From positions 32,943-96,942 of the forward strand of contig JAVJOW010000010.1 of NCBI GenBank assembly GCA_040216555.1: DNA of 64,000 bases. Direction: 5' to 3'. Shown one piece after another: positions 1-64,000 of this stretch. The position numbers and the translations under genes are program-made. The DNA is from Arenibacter sp. (GTDB taxonomy: Bacteria; Bacteroidota; Bacteroidia; Flavobacteriales; Flavobacteriaceae). Positions within the stretch are counted from its first letter, which is position 1; each line of letters begins with the position of its first letter. The notes below the pieces were generated by a model, which was given only the letters and a program-made list of their open reading frames with translations, did not search any database and was not told the DNA's origin.

Positions 1-239
1 AACCCACTGAAGGAAGAGGCATATAAGGTAGGAAAGGCAAAGAAAAGAACGCCTCCCGAAGCGATGAGCCAGACCTCATTGGCATCCCAAAAAGGGCCAA
101 TGGCATTGGTAATGGCCTTCTTATCCTGTTCCTTTTTCGCGAAAAATAAATGTACTATTCCCGCTCCAAAATCATAACCATCCAAAACTACATAGATGGC
201 CAACATACTCATTAAAACAACGTACCAGAATAATTCCAT
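1..239 (-). CDS. cydB: Cytochrome bd ubiquinol oxidase subunit II, N-terminal part (runs off the left edge)
   Basis: Manual translation from ATG at 239: MELFWYVVLMSMLAIYVVLDGYDFGAGIVHLFF...IGPFWDANEVWLIASGG, with the LDG-D-G-G and P-WD-NEVW motifs of CydB. Starts 2 nt after the cydA stop. Not in the ORF track. Confidence 0.93.
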   Translation of the reverse strand, partial: MELFWYVVLMSMLAIYVVLDGYDFGAGIVHLFFAKKEQDKKAITNAIGPFWDANEVWLIASGGVLFFAFPTLYASSFSG

Positions 240-241
240 AT

Positions 242-1573
242 TTAAGCTTCAGCGGTTACAGGTCCTTTATTTATAATTTTACCTACGAGTATCAAAAATA
301 GCATTCCCAACAATAGATATAATCCAATAAATCCTAATAAGGTAAACAAAGTATTTCCAGAGGATACCGTAGGGGAAATTCCTTCGGAAGTCCGCAATAG
401 GTTATATACCAACCAAGGCTGCCTCCCCAATTCCGCGGTATACCAACCAGTGGTATTGGCAATATAAGGAAAGGGCAGGAAGAATAGCAGGGACCACAAA
501 ATCCATTTGGTACCGTATAATTTTTTGCGCCATAACTGAAAGGCTCCCACCGCCATTATCCCTATAAATAGGGTGCCCAGTCCTACCATTATGTGATAGG
601 CATAATATAATCCAGGAATATTGGTGGGGTAGTTTTCCGGTTCAAATTCGTTCAATCCTTTTACTTCTGCATCCCATTTTTTGTAGGTTAAAAAACTAAG
701 TATATTGGGGACAGCAATTTTATTGTCCAATTTTTTGTCGACCACATTGGGCTGCCCAATTAGAACAATTTCCGATCCACCATCCTGGGTTTCAAATAAT
801 CCTTCCATGGCCGCAAAAGTAACAGGCTGATGTTCCACCACATTTTTAGCGGCCCAATCGCCCGTTGGGAAGGCTACCAATACAGAGGACACTAGTCCAA
901 ATATTACCCCGGTCTTAACAAATAGCTTCCCGAAACTACTGTGTTTGTTGTTCAAAATATAGAAGGCGCCTATAGAAGCCATTACAAAAGATGCGGTTAC
1001 CAAACTGGCCAACTGATTGTGTAAATAGGAGGGCAAGAGCCAAGGGTTGGAGAATAAGGCACCAAAATTAGTCAATACAAATTTGCCATTGCTCAATATT
1101 TCATATCCTACAGGATGCTGCATCCAGGAATGTGTGGCTATTATTAAATAACCACTGGCCCAGGAACCTAAAAAAACCAAGAAACCCGTTACAAAGTGTA
1201 ATTTGTGTCCCAATAATTTCTCGCCGAACAAAAATAGGCCCAAAAAGGAAGATTCCAGAAAAAAGGAGAACATCCCTTCCATGGCCAAGGTCTGCCCAAT
1301 AATTCCACCGGTCAATTCGGAAAATTTGGCCCAATTGGTCCCAAATTGAAATTCCATTGGTATTCCGGTAACAACCCCCATTGCAAAATTAAGGGCAAAG
1401 ATCCGCATCCAAAATTTAGCTGCATCATTATAATGATCAATTCGCGTTCTAAGGAATTTCCATTTAAAATAAACGATGATCAGGGAGAGGCCCATGGTAA
1501 GTTGTGGAAACAAATAGTGGAAGGTGATAGTAAAGGCAAATTGCATTCTATCGTAAAAGAGCATATCCTCCAT
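242..1573 (-). CDS. cydA: Cytochrome bd ubiquinol oxidase subunit I (short Q-loop type)
   Basis: FHYLF (heme b595 His), GIPMEFQFGTNW, FFLES, LHNQ, YHIMVG and ELGRQPW motifs; multiple TM segments. Confidence 0.97.
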   Translation of the reverse strand: MEDMLFYDRMQFAFTITFHYLFPQLTMGLSLIIVYFKWKFLRTRIDHYNDAAKFWMRIFALNFAMGVVTGIPMEFQFGTNWAKFSELTGGIIGQTLAMEGMFSFFLESSFLGLFLFGEKLLGHKLHFVTGFLVFLGSWASGYLIIATHSWMQHPVGYEILSNGKFVLTNFGALFSNPWLLPSYLHNQLASLVTASFVMASIGAFYILNNKHSSFGKLFVKTGVIFGLVSSVLVAFPTGDWAAKNVVEHQPVTFAAMEGLFETQDGGSEIVLIGQPNVVDKKLDNKIAVPNILSFLTYKKWDAEVKGLNEFEPENYPTNIPGLYYAYHIMVGLGTLFIGIMAVGAFQLWRKKLYGTKWILWSLLFFLPFPYIANTTGWYTAELGRQPWLVYNLLRTSEGISPTVSSGNTLFTLLGFIGLYLLLGMLFLILVGKIINKGPVTAEA

Positions 1574-1600
1574 GAAAAAAACTTAAGGTTTATTTTGGTT

Positions 1601-1608
1601 TAAAATTA
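1601..1608 (-). promoter_or_regulatory. Putative Bacteroidota -7 element for cydAB (TAATTTTA, one mismatch to TAnnTTTG)
   Basis: Minus-strand read of 1608-1601; 28.5 bp from the centre of the 1629-1644 palindrome. Confidence 0.35.
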
Positions 1609-1628
1609 GATAACAAAAAATTAAATTA

Positions 1629-1644
1629 GGTAACACTGGTTACA
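1629..1644. promoter_or_regulatory. Crp/Fnr-type operator candidate GGTAAC-ACTG-GTTACA upstream of cydA
   Basis: 6-4-6 palindrome matching those at 43545-43560 and 45310-45325. Confidence 0.6.
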
Positions 1645-1688
1645 TAATTGCTTATTTAAATTGAATAAAAACAAATAGGTCCAATAAC

Positions 1689-1700
1689 TGACAATTGTCA
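1689..1700. promoter_or_regulatory. Perfect palindrome TGAC-AATT-GTCA (FNR-box-like) upstream of the putative copper operon
   Basis: tgacaattgtca is its own reverse complement; centre lies 30.5 bp before TATATTTG (1725-1732). Confidence 0.45.
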
Positions 1701-1724
1701 TCTTTTTATCTTTACAATTTGCAC

Positions 1725-1732
1725 TATATTTG
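1725..1732 (+). promoter_or_regulatory. Bacteroidota -7 element TATATTTG for the 1795-5191 operon
   Basis: Exact TAnnTTTG match 62 nt before the ATG at 1795. Confidence 0.55.
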
Positions 1733-1794
1733 TGCTGTATTTTAAATATTGCAGTCTTTTGTCATGGAAGCTTGCATCAATTTGAAAATTAATA

Positions 1795-2169
1795 ATGAAA
1801 CATTTAATCTTATTTGTTGCGATAATTATGCTGATAAAGCCACTTTGGCCCTTAGCTGAATATGCGGTAAATTACGATTATATTGTGGAAAACCTTTGTG
1901 AAAATAGGGATACCCCTTCCTTGCATTGTGATGGTAAATGTTACCTTGCCAAACAATTGGCCAAAGAATCGGAGGGAAGCGATAAAAATCCGTTTGAGGG
2001 GAAACGGTTCAATTTGGAAATTCAGTATATTTCTTCTTTCGACCCATTACTGGTTCTTGGATCGGTCAATGAATACGATAGTACTGTTCAAAATAATTAC
2101 AAGGGAATCCAAACTTTGATTTCCGGCCTATACACTACAGATATTGCACAGCCACCTGAACTGGGATAA
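1795..2169 (+). CDS. Small hypothetical protein with N-terminal hydrophobic segment and C-x10-C-x3-C motif
   Basis: 124 aa; LCENRDTPSLHCDGKCYLAKQL; first gene of an apparent operon with a TonB receptor. Confidence 0.75.
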   Translation: MKHLILFVAIIMLIKPLWPLAEYAVNYDYIVENLCENRDTPSLHCDGKCYLAKQLAKESEGSDKNPFEGKRFNLEIQYISSFDPLLVLGSVNEYDSTVQNNYKGIQTLISGLYTTDIAQPPELG

Positions 2170-2291
2170 TTCAATTATCGCCAATGGATAGCTAAATTCT
2201 TAGTTAAGCCATGGCGTTTTCAAGGAATTGTATTATCTAAATAAATCAAATGAACATTATTAAATGTGCCCATAAGGTATACACAATACTT

Positions 2292-4313
2292 ATGGAAACA
2301 AGCAGACCTATATACATTTGGGTGTTGTTGTTGGGGATATTTATTTTTCCCATTAACATTGGTGCACAGGAATTGGTTTTGCCAAAGGATTCGATCATAA
2401 CGATCAATTTGGACGAAGTTATCCTTATTTCGGCCAGAAAGACTTTGGATTACCATCGTCAGCCCAAACCCCTCTCTACCTTGGACGAGTATCTGGAATC
2501 CTCTAAAAAGGTAGATATGGTGAAACGTGGAGCTTATGCCTGGGAACCAACTCTGAACAATATGTTTTCGGAACGGCTTTCGGTAACTATTGATGGAATG
2601 AGGATTTTTGGTGCATGCACCGACAAGATGGATCCCGTAACTTCCTATGTGGATGTGTCCAATTTATCACGCGCTCATATAGCTTCGGGCCAGCAGGGCA
2701 CCGAACACGGAAACACCATTGGTGGGGCCATTAATTTGGAGCTAGACCGGGGTAATTTTAAGGAAATGGGATTGTATGGTGGAGTGGAAACAGGTTTTGA
2801 GAGCAACAACCAAATGAGTGTTGTTGGGGCCGAATTTAATTATTCGGATTCCAATTTCTATGTGGATACCGATATTATTTATCGCAAGGCAGAAAATTAT
2901 GTTGCGGGGGGCGATGAAGAAGTTGAGTTCTCCCAATTTGAAAAATATAATGTTTCGGCCAATGGCGGATATAAACTTGCGGAAGATCAGGCATTGACGG
3001 CCAGTCTTATTTATGATGAGGCCAGGGATGTGGGCTATCCTGCATTGACTATGGATGTTTCCTTAGCTAGGGCCATTATTGCATCTGTAGGTTTTGAGCA
3101 GGATGCTTTATGGGGTAGTTTAACGAACTGGAAATCCAAGATGTATTTTAATAAGGTAACCCATGTCATGGACGATACCAAACGGCCAGATGTACCCATC
3201 CACATGGATATGCCAGGTTGGAGCGATACCTATGGCTTTTACTCCCAAGCAGCATTACAGGCCAAAAAGCATCAATTTTTATTTAAGGTAGATGGGTATT
3301 ACAACAAATCCTTGGCTGAAATGACAATGTATCCCAATGACCCGAACGAGTTGTCCATGTTTATGCTCACCTGGCCCGATGTACGTACCGCCAACGGTGG
3401 GGTCTATGCGGAGGATGAGCTGGATCTAAATGGTAGTTTTCTTAAGTTAGCGACCAGGCTGACAGTTCAGAACCAGAATGTTGCGGACGAATTTGGATTG
3501 AATAGTCTAAAGATTTTTTATCCTGAGATGGAGAAATCCAAAACTCGGTTCCTAAAAAGTATTTCAGGGCAATGGCATAAAATGTGGATGCCGTGGCATT
3601 TTAATGCGGGACTTTCTTATGGTGATAGGGCCCCTTCCGTGACCGAGGGCTATGGATTTTATTTGTTCAACAGTTTTGATAACCACGACTATATTGGGGA
3701 TCCCGGACTTGCCAACGAAAAATCCATGGAGGCCAATACCAAAATCTCTTGGGAAAAATCCAAGTTTAAGTTAAGTGCCGAGGCCAATTTTTTCCACATC
3801 GCCGATTATATTATTGGGGAAATTGACCCTTCCCTTAGTGTAATGACCATAGGGGCGGAAGGGGTAAAGATCTACAGGAACCTGGATTACGCCAATTTGT
3901 TCAACGCTTCCTTGGATATGGAATACGCCATTTTGCCAGAACTGAAATGGTCCGGGTTGATTTCCTATCATCGTGGTGCGGACAACAATGGTGGCAACTT
4001 ACCTTTTATAAGTCCATTTTCTTACAGATCTGGTTTTCAATTTGATAAGAGGTCATTTTCAGCTGCCCTAAGGATAACCGGAGCAGGAAAACAAGTGAAC
4101 TATAACCCGGATTTCGGAGAAGATCAAACACAGGCCTATATGATTTGTTCCTTGACCTTTGGCAAGACTTTTAAATTTAACAATGATTCCATGTACGCGA
4201 AGTTTGGGGTAGAGAATATTTTTGATGAATACTACTCCACCTATACCGATTGGAAAAACATCCCAAGAATGGGGCGAAACTTTTTTTTAACACTTTCTTA
4301 TTCCATTAATTAA
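2292..4313 (+). CDS. TonB-dependent receptor, OprC-like (probable copper uptake)
   Basis: Signal peptide from Met 2292 (track start 2250); plug motif GACTDKMDP (CxxxM); THVMDD (HxM); C-terminal MGRNFFLTLSYSIN barrel strand. Confidence 0.8.
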   Translation: METSRPIYIWVLLLGIFIFPINIGAQELVLPKDSIITINLDEVILISARKTLDYHRQPKPLSTLDEYLESSKKVDMVKRGAYAWEPTLNNMFSERLSVTIDGMRIFGACTDKMDPVTSYVDVSNLSRAHIASGQQGTEHGNTIGGAINLELDRGNFKEMGLYGGVETGFESNNQMSVVGAEFNYSDSNFYVDTDIIYRKAENYVAGGDEEVEFSQFEKYNVSANGGYKLAEDQALTASLIYDEARDVGYPALTMDVSLARAIIASVGFEQDALWGSLTNWKSKMYFNKVTHVMDDTKRPDVPIHMDMPGWSDTYGFYSQAALQAKKHQFLFKVDGYYNKSLAEMTMYPNDPNELSMFMLTWPDVRTANGGVYAEDELDLNGSFLKLATRLTVQNQNVADEFGLNSLKIFYPEMEKSKTRFLKSISGQWHKMWMPWHFNAGLSYGDRAPSVTEGYGFYLFNSFDNHDYIGDPGLANEKSMEANTKISWEKSKFKLSAEANFFHIADYIIGEIDPSLSVMTIGAEGVKIYRNLDYANLFNASLDMEYAILPELKWSGLISYHRGADNNGGNLPFISPFSYRSGFQFDKRSFSAALRITGAGKQVNYNPDFGEDQTQAYMICSLTFGKTFKFNNDSMYAKFGVENIFDEYYSTYTDWKNIPRMGRNFFLTLSYSIN

Positions 4314-4327
4314 TTAAATTAAACGTA

Positions 4328-5191
4328 ATGAAAACAATAAAACTAATTCTAGTAACTTTTGTAGCCGCTTTAGGATTATCATCCTGTTCCTCTGATGGGG
4401 ACGACACACCAAAAATTGATGTAAATCCTATGGCCGAATTTAATTTGCTAACAAATATTGAGGCCAACGGCCATAGTTTGGAGCTGTATTCCGAAGGTAA
4501 AACAGGTTTTACCACAGGATACAATGAACTTTTTGTACGTATAAAAAATAATGCCGATGACACTTATTTTGCCAATCCTGAAATTACTTGGATGCCCGTA
4601 ATGCATATGATGAGTATGAACCATTCATGTCCAAAATCCGAACTTGCTGTTTCCAATGATTATAACACAGTGACAAAGGGATACGTCATATTTCAAATGC
4701 CTGGAAATGCCGATGAATATTGGGACATAACCTTTACTTATGAGGTAGAGGGGCAGGAATATTCAGTGACAGAAACCATAGATGTTACTGCCCCAAGCGA
4801 TGGTAAACAAACAGTTTCTGCATTTATGGGAAGTGATGATGTCAGGTATATCTTGGCCATGGTTGAACCAACCGATCCAGAAGTTGCCGTTAACGATATA
4901 CAGGCCATGCTGTTTAAAATGGAAAGTATGATGAGCTTTCCCGGTGTTGAAAACTATTCCGTAACACTTGATCCTCGTATGCCCGGGATGGGTAACCATA
5001 GTTCTCCCAACAACGAAGATTTAACCTATGATGCGGCTACCAAATCTTATAAGGGGAAATTGTCCTTGACCATGACCGGGTATTGGAAACTTAATCTAAA
5101 ACTGTTGAACAGTTCGGGAGAGGTATTAAAAGGTGAAGATATTACTGAAGAAATTGAAGCAAGTAGTTTGTACTTCGAATTAGAATTTTAA
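4328..5191 (+). CDS. Lipoprotein with two YtkA/FixH-like Met/His-rich repeats
   Basis: Lipobox LGLSSC; MPVMHMMSMNHSCP...FQMPG..YW and PRMPGMGNHSSP...LTMTGYW. Confidence 0.7.
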   Translation: MKTIKLILVTFVAALGLSSCSSDGDDTPKIDVNPMAEFNLLTNIEANGHSLELYSEGKTGFTTGYNELFVRIKNNADDTYFANPEITWMPVMHMMSMNHSCPKSELAVSNDYNTVTKGYVIFQMPGNADEYWDITFTYEVEGQEYSVTETIDVTAPSDGKQTVSAFMGSDDVRYILAMVEPTDPEVAVNDIQAMLFKMESMMSFPGVENYSVTLDPRMPGMGNHSSPNNEDLTYDAATKSYKGKLSLTMTGYWKLNLKLLNSSGEVLKGEDITEEIEASSLYFELEF

Positions 5192-5211
5192 ATAGTACTT
5201 ATGTATGCTAT

Positions 5212-5241
5212 AAAAAAGGCTGCCCAGTGGGCAGCCTTTTT
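5212..5241. terminator. Bidirectional intrinsic terminator between the lipoprotein gene and nagB
   Basis: aaaaaggctgccc-agt-gggcagccttttt, perfect 13-bp inverted repeat with A/T tails between convergent genes. Confidence 0.9.
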
Positions 5242-5262
5242 GTATTGTAATATATTGGGCAC

Positions 5263-7191
5263 TTAGTAATGGTAGCGAACAAATGCTTCCATGGCAGCAT
5301 AATGTGCCAATCCCAATTCATCGTATTTGGTCGCTGTTTCCTTGTTTCTGTCCTCCGCTCGTTGCCAAAATTCCCGTGAATCCGACCCTTGGAAAACCAC
5401 TCCGTCTTTTTGGGATTGGTGTTTGAAAATTCCATATCGCTTTGCCAAAACCTGACTTGGACTCATTGGTACGGCCATTTCAATATCCTCTATATCCCAT
5501 TCTTGCCATGCTCCACGGTACAGCCATAACCAACAGTCCTTCATGTAGGATTTGGTCTTAAGTCGCTTTAGGGACTCAAAAATAATGTCCAAACACACCT
5601 TATGGGTACCATGTGGATCCGCCAAATCGCCCGCCGCATAGATTTGATGCGGTTTAATTTTTTCGATCAAATCCATGGTTATTTTAATATCTTCCTCTCC
5701 CGGAGGATTTTTCTCAATGGTACCGGTTTCATAGAAGGGCAGATCGTTAAAATGTATCTGCTCGTCCGTAAGTCCAACGTAATAACTCGTTGCCCTAGCC
5801 TCACTTCTTCGTATAAGACCCTTTATGTTTCTTACTTCCTCAATGTCTATTTCACTGGTCTTTTTGTTCTTAATGAACTCAGTAGCCTTTTTGTATATCT
5901 CAACCGATTTTCTATTGTCCAGACCAAAAGAACGGTTGTAATCGATCACGAAATCCGAGAATCGCAGGGCTTCGTCATCGGCTACCGCTATATTTCCGGA
6001 AGTCTGATAAGCTACATGCACTTCATGGCCTTGGTTTTGAAGCCGCATGAAAGTGCCTCCCATGCTGATGATATCATCATCTGGGTGCGGACTAAAAATA
6101 AGTACGCGTTTTTTGGCAGGATTTGCTCTTTCCGGTCTATTGCTGTCGTCTGCGTTTGGCTTACCTCCTGGCCAGCCGGTAATGGTGTGCTGTAATTTGT
6201 TGAAAATCCTAATGTTAATGTCGTAGGCATCCCCAACTTCAGTCAACAAATCACTCATACCGTTTTCAATATAGTCCGCCTCCGTAAGCATAAGAACTGC
6301 TTTCTCAAGTCTAAGTGCTAGTCCAACAACGGCTTTCTTGATCATTTTCTCATCCCACTCTACTTTCTCTACTATCCAAGGGGTACTTACCCTGGTAAGT
6401 TTTGAAGAAGAACCTTTGTCAAGGATGAAAATACTGTTTGGATGCTCCTGTAGGTAAGATGCCGGTACCTGTTCCGTAATAGGCCCTTCTACTGAAGCTT
6501 TAATGATAGAGGATTTGCCTTCTCCCCAAGCCATAAGAACAACTTGCTTGGCCCGCATTATTTGCTTTATACCAAGTGTAATAGCTGTTTTTGGCGTGTT
6601 GTACAATCCTTGGAAATCTTTACTGGCCGCTACTCTTGTAATATGGTCCAAGGTAACAAGCCTGGTTTTGGAATTGGGCAGGGATCCGGATTCGTTAAAA
6701 CCTATGTGCCCGTTGCCACCAATACCCAAGATTTGTAGATCGATGCCACCCAAAGCGTCTATTTTAGCCTCATATTCCTTACAGTAATCGGCAATATCCT
6801 TTTTCGCCAAGGTTCCGTCCGGAATATGAAAATTTTCAGGTTCTATATCTACATGGTTAAAGAGCAATTCCTTCATGAATCGCACATAACTTTGTATGGC
6901 ATCCGGTTCCATTGGATAATATTCGTCCAAATTGAAGGCTATGACATTTTTAAAACTAAGGCCTTCCTCTCTATGCAGGCGAACTAGTTCGGCATACAGC
7001 CGTTTTGGAGTGGACCCTGTAGCAAGTCCTAGGACGCACATCTCCTTGGCCTTTTGTTTTTTCTTAATTAATGTCGCAATTTCAGCTGCAGCAGCCTTGG
7101 ACGCAACCTCTGAAGATTCGAAGATGACCGTGTTGATTTTTTCAAATCGTTTTTCAAAACTGGTAACCTTGTCGATTTTACTTTTAATCAT
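5263..7191 (-). CDS. nagB: Glucosamine-6-phosphate deaminase fused to a C-terminal PIG-L/LmbE-like domain (long Bacteroidota form)
   Basis: VLGLATGSTP, FNLDEYY and LGIGGNGHIGFNE motifs; second domain FSPHPDDD and DPHGTH. Confidence 0.93.
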   Translation of the reverse strand: MIKSKIDKVTSFEKRFEKINTVIFESSEVASKAAAAEIATLIKKKQKAKEMCVLGLATGSTPKRLYAELVRLHREEGLSFKNVIAFNLDEYYPMEPDAIQSYVRFMKELLFNHVDIEPENFHIPDGTLAKKDIADYCKEYEAKIDALGGIDLQILGIGGNGHIGFNESGSLPNSKTRLVTLDHITRVAASKDFQGLYNTPKTAITLGIKQIMRAKQVVLMAWGEGKSSIIKASVEGPITEQVPASYLQEHPNSIFILDKGSSSKLTRVSTPWIVEKVEWDEKMIKKAVVGLALRLEKAVLMLTEADYIENGMSDLLTEVGDAYDINIRIFNKLQHTITGWPGGKPNADDSNRPERANPAKKRVLIFSPHPDDDIISMGGTFMRLQNQGHEVHVAYQTSGNIAVADDEALRFSDFVIDYNRSFGLDNRKSVEIYKKATEFIKNKKTSEIDIEEVRNIKGLIRRSEARATSYYVGLTDEQIHFNDLPFYETGTIEKNPPGEEDIKITMDLIEKIKPHQIYAAGDLADPHGTHKVCLDIIFESLKRLKTKSYMKDCWLWLYRGAWQEWDIEDIEMAVPMSPSQVLAKRYGIFKHQSQKDGVVFQGSDSREFWQRAEDRNKETATKYDELGLAHYAAMEAFVRYHY

Positions 7192-7457
7192 GGAGAGCTA
7201 GATTTTTTGTTCATTTTTGGTTGAATCGATAAAAGTAGTACAAAGTATTTAAATGCCTAAAAAAGATAAGGAATTTTAATCAAGTTTAAGAATAAAAAAT
7301 ATTTTGTGATACTTTTTTAATCTTTCCAAAAATGGTCGGTGCAATACTTTTAAAATTAATATCTTGGTAAATTATTTACTTTGAAGACCTAGTGTTTTAA
7401 AAAATATTGTCGCACTACCGCCATTAAAGTAATGTTTTATTTATAAAAATAATATTA

Positions 7458-8645
7458 ATGAGTTTGACTTTAGAAAATACATGGAGATGGTACGGGCCCA
7501 AAGATCCTGTTTCCTTAATGGATATTAAACAGTCCGGAGCTACAGGAGTGGTTACTGCCCTACATCACATTCCCAATGGGGAAGTTTGGCCGGTGGAGGA
7601 AATTAAAAAGAGAAAGGCAGAGATCGAGGCGGTGGGCTTGACCTGGTCTGTTGTAGAAAGCGTTCCCATTCATGAAAGTATTAAGACGCAACAGGGCGAT
7701 TTTCAGAAGTATGTGGAAAACTATAAGACCACCATCTCCAATTTGGGATCCTTTGGAATAGATACTATTTGTTACAATTTTATGCCCGTTTTGGATTGGA
7801 CGCGCACCAATCTTGACTATGAACTGGAGGATGGGTCTACGGCGTTGAGGTTTGAAAAGGACGCCTTTGCGGCTTTTGAACTTTTTCTATTAAAACGTCC
7901 AGGTGCAGAAAAATCATACACTGAGGAAGAGCAAAAGGCTGCCAAGGAATATTTGGAAAAAACTTCGGAAAAGGGTCAAAAGAAATTGGTGCAGAATATT
8001 ATAGCAGGACTACCTGGGGCCGAAGAAGGATATAGCTTAAAGGAGTTTAATCAAATTTTGGCAACATATGACCAAATTGGCACGAAGGAACTAAAGCAAC
8101 ATCTGTTCTCTTTTTTGCAGAGCATAATTCCCACTGCCGAAAAAGAAGGGGTGCGTATGTGCATACATCCCGATGATCCACCCTATCCAATTTTGGGATT
8201 GCCAAGGGTGGTAAGTACGGAACAGGACATTCTTGATCTTTATAATGCCGTGGATAGTCCCAATAACGGGCTAACCTTTTGTACCGGGTCTTTTGGGGTT
8301 AGAGCGGACAATGATTTGGTGGGTATGGTAAAGCGCTTGGGGCATCGAATACATTTCATGCACCTTAGAAGTACAGAGCGGGATGACAAAGGTAATTTTC
8401 ACGAGGCCGATCATTTGACAGGGGATGTAGATATGTTCGGGGTGTTAAAAGCCTTGGTGGAGGAGCAACAAAAGAGAAGTGCTGTGGGAAGAAAAGATTT
8501 GAGAATGCCAATGAGGCCAGATCACGGTCACAAAATGTTGGACGACCTTAGGAAAAAAACAAACCCGGGATATTCTGCCATAGGAAGGCTTAGGGGACTT
8601 GCAGAATTAAGGGGACTGGAATTGGGAATAAGAAGATCCCTGTAA
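7458..8645 (+). CDS. uxuA: Mannonate dehydratase
   Basis: [30 protein letters not shown] and RPDHGH motifs. Confidence 0.96.
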
Positions 8646-8693
8646 AATAAATCAACTTTCCTTGCCAAGGAAAACAGTATTTAGAGTTTAAAA

Positions 8694-8726
8694 AAAACCT
8701 CAGATTTTCACAAAATCTGAGGTTTT
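8694..8726. terminator. Bidirectional hairpin terminator between uxuA and eda
   Basis: aaaacctcagatttt-cac-aaaatctgaggtttt, 15-bp perfect stem between convergent stops. Confidence 0.8.
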
Positions 8727-8770
8727 ACTTTTATAATGCCAAAATAGGCAGTCCAATGATGGTCTTGTTC

Positions 8771-9439
8771 CTAGCTCCGTATTCTTTTGATAAGGGCCAA
8801 TGTATCCCTGACCGATTTTTCCAGGCCACTGTAATCCCTGTTTTCTACTACCGTTTTGCTAATTAGGTTGGAACCCATTCCTACACAGGTAACCCCTGCA
8901 TTGAACCATCCTTTTAAATTGGATTCCTCCAGGGTGACACCGCCTGTTGGCATAACACTGGTCCACGGTTGTGGTCCTTTAATGGCTTTAACAAAGTCTG
9001 GTCCGAAATTGGCGCCAGGGAATAATTTTATAATTTCGCAGCCCAATTCTTCAGCTTTGTTTATTTCTGTCAGGGAGCCACATCCTGGACTCCATAATAC
9101 TTTTCTTCTATTACAGACCATGGCAATATCTTCGCGCAAGGAGGGAGTTACAATGAAATTGGCACCCATTTGCATATAAAGGGAAGCTGCTGCAGCATCG
9201 GTTACCGATCCTACACCTACCGCCATTTCCGGCAATTCCTTAATGACGAATTTATTTAGTTCGGCGAAGACTTCATGGGCGAAATCCCCACGTGCCGTAA
9301 ATTCAATTAATCGCGCACCACCATTGTAGCATGCTTTTAAAATTTTCTTTCCCAATTCCACATCCGGATGATAGAACAAGGGCACGAGTCCCGTTTCTTT
9401 CATCAGTGCAGCTACTTCAATTCTCGAAAACTGTGACAT
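8771..9439 (-). CDS. eda: KDPG / 4-hydroxy-2-oxoglutarate aldolase
   Basis: IEFTAR, GVGSV, PGC-S-TE, IKLFPG and MPTGGV motifs; next to kdgK. Confidence 0.9.
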   Translation of the reverse strand: MSQFSRIEVAALMKETGLVPLFYHPDVELGKKILKACYNGGARLIEFTARGDFAHEVFAELNKFVIKELPEMAVGVGSVTDAAAASLYMQMGANFIVTPSLREDIAMVCNRRKVLWSPGCGSLTEINKAEELGCEIIKLFPGANFGPDFVKAIKGPQPWTSVMPTGGVTLEESNLKGWFNAGVTCVGMGSNLISKTVVENRDYSGLEKSVRDTLALIKRIRS

Positions 9440-9453
9440 AAGGTTTATTTATT

Positions 9454-10476
9454 TTACCTACTTACTTTTCCAGAGGAATTTCCTCCTGCCAATTGCTCAA
9501 TTTCTTCAAGGGTGGCCAAGTTGAAATCGCCTGTAATCGTATGCTTGATACAGCAGGCAGCCGCAGCAAAATCGATTGTTTGTTGATTATCTATTTTATC
9601 TTGTAAGAGCCCATATATCAAGCCCCCCATAAAGGCATCCCCACTTCCTACCCGGTCAACTACAGGGGTTACCTCCCTGATTTTTGCATAGTGTATTTTT
9701 TTTCCGTCATATAAAATTCCGCCTATTTTTTGATGCGAAGCATTCACGGAATAACGCAAGGTTGTAGCCACATAACTTAAGTCCGGTGAGCCTTTGTAAA
9801 GTAGGTCGTACAGTTCCGGTAAGGAGTCCATATCCTGATAGTCCGGGTCCTGCGGTTCTTGCCCTGTCATAAAAAAAGCCGTGTCCAAATCCCCTAAAAT
9901 AACATTGCTGTACTTTAAGAGTTCGGGCATAATATCTTTTGGCTCTTTCCCGTATTTCCATAATTTGGAACGATAATTCAAATCCGATGAAATGGTAACA
10001 CCCATTTTATGGGCAGCCTTAACCGCCTCTAGGCATACAGCCGCAGCCTTGCTTGAAATTGCTGGGGTAACTCCGCTCCAGTGAAACCAATCTGCATGCT
10101 TAAATACTGCTTTCCAATCTATGGAGTTCGGTTCTATTTCTGCAATGGAACTGTTGGCCCTATCATAGACTACCTTGCTTCCCCGTGTTCCCGCGCCTGT
10201 TTCCAAAAAATAAATGCCGAGACGGTCTCCTCCAAACTGTATATTATTGGTGCCCACATTGTGCTTTCTAATTTCCTGTAGGGCACATTGGCCTATGTCG
10301 TTTTTCGGCAAACACGTAACGAATTCGGCATCAAACCCATAATTGGCTAGGGATACCGCTACGTTAAACTCTCCGCCCCCATAGGTGGCGTTGAAATTGG
10401 TGGCCTGTGAAAACCGAAGGTGTCTTTCGGTAGACAGTCTTAGGAGGATCTCCCCGAAAGTGATGACTTTCTTCAT
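9454..10476 (-). CDS. kdgK: 2-keto-3-deoxygluconate kinase (PfkB family)
   Basis: FGEILLRL, GGGEFNVA, DLNYRSKLW and DRVGSGDAFMGG PfkB signature. Confidence 0.88.
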   Translation of the reverse strand: MKKVITFGEILLRLSTERHLRFSQATNFNATYGGGEFNVAVSLANYGFDAEFVTCLPKNDIGQCALQEIRKHNVGTNNIQFGGDRLGIYFLETGAGTRGSKVVYDRANSSIAEIEPNSIDWKAVFKHADWFHWSGVTPAISSKAAAVCLEAVKAAHKMGVTISSDLNYRSKLWKYGKEPKDIMPELLKYSNVILGDLDTAFFMTGQEPQDPDYQDMDSLPELYDLLYKGSPDLSYVATTLRYSVNASHQKIGGILYDGKKIHYAKIREVTPVVDRVGSGDAFMGGLIYGLLQDKIDNQQTIDFAAAACCIKHTITGDFNLATLEEIEQLAGGNSSGKVSR

Positions 10477-10750
10477 ACCAAATTTTTTGATTTCTCGATA
10501 AATGTACCAAAGTAAAACGAAAACCCGAAATGAAAATACATTTAGACATTTATAACTATTATCTTATTTTTTGTTTAAGGAATAATCTTGAATGTTAAAT
10601 AAAAGTATAAACAGCGGGTATGTTAAATAAAAATGTATCAATTTGCGGATTTTCAACCAATTTGGAATACAGATTGATAACCATAATATTTCTAGGATAT
10701 GGCCTTATACAAAAATAGGTGGTCCTAAATCAAACAATATAATAGAACAA

Positions 10751-11482
10751 ATGAAAACATTATTTTTAATTTTTTGCTGCCTATTTATTTTTGAAGGCTG
10801 TGCCTCCCAGTCCTCTCCTGAACTTATCAATTCCGAAATGGAGGTCGTTACCTCCGAAACCTTGAGGTATTACCTATATTACCCAGGGAATTATGAGGTA
10901 AATCCAGAGGAAAAGTTCCCCCTATTGCTCTTTTTACATGGCGGGGGAGAATCCGGGGGGAATTTAAAATCTGTAAAGCGAAATGGCCCCCCAAAACTTA
11001 TTTCAGGGGGCAAGAAATTTCCTTTTCTAATCTTGGCCCCACAGAATCCCCAAGAAAAAATGTGGTGGAACACCAGGGCAGTTAATCAACTCTTGGATAG
11101 TATTATTGCTACCAATAAAGTGGACGAAAATAGAATATACCTTACCGGCCTCAGTAGGGGAGGTGGTGCAGCCTGGGAAATGGCCGTACAATATCCCGAT
11201 AAATTTGCAGCCTTGGCCGTGGTTTGTGGTATGACTCCAGTGCCCTATGCTTCCTGGATCAATAAAAATATGCCGATCCGTGTTTATCATGGTGATCAGG
11301 ATAAGTCGATCCCCATAACTGAATCTATTGAAATGGTTGCCAAATTAAAGGAAATGGGATACCATGTGGATTTTACGATTTACAAGGGTGTAGGTCATAA
11401 CGCATGGGACAAGGCCTATGAAAACAATGAGCTTTACGATTGGTTTTTAATGCAAAAAAAGCAGGGTCCTGTAGAAAATTAA
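10751..11482 (+). CDS. Lipoprotein alpha/beta hydrolase (phospholipase/carboxylesterase-like)
   Basis: Start Met 10751 with lipobox IFEGC (track start 10643); LFLHGGGE, TGLSRGG nucleophile, HGDQD and GVGHNAW. Confidence 0.8.
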   Translation: MKTLFLIFCCLFIFEGCASQSSPELINSEMEVVTSETLRYYLYYPGNYEVNPEEKFPLLLFLHGGGESGGNLKSVKRNGPPKLISGGKKFPFLILAPQNPQEKMWWNTRAVNQLLDSIIATNKVDENRIYLTGLSRGGGAAWEMAVQYPDKFAALAVVCGMTPVPYASWINKNMPIRVYHGDQDKSIPITESIEMVAKLKEMGYHVDFTIYKGVGHNAWDKAYENNELYDWFLMQKKQGPVEN

Positions 11483-11569
11483 CAATTTTATGGGTACAGA
11501 ACTTTATTTTATTCTACTGTAATTGAAATGATTTGTTGTATTTTTCAAAACTGAACAATATTCGCATTT

Positions 11570-13681
11570 ATGACACGAAATATGTGCCTTAGGCTTTCTT
11601 TTTGTAATCTATTTTTATTGTTGATAATGATCTTATTTTCTTGTTCCGATATAAAAGGTCAGAAAAACGACCATAAATACACCAATGACCTTATTCATGA
11701 AACTAGTCCGTATTTGTTACAACATGCCCATAACCCGGTAAATTGGAGACCGTGGAGTACAAGTGCTTTGGAAGAAGCCAAAAAGGAGGACAAGTTGGTA
11801 TTGGTAAGTGTTGGTTATTCATCCTGTCATTGGTGCCATGTAATGGAAGAGGAGACCTTTGAAGATGAGGAAGTGGCCAAATTGATGAATGAAAACTTTA
11901 TAAGTATTAAAGTAGATAGGGAGGAGAGACCAGATGTAGATCATGTGTATATGACTGCCTTACAGCTAATTAATGGCAATGGAGGCTGGCCTTTGAACGT
12001 GATTACCCTGCCAAATGGAAAACCCATTTATGGGGGTACCTACCATACCAAGGAACAATGGAGCAAAGTTTTGGCCGAAGTTAGCAAGCTTTATAAGAAC
12101 GACCCCAAAAAAGCCAACGAGTATGCCGATATGGTGGCCCAAGGCATACAGGAAGTAAATATAATACAGCCGGTCTCAGATTTGGGGATGTTGAATCCAG
12201 AGGTCCTAAAAAATAGCGTTGAAAAATGGAAGGATAACTGGGACTTAAAATGGGGCGGAAATAAAGGGTCACAGAAATTTATGATTCCCATTAATCTTGA
12301 TTTTCTGTTGGATTATGCCGTCTTAACGGAGGATAAGGATGCTATGGATTTTGTTAAAACCACTTTGGACAGAATTGCTTGGGGAGGCGTTTATGATCAT
12401 ATAGCCGGCGGATTTTATAGGTATAGTACCGATGCGCAATGGAAGGTGCCGCATTTTGAAAAAATGCTATATGACAATGCGCAATTATTAAGTCTTTATT
12501 CCAAGGCCTATAAGTTGTTTAATGAACCTATGTACAAAAAGGTAGTGGAAGAGACTATTGCTTTTTTGGATAGGGAAATGAAAAATCCGGATGGTGGCTA
12601 TTATGCGGCCATTGATGCCGATAGTGAAGGCGAGGAGGGTAAATATTACGTTTGGAAAGAAGAGGAATTAAAGTCGGTTTTGGGATCTGATTATGACTTA
12701 TTTGCCAAATATTACAATATAAAGCGTTCCAATATTTGGGAAAACGATTCCTATGTTCTTTTTAGGACCTCAGGTGATGAGGAATTCATTAAGGAAAATG
12801 ATATAGCTGCAGAAGATTGGGACGGTGTACAGGAAAGATGGCAAAACAAAATTTTAACTGCTAGGAATAAAAGAATTAGGCCAAATACCGATGATAAGAT
12901 CATTACCTCTTGGAATGCCTTGTTGATCAATGGCTTTGTAGATGCCTATAATGTTTTTAACGAATCTTCTTATTTGGAAAAAGCCGAGGACGTCTTTATT
13001 TTTATTAAAAAAAATAGTCTGAATAAAGATCAGTTGATTCATACTTATAAAAAGGGAAGTAAAAAAAGTGATGGTTTTCTAGAGGATTATTCCTTTTTGG
13101 CCAATGCCTCTTTAAAATTGTATAGTACCACTATGACAGATTCCTATTTGGACTTTGCCAAAGAAATGAATCAAATAGCAAGGGACAAATTTGCGGATGA
13201 AAATTCTGGGATGTACAGTTTTAACTCCGATGACGAATTAATTGCGCAAATAATTAAAACCGATGATGGGGTATTGCCTTCGCCCAATGCGGTTATGGCG
13301 GAAAATCTGTTTCTATTGGGACATATAGATTATGATAAGGAAGCTACGTTAAAAGCAAGGTCCATGCTTTCCTCCATGATTTCGGTATTGGAGGAAAACG
13401 CCTATAATTATTCCAAATGGAATTCCCTTCTGTTGAAAACGGCATATCCCTTTTATGAAATTGCAGTTGTAGGTAATGATGCCAAGCAATTATTGGCTGA
13501 ATTACAGCAACAAAATCTGCCCAACACCTTAATTGTTGGTAGTAATAAAGAAAGTGAAATGCCTTTGTTTAAAGGGCGTTATGCGGATGATGGGACTTAT
13601 ATTTATGTTTGCCAGGATCATACCTGTAAGCTTCCGGTAGCTACGGCTAAGGAAGCTTTGGAGCAATTGAAGAATTTTTAG
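11570..13681 (+). CDS. YyaL/SSP411 family thioredoxin-domain protein with (alpha/alpha)6 barrel
   Basis: [39 protein letters not shown] and [12 protein letters not shown]. Confidence 0.92.
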
Positions 13682-13804
13682 GAATAGGGAACTCTTATTA
13701 TACGAACGTACTTAAGGTAACTGTTCTGTAGATTGATTTGGACTCCATATTTATTACCAAATGTCCCCACTAATAATAATTTATCATTTATCCATGGTTT
13801 TGTG

Positions 13805-13899
13805 TCAAATTACATGAATTTGAAGGTTGTTTGGATAAAAAATTTTAATTTAATATCGATTTAAACTTATATTGAGCTTCAAAATTAATTCTTTATAGT
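13805..13899 (+). repeat. Conserved 95-bp upstream region, copy 1 (duplicated before the second GMC gene)
   Basis: Aligns without gaps to 17428-17522; 43 of the first 47 nt are identical. Confidence 0.85.
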
Positions 13900-15618
13900 A
13901 TGCAGATAAAAGAAACATCAACTATTTATGATGTCATCATAGTTGGATCCGGTGCCGGTGGTGGTATGGCCACAAAAGTGTTGTCCGAGGCGGGACTAAA
14001 AGTGGCCGTAGTGGAAGCGGGTCCGTTTTTTGATCCCAAAAATCCAGAACAGATTACACAATTGAAATGGCCGTATGAATCACCACGTAGAGGTGCAAGT
14101 ACCACAAGGGCGTTTGGGGAATATGATGCTGCATATGGCGGTTGGGAAATTGAAGGAGAACCTTATACCCAAAAAAATGGTTCAAGATTTAATTGGTTTA
14201 GGTCACGTATGTTGGGCGGTAGAACAAATCACTGGGGACGTATCTCCTTGCGTTTCAGTCAGCGCGATTTTAAGCACAAGGATATTGATGGGCTTGGGGA
14301 AAACTGGCCTATTGGCTATGAAGATGTAAAACCGTACTATGATAAGGTAGACAAGTTAATTGGTGTTTTTGGGTCTAAAGAAGGTATGGAAAACGAACCG
14401 GACGGGTTTTTCCTTCCTGCGCCAAAGCCGAGATTGCACGAACTGTATTATATAGATGGAGCCAGGAAATCCAATATTCCCGTCATTCCTTCAAGAATGT
14501 CCATGGTCACAAAAAAAATAAATGAGGATCGCGGGGTTTGTTTTTATTGCGGACAATGTAGTAGGTCATGCCAGATATATGCAGATTTCTCATCGGGAAG
14601 TTGTTTGATATTCCCTGCTCAGAAGAATGGTGGCCAAATAGACCTTTTTGTGAACGCCATGGTACGCGAGGTAACTACCAATGAGGAAGGAAAGGCTACC
14701 GGAGTACTTTATGTCAATAAGGAAGATCGTAAGGAATATGGATTAAAGGGGAAAATTGTAGTACTGGCCGCATCGGCCTGTAGTACCGCAAGAATCCTGT
14801 TAAATTCCAAAAGTAAGCAACATCCGGCCGGACTGGGCAACAGTAGCGGTGTGGTAGGGAAGTACCTTCACGATTCCACCGGGGGCGGAATGACCGGATT
14901 TGTCCCTGAACTGATGAATAGAAAAACATACAACGAAGATGGTGTAGGAGGGATGCATGTCTATACCCCTTGGTGGTTGGATAATAAGAAGCTCGATTTT
15001 GCCAGAGGTTATCATATTGAAATATGGGGAGGAATGGGGATGCCAAGCTACGGTTTTGGATTTAACCCTAATGCCATGAATGAGTTCTTTGGTGAAAAAG
15101 TTGGGGGCTACGGCAATGTCCTTAGGGAGGATGTAAAGAAATATTACGGAGCAATGATCGGTTTTGCCGGCCGTGGCGAATCTATAGCTTTGGAAAGTAA
15201 CTATTGTGAAATTGACCCGGGAAAGGTTGATGAATTTGGTATTCCAGTATTGCGCTTTAACTACCAGTGGTCCGATCACGAACGTCTACAGGCCAAGCAT
15301 ATGCAAGAAACATTTGCAGAAATAATCCACAATATGGGCGGACAGGTCATTGGTAAGCCGGCAGGAAAAGATAGCGATTATGGTTTGCTTAACCCTGGTG
15401 AAATTATCCATGAGGTAGGTACCACAAGGATGGGGGACAATCCTAGAACTTCTGTGGTCAATAAATGGGAACAAATGCACGATGTGGACAATGTTTTTAT
15501 TGTTGATGCGGGACCCTTTGTTTCCCAAGCGGATAAGAACCCTACATGGACCATCTTGGCCTTGGCCTGGAGAACGTCAGATTATATAATTGAGCAATTG
15601 AAAAAACAAAATATCTAG
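13900..15618 (+). CDS. GMC-family FAD oxidoreductase, glycoside-3-dehydrogenase-like catalytic subunit (copy 1)
   Basis: IVGSGAGGG FAD motif, LGGRTNHWG, CFYCGQCSRSC Fe-S motif, IHEVGTTRMG and KNPTWTILALAWR. Confidence 0.88.
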   Translation: MQIKETSTIYDVIIVGSGAGGGMATKVLSEAGLKVAVVEAGPFFDPKNPEQITQLKWPYESPRRGASTTRAFGEYDAAYGGWEIEGEPYTQKNGSRFNWFRSRMLGGRTNHWGRISLRFSQRDFKHKDIDGLGENWPIGYEDVKPYYDKVDKLIGVFGSKEGMENEPDGFFLPAPKPRLHELYYIDGARKSNIPVIPSRMSMVTKKINEDRGVCFYCGQCSRSCQIYADFSSGSCLIFPAQKNGGQIDLFVNAMVREVTTNEEGKATGVLYVNKEDRKEYGLKGKIVVLAASACSTARILLNSKSKQHPAGLGNSSGVVGKYLHDSTGGGMTGFVPELMNRKTYNEDGVGGMHVYTPWWLDNKKLDFARGYHIEIWGGMGMPSYGFGFNPNAMNEFFGEKVGGYGNVLREDVKKYYGAMIGFAGRGESIALESNYCEIDPGKVDEFGIPVLRFNYQWSDHERLQAKHMQETFAEIIHNMGGQVIGKPAGKDSDYGLLNPGEIIHEVGTTRMGDNPRTSVVNKWEQMHDVDNVFIVDAGPFVSQADKNPTWTILALAWRTSDYIIEQLKKQNI

Positions 15619-15622
15619 TATT

Positions 15623-16330
15623 ATGGATAGAAGAAAAAGTATAAAGTCCATTATTCTTGGAGGTGTAGCAGGCGGATTGGCAATAAATGGATGTAAGCCG
15701 GGAACAGAAGGAGAGGCCGGAGCTGCAGAGGCCCTGGTACAGGAAGAAAAGCATTTCGGGAGAACCCCGGAGGAAAAAGAGTTGCTGAAAAAACTTTACG
15801 CAGAACAGTTTTTTAATGAACATGAAATGGCCACTTTGGGGGTATTATGCGCTTTAATTTTACCTGCCAACGGAACCAATGGTAGCGCTACCGATGCCGG
15901 AGTGCCCGATTTTATTGAATTTATGGCCAAGGATATCCCTGCTTATCAAACTCCGTTGCAAGGCGGTCTAATGTGGTTGGATCACAAGAGCAATAAAGAT
16001 TATGGGGTGGAATTTAAATCCGCCACCGAGGCGCAGCAAAAGGAGATTTTGGATGCCATTGCCTTTCCGGACAAGGAAAATCCAACGTACGAGCAACAAT
16101 TCTTTTCCCAGGTTCGCAATTTAACCGTAACAGGATATTATACCTCCAAAGAAGGTATTGAAGATTTGGGGTATAAAGGTAATTCCCCCAACGTTTGGGA
16201 CGGCGTACCGGAAGATGTATTGGCCAAACATGGGAAATCCTATGATCCCGAATGGATTGCCAAATGTGTGGACCAAAGTAAGCGAAACGATATGGCAGAA
16301 TGGGATGACGAAGGTAATTTGTTGACCTAG
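15623..16330 (+). CDS. Gluconate-2-dehydrogenase subunit 3 family (Tat) partner subunit (copy 1)
   Basis: MDRRKS twin-arginine N-terminus; A.VPDFIEF, GGLMWLD and LTVTGYYTS; 4 nt after the GMC stop. Confidence 0.85.
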   Translation: MDRRKSIKSIILGGVAGGLAINGCKPGTEGEAGAAEALVQEEKHFGRTPEEKELLKKLYAEQFFNEHEMATLGVLCALILPANGTNGSATDAGVPDFIEFMAKDIPAYQTPLQGGLMWLDHKSNKDYGVEFKSATEAQQKEILDAIAFPDKENPTYEQQFFSQVRNLTVTGYYTSKEGIEDLGYKGNSPNVWDGVPEDVLAKHGKSYDPEWIAKCVDQSKRNDMAEWDDEGNLLT

Positions 16331-16373
16331 AGGGTATTAAGCTGTTCAAGGAATAAATGTAATTCTATACACC

Positions 16374-17207
16374 ATGAAAAAATTACAACTACTATGTCTA
16401 TTTTTAATGGCCATAGTTTTTTTTGGAACTACAAATGTTACGGCCCAAGAGGTGGGATTACAATTGTACAGTCTTAGAAATCAGTTTAAGGAAGATATTC
16501 CCAGTACCTTAAAATTGATAAACGACTGGGGTATTACCGTTCTGGAAGGTGGGGATAGCTACGGGATGCCCGAGGAGGAGTTTAAGGGGCTGCTTGCCAA
16601 AAATAACTTAAAGGTGGTCAGCATTGGTGCCGGGTTCAACGATTTGGCCAATGCGCCGGAGGAGGTTGTAAAAAAGGCAAAAAGTTATGGTGCCAACTAT
16701 GTGATGTGCGCCTGGATCCCTCACGATGGCAATAATTTTGATATTTCGGATACCCAAAAGGCTGTGGAAGTATTTAACAAGGCCGGAAAGATTTTAAGGG
16801 ATAATGGATTAAAATTGGCGTATCACGCCCATGGTTTTGAATTTAGGCCCTATAAGGACGGGACCCTATTTGATTATATGGCGCAGAATGCCAAATATTT
16901 CGATTTTGAAATGGATGTTTATTGGGTGCATCATGGAGGTGAGGATCCCTTGAAATTGCTTAAAAAGTATCCTTCCAAATTCATTTTATTGCATTTAAAG
17001 GATATGGAAAAAGGTACTAAAAAAGATAATACCGGCCATGCCGATGTTGAAACCAATGTGGTTTTGGGAACCGGGGAAGTAGATATAGCCGGTGTTGTTG
17101 CCGAAGCTAAGAAGTTGGGCATAAAGTATATGTTTATAGAGGACGAGTGTTCCAGGGTTGTGGAACAGGTACCGAAGAGTTTAAAGTATTTGGAAGGAAT
17201 AAAATAA
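16374..17207 (+). CDS. Secreted sugar phosphate isomerase/epimerase (AP_endonuc_2 TIM barrel)
   Basis: Signal peptide; VGLQLYSLR, YHAHGFEF, FEMDVYW, LHLKDM and FIEDE. Confidence 0.85.
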   Translation: MKKLQLLCLFLMAIVFFGTTNVTAQEVGLQLYSLRNQFKEDIPSTLKLINDWGITVLEGGDSYGMPEEEFKGLLAKNNLKVVSIGAGFNDLANAPEEVVKKAKSYGANYVMCAWIPHDGNNFDISDTQKAVEVFNKAGKILRDNGLKLAYHAHGFEFRPYKDGTLFDYMAQNAKYFDFEMDVYWVHHGGEDPLKLLKKYPSKFILLHLKDMEKGTKKDNTGHADVETNVVLGTGEVDIAGVVAEAKKLGIKYMFIEDECSRVVEQVPKSLKYLEGIK

Positions 17208-17235
17208 TCTCGATTCCATTTATTGAAATTGAGTT

Positions 17236-17263
17236 AAAAAGGACTCCTGTTGGAGGCCTTTTT
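17236..17263 (+). terminator. Intrinsic terminator after the TIM-barrel gene
   Basis: aaaaaggactcc-tgtt-ggaggccttttt imperfect stem followed by a T tract. Confidence 0.7.
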
Positions 17264-17427
17264 GTTTAATGGCCATTTGGAAGCAGATGGCTGGGAATAA
17301 CAATCGATAGTTATGATATTTTTATTCCTTGGGGTGCTAAACAAAGGAATTGGGCTGTAATACTAAATGACACCTACAAGGATTTGTCCCTTCTAATGAC
17401 ATATTATCAATTATTGATGGTTTTATA

Positions 17428-17522
17428 TCAAAATACATGAATTTTCAGGTTGTTTGGATAAAAAATTCTAATTTGATTAGGTTTTAAATATATATTGAAG
17501 TTCATAATTAATTCATTCCAAA
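17428..17522 (+). repeat. Conserved 95-bp upstream region, copy 2
   Basis: Aligns without gaps to 13805-13899 up to the ATG. Confidence 0.85.
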
Positions 17523-19244
17523 ATGCAGATAAAAGAATCCTCAGAAATTTATGATGTAATAATCGTCGGTTCGGGTGCAGGTGGCGGTATGGCTACAAAG
17601 CAGTTGGCCGATGCCGGCCTTAATGTTGCGGTTGTAGAGGCTGGGCCATTTTTTGACCCGGCAGACCCAAAAACAATGAACCAGTTAAAATGGAATTACG
17701 AATCGCCTAGAAGGGGAAGGGGTACCACCCGGGCATTTGGGGAATTTGATGCTGCTTACGGCGGTTGGGAGATTGAAGGGGAACCTTATACCCGTGAGCC
17801 TGGTACCGAATTCGATTGGTTCCGATCACATATGTTGGGGGGGCGTACCAACCACTGGGGAAGGATTTCCCTGCGTTTTGGGCCAAAAGATTTTAAGGGG
17901 AAGACCAGGGACGGGCATGGTGAGGACTGGCCTATAGGTTATGAGGATGTAAAACCTTATTACGACAAGGTCGATAAACTAATTGGGGTATTCGGCACCA
18001 ATGAAGGCTTGGAAAACGATCCGGATGGTTTTTTTCTTCCTCCTCCAAAACCTAGATTACATGAGGTTTTCTATATAAATGGTGCCAAAAAGGCGGGAAT
18101 ACCTACTATTCCAGGGAGACTTTCCATGCTGACCAAAAGAATTAATACAGAACGTGGTGTTTGTTTTTACTGTGGGCAATGTTCCCGTTCCTGTTCCATT
18201 TATGCCGATTTCTCCTCGGGAAGTTGTCTAATATTTCCAGCTCAAAAAAACGGCGGCCGAATAAAATTGTTCGTCAATTGTGTTGTGCGGGAAGTAACCA
18301 CGAATGAAGAGGGCAAGGCCACAGGCGTGTCATACATCAGTAAGGATGATAGAAAAGAGTACAAATTGAGGGGCAAGGTTGTGGTTTTGGCGGCTTCTGC
18401 CTGCAGTTCTGCCCGTATTCTATTGAATTCGAAAAGTAAACAACATCCTAACGGATTGGGAAATAGCAGTGACCTTGTTGGTAAATATTTGCACGATTCT
18501 ACCGGTGCAAGTAGAGCCGCATTTGTTCCTGCATTGATGAATAGAAAAGTATCCTATAATGAAGACGGGGTGGGTAGTAACCATGTGTATTCTCCTTGGT
18601 GGGGGGATAACTCCAAGTTGGATTTCCCAAGGGGGTATCATATTGAAGTAGGCGGCGGTATGAGGATGCCGGGCTATGGTTTTAGTTTTAACCCGAATGA
18701 GTTCAATAAGTTTTTTGGGCTTAAAGTAGGGGGTTATGGAGATAGCTTACGGGATGATGTAAAAAAATATTATGGATCTGTATTAGGGGTTGCCGGAAGG
18801 GGCGAAGGTATTGCCCGCAAGGATAATTACTGTGAAATAGACCCTACCACAGTGGATCAATTTGGTATTCCAGTATTGAAGTTTAATTACAAATGGTCCG
18901 ATTTTGAAAAAAACCAGGCCAAACATATGCAGGACACCTTCGAGGAGATTTTCCACAATTTAGGGGCAGAACCTTTAGGCGAAAAGCCGGGTAAGGACCG
19001 CGATTATGGGCTGGAAGCTCCCGGGCGTATTATCCATGAAGTAGGAACCACCAGAATGGGCAATGATCCCAAAACATCCGTCACTAATAAATTCAATCAA
19101 TTGCACGATGTGGACAATGTCTTTATAGTTGATGCAGGACCCTTTACCTCCCAAGCGGACAAGAACTGTACTTGGACCATTTTGGCATTATCTTGGCGCG
19201 CCAGTGACTATATTATTGAACAATTAAAACAGCAAAATATCTAG
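17523..19244 (+). CDS. GMC-family FAD oxidoreductase, glycoside-3-dehydrogenase-like catalytic subunit (copy 2)
   Basis: Close paralogue of 13900-15618 with the same motifs. Confidence 0.88.
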   Translation: MQIKESSEIYDVIIVGSGAGGGMATKQLADAGLNVAVVEAGPFFDPADPKTMNQLKWNYESPRRGRGTTRAFGEFDAAYGGWEIEGEPYTREPGTEFDWFRSHMLGGRTNHWGRISLRFGPKDFKGKTRDGHGEDWPIGYEDVKPYYDKVDKLIGVFGTNEGLENDPDGFFLPPPKPRLHEVFYINGAKKAGIPTIPGRLSMLTKRINTERGVCFYCGQCSRSCSIYADFSSGSCLIFPAQKNGGRIKLFVNCVVREVTTNEEGKATGVSYISKDDRKEYKLRGKVVVLAASACSSARILLNSKSKQHPNGLGNSSDLVGKYLHDSTGASRAAFVPALMNRKVSYNEDGVGSNHVYSPWWGDNSKLDFPRGYHIEVGGGMRMPGYGFSFNPNEFNKFFGLKVGGYGDSLRDDVKKYYGSVLGVAGRGEGIARKDNYCEIDPTTVDQFGIPVLKFNYKWSDFEKNQAKHMQDTFEEIFHNLGAEPLGEKPGKDRDYGLEAPGRIIHEVGTTRMGNDPKTSVTNKFNQLHDVDNVFIVDAGPFTSQADKNCTWTILALSWRASDYIIEQLKQQNI

Positions 19245-19247
19245 ACC

Positions 19248-19967
19248 ATGGATAGAAGAAAGAGTATACAGACAATAATTCTAGGTGCGGGCGCATCTGC
19301 TTTGGCTTTTCATGGCTGTAAGACAGATGGACCCGATACAGCAAAGGAAGCCGTAGCCGCGGCCGAAAACACCCATTATTTTGGTCGTACCCCCGAGGAG
19401 TTGGAGCTGATTGAAAAGTTGAATGCAGAACAGCTATTTACTGAACATGAGATGGAAACTATAGCAATATTGAGCACGGTGATACTTCCTCCCAGAGAAC
19501 CTAATGGAGGGCCCATTGAGGCAGAGGTCCCGGAATTTATAGAGTTCATGGGCAAGGACATTCCGGAGTTGCAGCTGACACTTAAAGGGGGGCTTATGTG
19601 GTTGGACCATAAGAGCAATACCGATTTTGGAACCGAATTTAAATTGGCCACCTTGGATCAGCAAAAGCAGATATTGGATACCATTTGCTATCATGATATA
19701 GAAAAACCATTGGAGGTGCAACCTCTCGAAATACAGTTTTTCTATTTGATGCGCGGATTAACGGTTTGTGGCTATTATTCCTCCAAAGTAGGAGTTGCCG
19801 AACTGGGCTATAAGGGAAATACGCCCAGTGTATGGGATGGTGTTCCAGCGGATGTTCTAGAGCAACATGGGGTGGCCTACGATCCCGAATGGGTCGCCAA
19901 ATGTATCGATCAGAGTACCAGAAACGAAATCGCTACATGGGACGATAAGGGCAACCTTTTAACTTAG
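19248..19967 (+). CDS. Gluconate-2-dehydrogenase subunit 3 family (Tat) partner subunit (copy 2)
   Basis: MDRRKS; paralogue of 15623-16330 with a near-identical C-terminus (WDGVP.DVL..HG..YDPEW.AKC.DQS.RN). Confidence 0.85.
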   Translation: MDRRKSIQTIILGAGASALAFHGCKTDGPDTAKEAVAAAENTHYFGRTPEELELIEKLNAEQLFTEHEMETIAILSTVILPPREPNGGPIEAEVPEFIEFMGKDIPELQLTLKGGLMWLDHKSNTDFGTEFKLATLDQQKQILDTICYHDIEKPLEVQPLEIQFFYLMRGLTVCGYYSSKVGVAELGYKGNTPSVWDGVPADVLEQHGVAYDPEWVAKCIDQSTRNEIATWDDKGNLLT

Positions 19968-20032
19968 GTCCATTAAAATTTGGTAATAATGGGGAAGGAT
20001 CATTAATTATTTGTAATTCCTATTAGATATAT

Positions 20033-20058
20033 AAAAAGCCCCAGTTTCGGGGCTTTTT
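20033..20058 (+). terminator. Intrinsic terminator after the second GMC module
   Basis: aaaaagcccc-agtttc-ggggcttttt. Confidence 0.85.
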
Positions 20059-20127
20059 TGTTTATTTGTTGCGGCGAAGCTGATGAACAGAGGAGAATGA
20101 TTAGAATAACCAATGGTAATGTAGTAT

Positions 20128-20874
20128 ATGAATAGGAAGCGCACGGTTTTTAAGGGAATGGTACTTTTGGCATTGACCCTTTCGTTTGGTTGTAAGGAAG
20201 TTGTTGTGAACAAGAATCCAAAGGAAGATGTTGAAAAGTTAGTTGAGATAAAGGATTCCGTAAAAATTCTAAAAGCGAAGAAAGATGAAGTTCCCAAATC
20301 CAATCTTAGATCCTTGGACGGTCTGGCCGATACTCTGTTTGTAAGGTTGGCCGATTATAGTGATGATTTTGTGTACGACCTGCGCTATGCTACAGAAAAT
20401 AATTTTTTAAAGGCCAAGGTTTACGATTGTGCCGAATGTTATACTAGGGTTAAGACGGCCCGGGCCCTGCTTTTGGCCAATCAAGAGTTGATAGGGAAGG
20501 GGTATAAAATAAAATTCTTCGACTGTTATCGCCCTAATGACGTACAATATAAAATGTGGGCCATAGTCCCCAATCCGCAGTACGTAGCCAACCCAGTTAA
20601 GGGCTCTATACATAACAAGGGTGGCGCAGTGGATATAACTTTGGTCACCCTGGACGGGAAGGAATTGGATATGGGGACCGATTTTGATTTTTTTGGAAAA
20701 AGGGCTTACCATGACAATTTGGACCTACCTAAGAATGTCTTGTATAATAGGCTTTTGTTAAAGGAAACCATGGAGAAATATGGTTTTTGGTCTATTAGAA
20801 CGGAGTGGTGGCATTACAATTTAGGTACTGCATCCAATGACAAAGTGGCCAATTTTAAATGGGATTGCGATTAA
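20128..20874 (+). CDS. D-Ala-D-Ala dipeptidase (peptidase M15D, VanX/DdpX family), lipoprotein
   Basis: Lipobox LSFGC; FDCYRP, SIHNKGGAVD and EWWHY Zn motifs. Confidence 0.88.
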   Translation: MNRKRTVFKGMVLLALTLSFGCKEVVVNKNPKEDVEKLVEIKDSVKILKAKKDEVPKSNLRSLDGLADTLFVRLADYSDDFVYDLRYATENNFLKAKVYDCAECYTRVKTARALLLANQELIGKGYKIKFFDCYRPNDVQYKMWAIVPNPQYVANPVKGSIHNKGGAVDITLVTLDGKELDMGTDFDFFGKRAYHDNLDLPKNVLYNRLLLKETMEKYGFWSIRTEWWHYNLGTASNDKVANFKWDCD

Positions 20875-21006
20875 AGGCAATTCAAGGATATATGGATCAA
20901 TTATGTAACTCCATGTGAAATATGCGGAGAATGGCACTTCAACAGAGAGAAGTATGAGCTCCCGATAGCCACCTGGGGAGAGAGTCGCACATCCTGCCTA
21001 CGGCCC

Positions 21007-22185
21007 TCATAACTTATGACAATGAACAACTATTTTTTCGCCCTTGTGATTGGTGGTAAAAAATAAATAGTCTTCCCCACCATCCTTAATTTTAAACTTT
21101 TTCCTTATTTCTGCTACACTTATCGGAAAATTTCGAATGGTGATATTGGCTTTTTTTACCTCCAGCTTTTGTAATTCTTTTTTATTGAAGGGAATCGTCT
21201 TGACAACTTTAAACCTCCTGCCAGGAAAATCCAATAATTGATTGTGGGTATATAAATGTGAGTGTTCATGTAACTTGAACATGTTGAATTGATTCCCTAT
21301 GGACTTAAAAACGCCCGATTTTAGGATGGCTGAATTGGGCTCATATAAATATTCCAAGGGATCCGAGTAATTGGAGAGCGCTAATTTTTCATCATCAAGC
21401 GAAAAGCTGAACGTCTCCATTTTCGATCCGTTTAGATTTACTGTTTTTACCAATACTTTATTTTCATAACCCCGTTCCAATATCCATAGGATTTCCTTTA
21501 CTTCATTTTTAAGCGCAACAATATGAATTTCCTTAACGGACTTTAACTCTCTAAGGCCGGCCGACAGGTCCAGTAGAGGGGAGGTTTTTATCATTATTTT
21601 TTCCCCCTTGGCCAAAATAGCACCTAGATTATCAGGGACATTCGGAATACAATCCGACAACAGAAAAACCTTGCCCTTGGCATCATGTCTACGGGATGGA
21701 TCAATAAATACCCAATCGAAATTAGCTTCTGAACTTTTTAGAAATTCTATGCCATCCACGGCATGGGTAAGGATATTGGTCCTGCCCAAAGTCTTAAAAT
21801 TATGTGCCGCTATTTGGGATAGATCCCTGTTAATTTCACAATGATATACCTGTCCTATATTGTGGCTGAAAAAATAACTGTCCACCCCAAAGCCGCCGGT
21901 CATGTCCAGAAGTGCAGCCCCACTTGTAAGCCCAGCTTTGTATTGGGCGGTTGTTTCGGAGGAAGTCTGTTCAATATTTAATTTGTTGGGGTAGTAGATA
22001 TTGTCAGAGCCAACCCAAGTGGGAAGCTTGTCCATGCACTTGTTCTTGGCTTCAATTTGTTCTGCGATTTCCTTGTTGGTAACACCTTCAAAATTCAATG
22101 GCTTTAACAAAAGTGCAATAAGTTGCGTCCTTAAATTTTTGATTATAAAATCCTGAATTTCAGATGTTAGAATATTTTTGTTCAA
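21007..22185 (-). CDS. Class I SAM-dependent methyltransferase with THUMP-like C-terminal domain
   Basis: LEQTSSE-like IEQTSSE, LDMTGGFGVD, FIDPSRR, KTSPLLD and YLYEPNSAILKSG. Confidence 0.8.
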   Translation of the reverse strand: MNKNILTSEIQDFIIKNLRTQLIALLLKPLNFEGVTNKEIAEQIEAKNKCMDKLPTWVGSDNIYYPNKLNIEQTSSETTAQYKAGLTSGAALLDMTGGFGVDSYFFSHNIGQVYHCEINRDLSQIAAHNFKTLGRTNILTHAVDGIEFLKSSEANFDWVFIDPSRRHDAKGKVFLLSDCIPNVPDNLGAILAKGEKIMIKTSPLLDLSAGLRELKSVKEIHIVALKNEVKEILWILERGYENKVLVKTVNLNGSKMETFSFSLDDEKLALSNYSDPLEYLYEPNSAILKSGVFKSIGNQFNMFKLHEHSHLYTHNQLLDFPGRRFKVVKTIPFNKKELQKLEVKKANITIRNFPISVAEIRKKFKIKDGGEDYLFFTTNHKGEKIVVHCHKL

Positions 22186-22192
22186 GGTGGGA

Positions 22193-23281
22193 TTATAAAT
22201 TTTTGGTAAGGGATTTTACAATTTTATTCTCGTTGAAAAATTCCTTTAAGATTACTTTTATGGCCGTATAGCCAGGTACCGCTATAATCATTCCAGTTAC
22301 GCCTAGGAGCAAGCCTCCGATAATGATGATCAGGAAAATTTCCAAGGGGTGAGATTTTACACTGCTCGAAAAGATAAAAGGCTGGGAGAAAAAGTTGTCT
22401 ACTAATTGTCCAATGATGAACCCGATCATTACATAGCCGGTTTTGGGTAAAATAACGCTACTAAAATCGGCCCCCACGTTACTGGTCATGGTTAAAACTG
22501 CCATCAATATCCCTCCAATAATGGGGCCTATATAAGGAATAAGGTTTAGTAGGGCACAGAGAAAAGCGATTACTACCGCATTTTCTATCCCAAATATGAA
22601 AAGGACAATGGAATAAATGACAAACAGGATGAGGATCTGGAACACTAGGCCAACAAAATATCGGGAAAGCAAATTTTTGATGGTTTCCATGGAATGTTGA
22701 AATCTATTTTCTTTGTTACTAGGAATTAGGGTGAGTATGGATTCTTCAAAAAGCTTACTGTCCTTTAAAAAGAAGAAGGCTATGAAGAGTACGGAAAACA
22801 GACCTACACTAAAACTCCCCAAAATGCCGATTATGGAGTTCAGAAAATCTGGAAGAATTCCAAAGTTCAGGTTGGAAAACAAATGTGAATCTTTAATGCT
22901 TTGTTCCAAATCCTCGGATTTAACCCCAATAAATTGTAGGAGCTGCCGGTACAAGTCCTCCAAATTGGTCTGTAAGGCATCTATGTTGAGAAGGGATAGG
23001 TTTTGTCCTTGTTGAATAAGCAATGGCACAAATAGGGCAATGACTCCAGCAACGACCCCAACAAGGAAAACCATAGTTATAATAACTGCTATGGTATTGT
23101 TGAATTTTAACTTCTGACGAAAAAATAAAACAATGGGCCGTCCTATTAAACTGGCAACTCCCGCTATAGCTATGTATATAAGAACCGCGCTGATCTTGTA
23201 AAGAAAAGCCAGTAGGATTACAATGGCTAGTATAACTCCAAGAGCCCTTAAAATACCTTCTGCAATTGTCTTCGATGTCAT
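22193..23281 (-). CDS. AI-2E family transporter
   Basis: Multi-TM protein; LNLIPYIGP and VKSHPLEIF. Confidence 0.88.
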   Translation of the reverse strand: MTSKTIAEGILRALGVILAIVILLAFLYKISAVLIYIAIAGVASLIGRPIVLFFRQKLKFNNTIAVIITMVFLVGVVAGVIALFVPLLIQQGQNLSLLNIDALQTNLEDLYRQLLQFIGVKSEDLEQSIKDSHLFSNLNFGILPDFLNSIIGILGSFSVGLFSVLFIAFFFLKDSKLFEESILTLIPSNKENRFQHSMETIKNLLSRYFVGLVFQILILFVIYSIVLFIFGIENAVVIAFLCALLNLIPYIGPIIGGILMAVLTMTSNVGADFSSVILPKTGYVMIGFIIGQLVDNFFSQPFIFSSSVKSHPLEIFLIIIIGGLLLGVTGMIIAVPGYTAIKVILKEFFNENKIVKSLTKNL

Positions 23282-23284
23282 GTT

Positions 23285-23935
23285 TTAACTTTTAAAAACG
23301 TAGGAGATTATATTGGCCCCCATCTGTAAAGCCTTTAGACGGACTTCCTGGGGATCGTTATGCACTTCCGGGTCTTCCCATCCGTCCCCAAGATCGCTTT
23401 CAAATGTAAAAAGAAGGATAAGGCGGTTTTGCTCAAAGATGCCAAACGCTTGCGGCCGTTTGCCATCATGTTCATGTATCTTTGGCAATCCTTTTGGAAA
23501 TTGGAACTGTTGCTTAAAAATAGGGTGGTCTGCACCTAATTCCGTGAGTTCCTTGTCCGGAAATACTTTGGCGAGTTCTTTGCGCAGGTAGGGTTCCATT
23601 CCATAGTTGTCATCTATATGCAAAAATCCGCCTGCCAATAAATAGGTTCTTAGATTTTCTGCTTCCTCCTCGGTAAAAAAAATGTTTCCATGCCCCGTCA
23701 TATGTAAAAAGGGATATTGAAAAATATTGGGGCTGCCCACCTCTACTGTTTGCGGCTTGGGGTCAATGGTAGTCCTAAGTTGTTCGTTGCAGAATTTTAT
23801 TAGGTTAGGAAGTCCTGTAGGGTTGGCGTACCAATCACCTCCACCTCCATATTTTAAAATGGCAATTTCCTGCGCATATAAATTTTCGGCCAAATAAAAA
23901 TTGAATATTAATAATACTGCAACTAGCTGCTTCAT
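23285..23935 (-). CDS. DUF4159 domain protein
   Basis: Probable start Met 23935 (track start 23962); KYGGGGDWY, YPFLHMTGHG, GGFLHIDDNY and DLGDGWE. Confidence 0.82.
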   Translation of the reverse strand: MKQLVAVLLIFNFYLAENLYAQEIAILKYGGGGDWYANPTGLPNLIKFCNEQLRTTIDPKPQTVEVGSPNIFQYPFLHMTGHGNIFFTEEEAENLRTYLLAGGFLHIDDNYGMEPYLRKELAKVFPDKELTELGADHPIFKQQFQFPKGLPKIHEHDGKRPQAFGIFEQNRLILLFTFESDLGDGWEDPEVHNDPQEVRLKALQMGANIISYVFKS

Positions 23936-24080
23936 ATGCACTCGGATAATTACGATATTCAAATTTAAGAATATTAACGGGTTAAAAAACGAAAAGGGCT
24001 ATGTATAACATTCTGTGGTTTGTCATAGAAATTTAATTTTTAATAAAAGTTTGCCGTAGCCAGATATGCCCAATTGTGTA

Positions 24081-24785
24081 TTACAAGTTAATTAGGGCAA
24101 TGGTGGTACAGGCCACAATGGCTGCAGTTTCTGTACGCAACCTGGTGCTTCCCAAAGCAACCGCTCTAAAACCGTTGTCCAAGGCCAATTTTATCTCTTC
24201 TGGAGAGAAATCGCCTTCCGGGCCAATTAATACGGTAGTATTTCTTTTGGCAGCTGCACAATGGGATAGTTCCTTTTTTTTATCTTCCTCGCAATGTGCT
24301 ATGAAAAGTTCCCCATTTTTGGGTTGGGTCATATATTCTTTAAAGGAAATTGCCGGATTTAATTGTGGTAAATAGGATTGTAGGGACTGTTTCATGGCGG
24401 CTTGGATAACCTTTTCCATTCTGTCCATTTTAATGACCTTTCTTTCGGAATGATCGCAAATAATGGGAGTAATTTGATGAACTCCAATTTCTGTAGCTTT
24501 TTCCAAAAACCACTCAAAGCGGTCGTTAAGTTTTGTTGGAGCCACAGCCATATGGAGTTCATACGGTTTTGGCGGTAAATGAGTTTGGGAAACTATTTTT
24601 GCCCTACATTTTTTATGGTCCGGAACAAGTATTTCGGCTTCAAACCAAAGACCTTTGCCATTGGTGATTTGCAAAATATCGCCAGAACTTTTCCGCAATA
24701 CTTTGGAAATATGTCGACTTTCATCGGGAGGAAAAATAAATTGATCCGTGTTGTTTTCTAATTCGGGATGGTAGAAAAGTTGCAT
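24081..24785 (-). CDS. rsmE: 16S rRNA m3U1498 methyltransferase
   Basis: HISKVLR, EKATEIGV, IGPEGDFS and LGSTRLRTETA. Confidence 0.96.
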   Translation of the reverse strand: MQLFYHPELENNTDQFIFPPDESRHISKVLRKSSGDILQITNGKGLWFEAEILVPDHKKCRAKIVSQTHLPPKPYELHMAVAPTKLNDRFEWFLEKATEIGVHQITPIICDHSERKVIKMDRMEKVIQAAMKQSLQSYLPQLNPAISFKEYMTQPKNGELFIAHCEEDKKKELSHCAAAKRNTTVLIGPEGDFSPEEIKLALDNGFRAVALGSTRLRTETAAIVACTTIALINL

Positions 24786-24801
24786 GAGGTAGTAGTGAAG
24801 T

Positions 24802-25149
24802 TTACAGTTCGTTCAATTTTTGTTTGGCATGTTCCAATCCAAGTTCAATATAATTTAATAACCGTTCCTCGGTAGCAATACCCTCTTTGGAAACATAGAC
24901 GAATTCTTTCATGGGACGTTTTGCAAAATCCATGGGTCTTACGTGTCCGGAACTCAGAACTCCCTCCATTTTATTGGATATGACCCTGACCATAAGATTG
25001 TCTTTTATAATGCCTACGGTCATTTTTCCACGATACAAAAAAGCAATTCCACCAAACATTTTCTTTTCTGTTATATTCGATCGGACGGCTTGGGGCTGTA
25101 TTTCAAAACTGGCCCTAATACGTTGTGCAAATTGTTCGTTGTATGCCAT
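24802..25149 (-). CDS. TfoX/Sxy N-terminal domain protein
   Basis: MAYNEQFAQRIR, EKKMFGG and LMVR; 115 aa single domain. Confidence 0.8.
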   Translation of the reverse strand: MAYNEQFAQRIRASFEIQPQAVRSNITEKKMFGGIAFLYRGKMTVGIIKDNLMVRVISNKMEGVLSSGHVRPMDFAKRPMKEFVYVSKEGIATEERLLNYIELGLEHAKQKLNEL

Positions 25150-25264
25150 AATATTTTAAAGTTTCAAGATACAAATTCAAACATATGCTCTGCTTAGATT
25201 CTGGTTTATCCAAATATTAAGATCAAGTGTTCAGTATGCCTTGAACCTTGAACTTTTTACCTTG

Positions 25265-26290
25265 TTATTGGATCACATATCTTGCCTTGGCAGTAACACT
25301 TGGATCTACAAAGTCCATTTCTTTATATTTTAAATATCCTACAATGCCAATCATGGCGGCATTGTCCGTGCAATATTCAAATTTGGGGATATACGAGGTC
25401 CATCCCCATTTTTCCTCTGCCTTCTTAAGGGCCTGTCTAATGCCCGAATTTGCAGAGACTCCACCGCCAATGGCTATTTGTGTAATACCGGTCTGCTTTA
25501 CGGCCTTCTTCATTTTGTCCATTAGAATATTGATGATGGTATATTGGATGGATGCACATATATCGTTCAAATTTTCAGCGATAAAATTTGGGTTATTTTT
25601 TGTTTCCCGCTGAATGAAGTATAAAATGCTGGTCTTTAGGCCGCTAAAACTAAAGTTTAATCCGTCTACCTTGGGCTTGGGAAAGGGAAAAGCCTTGGGG
25701 TTTCCCAACTGGGCATATTTGTCTACGAGGGGTCCGCCTGGATAAGGAAGTCCCAATATTTTTGCACTCTTGTCATAGGCTTCCCCTACAGCGTCATCCA
25801 AGGACTCGCCTAAAATTTCCATGTCAAAGTAGTCCTTTACCAGTACTATTTGCGTATGTCCTCCACTAATGGTCATTGCCAAAAAGGGGAAGGAAGGCAT
25901 TTTGTAATTTTCCTCCTCAATAAAATGCGATAAAATATGGGCTTGCATATGGTTTACCTCAATTAATGGAATGCCCAACCCCAAAGATAGGGATTTGGCA
26001 AAAGAGGTTCCTACCAATAAAGATCCCATAAGTCCTGGTCCGCGTGTAAAAGCTATGGCGGATAACTGTTTTTTATCGATATTTGCTTTGGCTAATGCTT
26101 GGTGCACCACAGGGACAATATTTTGTTGGTGTGCCCTTGAGGCGAGTTCGGGAACAACCCCGCCATACTCCTCATGAATTTTTTGCGTGGCCACAATATT
26201 GCTTAGTGTCCTATTGCCGCACAATACCGCGGCAGAAGTGTCATCGCACGAGGATTCAATGGCTAAAATATAAATAGTTTTATTTTCCAC
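25265..26290 (-). CDS. tsaD: tRNA t6A modification complex transferase subunit (GTG start)
   Basis: LAIESSCDDT, GGVVPELASRAH, NHMQAH, ISGGHT, GLPYPGGP and TDNAAMI. Confidence 0.97.
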   Translation of the reverse strand: MENKTIYILAIESSCDDTSAAVLCGNRTLSNIVATQKIHEEYGGVVPELASRAHQQNIVPVVHQALAKANIDKKQLSAIAFTRGPGLMGSLLVGTSFAKSLSLGLGIPLIEVNHMQAHILSHFIEEENYKMPSFPFLAMTISGGHTQIVLVKDYFDMEILGESLDDAVGEAYDKSAKILGLPYPGGPLVDKYAQLGNPKAFPFPKPKVDGLNFSFSGLKTSILYFIQRETKNNPNFIAENLNDICASIQYTIINILMDKMKKAVKQTGITQIAIGGGVSANSGIRQALKKAEEKWGWTSYIPKFEYCTDNAAMIGIVGYLKYKEMDFVDPSVTAKARYVIQ

Positions 26291-26316
26291 TTTGTTTGGA
26301 ATAAAATTTGAATGTA

Positions 26317-26324
26317 CAAAGGTA
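26317..26324 (-). promoter_or_regulatory. -7 element TACCTTTG for tsaD
   Basis: Exact TAnnTTTG on the minus strand, 26 nt before the GTG. Confidence 0.55.
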
Positions 26325-26374
26325 AAACATAAAGCCCTATCAAAAAATTAAGAAAAATTCTGGTCAGAGTATTT

Positions 26375-29300
26375 TTGGTACTCGTTCTTATTTGCGTTTT
26401 GGGCAGTGTTATACTTTCCTTGCCATTTGTCCAGACCCGTTTTGCCAAGTATGCCACTACCGAAATCAATAAAGAATTTGGTACCAATATTAATATCGAT
26501 CGCTTAAGGATTTCCCTAATCTCTTGGGATACTTCACTTAAAGGTGTTTATATTGAGGATTACAAGCAGGATACCCTTTTTTATATAGACAATTTAAGTA
26601 CCTCTATCCTTAACGTACGGAATTTGGTGAACGGTAAATTGGAATTTGGCGACATAGCCATTGAAAGACTCAATTTTAAACTTAGGACCTACCAGGACGA
26701 CAAGAGCACCAATCTTGAGGTTTTTATTGATAAGTTGGACGATAAAAAACCCCGTGCCCCAGGTACACCTCCCTTTTATTTTTCTTCCTCCGATGTAGAA
26801 ATAAGCGATAGTAAATTTAAGCTCATAGATGAAAATAGGGAAACAACGGAGATGTTGAATTTTGTGGATCTAAATATCTCCGCTTCCGATTTTACCATTG
26901 TTGGTCCGGATGTTACGTCCAAAATTCAAAAGATGTCCTTTAATAGCAAAAGGGGAGTGGTGGTAAATGAAATGGCAACCGAATTCAAGTATACAAAACA
27001 GCAGATGCGTTTTGACTCCCTCAGCATCAAGACCCCTCAATCCCATTTATTGGGCAAGGTAATATTCAATTACGAACGGGAAGATTTTAAGGACTTTTTG
27101 AACAAGGTAAAAATTGACGCTGAATTTATAGAATCTACCGTGGCCTTAAATGAAGTGAACTTATTATATAATGAATTTGGAAGTGATATCATTGTTTCAT
27201 TTTCCACTATTGTTGATGGGGTATTGAACGATTTGAATACCAACGATTTGTTTTTAACGACGGATAATACGGGAATTCGTGGGGATTTTAATTTTAAGAA
27301 TCTTTTTACGAAAGATGCCGGTTTTGAGCTTGAAGCGAATATGAAGAATGTAACCTCCAGTTACTATGAACTAAGGGCCTTACTGCCGAATATTTTGGAT
27401 GTGCTACCGTCTTCGATCCAGAAATTGGGCCAGTTTACGGTTCGGGGAGATGCCCTTATCACGGAATCTTCAATAAATACCAAAGCCAACATCAATACCC
27501 TTATAGGAAGTAGTTATGTGGATCTTGAACTTACCGATATTGATCATATAGACGAGGCCTCTTACAAGGGTTTTGTGTCTTTGATCGATTTTGATCTTGG
27601 AAATTTAATCGAATCTGATAAGGTAGGGATTACGACTCTGGATTTTAATGTGGAAGGCAAGGGGATGGTAATGGAATATTTAAACACCGAGGTAATAGGG
27701 CAGGTGTATTCCATAAATTTTAATGGCTACGACTATAAGAATATCAATGTATCGGGTATACTTAAAGAGCAGCTATTTGATGGTTCACTGTTATGTAGTG
27801 ATGAAAATATTCAATTTAGTTTTAAGGGCTTGGCCGATTTTGCGGAAAACAGGAATAATTTCAATTTTATTGCCTCGGTAGATTATGCCGACCTTAAAAA
27901 GATAAACTTTATAAATGATAGTGTATCCATTTTTAAGGGAGATATTAATATGGATATTACTGGTAATTCCTTGGACAACATTGTAGGGGATATAAAATTT
28001 ACCAAAACAAATTACCAGAACAAGAACGAAACCTACTACTTTGAGGATTTTAAGGTATCGTCTACCTTTGAAAATGACAGCACCCGAATTATCGATATTA
28101 ATTCACCGGATATTATTACTGGTTACTTGAAGGGTAATTTTAAAGTTAAGGAACTAGGCAGGTTGCTGCAAAATTCCTTGGGAAGTATTTACACCAATTA
28201 TAGACCTTTCAATATATCGGCAAATCAGAGATTGGCATTTAATTTCAAAATCTACAACAAAATTGTGGATGTGTTTTTTCCGGAGGTAAAGTTTGATCCC
28301 AATACCTTTATTAGGGGAAATATCATTGCCGATGAAGGGGATTTTAAATTAACATTTAAATCGCCCAGTATAGTTGCCTACGGTAATGAATTGGATAGCA
28401 TAGACGTTAAGATTGATAATAAGAACCCCTTATTCAATACCTACGTCTCTATCGGTGATCTGGCAACCCCTTACTATGATGTAAAGGATTTTAATCTGAT
28501 CAATACGACCTTAAAGGATACCCTGTTTTTTAGAACGGAATTTAAGGGGGGGAGCGAATATAATGATAGTTATAACCTCAATTTCTATCATACCTTCAAC
28601 AAGGAGAACAAATCTGTTATTGGTCTAAAAACTTCCGATGTTAGTTTTAAAGGAAATAAATGGATACTCAACAAGGATGGAAACAATAAGAATAAGGTAA
28701 TAATCAACAAAACGCTCGATAGCATTACCATTGAGGAAGTGGTAATGAACAATAATGAACAGGAACAAATTAGGTTACGGGGTCAACTTGCAGATTCCAC
28801 CTATAAGGATATCGAGCTTCAGTTTAAGATTGTTACCCTTGGAAAGATTACACCGGCTATAGACAGTCTTAAGTTGCATGGGGAGGTGAACGGTACCTTG
28901 AACGTTCTGCAGAAGGACAATGTTTACCTGCCTTCCTCCAATTTGAATATTAAAAATTTTGGAATCAACAATATTACCTTGGGAGATTTGGCCATTGGTA
29001 TAGTAGGCAATAGGGATTTGACCGATTTTGTAGTGAACACTTCCTTGGTGGACAAGGGGTCTGAGAAGCTTAGTGTGGTCGGGAATATCTCCAATAGGGA
29101 GGAGATTCCGCAGGCAAATCTCATAGTAGACTTCAATAATTTTAATTTAGAGCCTTTTAGTCCCTTGGGAGAGGGCGTTATTACCAATATTCGGGGCTTG
29201 TTACAGGGCAGTGCCATTTTAAAGGGGCCCATAAATAATCCCAATTGGAGCGGTGTACTGTCTTTAAATGAAGCCGGTATTGCCATTCCTTATTTAAATG

Positions 29301-30703
29301 TGGATTATAGTTTTGCTCCGTACTCCAGGGTAAAGTTATCGGACCAGACCTTTCATTTTCAGAAGATCAAACTTACCGATGTGGCCATGAATACCAAGGC
29401 AACCTTGGATGGCACCATAACCCATAGATTATTTAAGGATTGGAGCTTGGACTTGGATGTAGATACCAATAATGACCGTTTTTTAATACTGAATACACCG
29501 TTCAAGGAAGAGGTATTGTACTATGGAGCTGGGTATTTAAATGGTACGGGAAGAATTTTCGGACCAACCAATGCCCTTACCATTAATGTTGATGGGGAAA
29601 CGGCAAGGGGTACTTCCTTAAAAATTCCAATTAGTGATGTTGTTAGCGTTGGGGATTTTTCATTCATCAATTTTGTGGGAAAGAAAGTGGAGGATACGGA
29701 AAAGGGACAACGGGTTTTAAAGGAGGTAGAAGGGCTGGAGTTGGCCTTTAACCTAGATGTAACTCCTGATGCGGAAGTTGAAATTGTTGTAGATACCAAA
29801 ACAGGTAGTTCCTTAAGGGGGACAGGTGCGGGAATTTTGTTTATTGAAATCAATACCAACGGTAAATTTAATATGTATGGGGATTTCGTGGTAGTAACGG
29901 GGCAGTTTCGCTATAAGTTCGGCGGTATTGTGGATAAGACCTTTAAAGTAAAACCGGGAGGTAATATTACTTGGGAAAGGGAACCCTTGGCTGCGCAATT
30001 AAATATGGAGGCCGTATATGCCTTAAATGCTAATCCTGCTCCACTCTTGGATAATCCTGGCTATACAAGACGTATACCCACCGATGTAGTGGTAAGGCTC
30101 ACCGGGGAGTTGGAAAGTCCCGTTATAGATTGGAGGATAGAATTTCCAGGTACCAATTCCATAGTTAAATCCGAATTGGAATACAGATTGCAGGATCCCA
30201 CTATTGCAGAAAAAAATGCCCTTTTTCTATTGGCACAAGGCTCTTTCGTAAATGAACAAACCGGAATAAATCAACAGGCTGTTACAGGGAATCTGCTTCA
30301 ATCTGCCTCGGGAATACTCAATTCCCTATTGGCGGGCGACAACGACAAACTAAATTTTGGATTGTCTTATGAACAAGGTATTCTGGATAGAACCACGGAT
30401 ATACAGACAGAGAATAGATTAGGGGTAACCTTGTCTACCCAGATCAGTGAAAGGGTCCTACTTAACGGAAGGGTTGGGGTTCCGGTAGGCGGAGTATCGG
30501 AAACCGTGGTTGCCGGAGACGTGGAAGTTCAGATTTTATTGAACGAAGAAGGGACCCTTAGTGCCAAAATATTCAATCGGGAAAATGAAATCCAGCAATT
30601 TCTGGCAGATCGTCAGGGATATACCCAGGGTGTTGGACTTTCCTATCAAGTAGACTTCGACAGTTTCAAAGAACTATTACGTAAAATTTTAGGGAGAAAT
30701 TGA
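26375..30703 (+). CDS. tamB: Translocation and assembly module inner-membrane subunit TamB (start uncertain)
   Basis: About 1440 aa with N-terminal anchor, beta-rich body and C-terminal DUF490-like region (RVGVPVGG...AGDVEVQILL...GVGLSYQVDFD); divergent from tsaD. Confidence 0.88.
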   Translation: MVLVLICVLGSVILSLPFVQTRFAKYATTEINKEFGTNINIDRLRISLISWDTSLKGVYIEDYKQDTLFYIDNLSTSILNVRNLVNGKLEFGDIAIERLNFKLRTYQDDKSTNLEVFIDKLDDKKPRAPGTPPFYFSSSDVEISDSKFKLIDENRETTEMLNFVDLNISASDFTIVGPDVTSKIQKMSFNSKRGVVVNEMATEFKYTKQQMRFDSLSIKTPQSHLLGKVIFNYEREDFKDFLNKVKIDAEFIESTVALNEVNLLYNEFGSDIIVSFSTIVDGVLNDLNTNDLFLTTDNTGIRGDFNFKNLFTKDAGFELEANMKNVTSSYYELRALLPNILDVLPSSIQKLGQFTVRGDALITESSINTKANINTLIGSSYVDLELTDIDHIDEASYKGFVSLIDFDLGNLIESDKVGITTLDFNVEGKGMVMEYLNTEVIGQVYSINFNGYDYKNINVSGILKEQLFDGSLLCSDENIQFSFKGLADFAENRNNFNFIASVDYADLKKINFINDSVSIFKGDINMDITGNSLDNIVGDIKFTKTNYQNKNETYYFEDFKVSSTFENDSTRIIDINSPDIITGYLKGNFKVKELGRLLQNSLGSIYTNYRPFNISANQRLAFNFKIYNKIVDVFFPEVKFDPNTFIRGNIIADEGDFKLTFKSPSIVAYGNELDSIDVKIDNKNPLFNTYVSIGDLATPYYDVKDFNLINTTLKDTLFFRTEFKGGSEYNDSYNLNFYHTFNKENKSVIGLKTSDVSFKGNKWILNKDGNNKNKVIINKTLDSITIEEVVMNNNEQEQIRLRGQLADSTYKDIELQFKIVTLGKITPAIDSLKLHGEVNGTLNVLQKDNVYLPSSNLNIKNFGINNITLGDLAIGIVGNRDLTDFVVNTSLVDKGSEKLSVVGNISNREEIPQANLIVDFNNFNLEPFSPLGEGVITNIRGLLQGSAILKGPINNPNWSGVLSLNEAGIAIPYLNVDYSFAPYSRVKLSDQTFHFQKIKLTDVAMNTKATLDGTITHRLFKDWSLDLDVDTNNDRFLILNTPFKEEVLYYGAGYLNGTGRIFGPTNALTINVDGETARGTSLKIPISDVVSVGDFSFINFVGKKVEDTEKGQRVLKEVEGLELAFNLDVTPDAEVEIVVDTKTGSSLRGTGAGILFIEINTNGKFNMYGDFVVVTGQFRYKFGGIVDKTFKVKPGGNITWEREPLAAQLNMEAVYALNANPAPLLDNPGYTRRIPTDVVVRLTGELESPVIDWRIEFPGTNSIVKSELEYRLQDPTIAEKNALFLLAQGSFVNEQTGINQQAVTGNLLQSASGILNSLLAGDNDKLNFGLSYEQGILDRTTDIQTENRLGVTLSTQISERVLLNGRVGVPVGGVSETVVAGDVEVQILLNEEGTLSAKIFNRENEIQQFLADRQGYTQGVGLSYQVDFDSFKELLRKILGRN

Positions 30704-30898
30704 GGACATTTTTGAGCCTTTTTAGTTGTTTTTGGCAATTTTTAATTAATCACTTTTCATGAAGAATTGATTATGAATTTAACAATTTCCAAGAAATTAT
30801 TCAACGAAAACGTTGGAGTGCTCCATTGTTGTCAAATTAAAGCCAAAGTCGGGTAATTATTGAAATAAGTTTGCTAGTTTTGTTTTTTTAAAATTTTT

Positions 30899-31885
30899 AT
30901 GGCTTCAGCAATAAAAAAGATTGGTGTTTTTACATCAGGAGGAGACTCGCCGGGAATGAACGCTGCTATAAGGGCAGTAGTACGTACATGTGCCTATTTG
31001 AAGGTTGAATGCGTTGGTATCTATAGAGGATATGAAGGCATGATGGAAGGTGATTTTAAGGTTATGGATGCCCGTAGCGTGAACAACATAATAAATAAGG
31101 GGGGTACCATACTTAAATCTGCCCGTTGTTTGCCTTTTAGAACCAAGGAAGGCCGTCAAGTGGCTTACGATCAATTAAAAAAAGCAGGTATAGATGCATT
31201 TGTGGTTATCGGGGGAGATGGCAGCTTTACAGGTGCTTTGACCTTTAATAAGGAATTTGATTTTCCAGTAATCGGAATCCCTGGTACTATAGATAACGAT
31301 ATATTTGGTACTACCTATACCCTAGGATTTGACACGGCATTGAATACCGCGGTTGAATGTATCGATAAAATTAGGGATACGGCCAGTTCGCACAATAGAC
31401 TGTTCTTTGTTGAGGTAATGGGACGGGATGTTGGCCATATCGCCTTAAACGCAGGAGTTGGTGCGGGAGCGGAAGAGATTTTGATTCCTGAGGAAAACCT
31501 TGGACTTGAAAGATTGTTGGAATCTTTGAAACGCAGTAAGCAATCCGGAAAGTCATCCAGTATTGTAGTGGTAGCGGAAGGCGATAAAACTGGTAAAAAC
31601 GTTTTCGAGCTAAAGGAATACGTAGAAGAACATCTTCCCATTTATGATGTACGTGTATCCGTTTTGGGACATATGCAAAGAGGTGGGGCACCATCTTGTT
31701 TTGACCGTGTTTTGGCAAGTAGAATGGGTGTTAAGGCAGTAGAAGCATTATTGGAAGGGAAAACTAACTTAATGGTGGGGATACAGGATAATACAATTAC
31801 CCTGACACCAATCAGTAAGGCAATAAAAGGACATACAAAAATTGATAAGGAACTTATGAGAGTTTCCGATATCATGACAACATAA
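30899..31885 (+). CDS. pfkA: ATP-dependent 6-phosphofructokinase
   Basis: TSGGDSPGMNAA, IGGDGS, PGTIDND, EVMGR and LGHMQRGG. Confidence 0.98.
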   Translation: MASAIKKIGVFTSGGDSPGMNAAIRAVVRTCAYLKVECVGIYRGYEGMMEGDFKVMDARSVNNIINKGGTILKSARCLPFRTKEGRQVAYDQLKKAGIDAFVVIGGDGSFTGALTFNKEFDFPVIGIPGTIDNDIFGTTYTLGFDTALNTAVECIDKIRDTASSHNRLFFVEVMGRDVGHIALNAGVGAGAEEILIPEENLGLERLLESLKRSKQSGKSSSIVVVAEGDKTGKNVFELKEYVEEHLPIYDVRVSVLGHMQRGGAPSCFDRVLASRMGVKAVEALLEGKTNLMVGIQDNTITLTPISKAIKGHTKIDKELMRVSDIMTT

Positions 31886-31891
31886 TTTTAA

Positions 31892-32911
<1,020 letters not shown>

Positions 32912-32930
32912 TCTTATTGGGTAATAATTA

Positions 32931-32978
32931 AAAGAATCCTGAGATTAAGCAATTTTTTGCTTATTTTCAGGATTCTTT
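32931..32978. terminator. Long stem-loop between gap and the downstream kinase gene
   Basis: aaagaatcctga/tcaggattcttt (12 bp) plus taagcaa/ttgctta (7 bp), 3x3 internal loop and tttt loop. Confidence 0.65.
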
Positions 32979-32995
32979 ATTAATAATCTTGTTAT

Positions 32996-33847
32996 ATGAT
33001 ATTGATTGTAGATAGTGGTGCAACAAAATCGGATTGGATTGCCATGGATGAGAAGGGCAACCAGTTGTTCATGACCCAAACCTTGGGATTAAGTCCAGAG
33101 GTATTGACGCGTCCTGTTATCGAAGACCGTTTGGCCAATAATTTTGAACTTTCCAAGAATAGGGAGGATGTTACCCACTTGTATTTTTATGGTGCCGGTT
33201 GTGGTACCGATAGGATGAAGAAATTCTTAACGGAGATTTTTAATGATTTTTTTCCCAATGCCGAGGCAGAAGTGAAGGAAGATACCTATGCGGCCATATT
33301 TGCTACCACAAAAATAGGGCAACATGGAATTGTTTGTATTTTAGGTACGGGTTCCAATTGCAGCTATTATGACGGTGAGAAATTGCATCAAAAGGTTACT
33401 TCATTGGGATATATTCCTATGGATGATGGTAGCGGTAACTTTTTTGGAAGGAAATTGATAAGGGATTATTACTTTAATAAGATCCCAATGGATTTGGCAA
33501 CCAAGTTTGCGAAGGAATACAATTTGGATGCAGATGTAATCAAGGAGAATCTTTACAAACAGCCCAATCCAAATACGTATTTGGCCACTTTCGCCAGATT
33601 TATTGTAGAAAACAAAAACCACCCTTATTGCAGAGGGGTAATAGATAAGGGCTTCCAGCAGTTTGTGAACAACTACATTATGCAGTTTGAATTGGCCACA
33701 AAGGTGCCAGTAAGTTTTGTAGGCAGTATAGCCTATTACCTGCGGGAAGAACTTGCCACTGTCGTAGAAAGAAACGATCTGATCCTAGGTGTTATAAGAC
33801 AAAGACCCATTGAAGGTCTGGTTGAATTTCACAAAAGCTCTATTTAA
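32996..33847 (+). CDS. N-acetylglucosamine kinase-like protein (BadF/BadG/BcrA/BcrD ASKHA family)
   Basis: IVDSGATKSDW, FYGAGC, ILGTGSN, DDGSG and FVGSIA. Confidence 0.8.
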   Translation: MILIVDSGATKSDWIAMDEKGNQLFMTQTLGLSPEVLTRPVIEDRLANNFELSKNREDVTHLYFYGAGCGTDRMKKFLTEIFNDFFPNAEAEVKEDTYAAIFATTKIGQHGIVCILGTGSNCSYYDGEKLHQKVTSLGYIPMDDGSGNFFGRKLIRDYYFNKIPMDLATKFAKEYNLDADVIKENLYKQPNPNTYLATFARFIVENKNHPYCRGVIDKGFQQFVNNYIMQFELATKVPVSFVGSIAYYLREELATVVERNDLILGVIRQRPIEGLVEFHKSSI

Positions 33848-34220
33848 TAGCGATCATAGATATTTCAACATTTACAAATTTGGGAAGATTGGCAACTTCT
33901 ACAGTTTCCCTGGCTGGAGCAGTATCCGCATCAAAATAGGCGCCATAGACTTCATTTATTTTTGAAAACTGGTGCATATCCTTTACGAAAATCGATGATT
34001 TAACAACGTTTTCAAAAGTCATTCCTGCCTCGGTAAGAATGGCTTTTAAGTTTTGCATGGACTGTTCGGTTTCCTTTTTAATATCCCCTGACACCAAATC
34101 CCCAGTTTTTGGGTCTATAGGAATTTGCCCTGAGATATACAGAGTGTTTCCTGCTAATACTGCCTGGTTGTAAGGCCCTATTGGGGCAGGCGCGTTTGTG
34201 GTGGTAATAATTTTTTTCAT
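33840..34220 (-). CDS. ridA: RidA/YjgF family enamine deaminase
   Basis: Start Met 34220 (track start 34313); APAPIGPYNQA, ISGQIP and PARETVEVANLPK. Confidence 0.9.
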   Translation of the reverse strand: MKKIITTTNAPAPIGPYNQAVLAGNTLYISGQIPIDPKTGDLVSGDIKKETEQSMQNLKAILTEAGMTFENVVKSSIFVKDMHQFSKINEVYGAYFDADTAPARETVEVANLPKFVNVEISMIAIK

Positions 34221-34248
34221 TTGTTTATTATAGGTTTTCGTGTAAGAG

Positions 34249-35043
34249 TTATCTGCCTCCATTGGATTGTAGATCAAGAAGGCATTCAGGACCGAAACTA
34301 GGGATTGCCCCATTTTTTGCCGTTAACATTTTGGCCATCCCCCATCCAAATTGGAGCTCTGCCCGCATTAGGCAATTCTGTTCGGTACAATGGCTTTTGG
34401 CATCGGGGTCCTCATGATCGTTTACCGATTTAACAACGTTCTCTCCAGTGCCAAGATTCACTAACCCAAATAGATGTCCCGCCTCGTGGTTTAAAGTAGC
34501 AGTTTCCACGGTGGAAGTACTGATCAATGAACTCTTGGAGGCCAAATTTCTTATGGTAGCTTCATAAATGACCATAGAGGTATTGCGGTAAACAGCTCCA
34601 AGGGTTACCAGATCCTCATCGGGATTGTCATCACTGGCAGTGGCATCGGTAAAATAAATATACAGTCCCAAGGTCTCACCATTATTGTATACAGTTCTAT
34701 TTTCTTTTTCCAAATCGGCTATCTCGCCTATTGTAAGGCTATCTTTTTTAGGGGAGGCCAATTCCTTATATATGATGCTGATATCGTCCTTATAAATTCT
34801 CTGATTTAAGAGGGCCGTAAAATTTGATACAGCCGATTCTGTAGGAGCATAACCGCTTACATAAGCTATTTCGATAAGCATATTCTTAAACTTGGCGTCC
34901 GAAAGAATATCGTTATCAGAATCTCCAGGCCCTTTTAGGTTGGCCGTTTTATCAACCTTAAGGGTGGAACTTTCATTGCTGTCCTTAGAACAAGCAAGGA
35001 ATAGGGTAAAGGTCAATAAAAACATTAAGGATAATTTTTTCAT
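34249..35043 (-). CDS. Hypothetical lipoprotein, putative zinc metalloprotease
   Basis: Lipobox LFLAC; NHEAGHLFGL (HExxH) followed by SHCTEQNCLM. Confidence 0.65.
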   Translation of the reverse strand: MKKLSLMFLLTFTLFLACSKDSNESSTLKVDKTANLKGPGDSDNDILSDAKFKNMLIEIAYVSGYAPTESAVSNFTALLNQRIYKDDISIIYKELASPKKDSLTIGEIADLEKENRTVYNNGETLGLYIYFTDATASDDNPDEDLVTLGAVYRNTSMVIYEATIRNLASKSSLISTSTVETATLNHEAGHLFGLVNLGTGENVVKSVNDHEDPDAKSHCTEQNCLMRAELQFGWGMAKMLTAKNGAIPSFGPECLLDLQSNGGR

Positions 35044-35103
35044 TATTGTCAGTTTTTATTAAAGGACTGTCGCTATTAGGATAACGACAAATATCGCACC
35101 GTA

Positions 35104-35817
35104 TTACCCCATAACGGTAAGTTTGGCTAAATAGTCGTAATGTTTTCCTTTGCTTACAAGCTCACAAGTTAAGTTATTTGCATTTGCTGCACGTTGCAAA
35201 GTGTTATAATCCAAATATAACCAATCCAAGGCTTCGCTTTTCTCACCATGATATTCCATTTCAAAGGTGACTTCCCCGTAGTAATTTTGATCATTGGGAA
35301 TCCAATATCCCCCATCCTCATCTTCATCGAACATATAAATGATATCGCTGGAATCCAAAAGTATCTGACCCTTAGGTTTTAAGAGCGACTTTAAATGTGA
35401 AAAGAACTGGTCTAAGTTTTTTAATTTCCCCACTATCCCAATGCCGTTCATCAACATTAAGAGGGTATCGTATTTTTGAAGATTAAAATCCTGAATATCT
35501 TGTAATACGGTATGCTCAATGCCCCTTAGTTTGCAGGTTTCAACGGCTCCGGGAGATTGGTCCAGAGCTGTAACGGCAAGGCCCTTTTTTTGTAAATACA
35601 GGCTGTGGCTGCCTGCTCCACAGCCTATATCCAAGATATTACCGTAGCAAAGCTTTAAAGCTTTTTGTTCTAAGGGGGGCATTTTCTTAAAGTCCCGAAA
35701 TAGGTATGGAATGGGTATTATATCCTCCTCATCCAATGACGAATAGGTCTTGATATCTTCAGAATAATTACCGGATTGGTAATCTAAAAGCGCCTTGCCC
35801 AGAATGTCCTTAGCCAT
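35104..35817 (-). CDS. Class I SAM-dependent methyltransferase
   Basis: ILDIGCGAGSH and LLMLMNGIG. Confidence 0.85.
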   Translation of the reverse strand: MAKDILGKALLDYQSGNYSEDIKTYSSLDEEDIIPIPYLFRDFKKMPPLEQKALKLCYGNILDIGCGAGSHSLYLQKKGLAVTALDQSPGAVETCKLRGIEHTVLQDIQDFNLQKYDTLLMLMNGIGIVGKLKNLDQFFSHLKSLLKPKGQILLDSSDIIYMFDEDEDGGYWIPNDQNYYGEVTFEMEYHGEKSEALDWLYLDYNTLQRAANANNLTCELVSKGKHYDYLAKLTVMG

Positions 35818-35879
35818 TAAATTTGTTATTTACATGCAAATGTGGGACTTTTAACCAACTTTTAAAAGTTTATTCCATA

Positions 35880-36377
35880 ATGGATGAGGTAATTAAGCAA
35901 CTTCCTAAGCTGGCTCAGGAAAAACATAATGAGAATAAGAAATTCTTTGGTAAACTACGGAAAAAACCCCCAAAGGATTTGGACTATATCATGCAGGACC
36001 TGCACGAGGCGGAGTTTAGGAGAACCGATTGTTTAAACTGTGCCAATTGTTGCAAGACCACGGGTCCCCTTTTTACAAATGCGGATATAGAGCGTATTGC
36101 CAAACATTTCCGTATGAAACCCCAAAAATTTATTGATCAATTTTTGAGGTTGGACGATGAGAATGATTATGTGCTACAAAGTGTTCCCTGTACCTTTTTA
36201 GGGGCAGATAATTACTGTTCCATTTATGAGGTAAGGCCTAAGGCTTGCCGTGAATTTCCACATACCAATAGGAAAAAATTTCAGCAAATAAGTAATCTTA
36301 CCTTAAAGAATGTGGCAATTTGTCCGGCGGCTTATAATATAGTGGAAGAAATGAAAAAAATAATTAAGCTAAAGTAG
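35880..36377 (+). CDS. YkgJ-family Cys-cluster (Fe-S/Zn) protein
   Basis: Start Met 35880 (track start 35823); CLNCANCC, PCTFL..DNYCSIYEVRPKACREFP and C-terminal ICP. Confidence 0.85.
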   Translation: MDEVIKQLPKLAQEKHNENKKFFGKLRKKPPKDLDYIMQDLHEAEFRRTDCLNCANCCKTTGPLFTNADIERIAKHFRMKPQKFIDQFLRLDDENDYVLQSVPCTFLGADNYCSIYEVRPKACREFPHTNRKKFQQISNLTLKNVAICPAAYNIVEEMKKIIKLK

Positions 36378-36474
36378 CCTAATTCCTAAATATACCCCGA
36401 TTGTTAACTGGTAGCTCCGAATTACTTTTTTGAAGGGTAATTATTTAAATACAACTATTTTGTAAATTTAGACT

Positions 36475-37326
36475 ATGGAAGCCATTTACAATTATTTTGA
36501 AACTATCCCTCCTGCACACCGAAGTATCATTTTGGTTTCAGGAATTGCCTTTTTTTGGATATTGGAGTATGTTATTCCCTTGTTTCAGTTAAAATATAGC
36601 AAGTTAAGACATGCGGGTATCAATATTTTTTTCACCCTAACCACCATCCTGGTAAATTTTCCATTGGCCTTTTTGTTGTTAAAGACCAGTGATTGGACCA
36701 TAGCCAATAATTTTGGGATCCTGCAGTGGTTGCCGGTCATGCCCTTATGGCTAAAGGTATTGTTGGGGGTAATGATGCTGGACTTTCTTAGTGCATGGTT
36801 GGCCCATTGGGTAGAACACAAAGTAAAGGTGCTTTGGGGCTTTCATCTAGTTCATCATACAGATCATGAGGTAGATACTACAACTGCTAACCGGCACCAT
36901 CCAGGAGAAAGTGTAGTGCGATTTATTTTTACTTGTTTAGGAACTTTTGTGGTAGGGGCACCTGTGGCTATCATTATGATATATCAGGCTCTTTCGGTTA
37001 TATTGTCGCAATTTAACCATGCCAATATTTCACTACCCAAAAAGGTGGATGATGTGTTGAGTTGGGTTATTGTTTCTCCCGATATGCACAAAGTACACCA
37101 TCACTATAAATTACCCTATACGGACAGTAATTATGGCAATATATTTTCAATTTGGGATAGACTTCTCGGAACCTTTATGAAATTGCCCAAAAGTGAAATT
37201 ATCTATGGCGTGGATACCTATCCCAGTGCAAAGGAAAATTCTGACATAGGGGCTTTATTGAAAATTCCGTTTAAACCGTATAAATCCCCGAAAAAAATGG
37301 ATGTAAAATCTACAGGTCAATTGTAA
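36475..37326 (+). CDS. Sterol desaturase / fatty acid hydroxylase family membrane di-iron protein
   Basis: His boxes HWVEH, HLVHH, RHHP, FNHAN and HKVHH. Confidence 0.85.
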   Translation: MEAIYNYFETIPPAHRSIILVSGIAFFWILEYVIPLFQLKYSKLRHAGINIFFTLTTILVNFPLAFLLLKTSDWTIANNFGILQWLPVMPLWLKVLLGVMMLDFLSAWLAHWVEHKVKVLWGFHLVHHTDHEVDTTTANRHHPGESVVRFIFTCLGTFVVGAPVAIIMIYQALSVILSQFNHANISLPKKVDDVLSWVIVSPDMHKVHHHYKLPYTDSNYGNIFSIWDRLLGTFMKLPKSEIIYGVDTYPSAKENSDIGALLKIPFKPYKSPKKMDVKSTGQL

Positions 37327-38564
37327 ATTAGATACTTGGCCCTTATTTTCTGGAATTGATCAATATCTTCCTGCCAGGTTTTCTTTATTTCTTCTTGGGA
37401 AAGTCCGGCTTCAATCTGCTTTTGTAATTCTTTAGTGCCGGCATGCCTAGTAAAGCCACTTGTGTTAAAAAAGAGGCTCTTGTCCGTGGTGTTTTTGTAA
37501 GCGTCCAATATATAATCCAAATTCACCGTATTTGTTTTAGGGGTCTGGGAGAGATCCTTTCCAAAACAAATTTTGCCATTCTCTTTTGGGTCCTTAGAGC
37601 CAAAATTGGGCAAAGGGGTATATTTGAAATTGTATTTGGTACTGTCCAAATAGGAGGCGCCGTAACGTTGAAACTGAAACTCTGTTCCACGACCTGCATT
37701 TACATTGGTCCCTTCAAACAAACCCAAACTGGGGTAGAGGTAGATAGAAGTGTTATTGGGAAGGTTGGGGGAAGGTCTAATGGGCAATATGTAATCTTTC
37801 TGGTGATTGTAATTTTCCATCGGGATTATGGTCAGGTCGGCTACAACTTTATTTTCCAGCCAGCCTTCTTTGTTGATCATATTCGCATATTCCCCAATGG
37901 TCATCCCGTAAACCAAGGGAATGTTGGTCATTCCCAAAAAACCCCTGTGTTCGGTTTCCATGGTAGGACCATCTACGTAATGTCCGTTCGGATTGGGTCT
38001 ATCCAATACAATTACTGGAATATTGTTTTCTGCACAAGCCTCCATGACCAATTGCATGGTAGCAATATAGGTATAGAAACGTACCCCTACATCCTGAATA
38101 TCGAACAGTATAACATCAATATGCTGCAATTGTTCTTTGGATGGCTTACGGTTTTTCCCGTATAGGGAAATTATGGGAAGTCCAGTTTTTTCGTCCTTTC
38201 CATCGCTTACCTTTTCCCCGGCATCGGCTTCTCCCCGAAACCCGTGTTCTGGAGCAAATACTTGTTTAATATTGATGTCCTTGGCCAAAAGGGAATCCAC
38301 AATATGGGTATAGGACAAGGGGTGGGTATTCTTAAAGATGACACTGGTCTGATTGGCTACAATTCCAACTCTTTTTCCTTTGAGCAAAGGCAGGTAAGCT
38401 TGCGTTCTGTTGGCTGCTATGATTATGGGGAGATCGGTTGCAAGGGTATCCCGTGCTACTACGGAATTTAGTTCTTTATTATGCGTTTTGGTGTGGTTTC
38501 CACAAGCAGAAAGTGTAAAAAACAATAATAAAACTGTATTTTTGAAAATGGAAAAAACTGCCAT
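37317..38564 (-). CDS. namZ: Exo-beta-N-acetylmuramidase NamZ (DUF1343), lipoprotein
   Basis: VGIVANQT, FAPEHGFRG, SLYG, FDIQDVG.RFYTY, LDRPNP and RGT. Confidence 0.85.
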   Translation of the reverse strand: MAVFSIFKNTVLLLFFTLSACGNHTKTHNKELNSVVARDTLATDLPIIIAANRTQAYLPLLKGKRVGIVANQTSVIFKNTHPLSYTHIVDSLLAKDINIKQVFAPEHGFRGEADAGEKVSDGKDEKTGLPIISLYGKNRKPSKEQLQHIDVILFDIQDVGVRFYTYIATMQLVMEACAENNIPVIVLDRPNPNGHYVDGPTMETEHRGFLGMTNIPLVYGMTIGEYANMINKEGWLENKVVADLTIIPMENYNHQKDYILPIRPSPNLPNNTSIYLYPSLGLFEGTNVNAGRGTEFQFQRYGASYLDSTKYNFKYTPLPNFGSKDPKENGKICFGKDLSQTPKTNTVNLDYILDAYKNTTDKSLFFNTSGFTRHAGTKELQKQIEAGLSQEEIKKTWQEDIDQFQKIRAKYLIYN

Positions 38565-38567
38565 AAA

Positions 38568-39809
38568 TTGAATTTAGAATTTTTTATTGCCAAACGCCTT
38601 GTTACAGGTAAAGAGCATAAAATTAGTATATCTGCACCAATAATAAAAATAGCTATTGCGGCAATTGCATTGGGTGTGATAATGATGTTGGTGGCAATTT
38701 CTACCGGGGTTGGTCTAAAACATAAAATACGGGAAAAGATCGCAGCCTTTAACGGCCACATCCAAATATATAACTACGACAACAACACCTCCGATGTTTC
38801 CATGGTTCCTGTTTCCCTTGATCAGGAATTTTATCCGGAATTTAAATCTGTCAGCGGCATACACCATATTCAGGGAGTAGCCACCAAGGCCGGGATAATA
38901 AGAACCGAAGAGACTTTTGAAGGTATTCTGGCAAAAGGTGTTGGGGCAGATTATAATTGGGATGTATTTAAAGAGTTTTTAGTGGATGGCGCCCTGCCCA
39001 ATTTTGAAGGGGAAATCAATAGTGAAACATTGATATCCCAGGTGTTGTCCAATCGTTTAAATTTAAAAACCGGTGACTCTTTCGTTGCCATATTCTTTAA
39101 GGAAGATGATGCATCCAAGATGCCCAATCAAAGAAAATTTACAATAACGGGTATTTACGACAGTGGTTTTGAAGAGTTGGATGGTTCCTATATTTTTATT
39201 GATCTGCGCCACATTCAACATATGAATAAATGGGCCGATAACGAGGTAGGAAACTTTGAAATTTTTGTTGATGATTTTGATGAAATGGACAATAAGGCTA
39301 AAGAAATTTATGGAAAAACCTTATCCAATTTGGATACACAGACCATAAAGGACAAGTATTATAGGATTTTTGAATGGCTGGGGCTATTCGATTTTAATAT
39401 AGCATTGATCATTGGTATAATGATTATCGTAGGAGGCATCAATATGATAACCGCCCTGCTCGTTTTAATATTGGAGAGGACGCAAATGATTGGAATCTTA
39501 AAGGCCTTGGGGTCGTCCAATTGGAGTATACGCAAGATATTTTTATATAATGCCACTTATTTGATAGGTGTTGGACTACTGTTGGGCAATATCATGGGAT
39601 TGGGCATTATAGGATTGCAGTACAAATTTAGGATGTTCAAATTTCCCAACCCCAAGGAGTATTATATAGATTATATTCCTGTACACCTTGATGTGATGAC
39701 GGTAGTATTGCTCAATATGGGGGTTTTAATTTTATGTCTGTTGATGTTACTTTTGCCTTCCTATATAATAACTAAAATTTCTCCGGTAAAGGCCATACAG
39801 TTCGAATAG
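38568..39809 (+). CDS. ABC transporter permease, LolC/E (FtsX-like) family (TTG start)
   Basis: NLEFFIAKRL; four TM segments; ILERTQMIGILKALG and EYYIDYIPV. Confidence 0.88.
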   Translation: MNLEFFIAKRLVTGKEHKISISAPIIKIAIAAIALGVIMMLVAISTGVGLKHKIREKIAAFNGHIQIYNYDNNTSDVSMVPVSLDQEFYPEFKSVSGIHHIQGVATKAGIIRTEETFEGILAKGVGADYNWDVFKEFLVDGALPNFEGEINSETLISQVLSNRLNLKTGDSFVAIFFKEDDASKMPNQRKFTITGIYDSGFEELDGSYIFIDLRHIQHMNKWADNEVGNFEIFVDDFDEMDNKAKEIYGKTLSNLDTQTIKDKYYRIFEWLGLFDFNIALIIGIMIIVGGINMITALLVLILERTQMIGILKALGSSNWSIRKIFLYNATYLIGVGLLLGNIMGLGIIGLQYKFRMFKFPNPKEYYIDYIPVHLDVMTVVLLNMGVLILCLLMLLLPSYIITKISPVKAIQFE

Positions 39810-39879
39810 CATGTTGTAATTTTTTTAAGTCTTGAATCAATAACAAAGTAATAACTTTCCTCTTTAAAAGTAAAAGTAG

Positions 39880-40659
39880 ATGGTGAAGCTAAAACTACAT
39901 AATCAAATAGTGAAAATAGATGAAGGGGAACTGGTAGGCTACTTAGCGGACGGCCACGAGTATATTCACCAAAAAGGTAGCCCAGGATGGCGAAACTCGG
40001 ATACCGAAATGTTTCCAATAATAGGACCCACCAATGAGGCAAATTTTAGGGTCACAACCCCCAAAGGTACAGCTGTTCAGGATCAACATGGCCTATTGAG
40101 GGAAATGGCATACCAACTTGTTTCCGAAACCAATACCAAAGCCATCTTTAGGAAGCAATATGTTTCCAGTACCCCAATAAAGAACTCTAAATATCCCTCT
40201 AAATCCACGGAGGAATATTTGTCATGGCCATATAATTTTGAATTTACAAAGTCCTACGAGATTTTGGAAAACGGATTAAAAATTCAATTCACAATTACAG
40301 GAGAGGAAGGAATGCCCTTTATGTTGGGATATCATCCTGCATTTAAGCTATATTCGGAAAATGTCTCCATAAGAACGGCTCATCGTAACATTGCCCTACA
40401 GGAGGTACTGGATGTGGGCAGTAGGGCCTTAGCGGTTATGGACTGTAATTTCCTTACCTTAGTGGATGTTGGAGAGCTTAGTATAAAAACCGAAGGCTTT
40501 GGGAATTTTATGTTGTGGACAGAGGTTCCCAATATGCTGTGTATAGAACCTATTACCTTTTATCCCTATGCGGTAAGCCAGGAGAAATTACACAATGGAT
40601 TTCATACGGTAAATATGTCTGAAAATATTTTTTCGGTAATAATACAACCTAACATTTGA
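39880..40659 (+). CDS. Aldose 1-epimerase (galactose mutarotase-like) family protein
   Basis: MFPIIG, QHGLLR, GYHPAF and LCIEP. Confidence 0.82.
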   Translation: MVKLKLHNQIVKIDEGELVGYLADGHEYIHQKGSPGWRNSDTEMFPIIGPTNEANFRVTTPKGTAVQDQHGLLREMAYQLVSETNTKAIFRKQYVSSTPIKNSKYPSKSTEEYLSWPYNFEFTKSYEILENGLKIQFTITGEEGMPFMLGYHPAFKLYSENVSIRTAHRNIALQEVLDVGSRALAVMDCNFLTLVDVGELSIKTEGFGNFMLWTEVPNMLCIEPITFYPYAVSQEKLHNGFHTVNMSENIFSVIIQPNI

Positions 40660-40669
40660 TACGATAAGA

Positions 40670-41302
40670 ATGACAGAAGCATTACAATTACATTATGGTT
40701 ATCTTTTTGAACCAGAGTTGTTAGAGGAAATTAGGACGGTGGGCAGCTATAAAAAAGTTGATCAAGGTCAAACTTTAATGGAAATCGGTGACAATATAAA
40801 GTCCATGCCCTTGTTACTAAGTGGGGCTATTAAGGTTTTAAGGGAAGATGATGACGGCAATGAACTGTTGTTGTATTTTGTAGAAAAAGGGGATACTTGC
40901 GCCATGACTTTTTCTTGTTGTATGGGGAACAAAACAAGTGGCATTAGGGCCGTGGCCGAAACGGATACCGAATTATTGATGATCCCGGTGAGTTACCTGG
41001 AGACATGGATGGGAAAATACAAATCATGGCAGAGGTTTATCTTGGACAGTTATAATGCCCGTATGATGGAGCTTATGGAGACCATAGATACACTTGCTTT
41101 TCTACGAATGGATGAGCGGTTATTGAAGCACTTGCAGGATAAGGCCAAAGTAACCCACGATGATGTATTATATGCTACCCATCAAGAGATCGCCTACGAC
41201 CTTCACACTTCACGAGTGGTGGTGTCCCGGCTATTGAAAAAAATGGAGAATGATGGTAAGATAGAACTTTATCGAAATCAGATAAAGGTGCTGGATCTAT
41301 AA
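40670..41302 (+). CDS. Crp/Fnr family transcriptional regulator
   Basis: cNMP-binding fold (LLLSGAIKV...ELLLYFVEKGDTC) and C-terminal HTH THQEIAYDLHTSRVVVSRLLK. Confidence 0.92.
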   Translation: MTEALQLHYGYLFEPELLEEIRTVGSYKKVDQGQTLMEIGDNIKSMPLLLSGAIKVLREDDDGNELLLYFVEKGDTCAMTFSCCMGNKTSGIRAVAETDTELLMIPVSYLETWMGKYKSWQRFILDSYNARMMELMETIDTLAFLRMDERLLKHLQDKAKVTHDDVLYATHQEIAYDLHTSRVVVSRLLKKMENDGKIELYRNQIKVLDL

Positions 41303-41370
41303 TTTTTAATGTTAAGACTTGTTATTGAGAAGTTTAAGTGTTAAACTTGTCTTGGTAAAAGTAAAGATGT

Positions 41371-42549
41371 ATGAGGATTGGTTTTTGCAGGTATACCCTT
41401 GTCCTGTCCGTAATTTTAACGGGTTGTGGCAATTCTACCAAGAAAGGGGAAATAGATATGTCCCGGCCCAAGGAGATTGCCACAGTTGCGGCTCTACCTC
41501 AGATTATAAAAACACCGATAGGAAATCCCAATTCCAAGGAGAAGGAACTTTTAGGGAAACTTCTTTTCTATGACCCTATTCTTTCAGGTGGTAAAGATAT
41601 TGCATGTGCCAGTTGTCATCATCCCGCTACCGGATATGCGGAGTTCTTGGATCTATCTATTGGTGCAAATGGTCATGGGTTGGGAAGTAAAAGGGCGTTT
41701 AAGGAGCCCAACGCAATTCCCCTTATGAAACGCAATTCCCCCACCATTTTAAACACGGCATATAACGGAATACACGGGAAGGACGATTATGATCCGGAAA
41801 ATGCTCCCATGTTTTGGGACGACCGTGTAAAAAGTTTGGAAAAACAGGCTTTGGAACCCATCAAGACCTTGGAAGAAATGAAAGGTGTCCACATTGCCAA
41901 ATCCCAAATTTTAGCTGAAGTGGCAGCAAGACTTCAATCCATTCCTGAATACAAAAATCTTTTTGCAGAAGCTTTTGGTATGGATGCACCAATAGACAGT
42001 ATTCATATTGGCATGGCCATTGCCTCTTTTGAAAGAACTTTAGTGGCCAATAATTCCCGTTTTGATCAATATATGGCGGGAGATGTAAACGCCATATCCC
42101 ATTCGGAAAAGGAAGGCTTGGAACTTTTTAAATCGGTAGGTTGCATCAATTGCCATAACGGGCCTATGTTTTCCGACTATAAATTGCACGTTCTAGGAGT
42201 GCCGGAAAACAAGAAGGTTTCAGAACCCGACAGTGGATTCCAGGAAAGTTTTGCATTTAGGACCGCTTCTCTTAGGAATTTGCGTTTTACTGCGCCCTAT
42301 ATGCATAATGGTGCCTTTCAAAATTTAAAACAGGTACTGGAATTCTATGAGGATATTTCTTTTGGAAAAACACGAAATCCCTCGGTATCCAAGGAAATGT
42401 TCGATCCCCTTGTCAGGGAGCTGCAACTAAGTGTTAAGGATATGTCCTTGATCATTTCTTTTTTGAATACCCTTAATGATGACAATTTTGACAAGGAAAT
42501 CCCCGAAAAGGTCCCTAGTGGATTGCCTGTAGGCGGAAATATTCAATAG
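41371..42549 (+). CDS. Diheme cytochrome c peroxidase / MauG-family lipoprotein
   Basis: Lipobox LTGC; LGKLLFYD..LS, CASCHH, RNSPT, FWD.R, CINCH and APYMHNG. Confidence 0.88.
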   Translation: MRIGFCRYTLVLSVILTGCGNSTKKGEIDMSRPKEIATVAALPQIIKTPIGNPNSKEKELLGKLLFYDPILSGGKDIACASCHHPATGYAEFLDLSIGANGHGLGSKRAFKEPNAIPLMKRNSPTILNTAYNGIHGKDDYDPENAPMFWDDRVKSLEKQALEPIKTLEEMKGVHIAKSQILAEVAARLQSIPEYKNLFAEAFGMDAPIDSIHIGMAIASFERTLVANNSRFDQYMAGDVNAISHSEKEGLELFKSVGCINCHNGPMFSDYKLHVLGVPENKKVSEPDSGFQESFAFRTASLRNLRFTAPYMHNGAFQNLKQVLEFYEDISFGKTRNPSVSKEMFDPLVRELQLSVKDMSLIISFLNTLNDDNFDKEIPEKVPSGLPVGGNIQ

Positions 42550-42567
42550 TTGGTTGTTCCAGGATAA

Positions 42568-43446
42568 TTAATTGTATTTACAATCCTCGGGGTCAGATTT
42601 AATAAAGTACTTACGATAATTGGAGGCTTTGGGGTCCATACAACCCTTTAGGTTTTTTAATTCCACTTTTCTAAAGTCTATGGGCTGTCCTTCTGCCTGT
42701 AAAGCTATAAAACCTTCCTTTAATAATTTACCGTCGATTTTGACAGCGGGATCATATCGGTTGGCAACACCGCCCCCTATTTGTGGTTTGGTGTATTTCA
42801 ATACCTCGTCTCCATTTACTATATGAGTCACAAGGGAATCTCCCAAAACAATTGCCTCGGCACGTACCCATTGTTCTCCGAAATAGGTCTTGGAAGTAGA
42901 ATTTATACAGTGTCTTGGATCAATTTTACCTTCGTATACCACATCTGTTCCCGGGGAGCACATGTTTCCGGTGGGTCGCGATTTTCCTTCTTCCAATCCT
43001 GCCAAAAATTGCATTTCCACAGAAATGGGCCAATCCTGCTCCCTGGGCATGGTCCTGGGATCTTGGGAATGGAACATTACCCCACTATTTTTTATGGTAT
43101 AACTTGGGGCTCCCGGGTGCAATTCTCCTACAAAACGATATTCTATCACTAGATGATAATAGGAATATGGGGTGTTATAATACAGGTGGCCATAACGTTC
43201 ATTAAAATCGCCCTCATATTTATCATAGCGCACTTTTATGATACTGTCTTCTACCCTAAAGGTATCGCCATAATTGTCCCCAACTTCATAATGGTGAATC
43301 TTGGTGGTCCAATCATTTATATCCTTTTTATTGAACATGGAAATCCATCCGTCGTTTTTTTCTTCTGAAACAGATTTTACCGTGCTGCACTGGCAAAGAA
43401 GTAAAGCAGCTGTTAAACAACTTATGAATAAGAAGATTTTATGCAT
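42568..43446 (-). CDS. DUF1080 (3-keto-disaccharide hydrolase-like) secreted protein
   Basis: Probable start Met 43446; W..MFN.KD..DW, NSGVMFH, EMQFL and GFIALQAEG. Confidence 0.85.
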   Translation of the reverse strand: MHKIFLFISCLTAALLLCQCSTVKSVSEEKNDGWISMFNKKDINDWTTKIHHYEVGDNYGDTFRVEDSIIKVRYDKYEGDFNERYGHLYYNTPYSYYHLVIEYRFVGELHPGAPSYTIKNSGVMFHSQDPRTMPREQDWPISVEMQFLAGLEEGKSRPTGNMCSPGTDVVYEGKIDPRHCINSTSKTYFGEQWVRAEAIVLGDSLVTHIVNGDEVLKYTKPQIGGGVANRYDPAVKIDGKLLKEGFIALQAEGQPIDFRKVELKNLKGCMDPKASNYRKYFIKSDPEDCKYN

Positions 43447-43544
43447 ATTCCAAGAATTTATATGAATTGAGAGCACAAGATAAAATATTTAATGTTAGTT
43501 AGTACCAACTTCAATTGAAGTAATACGTGTAAAGGCTAAAATTC

Positions 43545-43560
43545 TGTAACCTTCGTTACA
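43545..43560. promoter_or_regulatory. Crp/Fnr-type operator candidate TGTAAC-CTTC-GTTACA upstream of sulP
   Basis: Perfect 6-4-6 palindrome; centre 29.5 bp before TAAATTTG (43582-43589). Confidence 0.7.
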
Positions 43561-43581
43561 TAGGAATAAGGTATTTAATAC

Positions 43582-43589
43582 TAAATTTG
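43582..43589 (+). promoter_or_regulatory. -7 element TAAATTTG for sulP
   Basis: Exact TAnnTTTG, 4 nt before the ATG at 43594. Confidence 0.55.
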
Positions 43590-43593
43590 GTGA

Positions 43594-45318
43594 ATGAGGA
43601 GATTTTTACCTTTTTTGGATTGGCTTCCAAAATATAACAAAAACCTTTTTGGAAAAGATTTGGTGGCGGGCATAACCGTGGGTATAATTTTAATTCCCCA
43701 AGGTATGGCCTACGCTATGATTGCCGGACTACCACCGGTTTATGGTTTATATGCCTCATTGTTCCCCATTACGGTATATGCCTTTTTGGGTACGTCCAGG
43801 CAAATTGCTGTAGGTCCCGTGGCCATGGATTCGCTATTGGTGGCTGCTGGATTGGGAACCTTGGCCATAACAGGAGTGCAAAACTATATTTTAATGGCAT
43901 TGTTCCTGTCCTTTATGATAGGGGCATTTCAGTTGGCCTTTGGTTTTTTGCGTATGGGCTTTCTGGTAAACTTTATGTCAAGGCCTGTAATTAGTGGATT
44001 TACCTCTGCTGCTGCCGTTATCATAATTTTTAGTCAATTAAAGCACTTACTGGGAGCGGATATCATTAATAGCAATAAATTTCACGAGCTGGTTATTAAT
44101 GCTTTTCAGCATTTATCGGAAACCAATATTTATGATTTCTCTATTGGGATAATAGGAATTCTGATCATTGTTTCCTTTAAAAAATGGTTTGATAGATTTC
44201 CGGCCATATTGTTGGTTGTTGTGCTAAGTACACTTATAGTTTACTTTTTTGATTTGGAAGCCTTTGATGTGCAGGTAGTTGGTGAAGTACCGGCAGGCCT
44301 TCCATCTTTTAATATTCATAGTTTTAACATGGAAAAGGTTAGGGAAATATGGCCTATCGCTCTTACCGTGGCATTGGTTGGATATTTGGAGGCTATTTCC
44401 ATTGGCAGGGCATTTGAAGAAAAAAATAAAGTGGAAACCATAGACCCCAACCAAGAGTTGATAGCATTGGGGGCTTCAAATATGATAGGTTCATTTTTTC
44501 AGTCCTATTCGGTTACGGCAAGTTTTTCCCGTTCCGCTATAAATTACGAGGCCGGTGCCAAGTCTACTGTGGCTTCGTTGATAAGTGTTGTTATGGTAGC
44601 TCTGACACTATTATTTCTTACCCCATTATTCTATAATTTGCCAAAGGCGGCACTGGCTTCCATTATTATGGTTTCCGTTTTTGGATTAATAGATCTTTCC
44701 TATCCCAAAAAATTATGGTACCAAAGTAGGGATGAGTTTATAGTTCTTTTGATAACTTTTTTAATTACCCTTGGCGTTGGAATTGTAGAAGGTATTTTAA
44801 TAGGGGTGTTGTTATCCCTGCTCCTTATGGTGTATAGGACCTCCAAACCTCATTTCGCAGTGTTGGGAAGTATTAAGGGGTCCGATTATTATAAAAATAT
44901 TAGTCGTTTTGGTGATGAGGCCGAGGTTCGTCCTGACCTTTTGATCGTCAGGTTCGATTCCCAACTTTATTTTGGGAATTCGGGCTATTTTAAAAGTGAA
45001 CTTTTCAAATTCATCAATGTCAAAGGCCGTTCTTTGAAGGCCGTGATTTTAAATGCTGAAGCCATTAATTATATAGATGCTAGCGCATCTACCATGTTGA
45101 TCAACGTTATTGAAGAAATCCACAACCGCAACATCGAGTTTTATATCGCAGGCGCTACGGGACCTATTAGGGACATAATATTCAAGAGCGGAATTATCAA
45201 CTGTCTACATAAAGAGTATCTTTTTGTAAAGATAAAGGAAGCCGTAGCCTACCATGATGATCCCAATACCATTCCCTTGCTCAGGGAGAGGGTAGCACAT
45301 CAAAATCAAAGTAACTAA
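43594..45318 (+). CDS. SulP/SLC26 anion permease with STAS domain
   Basis: DLVAGITV...IPQGMAYA, GLYAS, ELIALGASN, SFSRSA and C-terminal STAS (RFDSQLYFGN, INYIDASA). Confidence 0.93.
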   Translation: MRRFLPFLDWLPKYNKNLFGKDLVAGITVGIILIPQGMAYAMIAGLPPVYGLYASLFPITVYAFLGTSRQIAVGPVAMDSLLVAAGLGTLAITGVQNYILMALFLSFMIGAFQLAFGFLRMGFLVNFMSRPVISGFTSAAAVIIIFSQLKHLLGADIINSNKFHELVINAFQHLSETNIYDFSIGIIGILIIVSFKKWFDRFPAILLVVVLSTLIVYFFDLEAFDVQVVGEVPAGLPSFNIHSFNMEKVREIWPIALTVALVGYLEAISIGRAFEEKNKVETIDPNQELIALGASNMIGSFFQSYSVTASFSRSAINYEAGAKSTVASLISVVMVALTLLFLTPLFYNLPKAALASIIMVSVFGLIDLSYPKKLWYQSRDEFIVLLITFLITLGVGIVEGILIGVLLSLLLMVYRTSKPHFAVLGSIKGSDYYKNISRFGDEAEVRPDLLIVRFDSQLYFGNSGYFKSELFKFINVKGRSLKAVILNAEAINYIDASASTMLINVIEEIHNRNIEFYIAGATGPIRDIIFKSGIINCLHKEYLFVKIKEAVAYHDDPNTIPLLRERVAHQNQSN

Positions 45319-45325
45319 TGTTGCA
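45310..45325. promoter_or_regulatory. Crp/Fnr-type operator candidate AGTAAC-TAAT-GTTGCA upstream of the MBL-rhodanese gene (overlaps the sulP stop)
   Basis: Two mismatches to TGTAAC-N4-GTTACA; centre 29.5 bp before TACCTTTG (45347-45354). Confidence 0.6.
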
Positions 45326-45346
45326 TTTGGGGAGGTCTATATTATT

Positions 45347-45354
45347 TACCTTTG
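45347..45354 (+). promoter_or_regulatory. -7 element TACCTTTG for the MBL-rhodanese gene
   Basis: Exact TAnnTTTG match in the intergenic region. Confidence 0.55.
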
Positions 45355-45530
45355 TAAATAATGGTGATTTTCTATAAAAAAAAGTTTTGATTAAATTTTA
45401 ATCATCCCGCAAAAAAAATAAGAGTAAGCAATGAGCCATAATAATCTTGGATACCAAAAGTAATATAAAAAGGTAAATTAATCCCAATTGTTCTTGGGAG
45501 GGCTTATTAAAAACCAATAATTTTATACAG

Positions 45531-46940
45531 ATGAAAATAGAACAGATTTATACAGGATGTTTGGCGCAGGGTGCGTACTATATAGAAAGTAAAGGTGAAG
45601 TGGCCATTATTGACCCCTTACGTGAGGTTGAACCTTATATAAAACGGGCCAAAGACGATAATGCCTCCATAAAATATATTTTTGAAACACATTTTCATGC
45701 AGATTTTGTGAGCGGGCACATTACCCTGTCCAAAGAAACAGGTGCCCCTATAGTGTATGGTCCCACAGCCAATCCTTCTTTTGACGCCATAATAGCTGAA
45801 GATGGTCAGGAATTTATGCTTGGGGATATCACTATCAAGGCCTTGCATACCCCAGGGCATACCATGGAAAGTACCACCTATTTATTAAGGAATGAAAAGG
45901 GTAAGGATTATGCCATATTTTCTGGGGATACCTTGTTTTTAGGTGATGTAGGTCGACCAGATTTGGCGCAGAAGGCGGCCAATATGACCCAAGAGGATTT
46001 GGCCGGTTTATTGTTCAATAGTCTCAGAAACAAAATTATGCCTTTGGCAGATGATGTGGTGGTTTATCCCGCACATGGTGCTGGTTCTGCCTGTGGAAAG
46101 AACATGATGAAGGAAACCGTGGATACCTTGGGCAATCAAAAGAAAATGAATTATGCCCTACGTGCCAATATGACCAAGGAGGAATTTGTGAAGGAGGTTA
46201 CAGAAGGATTATTACCACCTCCAAAATATTTTCCGCTCAATGTAAAGATGAACAAAGAGGGATATGAGGATATTGGGGAAGTATTGGAAAGGGGTACTAC
46301 CGCGTTGTCCCCCGATGCATTTGAGGAGGCTGCCAATGCCACGGACGCGGTTATTTTGGATGTGAGACATCAGGACGAATTTGTAAAGGGATTTGTTCCG
46401 CGATCTATCTTTATAGGATTGGATGGGAGTTTTGCCCCTTGGGTAGGGGCCCTAATTGCTGATACCAAGCAGTCTATCTTACTGGTGGCTCCCGAAGGTA
46501 GGGAGGAAGAAACCATCATAAGACTGTCCAGGGTTGGCTTTGATGCCACTATTGGCTATTTAAAGGGAAGTTTCAAGGCATGGAAAAATTCAGGAAAGGA
46601 ATATGATACCATTACTTCCATTGCTGCCAAAGACTTGAAAGAAACTCTCGATAATAAAGAAGTTCCTGTTTTTGATGTTAGGAAAGAATCGGAATACCTT
46701 TCCGAGCATATGGAGAATGCAAACAACACTCCTTTGGATTTTTTAAATGACCATATGGCAGAATTTCCTAAGGAGGATACCTTTTATGTACATTGTGCGG
46801 GAGGATACAGGTCGGTTATAGCGGCATCCATTTTAAAAAGTAGGGGCATCCATAACCTAGTGGATATAGGAGGTGGCTTTGATCAGATAAAAGATTCTGG
46901 CTATAAGGTAACCGACTATGTTTGTCCTACTACGCTTTAA
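45531..46940 (+). CDS. MBL-fold hydrolase (persulfide dioxygenase-like) fused to two rhodanese domains
   Basis: ETHFHADFVSG, HTPGHT, GDTLFLGDVGRPDL, YPAHGAGSACG; C-terminal rhodanese YVHCAGGYRS. Confidence 0.9.
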   Translation: MKIEQIYTGCLAQGAYYIESKGEVAIIDPLREVEPYIKRAKDDNASIKYIFETHFHADFVSGHITLSKETGAPIVYGPTANPSFDAIIAEDGQEFMLGDITIKALHTPGHTMESTTYLLRNEKGKDYAIFSGDTLFLGDVGRPDLAQKAANMTQEDLAGLLFNSLRNKIMPLADDVVVYPAHGAGSACGKNMMKETVDTLGNQKKMNYALRANMTKEEFVKEVTEGLLPPPKYFPLNVKMNKEGYEDIGEVLERGTTALSPDAFEEAANATDAVILDVRHQDEFVKGFVPRSIFIGLDGSFAPWVGALIADTKQSILLVAPEGREEETIIRLSRVGFDATIGYLKGSFKAWKNSGKEYDTITSIAAKDLKETLDNKEVPVFDVRKESEYLSEHMENANNTPLDFLNDHMAEFPKEDTFYVHCAGGYRSVIAASILKSRGIHNLVDIGGGFDQIKDSGYKVTDYVCPTTL

Positions 46941-46943
46941 AAG

Positions 46944-46955
46944 TGATATTTATCA
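46944..46955. promoter_or_regulatory. FNR-like palindrome TGAT-ATTT-ATCA upstream of the 42-aa ORF
   Basis: 4-4-4 palindrome; centre 29.5 bp before TATTTTAG (46979-46986, one mismatch to TAnnTTTG). Confidence 0.4.
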
Positions 46956-47011
46956 TATTTTAAAGTTCTGTTTGTATATATTTTAGCCTACTGAATCTAA
47001 AATTAGTACCT

Positions 47012-47140
47012 ATGATTTTACAATACTTGCCATTAGTAAATTGGAGTAATGGAATAGTAATGATTGCTGTTTTTGGCGCTGTTTGTGTTGGTCTGGTTAC
47101 CGCCGTATTGATGTTGATGAACAGTGGTAAGAAAAAATAG
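47012..47140 (+). CDS. Small single-pass membrane protein (42 aa), not in the ORF track
   Basis: Manual translation MILQYLPLVNWSNGIVMIAVFGAVCVGLVTAVLMLMNSGKKK*: one hydrophobic helix and a basic tail. Confidence 0.6.
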   Translation: MILQYLPLVNWSNGIVMIAVFGAVCVGLVTAVLMLMNSGKKK

Positions 47141-47181
47141 GCTGGGTATTTCAAAAGTGTGAAATACCCAACTATGTTTCT

Positions 47182-48561
47182 TCAAAAGGAAAGAGTGGTG
47201 AAAGAAATGGCCTTGTTCGGGTTTTTTCTTAAATACCAAGACAGAATCCGTTTGGTATCCATATTTTCTTTTTGGAGTTCCAAAAAATTTTCCAAGGCGT
47301 CAATACTATCTATCTGCTCGTGCCGTGGTATGAAACCATAACCCTTGTATTTGTTGTTGACCACCAATACAAAGGCTTCTTCCTTTGTGTGTCTGCCCTT
47401 TTCCTTGATTACTAAATTCTGGTTTTTGTCCATCAATTCATCAATGGCCATTTTTACTTTGGTATTATAGTCCATAGGCGATTCCGTTCCCCTACAAATT
47501 CCGGTGCAGTTGGTGATACTATAATGGGAGCAGCTGCTAATATTTTCCTGTAGATGACAGAATTTAGGACATAAACCGTAGTTCTTGCATAGTTCCTCCA
47601 AGAACAACCTGCAATCCGTAATGGTGTTAAAAGTGGAAATTGGGTTGGGTGTCAATTTTAATTTGTTGTACGCCAAGTGTTGTATTCCGTTTCTATCTTC
47701 ATAGGAAAATATGGCGTACTCCGTTGGGGTGCGTTTCTGACTTTGATTGTACAATGGGAAATGTTGTTTTATAGCTGCCGATTCCATTAAAAGAGCAATT
47801 AGCTCGTTCCCGGATAATTCAAAATCAATGTCGTGCGTGGCCTTGCACATTAAAATTTCTTTATTGGCCTTGTCATAAAAATGCCCCAGCACCCGTTTTT
47901 TGATATCAACGGCTTTGCCTACATATATTATTGTTCCCTTTGCATCTTTAAAATAATAAATACCGGGGGAATTGGGCAGTCTTTCAAAAATTTCCTTGGG
48001 CAGCAATGGAGGTAAGGTGGCTTCCTGTGAGCGTGCATTAAGAAAGGATTTAAATACCTTTTCCGCACCATCGGACCTGAGTAGTTTTTTAAATAAAATC
48101 ACCGTGGCCTGGGCGTCCCCTTTGGCTCTGTGGCGGTCCGTTAAGGGAATATTCAAAGAGGTGCATAATTTTCCCAAACTATAGGAGTTTAAGCCAGGGA
48201 TAAGTTTTCTGGACAATCGAACCGTACATAATTTCTTGCGGGAAAAATTAATTCCGATATTCTGAAATTCATTTTTGATGACATTGTAGTCAAAGTTTAC
48301 GCTATGGGCCACAAATACAGTGTCCTGCGTTATTTCCAATACCTTTGAAGCTATTTCTTCCCAAATCGGGGCATTGCGCACCAGATTGTTGTCGATTCCC
48401 GTCAATCCCGCAATAAAGTAGGGAATTTCACATTCAGGGTTTACCAGGGAAGTATATTCATCAATGATTTCATAACCGTCGAATTTGAAAATGGAGATTT
48501 CAGTAATCTTATTTCCTTTTATCCCGTTTCCGGTAGTTTCTATATCAATGATGGTGTACAT
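47182..48561 (-). CDS. DEDDh 3'-5' exonuclease (DnaQ-like) fused to a GIY-YIG/UvrC(Cho)-like domain
   Basis: IIDIETTG, VAHSVNFD, HRAKGDA; GIYYF...IYVGKA..IKKRV; Cys-rich UvrC-like tail. Confidence 0.88.
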   Translation of the reverse strand: MYTIIDIETTGNGIKGNKITEISIFKFDGYEIIDEYTSLVNPECEIPYFIAGLTGIDNNLVRNAPIWEEIASKVLEITQDTVFVAHSVNFDYNVIKNEFQNIGINFSRKKLCTVRLSRKLIPGLNSYSLGKLCTSLNIPLTDRHRAKGDAQATVILFKKLLRSDGAEKVFKSFLNARSQEATLPPLLPKEIFERLPNSPGIYYFKDAKGTIIYVGKAVDIKKRVLGHFYDKANKEILMCKATHDIDFELSGNELIALLMESAAIKQHFPLYNQSQKRTPTEYAIFSYEDRNGIQHLAYNKLKLTPNPISTFNTITDCRLFLEELCKNYGLCPKFCHLQENISSCSHYSITNCTGICRGTESPMDYNTKVKMAIDELMDKNQNLVIKEKGRHTKEEAFVLVVNNKYKGYGFIPRHEQIDSIDALENFLELQKENMDTKRILSWYLRKNPNKAISFTTLSF

Positions 48562-48691
48562 GTAATAAGGTGCTGGACGTAACAGAACCTTAAAGTTATA
48601 GGAAATTGATTAAAATATGGGCCCCAACGGGTTAAATTTATTAGTGAAACTCAATTTTGAGAAGCCAGTAAGACGCACTGAAAATTGTAAG

Positions 48692-48804
48692 TTGAACTAA
48701 TCCCGCCTTTTTCGGCGGGATCTAGGTTCAATAACTCGACCCTTGGGTCGATTCCTATTATTGGGTTCAGGGCCTGCCTTTGTCGGCAGACAGGCTTGCC
48801 CTGA
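48692..48804. repeat. Cluster of three adjacent GC-rich palindromes (REP-like)
   Basis: ttgaac..atcccgcc/ggcgggat..gttcaa (48692-48731); tcgacc/ggtcga (48736-48751); tcagggc..cctgcctttgtcggcagacagg..gccctga (48767-48804). Confidence 0.7.
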
Positions 48805-48833
48805 GGTTTAATACCTTTTATTCAACGGAGTGC

Positions 48834-50399
48834 TTAGTCCAAATCCTTGATTACCTCTGTTAAGGCTTTATAAATGACTGGTCCTGTTTCTGGCCCCAAG
48901 GAATTTTCTTCCCCATAGGTGTCACCTTCGCCATTATAGAGGTACGGTTTTCCAGTATCCCATTCACTTTTTGGTATGATGTATCCAATTTCATCATTGG
49001 AAAGGCCCAAATAAAACTTGTACTTGTCGGAAATCAATTCTTGGAGTGGCGGTATCTCCATGGGCTGTATGTCAAACTCACGCCCTTCGGGAGCTTCTAT
49101 GCCACCATAAACAATTTCGGGGTATATTTCCCCGGGGATACTTAAAAATAGGGCAGGGCCTATTCTAATGGCGCCCACTTCTGTGCGGGATTTAAAATAT
49201 TCCGGCATGCCCATTTTGATCAGGCCAATACCACTGGCAATCTTAAAGGTAGTATTGTCCAATGGTGCGAAAATAGTCTTCGCCCTCAGCGAAATATTGG
49301 AACTCGACAAAGTATCCCCTTTTTGTTTTAAGGCTGCCAAGGACATTATGGCAATTTGGTCGCCCAAAGCTTTGGTTTTTTCAAAAGTAGGTTCAAAATA
49401 TTCTTCCCCAGTAAAGGGGTCTGGAATGCCCAAGGAGGGGTGTGGAGCCATTAGTCCGCCAATGGCACCCGAAAAATAAATGGCCACTCCGCCAAGTCCT
49501 TTTTCTACCTGTACCTCTCCATTGTATACGCCATTTTCCATGGCTTCCCGTATATAATGTGGAAAATCCGAACTGATCAATAAATTTTGCGACCAGAGTG
49601 TTTCTGGATGGTTGGCCCAATTGATAAGCGTTCCCATAGTAGAATCGTCTTCGGCATCCAGGACCTGCATTAAATGTATTCCAGTGGCCTTAACAATCGG
49701 TTTTCGGGTGTCTTTGATTAGTTTGTCATCTTCCCCTGAAAGGTCTTCGGCAAAAACCAATTTAGCCGGCCGTAAATTGTTGGCTGCCTCTGTAATAGCG
49801 GCAACGGTTTGAGATTTGACATATTCCATCATGTCTGGATTTACTCCGGAATTGAAGATATTTTCACCCCAGATGCCCACAAGGTCATTGCTTTCGTGGG
49901 TATGTGTAGAGGATAATAAGGTGTAATCTACTCCCAGCTCGGCGGGTATTTGTTTTCTGATGTCGATTACATCGCCGTGTAAAAAACCAATGGCGTCCAT
50001 GGAAATCATGGCTATCCTGGTATTTCCATCATCGATCACCATTACCCGGGACCACACATCATCATGTACCCCCTGGGCAGGTTTGGCATTGCTCATCCCC
50101 GCTATCCAATACGCATCAAATTTTCCATTGTTATTGTTGTCGTTATAGGTGTCGCCTTCATCCTTGCTGTATTTGTTGTTTCCATTGGCATCGTTCCAAG
50201 TGTCCACAATGGTAGGGGTAATGGGTTTTTTGGAAAATCCAGCTTTTATGGGCTGCGGAGATTTGTTTTCAATTTTAAGATCGATGGAATAGTCCGGATG
50301 GCGGTCGCGCCAGTTGTACATCACTACCGATGCCCCAACGATTATCAGTAGCAGTATACCTATCCCAAGAATTTTTAAGGCCTTTTTTAAAGTTTTCAT
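48834..50399 (-). CDS. Neutral/alkaline ceramidase-fold amidohydrolase-like protein, N-terminally anchored (paralogue 1)
   Basis: N-terminal TM; GVHDDVWSRVMV, STHTHE, NWANHPET, SSDFP, IPGEIYPE and GLSNDEIGYI. Confidence 0.72.
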   Translation of the reverse strand: MKTLKKALKILGIGILLLIIVGASVVMYNWRDRHPDYSIDLKIENKSPQPIKAGFSKKPITPTIVDTWNDANGNNKYSKDEGDTYNDNNNNGKFDAYWIAGMSNAKPAQGVHDDVWSRVMVIDDGNTRIAMISMDAIGFLHGDVIDIRKQIPAELGVDYTLLSSTHTHESNDLVGIWGENIFNSGVNPDMMEYVKSQTVAAITEAANNLRPAKLVFAEDLSGEDDKLIKDTRKPIVKATGIHLMQVLDAEDDSTMGTLINWANHPETLWSQNLLISSDFPHYIREAMENGVYNGEVQVEKGLGGVAIYFSGAIGGLMAPHPSLGIPDPFTGEEYFEPTFEKTKALGDQIAIMSLAALKQKGDTLSSSNISLRAKTIFAPLDNTTFKIASGIGLIKMGMPEYFKSRTEVGAIRIGPALFLSIPGEIYPEIVYGGIEAPEGREFDIQPMEIPPLQELISDKYKFYLGLSNDEIGYIIPKSEWDTGKPYLYNGEGDTYGEENSLGPETGPVIYKALTEVIKDLD

Positions 50400-50409
50400 T
50401 ATTTATGTT

Positions 50410-51810
50410 TTATAGCTTGGTATGCGTTAATTCATTGGCCAATTTAAAATTGAGTTCCATGAGATAATCGCCCATACTTGGCCCGTACCATCCCATTAGC
50501 CGAGCTTCATAGGTATCAAAATAATAATATTTTTGTGGTACGATATAGCCTAGATATTGGCCGTTAAAACTACTGAGAACGGAATTGTATCCTTGAAGTT
50601 CCAAGGCATTTTTTAGATCCAGACCGTATTCCCCACTTAACTCATACGGCAGGGCAAGCCAGATGAGATTGTTTAGTTTAAGGCCCTGTACCTGGATAGG
50701 GTTCATTTTGGGCATCAGTTTGCTTCCAAGATATGGGGACAGGCGTAAGCGGTCCGATATGTAGAGGAACTGCAGCTTTGGAATTTCTATTTCCGAAGAT
50801 ATCGCCGTTAAGACCATATTTGCCTGATATTCCATTTTGTCCAAGGCGGATCGGGCCGAATCGGCAAGGGTTTCCCCGATGTATTTGGCTTTTTCAAATT
50901 TCTCACCAATACCTTTATTACTGTGGCTTCCGACCGTACCTGCAAAGAATAGGGCCAAGTCAATTCCATTTTCTTCCAAATGTCGTTGGAAATATCCAGG
51001 ATAATCCCCGGTATATTGTTCGTTATCGGTACCAATAACCGTGGCATGTGCGGAAAAAGCGCCGATAGTAGCTTTTTTGCCGTTTTCCTGAATAAAGGAT
51101 AAAAGATCTAATTTGTCATTAAGACGCCCGGATTCACCTATGATCCTATTGCGCACCAAATTGGGAACCTTAACATAGCCTGAAGAAAATTGGGCAGGTT
51201 GTTTGTCTTCCAAGGCTTGTAAAATGAGGGCGGAAAATTTCTGACCTAGCCATTCTACTACCTCGGGTTGATATTCCCCACCAAAACTTTTGCCCACATA
51301 ACCGGGCATACAATTGCCAATGCTGGAATGGGTATGGGTAGCCCCAAAAAAGAGCTGATTTCGGGATATTTTTCCTTTTAGGTTGTCTGAAACCTTTTTA
51401 ACAACGTCTTCCGGTATTGCCACTAGATCGGCATTGATCAAAACAACGGTTTCATTATCGACTTCAACGGCGATTGCTTTGGCAAAAATGGAATCGTGAA
51501 CACCGGTCGCAATTTTACCGCTACCATATCCGGCCATTTTTATATTGTTGAATTCACCTTTGGTGGGGTCCGGAGTACCACTTATTATTTTTGGGGTGAT
51601 ATTGATCCTTGCGAATCCAGCAAGCATCGGACCCTTGGCCTCGGTTTTATTTTTTATGGACTCCTCTATATTTTCAATAGTATTGCTATAATACTCCGTT
51701 TCAAAATATGGCGTAGTATCAATAGTGCTGGTCGCAAAAAAGAATAGAATAACAAAGAGTACTATTAGCACCCCAAAAATTTTAAGCAATACCCGTAACC
51801 ATTTTCCCAT
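50410..51810 (-). CDS. Neutral/alkaline ceramidase-fold protein, N-terminally anchored (paralogue 2)
   Basis: N-terminal TM; MAGYG, GVHDSIFAKA, ATHTHSS, FSAHAT, TGDYPG, LPYELSG and YLGYI. Confidence 0.75.
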   Translation of the reverse strand: MGKWLRVLLKIFGVLIVLFVILFFFATSTIDTTPYFETEYYSNTIENIEESIKNKTEAKGPMLAGFARINITPKIISGTPDPTKGEFNNIKMAGYGSGKIATGVHDSIFAKAIAVEVDNETVVLINADLVAIPEDVVKKVSDNLKGKISRNQLFFGATHTHSSIGNCMPGYVGKSFGGEYQPEVVEWLGQKFSALILQALEDKQPAQFSSGYVKVPNLVRNRIIGESGRLNDKLDLLSFIQENGKKATIGAFSAHATVIGTDNEQYTGDYPGYFQRHLEENGIDLALFFAGTVGSHSNKGIGEKFEKAKYIGETLADSARSALDKMEYQANMVLTAISSEIEIPKLQFLYISDRLRLSPYLGSKLMPKMNPIQVQGLKLNNLIWLALPYELSGEYGLDLKNALELQGYNSVLSSFNGQYLGYIVPQKYYYFDTYEARLMGWYGPSMGDYLMELNFKLANELTHTKL

Positions 51811-51818
51811 TGTTGTTT

Positions 51819-52898
51819 TTAATTAAGTTTTTGCGGATCCAAAACGATGTACTTCACTGTTTTTCTGTTCCATGTATATACAATATGTACTTTCCCATCA
51901 GGAGCCTGTATCATGGTAGGATAGGAATATTCTTCCCCTTCCTTATCCGTATTTTCCCTTAAGGGTTCCAGGTCCAAAACACGTTTCCAATTTGTGCCGT
52001 CATTGGACAGGGCCAGGCTCAATGGCACCCGATCTCCCCAATTTTTCCCGGTAGGGTTGTAAACCAACAATTGGCGCCCATCTTTTAGGCTAACGCCATC
52101 AATGCCAGAATTGGGATTGGGTAAGGCAGTGGCGGTCATTTTGCTCCAAGTACTGCCGTAATCGGAAGACCAATTTTGTGTAACAACTTCGTTTTCAGTT
52201 CTACTCAAGAGCTGTAATTTGCCATTTCCATAATTTAGGACCACGGGTTGAATGGCGCCAAATTCCTTTCCATCATTAAGAGGCTGGGTTTTGGACCAAG
52301 TCTTTCCGTTATCAGTACTAAGTTCTAGATGTATTTTCCATCCGTCAGTGTCGTCTTCCGTGCTGGATGGAGAGAGTATTTCACCACTTGCCAATTGTAT
52401 GGGCTGGTTTTTAATGGGTCCCAGAATACCTTCTGGTAGATGTATTGGCTTGGACCAAGTTTTTCCATCATCATTAGAGGTCATATACAGCCCCCACCAT
52501 TCGGTAGGACTTGGACCTACCTTGTAAAATAAAAATAGCGGTTGGTCTTTGGGTTTAAATAATACCGGGTTCCAACAAGGGTATCTAGTACCATCTTCCT
52601 GCACACCGTTCACTACTTCTATAGGGGTAGACCATGAACCACTAGTATTTCGGGAAACCCAAATGCCAACATCATCATTTTTTTCTTCGGTACCACCAAA
52701 CCAAGAGGCTATTACGGTCCCATTGCTTACTTCTAAAGTGGAGGCATGGCATTCAGGGGTAAGTGCATCTTCCAATTCATAAATAAATTCTTGTTCCACA
52801 ATGGCAGGATGGTCCAATGGAACCACTTCCGGTAATTTTTCCATTTTTCCTTTACACGATACTACTAACAAGGTACACAATAAAAATAAAAGTCTCAT
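51819..52898 (-). CDS. BNR/Asp-box beta-propeller (sialidase-like) lipoprotein
   Basis: Lipobox VVSC; Asp-boxes SNDDGKTW, STDNGKTW, SSDYGSTW and SNDGTNW; YSYP. Confidence 0.8.
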   Translation of the reverse strand: MRLLFLLCTLLVVSCKGKMEKLPEVVPLDHPAIVEQEFIYELEDALTPECHASTLEVSNGTVIASWFGGTEEKNDDVGIWVSRNTSGSWSTPIEVVNGVQEDGTRYPCWNPVLFKPKDQPLFLFYKVGPSPTEWWGLYMTSNDDGKTWSKPIHLPEGILGPIKNQPIQLASGEILSPSSTEDDTDGWKIHLELSTDNGKTWSKTQPLNDGKEFGAIQPVVLNYGNGKLQLLSRTENEVVTQNWSSDYGSTWSKMTATALPNPNSGIDGVSLKDGRQLLVYNPTGKNWGDRVPLSLALSNDGTNWKRVLDLEPLRENTDKEGEEYSYPTMIQAPDGKVHIVYTWNRKTVKYIVLDPQKLN

Positions 52899-55261
52899 AA
52901 GGTAGATTTAGATGATTGTTGATTACTTAAAAGGTGTGGCTCTTTGGCCATTATAAAAGTTAGTTGACCGCCATTGGCAATTTCTTCGTGCTTTATCCAA
53001 GTGCGGCCCAAGGGCTTGCTGTTCAGCAGTATTTTTTTTACATAGATGTTATTGGGATCGTAGTTTTCCGTACCAATGTTCAATTGATGTTCGCCCATTT
53101 GTAGAACAGCATTCTTAAATAATGGTGCGCCCAGTTGATAAATGTCCGTTCCGGCAATAGGATAAAACCCAAGGGAGCTAAAAATGTACCAGGCCGACAA
53201 GGTGCCCGCATCATCATTGCCGTCTATGCCCACATAGGAATTATCGTATTTATTGTCCAGTATCCAACGGATCCATTTTTGGGTCAAATCGGGCCGTTCC
53301 ACGGAATTGAAAAGATAGGCTGCATGGATATCCGGTTCATTGCCATGCCAGTAGTAGGAGCCTGGGGTCCAGGTTGCTTTTTTTGGATCGGCTTTGGCAA
53401 AAAAGTTGTTCAGTTCACTCACAAAATAATCCTTGTTCTTAAAAAGAGATACCAAGCCGTCTGTGTCATAGGGCACCGCCCACCGCCATTGTAGGGCACT
53501 TCCTTCGGTATAATCCTTGGTATACTCATGGTCCCAATCGGTATAGGTGAGTTGCAAGGGCTTAAATTTTTCCACAAATCTTCCATCCTTATATCTAGGT
53601 TGAAAATACTGGGTATCTGGATTCCATACATTCTTATAAAATTTGGAATGTCTTTCAAAAAGGATTTGGTCTTCAGGCAGTTGTAATTCTTTGGCCAAAA
53701 GGCTTATGGAATGGTCGGCCCAGGCATATTCCAGGGTTTTGCTTACGGCTTCATCCCCAAATTCTGTTGGGCAATAGCCATAGGTAAGGTATCCTTCAAT
53801 CTCTTCCCGGCCAGCAGCGGAACTATCTTTGGGAATGGGCTCCAGGGCCACTTGTCTCATTTTTTTATAGGCAAGGTCCACATCAAAATTGCGTATACCC
53901 TTTAAGTAGGATTCTGCAATGACCATATCGGCAGGGGAACCCAGCATGGAATTACTATACCCGTACCCCGAGGGCCAACGAGGTAAGCTACCCCCTTGTT
54001 TTGCCATTTCCACCAAGGAGACCAACATATCCCTTTGCTCGTCCTTTGCTATTAGATTGAATAGTGGATGTACGGTGCGGAAAGTATCCCATAAGGAAAG
54101 ATCCGTGTAGTAGTTGAAATCGGTAGCTTGGTGGATTTTTTTGTCGAAGCCCATGAATTCCCCATTAACATCATTAAAGATGGTCGGCATTTGAAAACTC
54201 CTATATAAAGCACTGTAAAAGACTTTTTTATCTTCCAAGGAGCCACCATCGATTTTAATTAATGACAGTTTGCTTTCCCATTTGTCCTTGGCCATTTGAA
54301 GTATATCGACAAAATTACGATGGCCTACTTCGGTCTCCAGGTTTAAACGGGCATTTTCAATACTTATATGTGAAATACCAACTTTGGTATTTATATTTTC
54401 TTGGGTGAATCCGAGATAAATTTTTAGACTGTCACTTTTTTTACTAAGGCCTTTTTTGTCCAATGATTGTCCATCCCAGATGCCATAGTCGGAAAATGGT
54501 TGGTCAAATTTTGCCACGAAGTATACCTGTATTCCACCGAATCGACTTGCAAAGCTGCCAAATGTCCTAACCGAACCTTCAATTTCATAGTTCTTGGGGA
54601 GTATGTGGACAAACCCTTCCTTTGCTGGACGGTTTCCAGTGGTATTGGTAATATGGATAATCAAATTTTTGTTGCCTTCGTTGGGAAAGGTATATCGGTG
54701 AAGGCCGCTACGTTCTGTGGCCGTAAGTTCGGCAACAATGTCCTCTTTTTCTAATGCTACACGATAATACCCAGGAAATGCGATTTCATCGTTATGAGAA
54801 AATTTATGAGCATAATCCAATTGGAAATCAATTTTGTCACTGGGTGTAGTTGTGGGTGTAAATAGAAAATGCCCTCCGTCGGTTGCACCTGTCCCGGCCA
54901 ATCGGGTATGACTAAAGCCTAATATTTTGTTGTCCCCATAGTAATACCCGGAAGTGCTAAAATTTTTGGTGTTATTGTAGAAAGACATGGTTTCGGGACT
55001 TAGGCGGACCATACCAAAGGGAAGGGTGGCGCCCGGAAAGTTAAATCCACAAACCCAATACGGAAAGCCTCCCGTTCCTATAAAGGTGTTAACAAATTTC
55101 CCTAATTCTCCTGGGCTTACGTTTTCTGTTTGATTCTTTGGAGTTGCCTTTACAATACTATTGTATTTAAAGCTAGCTATAAAAATAGCAAGAAGCACTA
55201 GGCCTATGACCATTCCAATGGCATAGGCAGTGATTTTCGCTAGTCTTTTGAGCAACTTCAT
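52895..55261 (-). CDS. GH92 alpha-mannosidase family protein
   Basis: VNTFIGTGG, PGATLPFGMVRLSP, GFSHTRLAG, SLWDTFR, YTEGS..QWRW, HGNEP and GNDDAGTLSAWY. Confidence 0.92.
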   Translation of the reverse strand: MKLLKRLAKITAYAIGMVIGLVLLAIFIASFKYNSIVKATPKNQTENVSPGELGKFVNTFIGTGGFPYWVCGFNFPGATLPFGMVRLSPETMSFYNNTKNFSTSGYYYGDNKILGFSHTRLAGTGATDGGHFLFTPTTTPSDKIDFQLDYAHKFSHNDEIAFPGYYRVALEKEDIVAELTATERSGLHRYTFPNEGNKNLIIHITNTTGNRPAKEGFVHILPKNYEIEGSVRTFGSFASRFGGIQVYFVAKFDQPFSDYGIWDGQSLDKKGLSKKSDSLKIYLGFTQENINTKVGISHISIENARLNLETEVGHRNFVDILQMAKDKWESKLSLIKIDGGSLEDKKVFYSALYRSFQMPTIFNDVNGEFMGFDKKIHQATDFNYYTDLSLWDTFRTVHPLFNLIAKDEQRDMLVSLVEMAKQGGSLPRWPSGYGYSNSMLGSPADMVIAESYLKGIRNFDVDLAYKKMRQVALEPIPKDSSAAGREEIEGYLTYGYCPTEFGDEAVSKTLEYAWADHSISLLAKELQLPEDQILFERHSKFYKNVWNPDTQYFQPRYKDGRFVEKFKPLQLTYTDWDHEYTKDYTEGSALQWRWAVPYDTDGLVSLFKNKDYFVSELNNFFAKADPKKATWTPGSYYWHGNEPDIHAAYLFNSVERPDLTQKWIRWILDNKYDNSYVGIDGNDDAGTLSAWYIFSSLGFYPIAGTDIYQLGAPLFKNAVLQMGEHQLNIGTENYDPNNIYVKKILLNSKPLGRTWIKHEEIANGGQLTFIMAKEPHLLSNQQSSKSTL

Positions 55262-55277
55262 TGGGATTCCTAATATT

Positions 55278-56234
55278 TTAGTTTAATGGGATGTGCTTTT
55301 CAAAAAATCGATCCATATGGTATTGGCAATAAGCATTCACTTTTACCGAGGCATCCATAGTATGTGGCCACCCTTTTAGTTTGTGGTAATACGAAATGGC
55401 ACCGGCCTTTTGTAGCGTAGCATGCAATATATCAGATTGTTCATAGGGAACCAACTCGTCCAAAGTACCTTGAAATGTAAGGGTTGGGGGCACGTTGTTG
55501 GAGATTAAAAACAAGGGGGAGGCTTTTTTATACATTTCTGGAGCCTCTTCATAGGATTTACCTATCAGATATTGAACCGAGGATGCTTTGATGGCCGTTT
55601 CATCGGTAAGGTTGGAAGGGCCGTAAAAATTTACAATAGCCTGTACATTTGCAGATACCCCGTTTGTATCCACATCATCCGGCGTATTGGAATAGGCGTT
55701 CATCATGGCTAAATGGCCACCTGCGGATCCGCCGACCATGGCAACTTTAGTGGCATCTATATGATAATTGGCAGCATTAAGTTTAAGCCATCTTACAGCG
55801 TCTTCCACATCATGGAGCTGGGCAGGATATTTTGCGACATCTGTTAATCTATATTGAATAGTAGCTGTAACATAGCCTTTTTTCGCGAAACTGGCTAGAT
55901 ACAACAAGTAATCGTGTTTGTTTCCTTTTTTCCATGCACCACCATGAATGAAAATTATTAGAGGCGCATCTTTTTTTATATCCTTGGAATGGTAAATGTC
56001 CAATTTAAGCTGGATAGAGTCCACGGTTTTGTAGACAACATCTTTGTATTCCTTTATGTCCTCTGGAATGGGGAAGTCGGTTTCTATTATTTTTAAGGCC
56101 CCGGTTGCATAGGCAATCTTTAAAGTAGTATTGTTGGAGTATCCCTTTGGGGGGACAGACACATCATATGGTTTGGCCTTACAGCCCAGCAATAAGGTTA
56201 ATGCAATTATGGGAATGAAAATATTTCTAATCAT
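55278..56234 (-). CDS. Lipoprotein alpha/beta hydrolase (HSL/BD-FAE-like), paralogue A
   Basis: Start Met 56234 overlapping the upstream TGA (track start 56321); lipobox LLGC; IHGGAW, GGSAGGH, GTLDELVP and WPH. Confidence 0.85.
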   Translation of the reverse strand: MIRNIFIPIIALTLLLGCKAKPYDVSVPPKGYSNNTTLKIAYATGALKIIETDFPIPEDIKEYKDVVYKTVDSIQLKLDIYHSKDIKKDAPLIIFIHGGAWKKGNKHDYLLYLASFAKKGYVTATIQYRLTDVAKYPAQLHDVEDAVRWLKLNAANYHIDATKVAMVGGSAGGHLAMMNAYSNTPDDVDTNGVSANVQAIVNFYGPSNLTDETAIKASSVQYLIGKSYEEAPEMYKKASPLFLISNNVPPTLTFQGTLDELVPYEQSDILHATLQKAGAISYYHKLKGWPHTMDASVKVNAYCQYHMDRFFEKHIPLN

Positions 56235-57184
56235 AGTTTTAAATGTTTTTCCAAGAATATATCTGTATGATATTGGATATAGGAGAACACCTTTGCAGAA
56301 AGGTCCATAGCATGTGGCCAACCCTTTAATTCGTGATAGTAACTGGGAACCCTATAAGTTTGCAATGTTTCATGAAGTTTTTTGGACTGGCCATAAGGGA
56401 CCAGTTCATCCAAAGTGCCATGAAAGGAAATTGTTGGTGGGGAGTCTTTATTTACATATAAAATGGGTGAAGCCTGTTTGTACATTTCCGGGGCTTCCTC
56501 ATATGTCTTTCCAAATAATCGATGTACCCTTTTTTCCTTTTTTGCAATTTCGGTTGTTAAATCCGAAGGCCCATAAATATTTATTACGGCCTGCACATTG
56601 GTAGGTATACCATTGCTGTCCACTGTATTGGAAGAATGGGTATAGGCGTACTGCATGGCCAAATGTGCCCCTGCAGAACCACCAGCGATGGCGACCTTAT
56701 TTACATTGATGTTGTAATCCTTTGCATGGAATTTTAACCATTTTACGGCGTCCTCAACATCCAAGATTTGCGCAGGGTACTTGGCCGCGCCGCTTAATCT
56801 GTATTGTATGGTCGCTGTTATATACCCCTTCTGTGCATAGCTGATCAAATAGTGTAACACATTGCTTTTCTTTCCTTTTTCCCAAGCCCCACCATGTATA
56901 AAAATGATAAGGGGAGCATCTTTTTTTAAGGCTTTAGGTTCATAGATGTCCAGCTTTAATGAAGTGCTATCTATGGTTTTATAAACCAGATTCTTGTGTT
57001 CTTGGATACTTTCCGGTATTGCTACCTTGGTTATAGTGGGCTCAATGGCACCTAGCGCATATGCTATTTTGAGACTGATGTTATTTGCAAAGCCTTTGGG
57101 CGGCAGGGAAGGATCGTATTGATCGGGCTTGCAGCCAACCACCAATAGAAACATCCAAATGACAAATACTATTCTCATGACCAT
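56231..57184 (-). CDS. Lipoprotein alpha/beta hydrolase (HSL/BD-FAE-like), paralogue B
   Basis: Lipobox VVGC; IHGGAW, GGSAGAH, GTLDELVP and WPH; colinear with 55278-56234. Confidence 0.85.
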   Translation of the reverse strand: MVMRIVFVIWMFLLVVGCKPDQYDPSLPPKGFANNISLKIAYALGAIEPTITKVAIPESIQEHKNLVYKTIDSTSLKLDIYEPKALKKDAPLIIFIHGGAWEKGKKSNVLHYLISYAQKGYITATIQYRLSGAAKYPAQILDVEDAVKWLKFHAKDYNINVNKVAIAGGSAGAHLAMQYAYTHSSNTVDSNGIPTNVQAVINIYGPSDLTTEIAKKEKRVHRLFGKTYEEAPEMYKQASPILYVNKDSPPTISFHGTLDELVPYGQSKKLHETLQTYRVPSYYHELKGWPHAMDLSAKVFSYIQYHTDIFLEKHLKL

Positions 57185-57196
57185 AATTTATTATCC

Positions 57197-58477
57197 TTAA
57201 GGTTCAGATTTTTTATTATTGATGAAAAATTCTTTAAGTTTTATTGTTTTGTTATTTACTAAGGGGCTTGCCCAAAATCCGATACTAAAAATAAAACCAA
57301 GTGTGATATACAAAAAGAACATGCCACCTTTTAGTCCAACCAAATCACCTAAAGCCCCAATTATAAGGGGGACAATGGCCCCACCTACAATTCCGGAACA
57401 CAATATACCCGACAGGGCTCCATGGTTTTCCTTAACAGAGTTCAACGCTAGGGAAAAAATAACGGACCACATTATAGAGGCAAAAAAACCTACCAGGGGG
57501 AACGCTAAAACCGCTATATGGGCAGGGCCAAAAAGTGCAGCTGACAAACTTAGAATGGCAGCTCCAGAAAATATTTTAAGTACCAATTTGCTATCCATAA
57601 ATTTTAGTAGTAGTAATCCTAAGATACAGCCAACCGTCAGTAATCCCCAAAACAAGGATATGGCATTGGCTCCCTCTATTCTGGGGTCCATGCTATGATA
57701 TTCCGATAAAAATTGTGACATCCAATTGGCGACACCCTGTTCTGTGCCAACATAGGCGAACAAGCCCATAAAGAATAGGATTACTTTTTTGTTTTTTAAC
57801 AAACCTTTGTTTGTGGACCAGTTGCCCGCTTTTTCCTCATTATTTCTTTCAACCTTAGGTAATTTTATGGAATAAATGAGGATGATCATAATCAGCGAGA
57901 TGATCGCGAATATCCAGTAAAGTGAAACCCAAGGCAAATTTCCGGGTACTATATTGTGAAAAATGTTGATGATAAAATTGGTATTGTCAGGACCAGGGTA
58001 GTTTTCCAAGTTAAGCACGAGATAGGTGAAAAGGAACGGGCTAATAAAAGAGGCCATTCCAAATGCCAATTGGCCCATAACGGAATTAAAGGCAAAATGT
58101 TCCTCACCCCCTGCCACCCTTAATAAAGGATTTATGGCCACTTGCAACATGGCCATTCCCGAACCAATTAAAAACAGGGATATTAAGGCCATGGAAAAAT
58201 TGGGAAAAATGGAAAATAAAACGGCTCCCAAAAAAGATACCATAAATGCGGCCAGGATTACCTGTTTTTCTCCGTAACGCTCAACAGCAATGCCCGAGGG
58301 TATGGAAAATATCCCATAAGCAACAAAAAAGGCGAATGGCAACAGGGCGGCCATGGTTAAGCTAACCTTGAAATCCGAGATGATATCGGGGATCAAGGGG
58401 CCTAGAATATTGGTAAGAAAGGAAATGACAAAAAAGATGAATAAAATAAGGGCAACAATAAACTGATTTTTTCCCAT
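57197..58477 (-). CDS. MFS sugar transporter (FucP/GluP-like)
   Basis: About 12 TM segments; LQVAINP, YVGTEQG and GGAIVP. Confidence 0.87.
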   Translation of the reverse strand: MGKNQFIVALILFIFFVISFLTNILGPLIPDIISDFKVSLTMAALLPFAFFVAYGIFSIPSGIAVERYGEKQVILAAFMVSFLGAVLFSIFPNFSMALISLFLIGSGMAMLQVAINPLLRVAGGEEHFAFNSVMGQLAFGMASFISPFLFTYLVLNLENYPGPDNTNFIINIFHNIVPGNLPWVSLYWIFAIISLIMIILIYSIKLPKVERNNEEKAGNWSTNKGLLKNKKVILFFMGLFAYVGTEQGVANWMSQFLSEYHSMDPRIEGANAISLFWGLLTVGCILGLLLLKFMDSKLVLKIFSGAAILSLSAALFGPAHIAVLAFPLVGFFASIMWSVIFSLALNSVKENHGALSGILCSGIVGGAIVPLIIGALGDLVGLKGGMFFLYITLGFIFSIGFWASPLVNNKTIKLKEFFINNKKSEP

Positions 58478-58493
58478 CTTATGTTTGTCAGGT

Positions 58494-59384
58494 TTAATTG
58501 GAAGTGTCTTTTTCCAGGCTTAATTCATCTTTTACCCCAAGTGGTTTCCTGATAAAAATAATTACCGTTGCCGTAATGAACATTAACAGGCCATAAATGG
58601 CGGGCACAATAGAGTATTCAGCATTGTTCAAGGCAATGGTAGCCAATGTTATGGCCAAGGTTCCATTTTGGATTCCCGTTTCAATGGAAATGCTTATGGC
58701 CTGTGGTCTTGTTAGTTTAAAAAGTACTGCCATTAAAAATCCTATGGTCATGGTACTCACATTGAGCAGTATGGCCGGTAGCCCTGCCTCACTTAAGTAG
58801 CTCATAAAAACATCCTTGACGCTAATGGTCACCCCAATGATTACCAATACAAATATAATGGCAGAAGCTATTTTCACAGGTTTCTCCATCTTGTTCGCAA
58901 AGGCTTCAAATTTATTTTTTATTAGCATGCCAATTCCTACGGGTATGATAACTATTACCAACAATTGTTTTATCATGGTTATGGCATCGACCGAAATGGC
59001 CATACTTTCATTGGAAAATTCTTCCATTGCAAATTGCACAATGAATGGGATGGTTAAAATGGAAATTATACTGGATACGGCTGTTAAGGAGACGGACAAG
59101 GCCAAATCGCCTTTGGCCAAATAAGTAAGCATGTTGGAGGTTGGTCCTCCAGGGCAGGCTGCCAATAACATAATGCCAATAGCGGTGGTGGGCGACAAAT
59201 TTAGGGAAATGGCAATGAAATATCCTATGATTGGTAACAACAACATCTGGCAGATAAGCCCTATGATCATGGCCTTTGGATAACTAACAACCCTCTTAAA
59301 ATCGGAAAGGGTCAATGATAGGCCCATCCCGAACATAATAATGATCAATGAAATGGCAAGGATAATTCCAGAGGTAGAATTCAT
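58494..59384 (-). CDS. Bile acid:sodium symporter (BASS) family transporter
   Basis: MFGMGLSL, CPGGPTSN, AKGDLALS and ETGIQNGTLA. Confidence 0.9.
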   Translation of the reverse strand: MNSTSGIILAISLIIIMFGMGLSLTLSDFKRVVSYPKAMIIGLICQMLLLPIIGYFIAISLNLSPTTAIGIMLLAACPGGPTSNMLTYLAKGDLALSVSLTAVSSIISILTIPFIVQFAMEEFSNESMAISVDAITMIKQLLVIVIIPVGIGMLIKNKFEAFANKMEKPVKIASAIIFVLVIIGVTISVKDVFMSYLSEAGLPAILLNVSTMTIGFLMAVLFKLTRPQAISISIETGIQNGTLAITLATIALNNAEYSIVPAIYGLLMFITATVIIFIRKPLGVKDELSLEKDTSN

Positions 59385-59583
59385 GACAAATAGGTTTTAA
59401 AATAAATCCTTATTATTTTCCCAAAAACTGGGAGATACACAAATAAAACTTTTTAAAAATTATTTTCCTTATTAAATTTTATTGGATTTGCATTATAATT
59501 TACCAAAAAATCATATATCTGTTAATTTTTATGTTAAAAGAGTTAGGATATTTTAGATTTTTGGTTTGATTTTGTTTCATATT

Positions 59584-59626
59584 AAAAAGAAAAGACCGAC
59601 AAGGTCTGTTTGCCTTTGCCGGTCTT
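59584..59626 (-). terminator. Intrinsic terminator after the YdjC-family gene
   Basis: Minus strand aagaccggcaaagg-caaacaga-ccttgtcggtctt followed by ttctttt. Confidence 0.7.
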
Positions 59627-59694
59627 AAAATTGGCCTGTTCCCAAGCAAATATTTCCTATTCTCCCATATCGGTGGATATCCTAATATGAGTGT

Positions 59695-60723
59695 TTATTT
59701 CATGGCGTTGAAGCGGGTCATGATTTCTTTCCAATTGGTAAAAATTATTCCCTCCTCTTTAAAGTAATTGATAAGATCGGGATCGGCAAAAATTTGTGAT
59801 TCCCAAACCCTTTGTTGCCATGATCCCGTAATGCCCCTTAGGTTATCGGTTTCTACAGAAGGGTGAAAAATGATTTCAGTAAGTCCAGGTTGAAGGGATT
59901 TTATCAATGACTTGAAACTTTCCACTTTTTCTTCATAGGAATCCGCCTTTGGTGCACTGCTAAAAAAGTCCAATTTGGGCAAAGTGTATTCTTCCGACAT
60001 TTTAACTACCGAATCATCCATGGGATAACCTTGTGACCTAAATTCCGCCAATACTGCTGGTACCGATATATCAATAATATTTGCTGGAATACCGTATTCC
60101 TGGGCCACTTTCATGTAGACCTTTACATAACTGGGGTCACCGAACAGGGTGCCCATGTGGGTATCTATGTGGTCTGGTCTATAGCCCCAGGCAATAGATT
60201 GTTCAATTTGAGCCCGTATTTCTTTTTCCACTTCCTCGGCCGAAGCATGTTGTACTACTTCCGGAACGCTCCTCCATAGTTTGTCTTCCGGATCCAATAG
60301 TCCAGGGACTTCCGCATCTGGGGTAATTGGGCCCCAACGATGCTTTTTCCATTCACTGGTAAGTGTAAGGTGCAGACCAACATCCATAGCAGGGTTTTCC
60401 TTGGCCCAATTGATGAATTCTTCGGCGTTGGGACAGGGTATCATCACGGCGGCGGATTGTATTTCCCCCTTGGTCAATTGATCCTTGGCAGCAATGTTCG
60501 CCTCTGGACACATCCCAATGTCATCTGCGTGCAGCATAATTACCTTTTTTCCGGCAGGCCATCCTAATTTTTCGGCCCAAGTTGTTGCTACTGCCGATGA
60601 TTTTTGTTCCGTGGTGTCTGAATTGATGGCTTCATCAGTATTTTTTTTCTTTTCCCCGCATCCACTTAAGAAGAGAGACATGGAAAAGCTTAGTGATAAG
60701 GCAAATAGATATGAATTTTTCAT
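59695..60723 (-). CDS. YdjC/ChbG-like carbohydrate deacetylase, lipoprotein
   Basis: Start Met 60723 with lipobox LSGC (track start 60816); LHADDIG, VGLHLTL, DHIDTHMG and EIIFHP. Confidence 0.82.
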   Translation of the reverse strand: MKNSYLFALSLSFSMSLFLSGCGEKKKNTDEAINSDTTEQKSSAVATTWAEKLGWPAGKKVIMLHADDIGMCPEANIAAKDQLTKGEIQSAAVMIPCPNAEEFINWAKENPAMDVGLHLTLTSEWKKHRWGPITPDAEVPGLLDPEDKLWRSVPEVVQHASAEEVEKEIRAQIEQSIAWGYRPDHIDTHMGTLFGDPSYVKVYMKVAQEYGIPANIIDISVPAVLAEFRSQGYPMDDSVVKMSEEYTLPKLDFFSSAPKADSYEEKVESFKSLIKSLQPGLTEIIFHPSVETDNLRGITGSWQQRVWESQIFADPDLINYFKEEGIIFTNWKEIMTRFNAMK

Positions 60724-60742
60724 TTTTTTTTGATGTTTTAAT

Positions 60743-61660
60743 TTATAAATATTTTTTAAACCAATTGAGCCCGTCTCCGAAAATGATATCCAATGGGGCA
60801 TCCCTATGTTTTGCATCGTACCATATAATATCTTTGGGCTCTTGTGCCGCTTTAATAAGAAGGGTGCTCATTAGGGGAGGTACTATTTCATCGTTTTTTG
60901 CATTTAACATGAGGAACGGACGGGGGGCAATCTGCTTTACAAAGTTTAAGGGCTCAATAATGCTTACAAAATCTTTTGCCTCCTTGGTCAGGGCCTCTTT
61001 TTCGTACAATAAATTCAATTGTCCGCCCGCTAAGGCAACTATCGGAACTTTTATGCGATTCTCGATTCCGCAAAAAATAGTGCCTGTAATACCGCCCAAA
61101 CTTATGCCGTAGTATCCGATCCTTTTGGCGTCCAATTCTTCCCGCGTTTCAATAAAGTCGACCGCACGTCTTAGGTCGAATACGGTCTGACTAATAATGT
61201 CCCTGCTCCAGTATTTGTATTTTCCGGTAAGGCTAAAATCATAAACGTCCCCCTTTCGTTCCCCGTGCTCGCTAAAATCGATCCTTAGCACCGCATAGCC
61301 ATTTTTAAGAAAAAGGTCGTTGCCATAGGATACATAATCCACGTTCTTGTTGTCTCCAAGGCCGTGCATTAAAATGACCACGGGTAGGGGAGAGGTCCTA
61401 TTTTTGGGCAGGCTCAACAGGCCGGTCACCTTTTTTTGATGTACGCTATTGTAAGTTACATGATATAACTTAAAATCTGTAGTGTCTTTTAACAGGTTCA
61501 GGGAATCCTTAAGCAGTATATCTTTATCATAAGCGTAATATTCGTTTACCGGAAAAGCTTCGCTTGTGTCACTGGCGTAAAGGATTGTAAATGCCAACAA
61601 TAACAGAAAGGTTATTAATCCCAAAAACCAATATAGACGTTTTTTACTATAGGATTTCAT
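60743..61660 (-). CDS. Membrane-anchored alpha/beta hydrolase (esterase-like)
   Basis: N-terminal TM; MHGLG, GISLGG nucleophile, NDEIVP and terminal H (DAKH). Confidence 0.8.
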   Translation of the reverse strand: MKSYSKKRLYWFLGLITFLLLLAFTILYASDTSEAFPVNEYYAYDKDILLKDSLNLLKDTTDFKLYHVTYNSVHQKKVTGLLSLPKNRTSPLPVVILMHGLGDNKNVDYVSYGNDLFLKNGYAVLRIDFSEHGERKGDVYDFSLTGKYKYWSRDIISQTVFDLRRAVDFIETREELDAKRIGYYGISLGGITGTIFCGIENRIKVPIVALAGGQLNLLYEKEALTKEAKDFVSIIEPLNFVKQIAPRPFLMLNAKNDEIVPPLMSTLLIKAAQEPKDIIWYDAKHRDAPLDIIFGDGLNWFKKYL

Positions 61661-63032
61661 CGTCGTCCGCTACATACATTCTAGTACTCTTGGTGTATTT
61701 ACCTCCATTGGGGTCTGCATATTCCAGATCGATATAGAAAGCCTTATAACCACTTTTTGGAAATTTTACTTGTTGAAAAATATGGTCATGATCTTTGGAG
61801 TCCAATTTTTCGAAGGTCCATTTTTCATCCCTAAAGTCCCTATCCGTTGAATCGGCAGACCATATATAGGCATTTTCAAGCTCATCGGAAGTGGTTTTGA
61901 CCGTTAGGGTCGCCGAGGTTGTGTCAGTACTTAAATCATAGGACAGGGAAGCTTGGGGAGTTTTGTTCAGGGATTTGCCCCAGAATGCACTTAGAGCCCT
62001 TACAGCCTGTTCACCACCGCCCAGATCATGACCGGCATTGGGTACATAATGAATATAATTTTCACCAGGAATATCATCGATATAATTTTTAATGGCGTCC
62101 ACAGGCCAGTATTCATCATTGGTGCCGATAAATATTAATTTGGGCATGGTTAAATTGGCCCGGTAGGAATAAGGGTCTACCATTTGGGTCAACGCCTTAC
62201 CATCCTCACTTCCTACGGTTTGCGGAATTTCCAATTGTATGTAATCATTGATCTGTATGCTGTATTCGTTCCAAGCCGTAATTTGATAATCGAGGCTTAC
62301 GGGCATATTTAAAACGTCTATTACCATTGGCGCTATGGTCTCGACCCTCTTGTCGTTTGCTCCGGTCAACCAAGTGGTCCAACCTCTTTTTGAAGCTCCT
62401 GTTACCGTAAATCGGGTAACCTCTTTTTGAAGATTTTTACTGGCGAAATCCTGAACGGCATCCATAGCTCTGACAGCGCTTTTTACCATTGGAAATAATA
62501 AGGGCCATGTTGGGTCTTTGTCATTTTTATAGTTGTGAAGAGTAAAGGAAATAAGTTCATCTTCTGTAAGGCCATCATATAGGGGTTGGTTGGGAACCTG
62601 TCTAACAATAGCCACTATGGCTTTGTTCTTTTCGGCTACCTGGGCAAAGCTGATGGACTTTTTATCTTCTTCATTATTTGACCAATTGGGTATCCCTTCT
62701 TTTATGCTTCCTCCGGTAATCAATAGTAGGGCCCCGTCATGGGCAACTTCTTTGGGGACCAATACGGTGAGTTCATGGGTCCAAACGTGTTCCCTCCATT
62801 TTTGGGAGGTCAGCATAAGCTCATAAGCGGTTACATCCCCTATGGCATAATTATCTTTCACTTCCCATTTATACGTTTTATCTTCATTGTTTAAATAGCT
62901 TTGCAATGCGTTGGAAGGAGTTACTTTAGTTGCGACCGGGGCAACATTTTCCGCCAGTTTTTTTGGACTGTCCTTACAGGAAAATATACATAATAAGGAC
63001 ATCGATAAAAAAATAGAAACCAACTTATTCAT
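61647..63032 (-). CDS. PqaA (PhoPQ-activated pathogenicity-related) family lipoprotein
   Basis: Lipobox IFSC; LTSQKW..HVWTH, QVPNQP, ED.LI, WPLLFPM.K, TGASKRGWT, VDPYSY and NDEYW. Confidence 0.85.
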   Translation of the reverse strand: MNKLVSIFLSMSLLCIFSCKDSPKKLAENVAPVATKVTPSNALQSYLNNEDKTYKWEVKDNYAIGDVTAYELMLTSQKWREHVWTHELTVLVPKEVAHDGALLLITGGSIKEGIPNWSNNEEDKKSISFAQVAEKNKAIVAIVRQVPNQPLYDGLTEDELISFTLHNYKNDKDPTWPLLFPMVKSAVRAMDAVQDFASKNLQKEVTRFTVTGASKRGWTTWLTGANDKRVETIAPMVIDVLNMPVSLDYQITAWNEYSIQINDYIQLEIPQTVGSEDGKALTQMVDPYSYRANLTMPKLIFIGTNDEYWPVDAIKNYIDDIPGENYIHYVPNAGHDLGGGEQAVRALSAFWGKSLNKTPQASLSYDLSTDTTSATLTVKTTSDELENAYIWSADSTDRDFRDEKWTFEKLDSKDHDHIFQQVKFPKSGYKAFYIDLEYADPNGGKYTKSTRMYVADDDEIL

Positions 63033-63064
63033 TTGGAACTTGTGTTAAAAGGTTAAGAATTGTT

Positions 63065-64000
63065 TTATTTATTAGGTTTTGGACTGTTTTGGATTAGGGT
63101 CAATAGATCATTGATAAGGATTTCTCCTGTTTCTTCCCCTAGACTAGTGCGACTTACATACATATATCTTTTAAAACTGTTAAAATCCTCTTTGGTCAAA
63201 ATATACCCAAAGGCATCGTTGGTCAATCCAAAAAGAAAAGGATGTTCCGTGGGCATATTTCTTTTTAAGTAGTAACCTATATTGGGTAGGGCTTCACCTG
63301 GTATGGTCAGGATCTGGGCCGATCCAATATTTAGTAGGTTAAGGGTTGTAGTGACATATTGGTCAGAGTCGCCCATTTTTAAGGGTGAATTGTTTAAAAT
63401 GTACCGCATCATTTCCGAATCTATTGGGAATTCGGCCTTGGTGGAAGCACAATAGAGGTCTGGATCCTCTTGGATTTTGGCCTCAGATAAAATCCTCAAG
63501 GCCTCGTCTGCCAGAAGATTCCCTATTCGCTTGCATTCTTCCCAATCGTTTGCTTCCTTATTATCGTCCTGTCTATTGTCTGCCGTTACCATTCCTCCCT
63601 GGGCACCGTTCATAAACAGGGCCATTCCGCCTGCCTTGGCTTCAATTCTGTCGTATAGGGGTCCTATAAGGTCCGGACTCAATATTCTCTGATCGCTGCC
63701 TATTACCTCTGGATGAATGGCATAGTTAACCAAAGTTACTATGGGTAGGTCCTTGTTTTTGCCTTTAGTACCTAGGGCCTGTATTACACCACATCTTGGG
63801 TCGTACAAATCAGGGGCGTAATAATTGTAGGCTATTTTGCCGTGGGCTTCGCCAACGGCAATTTTTAATTTGGCGGGTTCCAAATTTGCAGAAGCCTCAT
63901 TCACCGCATCCGCAATTTGGGTTACACACCAGTCAAGATACTGTAAATCGGCTGCATAATTACCTTTTTCGTCAGGGAAAGCATACGCGTCGGGAGCACT
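63065..64000 (-). CDS. Neutral ceramidase-fold protein (paralogue 3), 5' part outside the window
   Basis: Frame stays open from 63065 to the edge (SAPDAYAFPD...); NYAIHPEV, LSPDLIG, NGAQGG, IPGEALP and GLTNDAFGYI match paralogue 1. Confidence 0.72.
   Translation of the reverse strand, partial: SAPDAYAFPDEKGNYAADLQYLDWCVTQIADAVNEASANLEPAKLKIAVGEAHGKIAYNYYAPDLYDPRCGVIQALGTKGKNKDLPIVTLVNYAIHPEVIGSDQRILSPDLIGPLYDRIEAKAGGMALFMNGAQGGMVTADNRQDDNKEANDWEECKRIGNLLADEALRILSEAKIQEDPDLYCASTKAEFPIDSEMMRYILNNSPLKMGDSDQYVTTTLNLLNIGSAQILTIPGEALPNIGYYLKRNMPTEHPFLFGLTNDAFGYILTKEDFNSFKRYMYVSRTSLGEETGEILINDLLTLIQNSPKPNK

Follow-up and report, generated by a model that had tools for sequence, protein, structure and literature searches.

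A fixed-geometry palindrome upstream of sulfur genes in Arenibacter and other Flavobacteriia, with a Crp/Fnr-family protein as its candidate persulfide-responsive regulator

The 64,000-nucleotide stretch of DNA from Arenibacter sp. analysed here (the window) carries palindromes of the form GTAAC-N4-GTTAC at a nearly constant distance from the promoter elements of three genes, coding for a SulP-family transporter, a CstB-like persulfide dioxygenase and cytochrome bd oxidase. It is probable (about 0.65) that these palindromes, or boxes, are the operators of a Flavobacteriia-wide regulon for the detoxification of sulfide and reactive sulfur, with the nearby Crp/Fnr-family protein, designated REG, as its persulfide-switched activator. 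A more far-reaching proposal, to which we give slightly less than even odds, is that REG represents a new structural class of sulfide/persulfide sensor. In such a protein a site formed by Cys77, Cys83 and Cys84, or a cofactor, would occupy the former cyclic-nucleotide pocket of a class II activator, and in marine Flavobacteriia REG would act as the master regulator controlling heterotrophic sulfide oxidation. These bacteria account for much of the breakdown of organic matter in coastal waters and sediments, habitats in which sulfide is often present.

Box 1, TGTAACCTTCGTTACA, is a perfect palindrome at positions 43545-43560 of the forward strand and is followed by the -7 element TAAATTTG at 43582-43589 of the same strand. 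The ATG of sulP is found at 43594, only 4 nt past the final G of this element, and the predicted transcription start coincides with its A; the sulP mRNA would be leaderless. Box 2, AGTAACTAATGTTGCA, is located at 45310-45325 of the forward strand with one mismatch in the 10-base core. Its -7 element, TACCTTTG (45347-45354, forward strand), predicts a start at 45359 and a leader of 172 nt for the cstB-like gene. The distance from the box centre to the T of TAnnTTTG is 29.5 bp in both cases. The box and -7 element positions, the common spacing and the 4-nt gap at sulP reproduce the original prediction, which also described a third copy before cydA. This copy, box 3 (TGTAACCAGTGTTACC, 1644-1629, minus strand), does have an exact core, located 28.5 bp ahead of TAATTTTA (1608-1601, minus strand; predicted start at 1596). 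However, the final base of TAATTTTA is A in place of G, and hence the element is not an exact TAnnTTTG.

Box 2 extends over the end of sulP (its final two codons and the stop), so that coding constraint also acts on the left arm. The right arm is free of this constraint and is conserved across genera, and versions of box 2 with a perfect core are found at the same place in other Arenibacter species and in other genera. No terminator was found on scanning the interval from sulP to the cstB-like gene. The long leader of the latter gave no match to Rfam in a search of positions 40000-48000, so it corresponds to no known riboswitch. A sigma-70 promoter scan is uninformative for Bacteroidota.

The window was compared with 200 dinucleotide shuffles of itself, and the boxes occur beyond chance. 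In exact form, the 10-base core is observed twice (0.055 expected) and the core with at most one mismatch five times (1.17 expected), while a box with an exact TAnnTTTG at 28.5 or 29.5 bp is observed twice and in none of the 200 shuffles. The 16-mer at three mismatches is not enriched in the window (31 observed, 27.7 expected), and only the stringent sites are therefore meaningful; weak sites were set aside. Window matches at 46187, 32555 and 63726, all within coding sequence, and at 63034, abutting a start codon, were taken as chance.

Crp/Fnr operators consist of two 5-bp arms with a spacer of 4 bp (FNR type) or 6 bp (CRP type), and class II sites are marked by a 5-4-5 palindrome centred at -41.5. 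The boxes match this operator format in both arms and spacer. According to published promoter maps of F. johnsoniae and F. psychrophilum, TAnnTTTG occupies -12 to -5 (PMC6847099, PMC9723704), which puts the predicted box centres at -41.5 in the sulP and cstB-like promoters, in support of the placement originally proposed, and at -40.5 in the cydA promoter. Such a position relative to a start set by sigma-A suggests class II activation, in which a REG dimer would bind tGTAAC-N4-GTTACa and contact RNA polymerase.

The comparison was extended to about 155 related loci of up to ~21 kb each (69 sulP, 80 cydA and 6 further loci). Among 80 non-redundant cases, the distance from box to TAnnTTTG is 29.5 bp in 71, 28.5 bp in 5 and another value in 4. 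The arms are 90-100% conserved over 101 non-redundant sites, while the spacer is A/T-rich but free. In Arenibacter, Sediminicola, Saonia, Flavicella, Pricia, Maribacter and metagenome-assembled genomes, sulP has the box at an unchanged distance, and the 4-nt gap between -7 element and ATG is kept in more than 25 loci. The sulP loci provide a natural control: a box with the right geometry is present in 38 of the 47 that have a cstB-like gene and in 4 of the 20 that do not (Fisher p 4e-6, phylogeny ignored). In some Arenibacter species (loci L015, L017 and L019-21) the sulP box is lost despite the presence of REG.

No conserved sequence, including a TTTG at -33, was found between box and -7 element in the related boxed promoters, as expected of promoters that depend on an activator. 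It is important to consider here whether REG might instead be a repressor, occluding the upstream half of the promoter until the signal frees it, in the manner of CstR, SqrR and BigR. The box does cover the would-be -33 element, a site overlapping the -35 region could repress, and the well-studied dedicated persulfide sensors, except FisR, are all repressors. This arrangement is nevertheless unlikely, since the spacing varies by no more than 1 bp across dozens of promoters and genera; an activator must contact RNA polymerase and is expected to show such invariance, while occlusion does not need it. The missing -33 element also argues against repression, as does the fact that Crp/Fnr proteins mostly activate from -41.5.

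The identities of the genes given in the original prediction agree with their Pfam assignments. SulP (43594-45318, forward strand) has the Sulfate_transp and STAS domains, with NCBIfam support for a SulP-family anion transporter. The cstB-like gene (45531-46940, forward strand) codes for a metallo-beta-lactamase (MBL) fold (Lactamase_B) and two Rhodanese domains, and its product matches over the full length PDB 3tp9 (E 3e-66) and PDB 3r2u (E 1e-53), the latter being CstB of S. aureus. The cydA gene (242-1573, minus strand) codes for cytochrome bd oxidase subunit I (Cyt_bd_oxida_I, E 4e-146). No sqr was found in the window, and it contains no REG paralogue and no further homologue of regulon members. 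Between REG and sulP there is a di-haem peroxidase/MauG-like gene (41371-42549), which lacks a good box and was excluded as a member.

In related loci the same box precedes a wider set of genes. The sqr gene is boxed in all three genera tested (Cellulophaga, Polaribacter and Nonlabens) and also in loci L075, L076 and L052. Boxes were also found before genes for CstB-like proteins, SulP, TauE, rhodaneses, YeeE-type Sulf_transp proteins, thioredoxin, 1-Cys peroxiredoxin, Dps, sulfite oxidase and YgaP-like membrane proteins, and before an RND efflux operon. The enrichment that the original prediction proposed to look for, at 28-31 bp before TAnnTTTG and before rhodanese, YeeE/YedE and sqr genes, is thus positive in these loci. 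For cydA, a box at 28.5 or 29.5 bp is present in 8 of ~24 flavobacterial metagenome loci, and roughly two in three flavobacterial cydA loci lack one. The position between REG and the cstB-like gene, which is occupied by sulP here, is held by tauE in Olleya and Psychroserpens. Pooled over genera, the genes make up a cst-type set of CstB, SQR, sulfurtransferases and an exporter of sulfite/thiosulfate. The window contributes the CstB-like gene, and SQR, TauE, rhodaneses and YeeE are behind the same box in related genera.

This gene content suggests a pathway. SQR, in the other genera, would convert H2S to sulfane sulfur, and accumulation of the latter as persulfide or polysulfide would switch REG on. 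The CstB-like dioxygenase-rhodanese would then convert persulfide to sulfite and thiosulfate, and by analogy SulP, like TauE elsewhere, may be the anion exporter that removes these products. Cytochrome bd, which sulfide does not poison, could sustain respiration under these conditions. Thioredoxin, 1-Cys peroxiredoxin, Dps and the RND operon may also point to a general sensor of thiol oxidation, responding to disulfide, peroxide or electrophile stress, with the sulfur genes as one part of a broader redox regulon, and a cysteine-cluster sensor could react with many oxidants. However, the most constant boxed genes, those for CstB-like proteins, SulP or TauE, and SQR, deal specifically with sulfide and persulfide, and the persulfide regulons of CstR, SqrR and BigR also hold thioredoxin-type genes. 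A general thiol sensor is therefore quite unlikely.

REG is encoded at 40670-41302 of the forward strand, and its gene adjoins boxed genes in Arenibacter, Croceivirga, Olleya, Maribacter, Psychroserpens, Flavicella and Pricia. The REG gene itself is preceded by a box in Croceivirga and, weakly, in Olleya. The protein has the Pfam domains cNMP_binding (PF00027) and HTH_Crp_2 (PF13545), and its AlphaFold model (pLDDT 89.8) shows the Crp fold with a beta-roll, a dimerisation helix (residues 118-145) and a helix-turn-helix (residues 171-194). All top Foldseek matches are Crp/Fnr proteins, and by its domains and fold REG is a member of this family. REG is the most likely protein to bind tGTAAC-N4-GTTACa. 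Its recognition helix is TSRVVVSRLLK, where the residue equivalent to Glu181 of CRP is Val in the orthologues (TSR-V-V); this would fit A rather than G at position 4 of the box. The Saprospiraceae locus L065 (REG-SulP...cydA) has a REG with Glu at this position, and neither box type was found there, so no covariation of protein and box could be read from it.

A conserved cluster of three cysteines, C77, C83 and C84 (GDTCAMTFSCCMG; GDTC-x5-CC), is located where CRP binds cAMP, and this region has the lowest AlphaFold confidence in the model. C77 is kept in 137 of 140 representatives of the REG family and no other cysteine is invariant in the wider family. Opposite the cAMP phosphate cassette of CRP, around Arg82/Ser83, the alignment shows TCAMTFSCCMGNKTSG, in which the Ser (S90) is conserved and the Arg is not. 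The score of REG against the NCBIfam CRP model is 54, while the cut-off is 266. Cys77 together with Cys83/84 is the likely sensor, which would replace the phosphate-binding cassette and act either directly or via a cofactor held by the cysteines.

REG resembles E. coli FNR and CRP at class II promoters in the dimeric fold, the 5-4-5 palindrome with its predicted centre at -41.5 and the dispensable -35-type element. Its putative half-site, however, is GTAAC in place of TTGAT or TGTGA, the cysteine cluster is located where CRP has its cAMP pocket, and its putative promoters are of the Bacteroidota sigma-A type with TAnnTTTG at -12 to -5. These comparisons bear on the possibility that REG is an FNR-type sensor of oxygen limitation, with the three cysteines holding an Fe-S cluster and a micro-oxic programme built around cytochrome bd. 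The sulfur genes would then be mere passengers, because sulfide and low oxygen co-occur. The cydAB genes are a classic low-oxygen target, the site format is FNR-like, and a group of three cysteines might in principle hold such a cluster; Bacillus Fnr does so with three Cys and an Asp. In Olleya, REG is also found near cbb3-assembly, Usp and radical-SAM genes. These genes have no good box, however, while tauE, cstB, the trx operon and yeeE of Olleya do. In addition, the first 76 residues of REG contain no cysteine and thus lack the N-terminal Cys-x2-Cys-x5-Cys that in FNR, together with a fourth Cys, carries a 4Fe-4S cluster, GTAAC-N4-GTTAC differs from the FNR box TTGAT-N4-ATCAA, and C77 alone is invariant in the wider family. 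An oxygen sensor is most unlikely on this evidence. The original prediction allowed for a sulfide or a low-oxygen signal; the boxed genes code mostly for sulfur enzymes and transporters, which favours sulfide or persulfide over low oxygen.

A regulon shielding respiration from NO under an HcpR2-type sensor of nitric oxide or nitrosative stress is highly improbable: cytochrome bd is also NO-tolerant, DNR and HcpR are familiar examples of NO sensors in the Crp/Fnr family and the predicted HcpR2 box is identical to that found here, but hcp, nor, hmp and nitrite reductase genes are behind no box in the ~155 loci, HcpR of P. gingivalis is absent among the matches of REG to solved structures at E<1e-3, and HcpR2 is defined by Pro at the position of CRP Glu181, where REG has Val. 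In 2005 Rodionov et al. predicted the box of HcpR2, GTAACnnnnGTTAC, for Bacteroides, Clostridium, Thermotogales and Treponema, and gave the Pro as a defining residue of HcpR2 (PMC1274295). The two systems share a Crp/Fnr regulator located beside its target, the box itself and hosts among Bacteroidota. However, the target of HcpR2 is hcp, usually as the sole member, while here at least ten kinds of sulfur and redox genes are boxed and no hcp was present in any of the ~155 loci. The earlier statement that no described Bacteroidota regulon has this box is thus not accurate, although the predicted HcpR2 regulon contains hcp and no sulfur genes. As far as searched (RegPrecise was outside the scope), the literature contains no Crp/Fnr-type sulfide or persulfide regulator and no such regulon in Flavobacteria; the box is already known and the sulfur content of the regulon is, to that extent, new. 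GTAAC-N4-GTTAC appears to serve regulons of differing content in different Bacteroidota, and caution is therefore needed when annotation is transferred by motif.

The gene content is closest to known persulfide systems with other regulators. The cst operon of S. aureus shares the CstB homologue, the TauE exporter, SQR, rhodanese-type sulfurtransferases and the probable signal, but CstR is a four-helix-bundle repressor of the CsoR family, while REG belongs to the Crp/Fnr proteins and is probably an activator, and the regulon described here adds cydAB, SulP, YeeE, sulfite oxidase and an RND pump. SqrR, BigR and YgaV (ArsR family) and the sigma-54 activator FisR respond to sulfide-derived sulfane sulfur, and their targets are sqr, pdo (blh), rhodanese and tauE-like genes; in SqrR and BigR a pair of cysteines does the sensing. 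Their folds and DNA sites are unrelated to those of REG, and none of these regulators was found beside the genes in the loci surveyed. In REG itself the domain searches gave Crp/Fnr domains only, with none of the folds of CstR/CsoR, SqrR-BigR/ArsR or FisR/sigma-54 enhancer-binding proteins; REG is at most a functional analogue of these sensors. To our knowledge, the well-studied dedicated sulfide/persulfide regulators all belong to the CsoR, ArsR or sigma-54 activator classes and have been described mainly in Proteobacteria and Firmicutes. A sulfide-responsive switch of the Crp/Fnr type would, if true, be of a kind not yet described, and REG is a testable candidate for new sensor chemistry on this scaffold. 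The conserved operator and its strict geometry may allow a sulfide response to be annotated across hundreds of genomes, and candidate sulfur-handling genes include those for the SulP exporter, TPMT-like methyltransferases, a Tll0287-like cytochrome c, the RND pump and the YgaP-like membrane proteins.

Among solved structures, the nearest to the REG family is a Crp/Fnr protein of Eubacterium rectale from structural genomics (PDB 3dv8), with a profile E of 6e-42 compared with 5e-22 for CRP. The first two cysteines of the REG cluster are common to both proteins, while the third is missing in 3dv8. The residue at the CRP-181 position in 3dv8 is Glu, and this protein therefore probably recognises a different box.

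The palindrome tGTAAC-N4-GTTACa occurs before three genes of the window, which comes from an Arenibacter (Flavobacteriaceae). Box 1, TGTAACCTTCGTTACA (43545-43560, plus strand), is centred 29.5 bp before the -7 element TAAATTTG (43582-43589, plus strand) of sulP, which encodes a protein with SulP and STAS domains (43594-45318, plus strand, ATG at 43594) having 99% identity to the SulP of A. echinorum DSM 23522. Box 2, AGTAACTAATGTTGCA (45310-45325, plus strand), overlaps the sulP stop codon and is centred 29.5 bp before the -7 element TACCTTTG (45347-45354, plus strand), followed by a gene for a protein of 469 amino acid residues with a metallo-beta-lactamase fold and two rhodanese domains (45531-46940, plus strand). 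Box 3, TGTAACCAGTGTTACC (1644-1629, minus strand), is centred 28.5 bp before TAATTTTA (1608-1601, minus strand), ahead of cydA, coding for cytochrome bd subunit I (242-1573, minus strand, start at 1573). On rechecking, the three palindromes lie where the original prediction had placed them. The Crp/Fnr regulator REG, the candidate box-binding protein, is encoded at 40670-41302 (plus strand) and contains the cNMP_binding and HTH_Crp_2 domains; all domain assignments are from Pfam. The 469-residue protein matches over its full length PDB entry 3r2u (E 1e-53), the S. aureus persulfide dioxygenase-sulfurtransferase CstB, and also matches 3tp9 (E 3e-66); its gene is termed cstB-like here.

A di-haem cytochrome c peroxidase/MauG/MbnH-like gene (41371-42549) is found between REG and sulP in Arenibacter, and no recognisable box was seen at it; in two related loci (L027 and L041) such a peroxidase/MauG-like gene is directly 5' of sulP. 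Past a small ORF region 3' of the cstB-like gene, the sulP-cstB unit ends at a strong bidirectional hairpin terminator (47141-47172), with a convergent exonuclease/GIY-YIG gene (47182-48561) on its far side.

Chance occurrence was estimated from 200 shuffles of the window with dinucleotides preserved. From these, 0.055 occurrences of the exact core GTAAC-N4-GTTAC and 1.17 of the core with one mismatch are expected, whereas two and five, respectively, are found. The combination of a box with an exact TAnnTTTG at 28.5 or 29.5 bp occurs twice in the window and in none of the shuffles. A loose search of the window allowing three mismatches gave no enrichment, and only strong sites were therefore counted. 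Other matches in the window, lying inside genes or abutting a start codon, were discarded as chance.

The related loci comprised 69 around SulP relatives (one genome per species), 80 around CydA relatives from metagenomes and six around REG and SQR relatives; the scan covered these loci, about 10-21 kb each, and the 64-kb window. The enrichment before TAnnTTTG that had been proposed for checking is seen in all loci taken together: of 80 non-redundant boxes having no more than one mismatch in the core, 76 stand 29.5 bp (n=71) or 28.5 bp (n=5) before an exact TAnnTTTG, and four at other distances within 60 bp. The consensus of 101 distinct promoters, chosen by the box itself, reads w-w-t-GTAAC-wwww-GTTAC-w, 21 unconserved bases and TAhhTTTG, with no -33 element visible in it. 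The box before sulP has been retained, amid freely diverging flanks, in Arenibacter, Sediminicola, Saonia, Flavicella, Pricia, Maribacter and several MAGs. It is lost in several Arenibacter species, and about two thirds of the flavobacterial cydA loci are without a box; membership of the regulon is therefore fluid.

In the transcription start maps of Flavobacterium johnsoniae (PMC6847099) and F. psychrophilum (PMC9723704) the sigma-A element TAnnTTTG is located at -12 to -5, in agreement with the original placement of the box at -41.5. A centre 29.5 bp before T(-12) would thus correspond to -41.5, and one at 28.5 bp to -40.5. The first of these is the textbook site of class II Crp/Fnr activators. 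A spacing invariant within 1 bp, together with the missing -33 element, argues for activation rather than repression.

Transcription of sulP is predicted to begin on the first base of its ATG (43594), which would make the mRNA leaderless. The corresponding predicted starts are about 45359 for the cstB-like gene and about 1596 (minus strand) for cydA. A 4-nt gap separates the -7 element from the sulP ATG in more than 25 loci, among them those of Arenibacter, Sediminicola, Saonia, Cellulophaga and MAGs, and a conserved leaderless sulP mRNA is therefore predicted. In Flavicella, Pricia and others this gap is 16-18 nt. Leaderless mRNAs make up about 5.5% of F. psychrophilum transcripts (PMC9723704). 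In the window the cstB-like mRNA would have a leader of 172 nt (45355-45530), a region with no Rfam match and no terminator; in other species of Arenibacter the -7 element and the ATG of this gene are 65-191 nt apart, as against about 20 nt in other genera.

Genes following a box of the right geometry in the scanned loci were taken as putative targets, and their content is centred on sulfur. The cstB-like gene is boxed in nearly every locus having one. SulP also follows a box, or a TauE sulfite exporter does so in its place. As had been proposed for rhodanese, YeeE-type and sqr genes, boxes precede single-domain rhodaneses, a secreted MBL-rhodanese protein and YeeE-type Sulf_transp proteins, and an exact box lies 29.5 bp before the -7 element of sqr in all three genera picked at random from the match list (Cellulophaga baltica, Polaribacter pacificus and Nonlabens ulvanivorans), with three further boxed SQR cases in L075, L076 and L052. 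Other putative targets are a sulfite-oxidase-type molybdoenzyme, 1-Cys peroxiredoxin and Dps, YgaP-like membrane proteins, an OEP-MFP-RND efflux operon, and a thioredoxin operon in which an HMA protein, a Tll0287-like cytochrome c and a TPMT-family methyltransferase are often encoded as well. The cydAB genes have a box in the window, and among about 24 flavobacterial cydA loci 8 have one. None of the boxes in the scanned loci is followed by an hcp, nor, hmp or nitrite reductase gene.

An efflux pump within a sulfide regulon is unexpected. The RND operon (outer-membrane factor, membrane-fusion and RND proteins) has an exact box at 29.5 bp in L153 (12317), L154 (7715) and L155 (7674), and in these three genera it is directly 3' of sqr and an ORF of 42-46 residues. 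The TPMT-family thiol methyltransferase recurs in boxed operons (L052 13582-14172, L150 14246-14848, L154 2531-3109) next to rhodanese, thioredoxin or cydAB, and might methylate sulfide or persulfide-derived thiols. TauE (L150 10700-11497, L152 10702-11499) and the SulP of the window (43594-45318) occupy, in different genera, the same slot between the regulator and the cstB-like gene. This suggests that SulP does the job of TauE and exports sulfite or thiosulfate rather than importing sulfate.

A natural control is available. In many Maribacter-type loci the sulP neighbourhood is kept, the cstB-like gene and the nearby regulator are both absent, and there is no box, while a Maribacter with the order REG-DinB-SulP-CstB has both boxes. 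A box of the right geometry is present in 38 of 47 sulP loci with a cstB-like gene and in 4 of 20 without one (Fisher's exact test, p = 4e-6, uncorrected for the shared ancestry of the loci, which inflates simple statistics).

In Arenibacter a few kilobases at most separate the REG gene from the boxes; in Croceivirga, Flavicella, Pricia, Olleya, Psychroserpens and others it stands immediately upstream of the genes with boxes. REG has a box of its own in Croceivirga, and one with a single mismatch in Olleya. Adjacency, a site format typical of the family and these occasional autoregulatory sites strongly suggest that REG binds the box. The family is a large one, with 223 clusters at 50% identity scoring E<1e-30. 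Its recognition helix, TSR-V-V-[IV]-SRLLK, has Val at the position of CRP Glu181, the residue which reads the G:C pair of TGTGA; a hydrophobic residue would fit the A:T pair of TGTAA. The sensor domain lacks the N-terminal cysteines of FNR type and contains GDTC-x5-CC at residues 74-84, which the CRP alignment and an AlphaFold model (pLDDT 89.8, helix 78-85) map to the place of the phosphate-binding cassette of cyclic-nucleotide domains. Cys77 is present in 137 of 140 family representatives, down to about 35% identity, and the Cys-Cys pair marks a closer subfamily. The nearest solved structure, the uncharacterised 3dv8 from Eubacterium rectale, has the first two cysteines in common with REG. 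In L062 (4712-6071), a Flavobacteriales MAG, two tandem REG paralogues are located upstream of a boxed sulP, one with Glu and two of the three cysteines, the other with Val and all three.

The box type is not new. The original prediction knew of no Bacteroidota regulon with it, but Rodionov et al. (2005) had derived the box GTAACnnnnGTTAC for HcpR2, a branch of the FNR/CRP proteins that adjoins hcp in Bacteroides, Clostridium, Thermotogales and Treponema (PMC1274295). The half-site is the same; however, HcpR2 goes with hcp and Pro at position 181, and REG with sulfur genes and Val. As two of the three HcpR2 features fail, no hcp being behind the boxes and Pro being replaced, REG was not assigned to HcpR2 and is best regarded as a sister lineage in which the half-site was kept, or reached by convergence, and a different regulon was acquired. 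In function this system most resembles the cst operon with CstR, SqrR/BigR and FisR, but the folds of these regulators are unrelated to that of REG. A literature search of some 8 million full texts, with RegPrecise outside it, gave no Crp/Fnr-type sulfide or persulfide regulator and no description of this regulon in Flavobacteria. REG is a candidate for a new sensor class.

Apart from the novelty of the box, the original interpretation is supported: the operator is conserved, the promoter geometry is fixed, and REG most likely activates, from class II sites, a regulon for the detoxification of sulfide and persulfide. The regulon content suggests sulfane sulfur derived from sulfide as the probable signal. 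It is a reasonable speculation, given the conservation pattern, that the cysteine cluster senses it by persulfidation, by polysulfide bridges as in SqrR/CstR, or through a heme or Fe-S cofactor. The output would be coherent: SQR and the CstB-like enzyme would clear sulfide and persulfide, SulP or TauE would clear the anion products, and cytochrome bd, which sustains respiration under heme-copper oxidase inhibition (reviewed in PMC9774590), would keep respiration running while those oxidases are inhibited.

A second Crp/Fnr-like palindrome, cTGAC-AATT-GTCAt (1688-1701), is centred 30.5 bp before TATATTTG (1725-1732), upstream of a gene of 124 residues (1795-2169) and a TonB-dependent receptor (2250-4313), divergent from cydA. 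In three other loci, homologues of the 124-residue gene have TGTGAC-N4-GTCACA exactly 29.5 bp ahead of TAATTTTG, and the ATG follows after 4 nt; the related-locus coordinates listed for this palindrome are L071 444-459, L083 3044-3059, L155 3299-3314 and L153 11474-11489. GTGAC is also the commonest single deviation among the GTAAC boxes. In view of these sites and deviations, the same regulator may bind GTRAC, or the sites may belong to a paralogue carrying Glu at position 181.

Follow-up and report, generated by a model that had tools for sequence, protein, structure and literature searches.

Organization of the locus

The window analysed here, a whole stretch of 64,000 nucleotides, carries at 48,834–64,000 what we regard with moderate confidence as one arm of a SusC/SusD-type utilization locus that is conserved across Bacteroidota and acts on a phosphorylated, acylated and most likely amphipathic glycoconjugate. 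The ORF listing confirmed that 12 genes, all on the minus strand and closely spaced, form two blocks, in line with the at least 12 of the preliminary description, and profile searches verified all of its family assignments. Intergenic spacings range from -14 to +32 bp, with the sole exception of a 310-bp gap between the blocks (59,385–59,694).

Block 1 opens with CerC (63,065 to beyond 64,000), a truncated, predicted secreted amidohydrolase of the neutral-ceramidase fold, followed by a PqaA-type lipoprotein (61,647–63,032), a membrane-anchored alpha/beta hydrolase of 305 aa resembling AXE1 and BD-FAE esterases (ABH305; 60,743–61,660), and a lipoprotein of the YdjC family of carbohydrate de-N-acetylases (59,695–60,723; 342 aa; Pfam, 188 bits). 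Block 2 comprises a predicted Na+-coupled organic-anion transporter of the BASS/SBF family (58,494–59,384; Pfam SBF, 144 bits), an MFS permease (57,197–58,477), the BD-FAE esterase lipoproteins Est2 (56,231–57,184; Pfam, 204 bits; HGG and GGSAG motifs) and Est1, its tandem paralogue (55,278–56,234; about 205 bits), a putative GH92 exo-alpha-mannosidase with an N-terminal membrane anchor (52,895–55,261; Pfam, 499 and 223 bits), a BNR_2 beta-propeller lipoprotein of the sialidase superfamily (51,819–52,898; Pfam, 303 bits), and the predicted membrane-anchored amidohydrolases CerB (50,410–51,810; 466 aa) and CerA (48,834–50,399; 521 aa), both of the ceramidase fold. The BNR_2 gene had gone unnamed in the preliminary description. 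The locus ends with CerA; downstream lies a gene for an unrelated exonuclease/GIY-YIG protein (47,182–48,561). For Est1, the most probable start codon is the ATG at 56,234, which overlaps the Est2 stop (ATGA), rather than the TTG at 56,321; for YdjC it is the ATG at 60,723 rather than a start at 60,816, and the gene call in locus L001 gives the YdjC product.

The gap between the blocks holds a terminator-like hairpin and T-run on the minus strand (59,593–59,607), near the 59.6 kb proposed earlier, with a weak stem of 5 bp. Since terminator-like sites show no excess over the whole region (23 found against 17.7 ± 4.3 expected), only the position of this hairpin argues for a terminator.

The locus continues past the window, as had been predicted. 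A divergent operon just beyond the edge encodes a PKD lipoprotein, SusC, SusD, a purple-acid-phosphatase-like enzyme and two membrane proteins, which identifies the window locus as a SusC/D utilization locus (PUL) of an Arenibacter-like flavobacterium; a search for a regulator found none in the sequence read for this locus. The window sequence was present solely in metagenomic DNA runs.

Conservation of the locus across Bacteroidota

Neighbourhoods of PqaA were surveyed in 80 species (the best 80 of at least 594 matches) over ±10 kb with crude in-house ORF calls; these 80 loci and the window locus make up 81 neighbourhoods. Among the 80 loci, SusC/D genes were present in 45, a ceramidase-like gene in 33, a phosphoesterase in 31 and an esterase in 27. 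SusC/D and a ceramidase-like gene occurred together in 27 loci, 19 of which also had a phosphoesterase, and CerC adjoined PqaA in 33 of these best-matching 80 species at 60–72% identity. What the 80 species conserve is a core of SusC/SusD, CerC and PqaA, to which a phosphoesterase and an esterase are often added. The locus type is thus marked by the SusC/SusD pair, a phosphoesterase resembling purple acid phosphatases, CerC as a putative zinc amidohydrolase and PqaA as a putative serine hydrolase. GH92, YdjC and the MFS permease, found in 9, 11 and 4 of the 81 neighbourhoods, are lineage-specific accessories. Esterases, the sialidase-like propeller (BNR_2 in 18 of 81) and amino-sugar-modifying enzymes are frequent additions to this locus type. 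The BASS transporter occurred in 9 of the 81 neighbourhoods and CerB in 8, often with a PHP-domain protein after it; ABH305 comes after PqaA in 8.

Several observations support the earlier view that these genes work together as a unit, and the refuting case named for it, a lack of co-occurrence in other genomes, did not arise. The same layout is present in full in contig L089 (GH92 71% identical), which lacks only the MFS permease, and a Maribacter locus (L004) carries the genes of both blocks in one string. Another locus, L086, repeats GH92, CerB, PKD, BD-FAE, YdjC, GH31, ABH, PqaA and CerC, and additionally carries a GDPD phosphodiesterase. Candidate fusion polypeptides among relatives join a ceramidase-like domain to PqaA, BNR_2 or a BD-FAE esterase. 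Median identity across classes was 51% for SusC and 53% for SusD, compared to 28–45% for an additional SusD where a locus had one; this strong conservation argues for one conserved ligand. Core loci in Cytophagia contain almost no glycosidase, and XylR-like sugar regulators were found in 5 loci. The locus type occurs in soil, freshwater, marine and sludge Bacteroidota.

Ceramidase-fold proteins

The window holds the C-terminal 311 codons of CerC; its start lies outside, and the full protein of 428 aa (P0121) was read in L001/L083. Pfam scores of the three paralogues against Ceramidase_alk-like models are weak (34, 54 and 26 bits for CerA, CerB and CerC, respectively). However, a Foldseek search with the AF2 model of CerC (pLDDT 82.7) returned neutral ceramidases as sole matches (E 3e-22, TMq 0.70), and CerB matched the P. 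aeruginosa enzyme PaCD (PDB: 2zws; E 8e-8). CerA, which carries an Asn/Asp-rich insert, is 27% identical to CerC and falls in the same cluster. The locus proteins share the catalytic-domain fold, the ATHTHS motif and the His, Glu and Tyr positions with PaCD and human ASAH2 (PDB: 4wgk), and the H-T-H, H, E and Y residues are invariant across CerA, CerB and CerC. The metal and catalytic residues of neutral ceramidases are therefore retained, and the proposal of three ceramidase-fold proteins holds.

Differences from neutral ceramidases are nevertheless pronounced. The locus proteins are only 14–19% identical to them, are shorter (428–521 aa versus about 650–700 aa), lack the C-terminal Ig-like domain and occur as three paralogues per locus; a locus protein scores 21 bits against an NCBIfam neutral-ceramidase cut-off of 1200 bits. 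They belong to a large group apart from neutral ceramidases (7,214 clusters at E ≤ 1e-3), some members of which carry an SCP2 lipid-binding domain. Considering the low identity and the missing domain, the amide cut by CerA, CerB and CerC could be that of a short N-acyl or N-acetyl group. SCP2 was present in 11 of 26 longer relatives, candidate fusions 33–38% identical to CerC. Together with the fusions to PqaA, BNR_2 and BD-FAE, these support functional coupling and a hydrophobic substrate. The SCP2 fusions belong to relatives and not to the window proteins.

PqaA and the esterases

PqaA matches the family of PhoPQ-activated pathogenicity-related proteins (PF10142; MEROPS S82, which includes Dictyostelium AprA) over its full length (Pfam PhoPQ_related, 358 bits). 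The invariant residues Ser-214, Asp-306 and His-335 form a candidate Ser-Asp-His triad. Its AF2 model was poor (pLDDT 63.7), and we found no solved structure for PF10142, a family described as 'barely characterized' as a whole. In contrast to known PqaA, the protein described here is a lipoprotein, and its gene belongs to a marine flavobacterial SusC/D locus outside any PhoPQ context. Est1 and Est2 are 60% identical; the closest solved relative of Est2 is Lip_vut4 (PDB: 6nkf), and the locus esterases are equally close to acetyl-xylan esterases.

Accessory enzymes, transporters and membrane attachment

GH92 scored 560 bits against TIGR01180, and its nearest structures are BT3130 (PDB: 6f8z) and BT3965 (PDB: 6f91). 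Its orthologues also occur in unrelated glycan loci, for example with GH95, GH78 and GH20 in L085. BNR_2 has four visible Asp-boxes and weak matches to the sialidases NanC and NanB; a DapA/NanA-family aldolase gene occurs in the neighbourhood in four loci, as immediate neighbour of BNR_2 in L045. The YdjC protein shares the full domain of a family that includes the chitobiose deacetylase ChbG and HpnK of hopanoid glycolipid synthesis; matches to carbohydrate deacetylase, HpnK and ChbG models were sub-threshold. Its closest solved relative is 8jqe (E 8e-45), a structure for which we found no publication. ChbG is cytoplasmic, whereas the YdjC protein here is a lipoprotein exported from the cytoplasm. 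The BASS transporter scored 219 bits against TIGR00841, below the cut-off. Both proposed transporters were thus found, but the sugar-permease likeness of the MFS protein is weak, with sub-cutoff matches to gluP, fucP and NagP models. The NagP match, YdjC and a NagX-like GlcN N-acetyltransferase share an amino-sugar theme.

The statement that nearly every enzyme carries a lipobox or a membrane anchor applies to nine enzymes, the exception being CerC with its ordinary signal peptide. A lipobox is present in BNR_2, Est1, Est2, YdjC (LSGC) and PqaA (IFSC), and a long hydrophobic anchor of the uncleaved type in CerA, CerB, GH92 and ABH305, the last without a lipobox; the long hydrophobic N-terminus is kept in 95 of 117 GH92 orthologues. 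Lipoproteins are the norm among PUL enzymes, and a lipobox is not diagnostic of lipid substrates.

Proposed mechanism and substrate

From the protein families and their neighbourhoods, we infer what each enzyme does, in which order the steps run and what kind of substrate is used. The substrate would be a phosphorylated glycoconjugate with ester- and amide-linked acyl groups, most likely an amphipathic glycolipid or lipoglycan fragment. Capture at the cell surface would fall to the PKD lipoprotein, SusD and SusC, and dismantling in the periplasm to the membrane-tethered enzymes. The BD-FAE esterases, ABH305 and PqaA may remove O-acyl groups, CerA, CerB and CerC may cut N-acyl amide bonds, and the phosphatase would remove phosphate. 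In this lineage, GH92 could release alpha-mannose, BNR_2 an ulosonic-acid-type sugar, and YdjC could de-N-acetylate an amino sugar; sugar and organic-acid products would enter through the MFS permease and the BASS transporter. Recurrent phosphoesterases fit a phospho-substrate, and the recurrent SCP2 fusions support a lipid-like one, as the preliminary description had supposed. Its 'mannosylated' is not a core property, since GH92 is only an accessory. In the locus we saw no genes for taking up or breaking down fatty acids or sphingoids, and glycolipid catabolism is a plausible but unproven label.

No feature of the locus singles out the examples offered earlier, mannosyl-inositol phosphoceramides and GPI-like anchors. 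Catabolism of such eukaryotic glycolipids (fungal MIPC/M(IP)2C, plant GIPC or GPI) would assign mannose to GH92, GlcN(Ac) to YdjC or NagX, phosphate to the phosphoesterase and ceramide cleavage to the ceramidase-like enzymes. The intact ceramidase active site, the SCP2 fusions, the recurrent phosphoesterases with the GDPD of L086, the alpha-specific glycosidases GH92 and GH31, the NagX-like acetyltransferase and the GFO/IDH/MocA oxidoreductases adjoining the GH92 lineage in L085 and L087 agree with this. However, GH92 is dispensable, Cytophagia core loci have almost no glycosidase, and in none of the locus maps did we see an Isc1-type (EEP) phospholipase C or genes for the breakdown or transport of inositol. 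Moreover, the phosphoesterases resemble plant purple acid phosphatases rather than acid sphingomyelinase, and BNR_2 and the aldolase would have no role in such lipids. We consider this reading unlikely and do not prefer it to LPS/lipid A or other acylated phosphoglycans; LPS/lipid A and soluble phosphoglycans with acyl groups agree with the data about equally. For LPS/lipid A-core scavenged from necromass or prey, the esterases and PqaA would take ester-linked acyl groups, the ceramidase-fold enzymes amide-linked 3-hydroxy-acyl groups from glucosamine, the PAP and PHP phosphatases the 1- and 4'-phosphates, and BNR_2 would be a Kdo-type hydrolase; GH92 and GH31 would trim core sugars, and YdjC or NagX with the MFS permease would process the glucosamine backbone. 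Kdo-lipid A-core holds all six themes (phosphate, GlcN, ester acyl, amide acyl, ulosonic acid and a manno-configured sugar), the core locus needs no classical glycosidase, the SusC/D conservation suggests a structurally invariant ligand, and the broad habitat range agrees. Salmonella pqaA belongs to the PhoPQ regulon, which remodels lipid A, Dictyostelium has unassigned lipid A fatty-acyl amidases, and the Kdo hydrolase of Francisella and Helicobacter uses a sialidase-like subunit, all of which speak for LPS, as does the abundance of PF10142 proteins in Dictyostelium (PMC4920372). Against it, Pfam and NCBIfam profile searches of the locus proteins detected no homologues of AOAH or of lipid A deacylases such as PagL and LpxR, no beta-1,6-glucosaminidase was recognized, and the Kdo-type role of BNR_2 is putative. 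We also know of no precedent for SusC/D import of a lipid A derivative, and give LPS a low probability.

Soluble glycans are the best-known substrates of SusC/D systems, and the esterases resemble acetyl-xylan esterases, so an acetylated non-lipid phosphoglycan would fit. The target could then be a soluble polysaccharide or glycopeptide bearing acetyl and phosphate groups, for example phosphomannan, a polymer of the teichoic-acid type, or a phosphoglycan from capsules or algae. In that case the ceramidase-fold proteins and YdjC would be amidases or de-N-acetylases, PqaA would cleave peptides or acetyl esters, and the BD-FAE proteins would be carbohydrate esterases. SusC/D with GH, CE-like enzymes and a phosphatase is standard PUL logic; PF10142 is filed under a peptidase family, the GH92 lineage occurs in a plain glycan locus, XylR-like regulators recur, and the GDPD family includes the teichoic-acid-degrading GlpQ. 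Yet long-chain amide hydrolysis is, to our knowledge, the only chemistry of the ceramidase fold, SCP2 domains recur in relatives, three paralogous amidases plus YdjC would be unusually redundant for N-acetyl removal, and the inner-membrane anchor is conserved on GH92, CerA, CerB and ABH305; we likewise consider a soluble target unlikely. Remodelling or recycling of the cell's own sphingolipids, lipid A or aminolipids, with no external feeding, is less probable still. Bacteroidota make sphingolipids and N-acyl amino-acid lipids, the enzymes are membrane-anchored or lipoproteins, and the name-giving Salmonella gene is envelope-related; but the genes show tight and repeated linkage both to SusC/SusD importers and to regulators of the ECF-sigma or XylR type, as is usual for nutrient loci, sugar and anion importers are present, and PqaA is too patchy among species for a housekeeping function.

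Comparison with known systems

A literature search found no description of the ceramidase-fold and PqaA locus type, in agreement with the earlier impression that the combination matches no described pathway. Among the closest known systems are the PULs of Bacteroidota, in particular those for yeast alpha-mannan in Bacteroides thetaiotaomicron, which share the SusC/SusD pair and surface lipoprotein, periplasmic glycosidases including GH92, a phosphatase, esterases, an inner-membrane sugar permease and the divergent operon layout. The window locus differs in having no GH76, GH125, GH38 or GH99, GH92 is dispensable for its type, and we found its signature ceramidase-fold amidases and PF10142 hydrolase in no described PUL. 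Acid sphingomyelinase, a metallophosphoesterase, shows no detected sequence relationship to the locus phosphoesterases. By analogy only, the proposed locus follows the logic of animal lysosomal sphingolipid breakdown, in which acid sphingomyelinase is followed by ceramidase, and of LPS detoxification by acyloxyacyl hydrolase, with a phosphoesterase, an O-deacylase and an amide hydrolase acting in turn on an amphipathic phospho-lipid.

Organization of the locus in the window

In the ORF table, an unbroken string of minus-strand genes extends from the window end to position 48834. The first block comprises CerC (63065 to 64000, cut by the window end), PqaA (61647–63032), the 305-aa alpha/beta hydrolase ABH305 (60743–61660), and YdjC (59695–60723). 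After a gap of 310 bp (59385–59694), the second block continues with the transporters BASS (58494–59384) and MFS (57197–58477), the BD-FAE esterases Est2 (56231–57184) and Est1 (55278–56234), GH92 (52895–55261), the sialidase-like propeller BNR_2 (51819–52898), CerB (50410–51810), and CerA (48834–50399); an unrelated exonuclease/GIY-YIG gene lies downstream of CerA. Neighbors within a block overlap by at most 14 bp or are spaced by at most 32 bp. The coding strand of the gap carries AGACC-ttgtc-GGTCT followed by TTTCTTTTT, a weak terminator-like hairpin at the position where the preliminary description had placed a terminator, and the scan revealed no overall excess of such sites. Sigma-70-type promoter hits were not enriched either (36 versus 40.6 expected, in a scan ill-suited to Bacteroidota), and an Rfam search of the window gave no match at the gathering score. 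Sequencing runs containing the locus sequence were metagenomic DNA only, none of them of a usable RNA type.

Pfam and NCBIfam confirmed all family assignments of the preliminary description and added the full-length BNR_2 lipoprotein, which it had not named. Its proposal of membrane anchoring is likewise backed by a simple analysis of the N-termini: BNR_2, Est1, Est2, YdjC, and PqaA carry a lipobox; CerA, CerB, GH92, and ABH305 have a hydrophobic N-terminal segment of 19–22 residues and no lipobox; and CerC begins with an ordinary signal peptide. Export is therefore predicted from the N-terminal sequence for all locus enzymes and a membrane tether for most. For two genes, the longest ORF overruns the upstream gene (Est1 from TTG 56321, 55278–56321; YdjC from ATG 60816, 59695–60816), while starts at ATG 56234 and ATG 60723, respectively, give a lipoprotein signal peptide and normal spacing. 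Est1 and Est2 are tandem paralogues, 60% identical, with HGG and GGSAG motifs in the alignment.

Elsewhere in the window, a 642-aa fusion of glucosamine-6-phosphate isomerase/6-phosphogluconolactonase-type and PIG-L (GlcNAc-PI de-N-acetylase/LmbE) domains (5263–7191, minus) is an amino-sugar enzyme, encoded some 42 kb away from the locus. Tandem gene pairs at 13900–16330 and 17523–19967 (plus) each encode a GMC oxidoreductase (572 and 573 aa) followed by a gluconate 2-dehydrogenase subunit-3-like protein (235 and 239 aa), in a region of strongly positive GC skew; GMC oxidoreductases are also encoded near PqaA in four other species. The NamZ exo-beta-N-acetylmuramidase of peptidoglycan recycling (37317–38564, minus) and a 1442-aa TamB-like protein (26375–30703, plus) are ordinary envelope genes.

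A divergent SusC/SusD operon beyond the window end

An exact-protein look-up led to contigs overlapping the window end (L001 and L083), on which full-length CerC is 428 aa. A second operon, divergent from CerC, starts about 300 bp upstream of it, with the SusC and SusD genes about 1 kb past the window end. It encodes a PKD-domain lipoprotein, a SusC of 1123 aa (CarboxypepD_reg, Plug, and beta-barrel domains), directly followed by a SusD of 551 aa (SusD-like_2), a 373-aa metallophosphoesterase (closest solved structures: purple acid phosphatases), and two polytopic membrane proteins of no known family, of 423 aa (L083:930–2201, minus) and 219 aa (L083:253–912, minus). The operon ends after the latter, in about 11.4 kb read past the window on L083. 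Since this divergent SusC/SusD operon lies just beyond the window, the two gene blocks form one arm of a SusC/SusD utilization locus (PUL): adjacent SusC-like and SusD-like genes are present, and carbohydrate-active enzymes are co-localized with them in the form of GH92, BNR_2, YdjC, and CE-like esterases. Acid-sphingomyelinase homology of the locus metallophosphoesterases was considered and rejected, as these enzymes match plant purple acid phosphatases and gave no hit to acid sphingomyelinase.

The preliminary description had pointed past 64 kb for SusC/SusD or a regulator. The former are there, but the approximately 25 kb read for this strain contain no sensor or regulator of the HTCS, ECF sigma/anti-sigma, SusR, or XylR type. 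Elsewhere, orthologous SusC/SusD genes are flanked by ECF sigma (8 loci) or XylR-like genes (5 loci). The intergenic region between the PKD lipoprotein gene and CerC contains an AT-rich block (TTCAGATAT.TTATTAAATAT.CATTAAAT.TTA.CC...AATATTCTTA; L001, about 8520–8640) that the Arenibacter contig shares with contig L089 and, in part, with a Maribacter contig (L004). This block is a candidate promoter or operator common to both divergent operons.

Conservation across species

To survey the locus type, a PqaA alignment was scanned against one genome per species. This yielded at least 594 relatives, of which the best 80 loci were kept with 10 kb on either side. Core and accessory genes were defined by tblastn of the locus proteins, all-against-all clustering of crude in-house ORF calls, and Pfam/NCBIfam searches of cluster representatives, and families were counted, wherever the gene was present, over 81 neighborhoods (the 80 loci and the window locus). 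The best 80 loci span Flavobacteriales, Cytophagales, Chitinophagales, Sphingobacteriales, and Bacteroidales/Marinilabiliales, with single bins labeled Acidobacteriota and Omnitrophota. The locus type thus occurs in at least five Bacteroidota orders, with marine, soil, freshwater, and sludge members.

The most frequent companions of PqaA were SusD (45 of 81) and SusC (43 of 81), followed by a CerC/CerA-type amidase (33), a BD-FAE esterase (25), a 467-aa purple-acid-phosphatase-like enzyme (PAP; 20), BNR_2 (18), the PKD lipoprotein (16), and U716, a beta-propeller-like protein of about 716 aa (15). YdjC and Mem427, the 423-aa membrane protein, were each found in 11 neighborhoods; BASS in 9; ABH305, CerB, and an ECF sigma factor in 8 each; a PHP-domain protein and a DegT aminotransferase in 7 each; a NagX-like GlcN N-acetyltransferase in 6; GH31 in 5; and MFS in 4. 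Mem427 often lies beside the DegT-type gene. A phosphoesterase of any type (PAP, MPE, PHP, or MBL) occurs in 31 of the 80 loci. SusC/SusD together with a ceramidase-like gene occur in 27 of the best 80, and 19 of these 27 also have a phosphoesterase; no partner gene was seen in 19 loci, many on short contigs. Two gene orders recur: [ECF sigma] SusC SusD [PAP] CerC PqaA [PAP] [BD-FAE] [BNR_2] [Mem427] [DegT], and, in Bacteroidia, [GH92] PKD SusC SusD PqaA CerB PHP CerC.

Across classes, the median identity to the Arenibacter proteins is 51% for SusC and 53% for SusD, compared with 28–45% for the second SusD copy that some of these loci carry. This difference suggests that the SusC/SusD pairs are orthologous and bind one conserved ligand.

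GH92 and its neighborhoods

The window GH92 matches its N-terminal and catalytic Pfam domains with 223 and 499 bits, above the curated cut-offs, TIGR01180 with 560 bits (cut-off 250), and PDB 6f8z with an E-value of 9e-124. Its closest structures, BT3130 and BT3965, differ in linkage specificity, so that this property is not transferable to the window enzyme. A long anchor-type N-terminus is found in 95 of 117 GH92 orthologues.

We looked up contigs carrying orthologues of the anchored GH92. L089 (GH92 71% identical) has the whole arrangement, both blocks and PKD/SusC, without the MFS gene. L086 (59%) has several GH92 genes with CerB, PKD, BD-FAE, YdjC, GH31, ABH, PqaA, and CerC, and adds GDPD, U716, a GlcNAc-2-epimerase-family protein, and an SSF transporter. 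L087 (57%) combines GH92 with PKD, two PAP-like enzymes, a U716-like protein, and an unassigned 718-aa protein, and L088 (56%), a Verrucomicrobia bin, has GH92 with U716 and U782. In L085 (61%), a BNR_2–GH92 pair sits within a glycan locus of otherwise ordinary content (GH95, GH141, GH78, GH20). The mannosidase is therefore a recurrent but non-exclusive partner. The co-occurrence of GH92 expected in the preliminary description holds in part: the whole layout recurs in L089, but GH92 is near PqaA in only 9 of 81 neighborhoods and is also present in the ordinary locus of L085.

U716 (about 716–785 aa, with a faint Reg_prop propeller signal) and U782 (about 780 aa, its N-terminus weakly resembling GH20b) are unannotated and accompany both the locus type and the anchored-GH92 lineage (L033:5317–7467, minus; L061:18282–20630, plus; relatives; L085–L088). 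They may be undescribed glycosidases; neither was found in the sequence read for this strain. On another contig, a GH92 orthologue 67% identical to that of the window adjoins a 2581-aa T9SS-sorted multidomain protein (L084:2128–9873, plus) with DUF5060, fn3/PAP-N-like, GDSL esterase, GH31, two PKD, and FG-GAP/ASPIC domains and a Por secretion tail. As a Rosetta stone linking a phosphatase, this protein was rejected: of PAP, it contains the fn3-like N-domain alone and lacks a phosphatase domain, which limits the link to GDSL esterase, GH31, PKD, and FG-GAP.

Ceramidase-fold proteins

The AF2 model of CerC (pLDDT 82.7), searched against the PDB with Foldseek, matched only neutral ceramidases (2zws, 2zxc, 4wgk; E 3e-22 to 4e-20, TMq 0.68–0.70, 14–17% identity), the next hit having E>1e-3. 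The match covers about 47% of the ceramidase chains (TMt 0.45–0.49). Residues H115, T116, H117, H213, E353 (IPGE), Y383 (GY), and Y396 are invariant in CerA, CerB, CerC, and 19 homologues, and the HTHS and IPGE segments align with the same motifs of the PDB ceramidases. We take the H-x-H, His, Glu, and Tyr positions to be zinc ligands or catalytic residues, as reported for the 2zws and 4wgk structures. The C-terminal Ig-like domain of ceramidases is absent from the three proteins (428–521 aa), which score 21–22 bits against the neutral ceramidase family NF041649 (equivalog cut-off 1200). On sequence and model, CerA, CerB, and CerC are predicted ceramidase-fold amidohydrolases, and not ceramidases by family membership. 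This truncated group, most members of which have about 400–450 aa, comprises 7,214 50%-identity clusters at E<=1e-3 and 2,504 at E<=1e-10.

Some database proteins appear to join a ceramidase-like domain to a product of neighboring genes: PhoPQ_related in P0471, BNR_2 in P0361, and BD-FAE in P0362. These putative fusions mirror the gene adjacencies, which argues that the enzymes may share one substrate. An SCP2 lipid-transfer domain ends 11 of 26 longer relatives, also putative fusions; in 5 of the 11 an alkyl-sulfatase C-terminal domain was hit, and the SCP2-bearing relatives are only 33–38% identical to CerC. Together with P0369, P0374, and P0386, the three proteins form a set of putative fusions with PqaA, BNR_2, BD-FAE, and SCP2; one putative fusion has two ceramidase-like domains and SCP2.

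PqaA and BNR_2

PqaA, whose 91% identity to its A. palladensis counterpart fits an Arenibacter-like flavobacterium, matches PF10142 over its full length (358 bits, profile positions 1–367 of 367). All 18 sequences compared share S214 (GASKRG), D306, and H335, a candidate Ser-Asp-His triad; the modeled pLDDT is <50 over residues 235–340. The AF2 model, built with 18 close homologues, is poor (pLDDT 63.7), and its Foldseek hits are CE7 and other esterases at a TMq of about 0.3 or lower, consistent only with a generic alpha/beta hydrolase fold. We found no solved structure for any PqaA relative, and the corresponding MEROPS family, S82, is described as barely characterized.

BNR_2 has a full-length Pfam match, and its translation contains four S-x-D-x-G-x-T-W Asp-boxes, in line with the six-bladed, Asp-box propeller of GH33. 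By inspection, an N-terminal RIP motif was not visible, and PDB sialidase matches are limited to residues 117–341 with E>=1e-8.

Proposed substrate and alternative readings

By family, the predicted inventory comprises a phosphatase, up to four ester hydrolases, three ceramidase-fold metal amidases, the YdjC de-N-acetylase, an alpha-mannosidase, a sialidase-like propeller, two inner-membrane importers, and the SusC/SusD importer. In our preferred reading, which we hold to be about evenly balanced between right and wrong, exported and mostly tethered enzymes would take apart, step by step, a phosphorylated O- and N-acylated glycoconjugate that is probably amphipathic. Such a substrate would contain an amino sugar, as suggested by YdjC, the NagX-like acetyltransferase, and a NagP match of the MFS permease that falls below the cut-off. 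BNR_2 points to a possible ulosonic-acid-type residue, as does a DapA/NanA-family aldolase in the same neighborhood in four loci, and GDPD and PHP, recurrent accessories elsewhere, suggest phosphodiesters.

The preliminary description had proposed an inositol-phosphoceramide or GPI-like substrate. This would explain most features, but Pfam/NCBIfam searches of the window locus, L083, L086, L089, and the recurrent clusters found neither an EEP-fold inositol phosphosphingolipid phospholipase C nor genes for inositol catabolism or uptake, and we consider this substrate improbable. LPS, as lipid A-core, accounts for most features as well, yet PagL, LpxR, and AOAH families are missing among the Pfam/NCBIfam hits of the locus enzymes, and its probability is low too. 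Both substrates fall within our preferred reading, and the data favor neither over the other. A lipid-free acetylated phosphoglycan we also judge unlikely; the best available pointer to the amide substrate, the putative SCP2 fusions in relatives, hints that it is hydrophobic. Remodeling of the cell's own envelope seems very improbable.

The phosphorylated glycoconjugate reading has a bolder form, which we offer tentatively and regard as rather doubtful. A conserved phosphorylated glycolipid would be imported through SusC/SusD and fully dismantled, the truncated ceramidase-fold proteins being a new class of long-chain N-deacylase and PF10142 their O-deacylase partner, in the first such pathway to be recognized. 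Such a glycolipid could come from other bacteria, as their lipid A-Kdo core, or from plants and fungi, as lipids of the inositol-phosphoceramide type.

Significance and comparison with known systems

The locus type links two orphan families, the truncated ceramidase-fold amidases (thousands of clusters) and PqaA/S82, and the identity of the substrate would give functions to both. It could also provide a mechanistic hint for Salmonella PqaA and Dictyostelium AprA-family proteins. Should that substrate be LPS/lipid A, GIPC, or a similar membrane glycolipid, the locus would represent a turnover pathway for some of Earth's most abundant lipids and, if the lipid is imported, a previously overlooked soil and ocean sink for membrane glycolipids.

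Bacteroidota recycle complex carbon mainly through PULs, and to our knowledge nearly all characterized ones target soluble polysaccharides. In architecture the present locus is a PUL, of a widespread type; its substrate and chemistry are what we infer. Our literature search did not find this locus or enzyme complement described; for ceramidase with SusD, the sole hit was a true ceramidase toxin of Tenacibaculum. From true ceramidases, the locus proteins are set apart by domain loss and deep divergence. The lysosomal sphingomyelinase/ceramidase pair and LPS deacylases resemble the system in logic only, without homology. Mannan PULs have GH76, GH125, GH38, and GH99, which are absent here, and GH92 is dispensable in this locus type, which therefore differs from them. 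From the usual PULs it differs in its spread over at least five orders, its unusually conserved SusC/SusD, and its uncharacterized defining enzymes.
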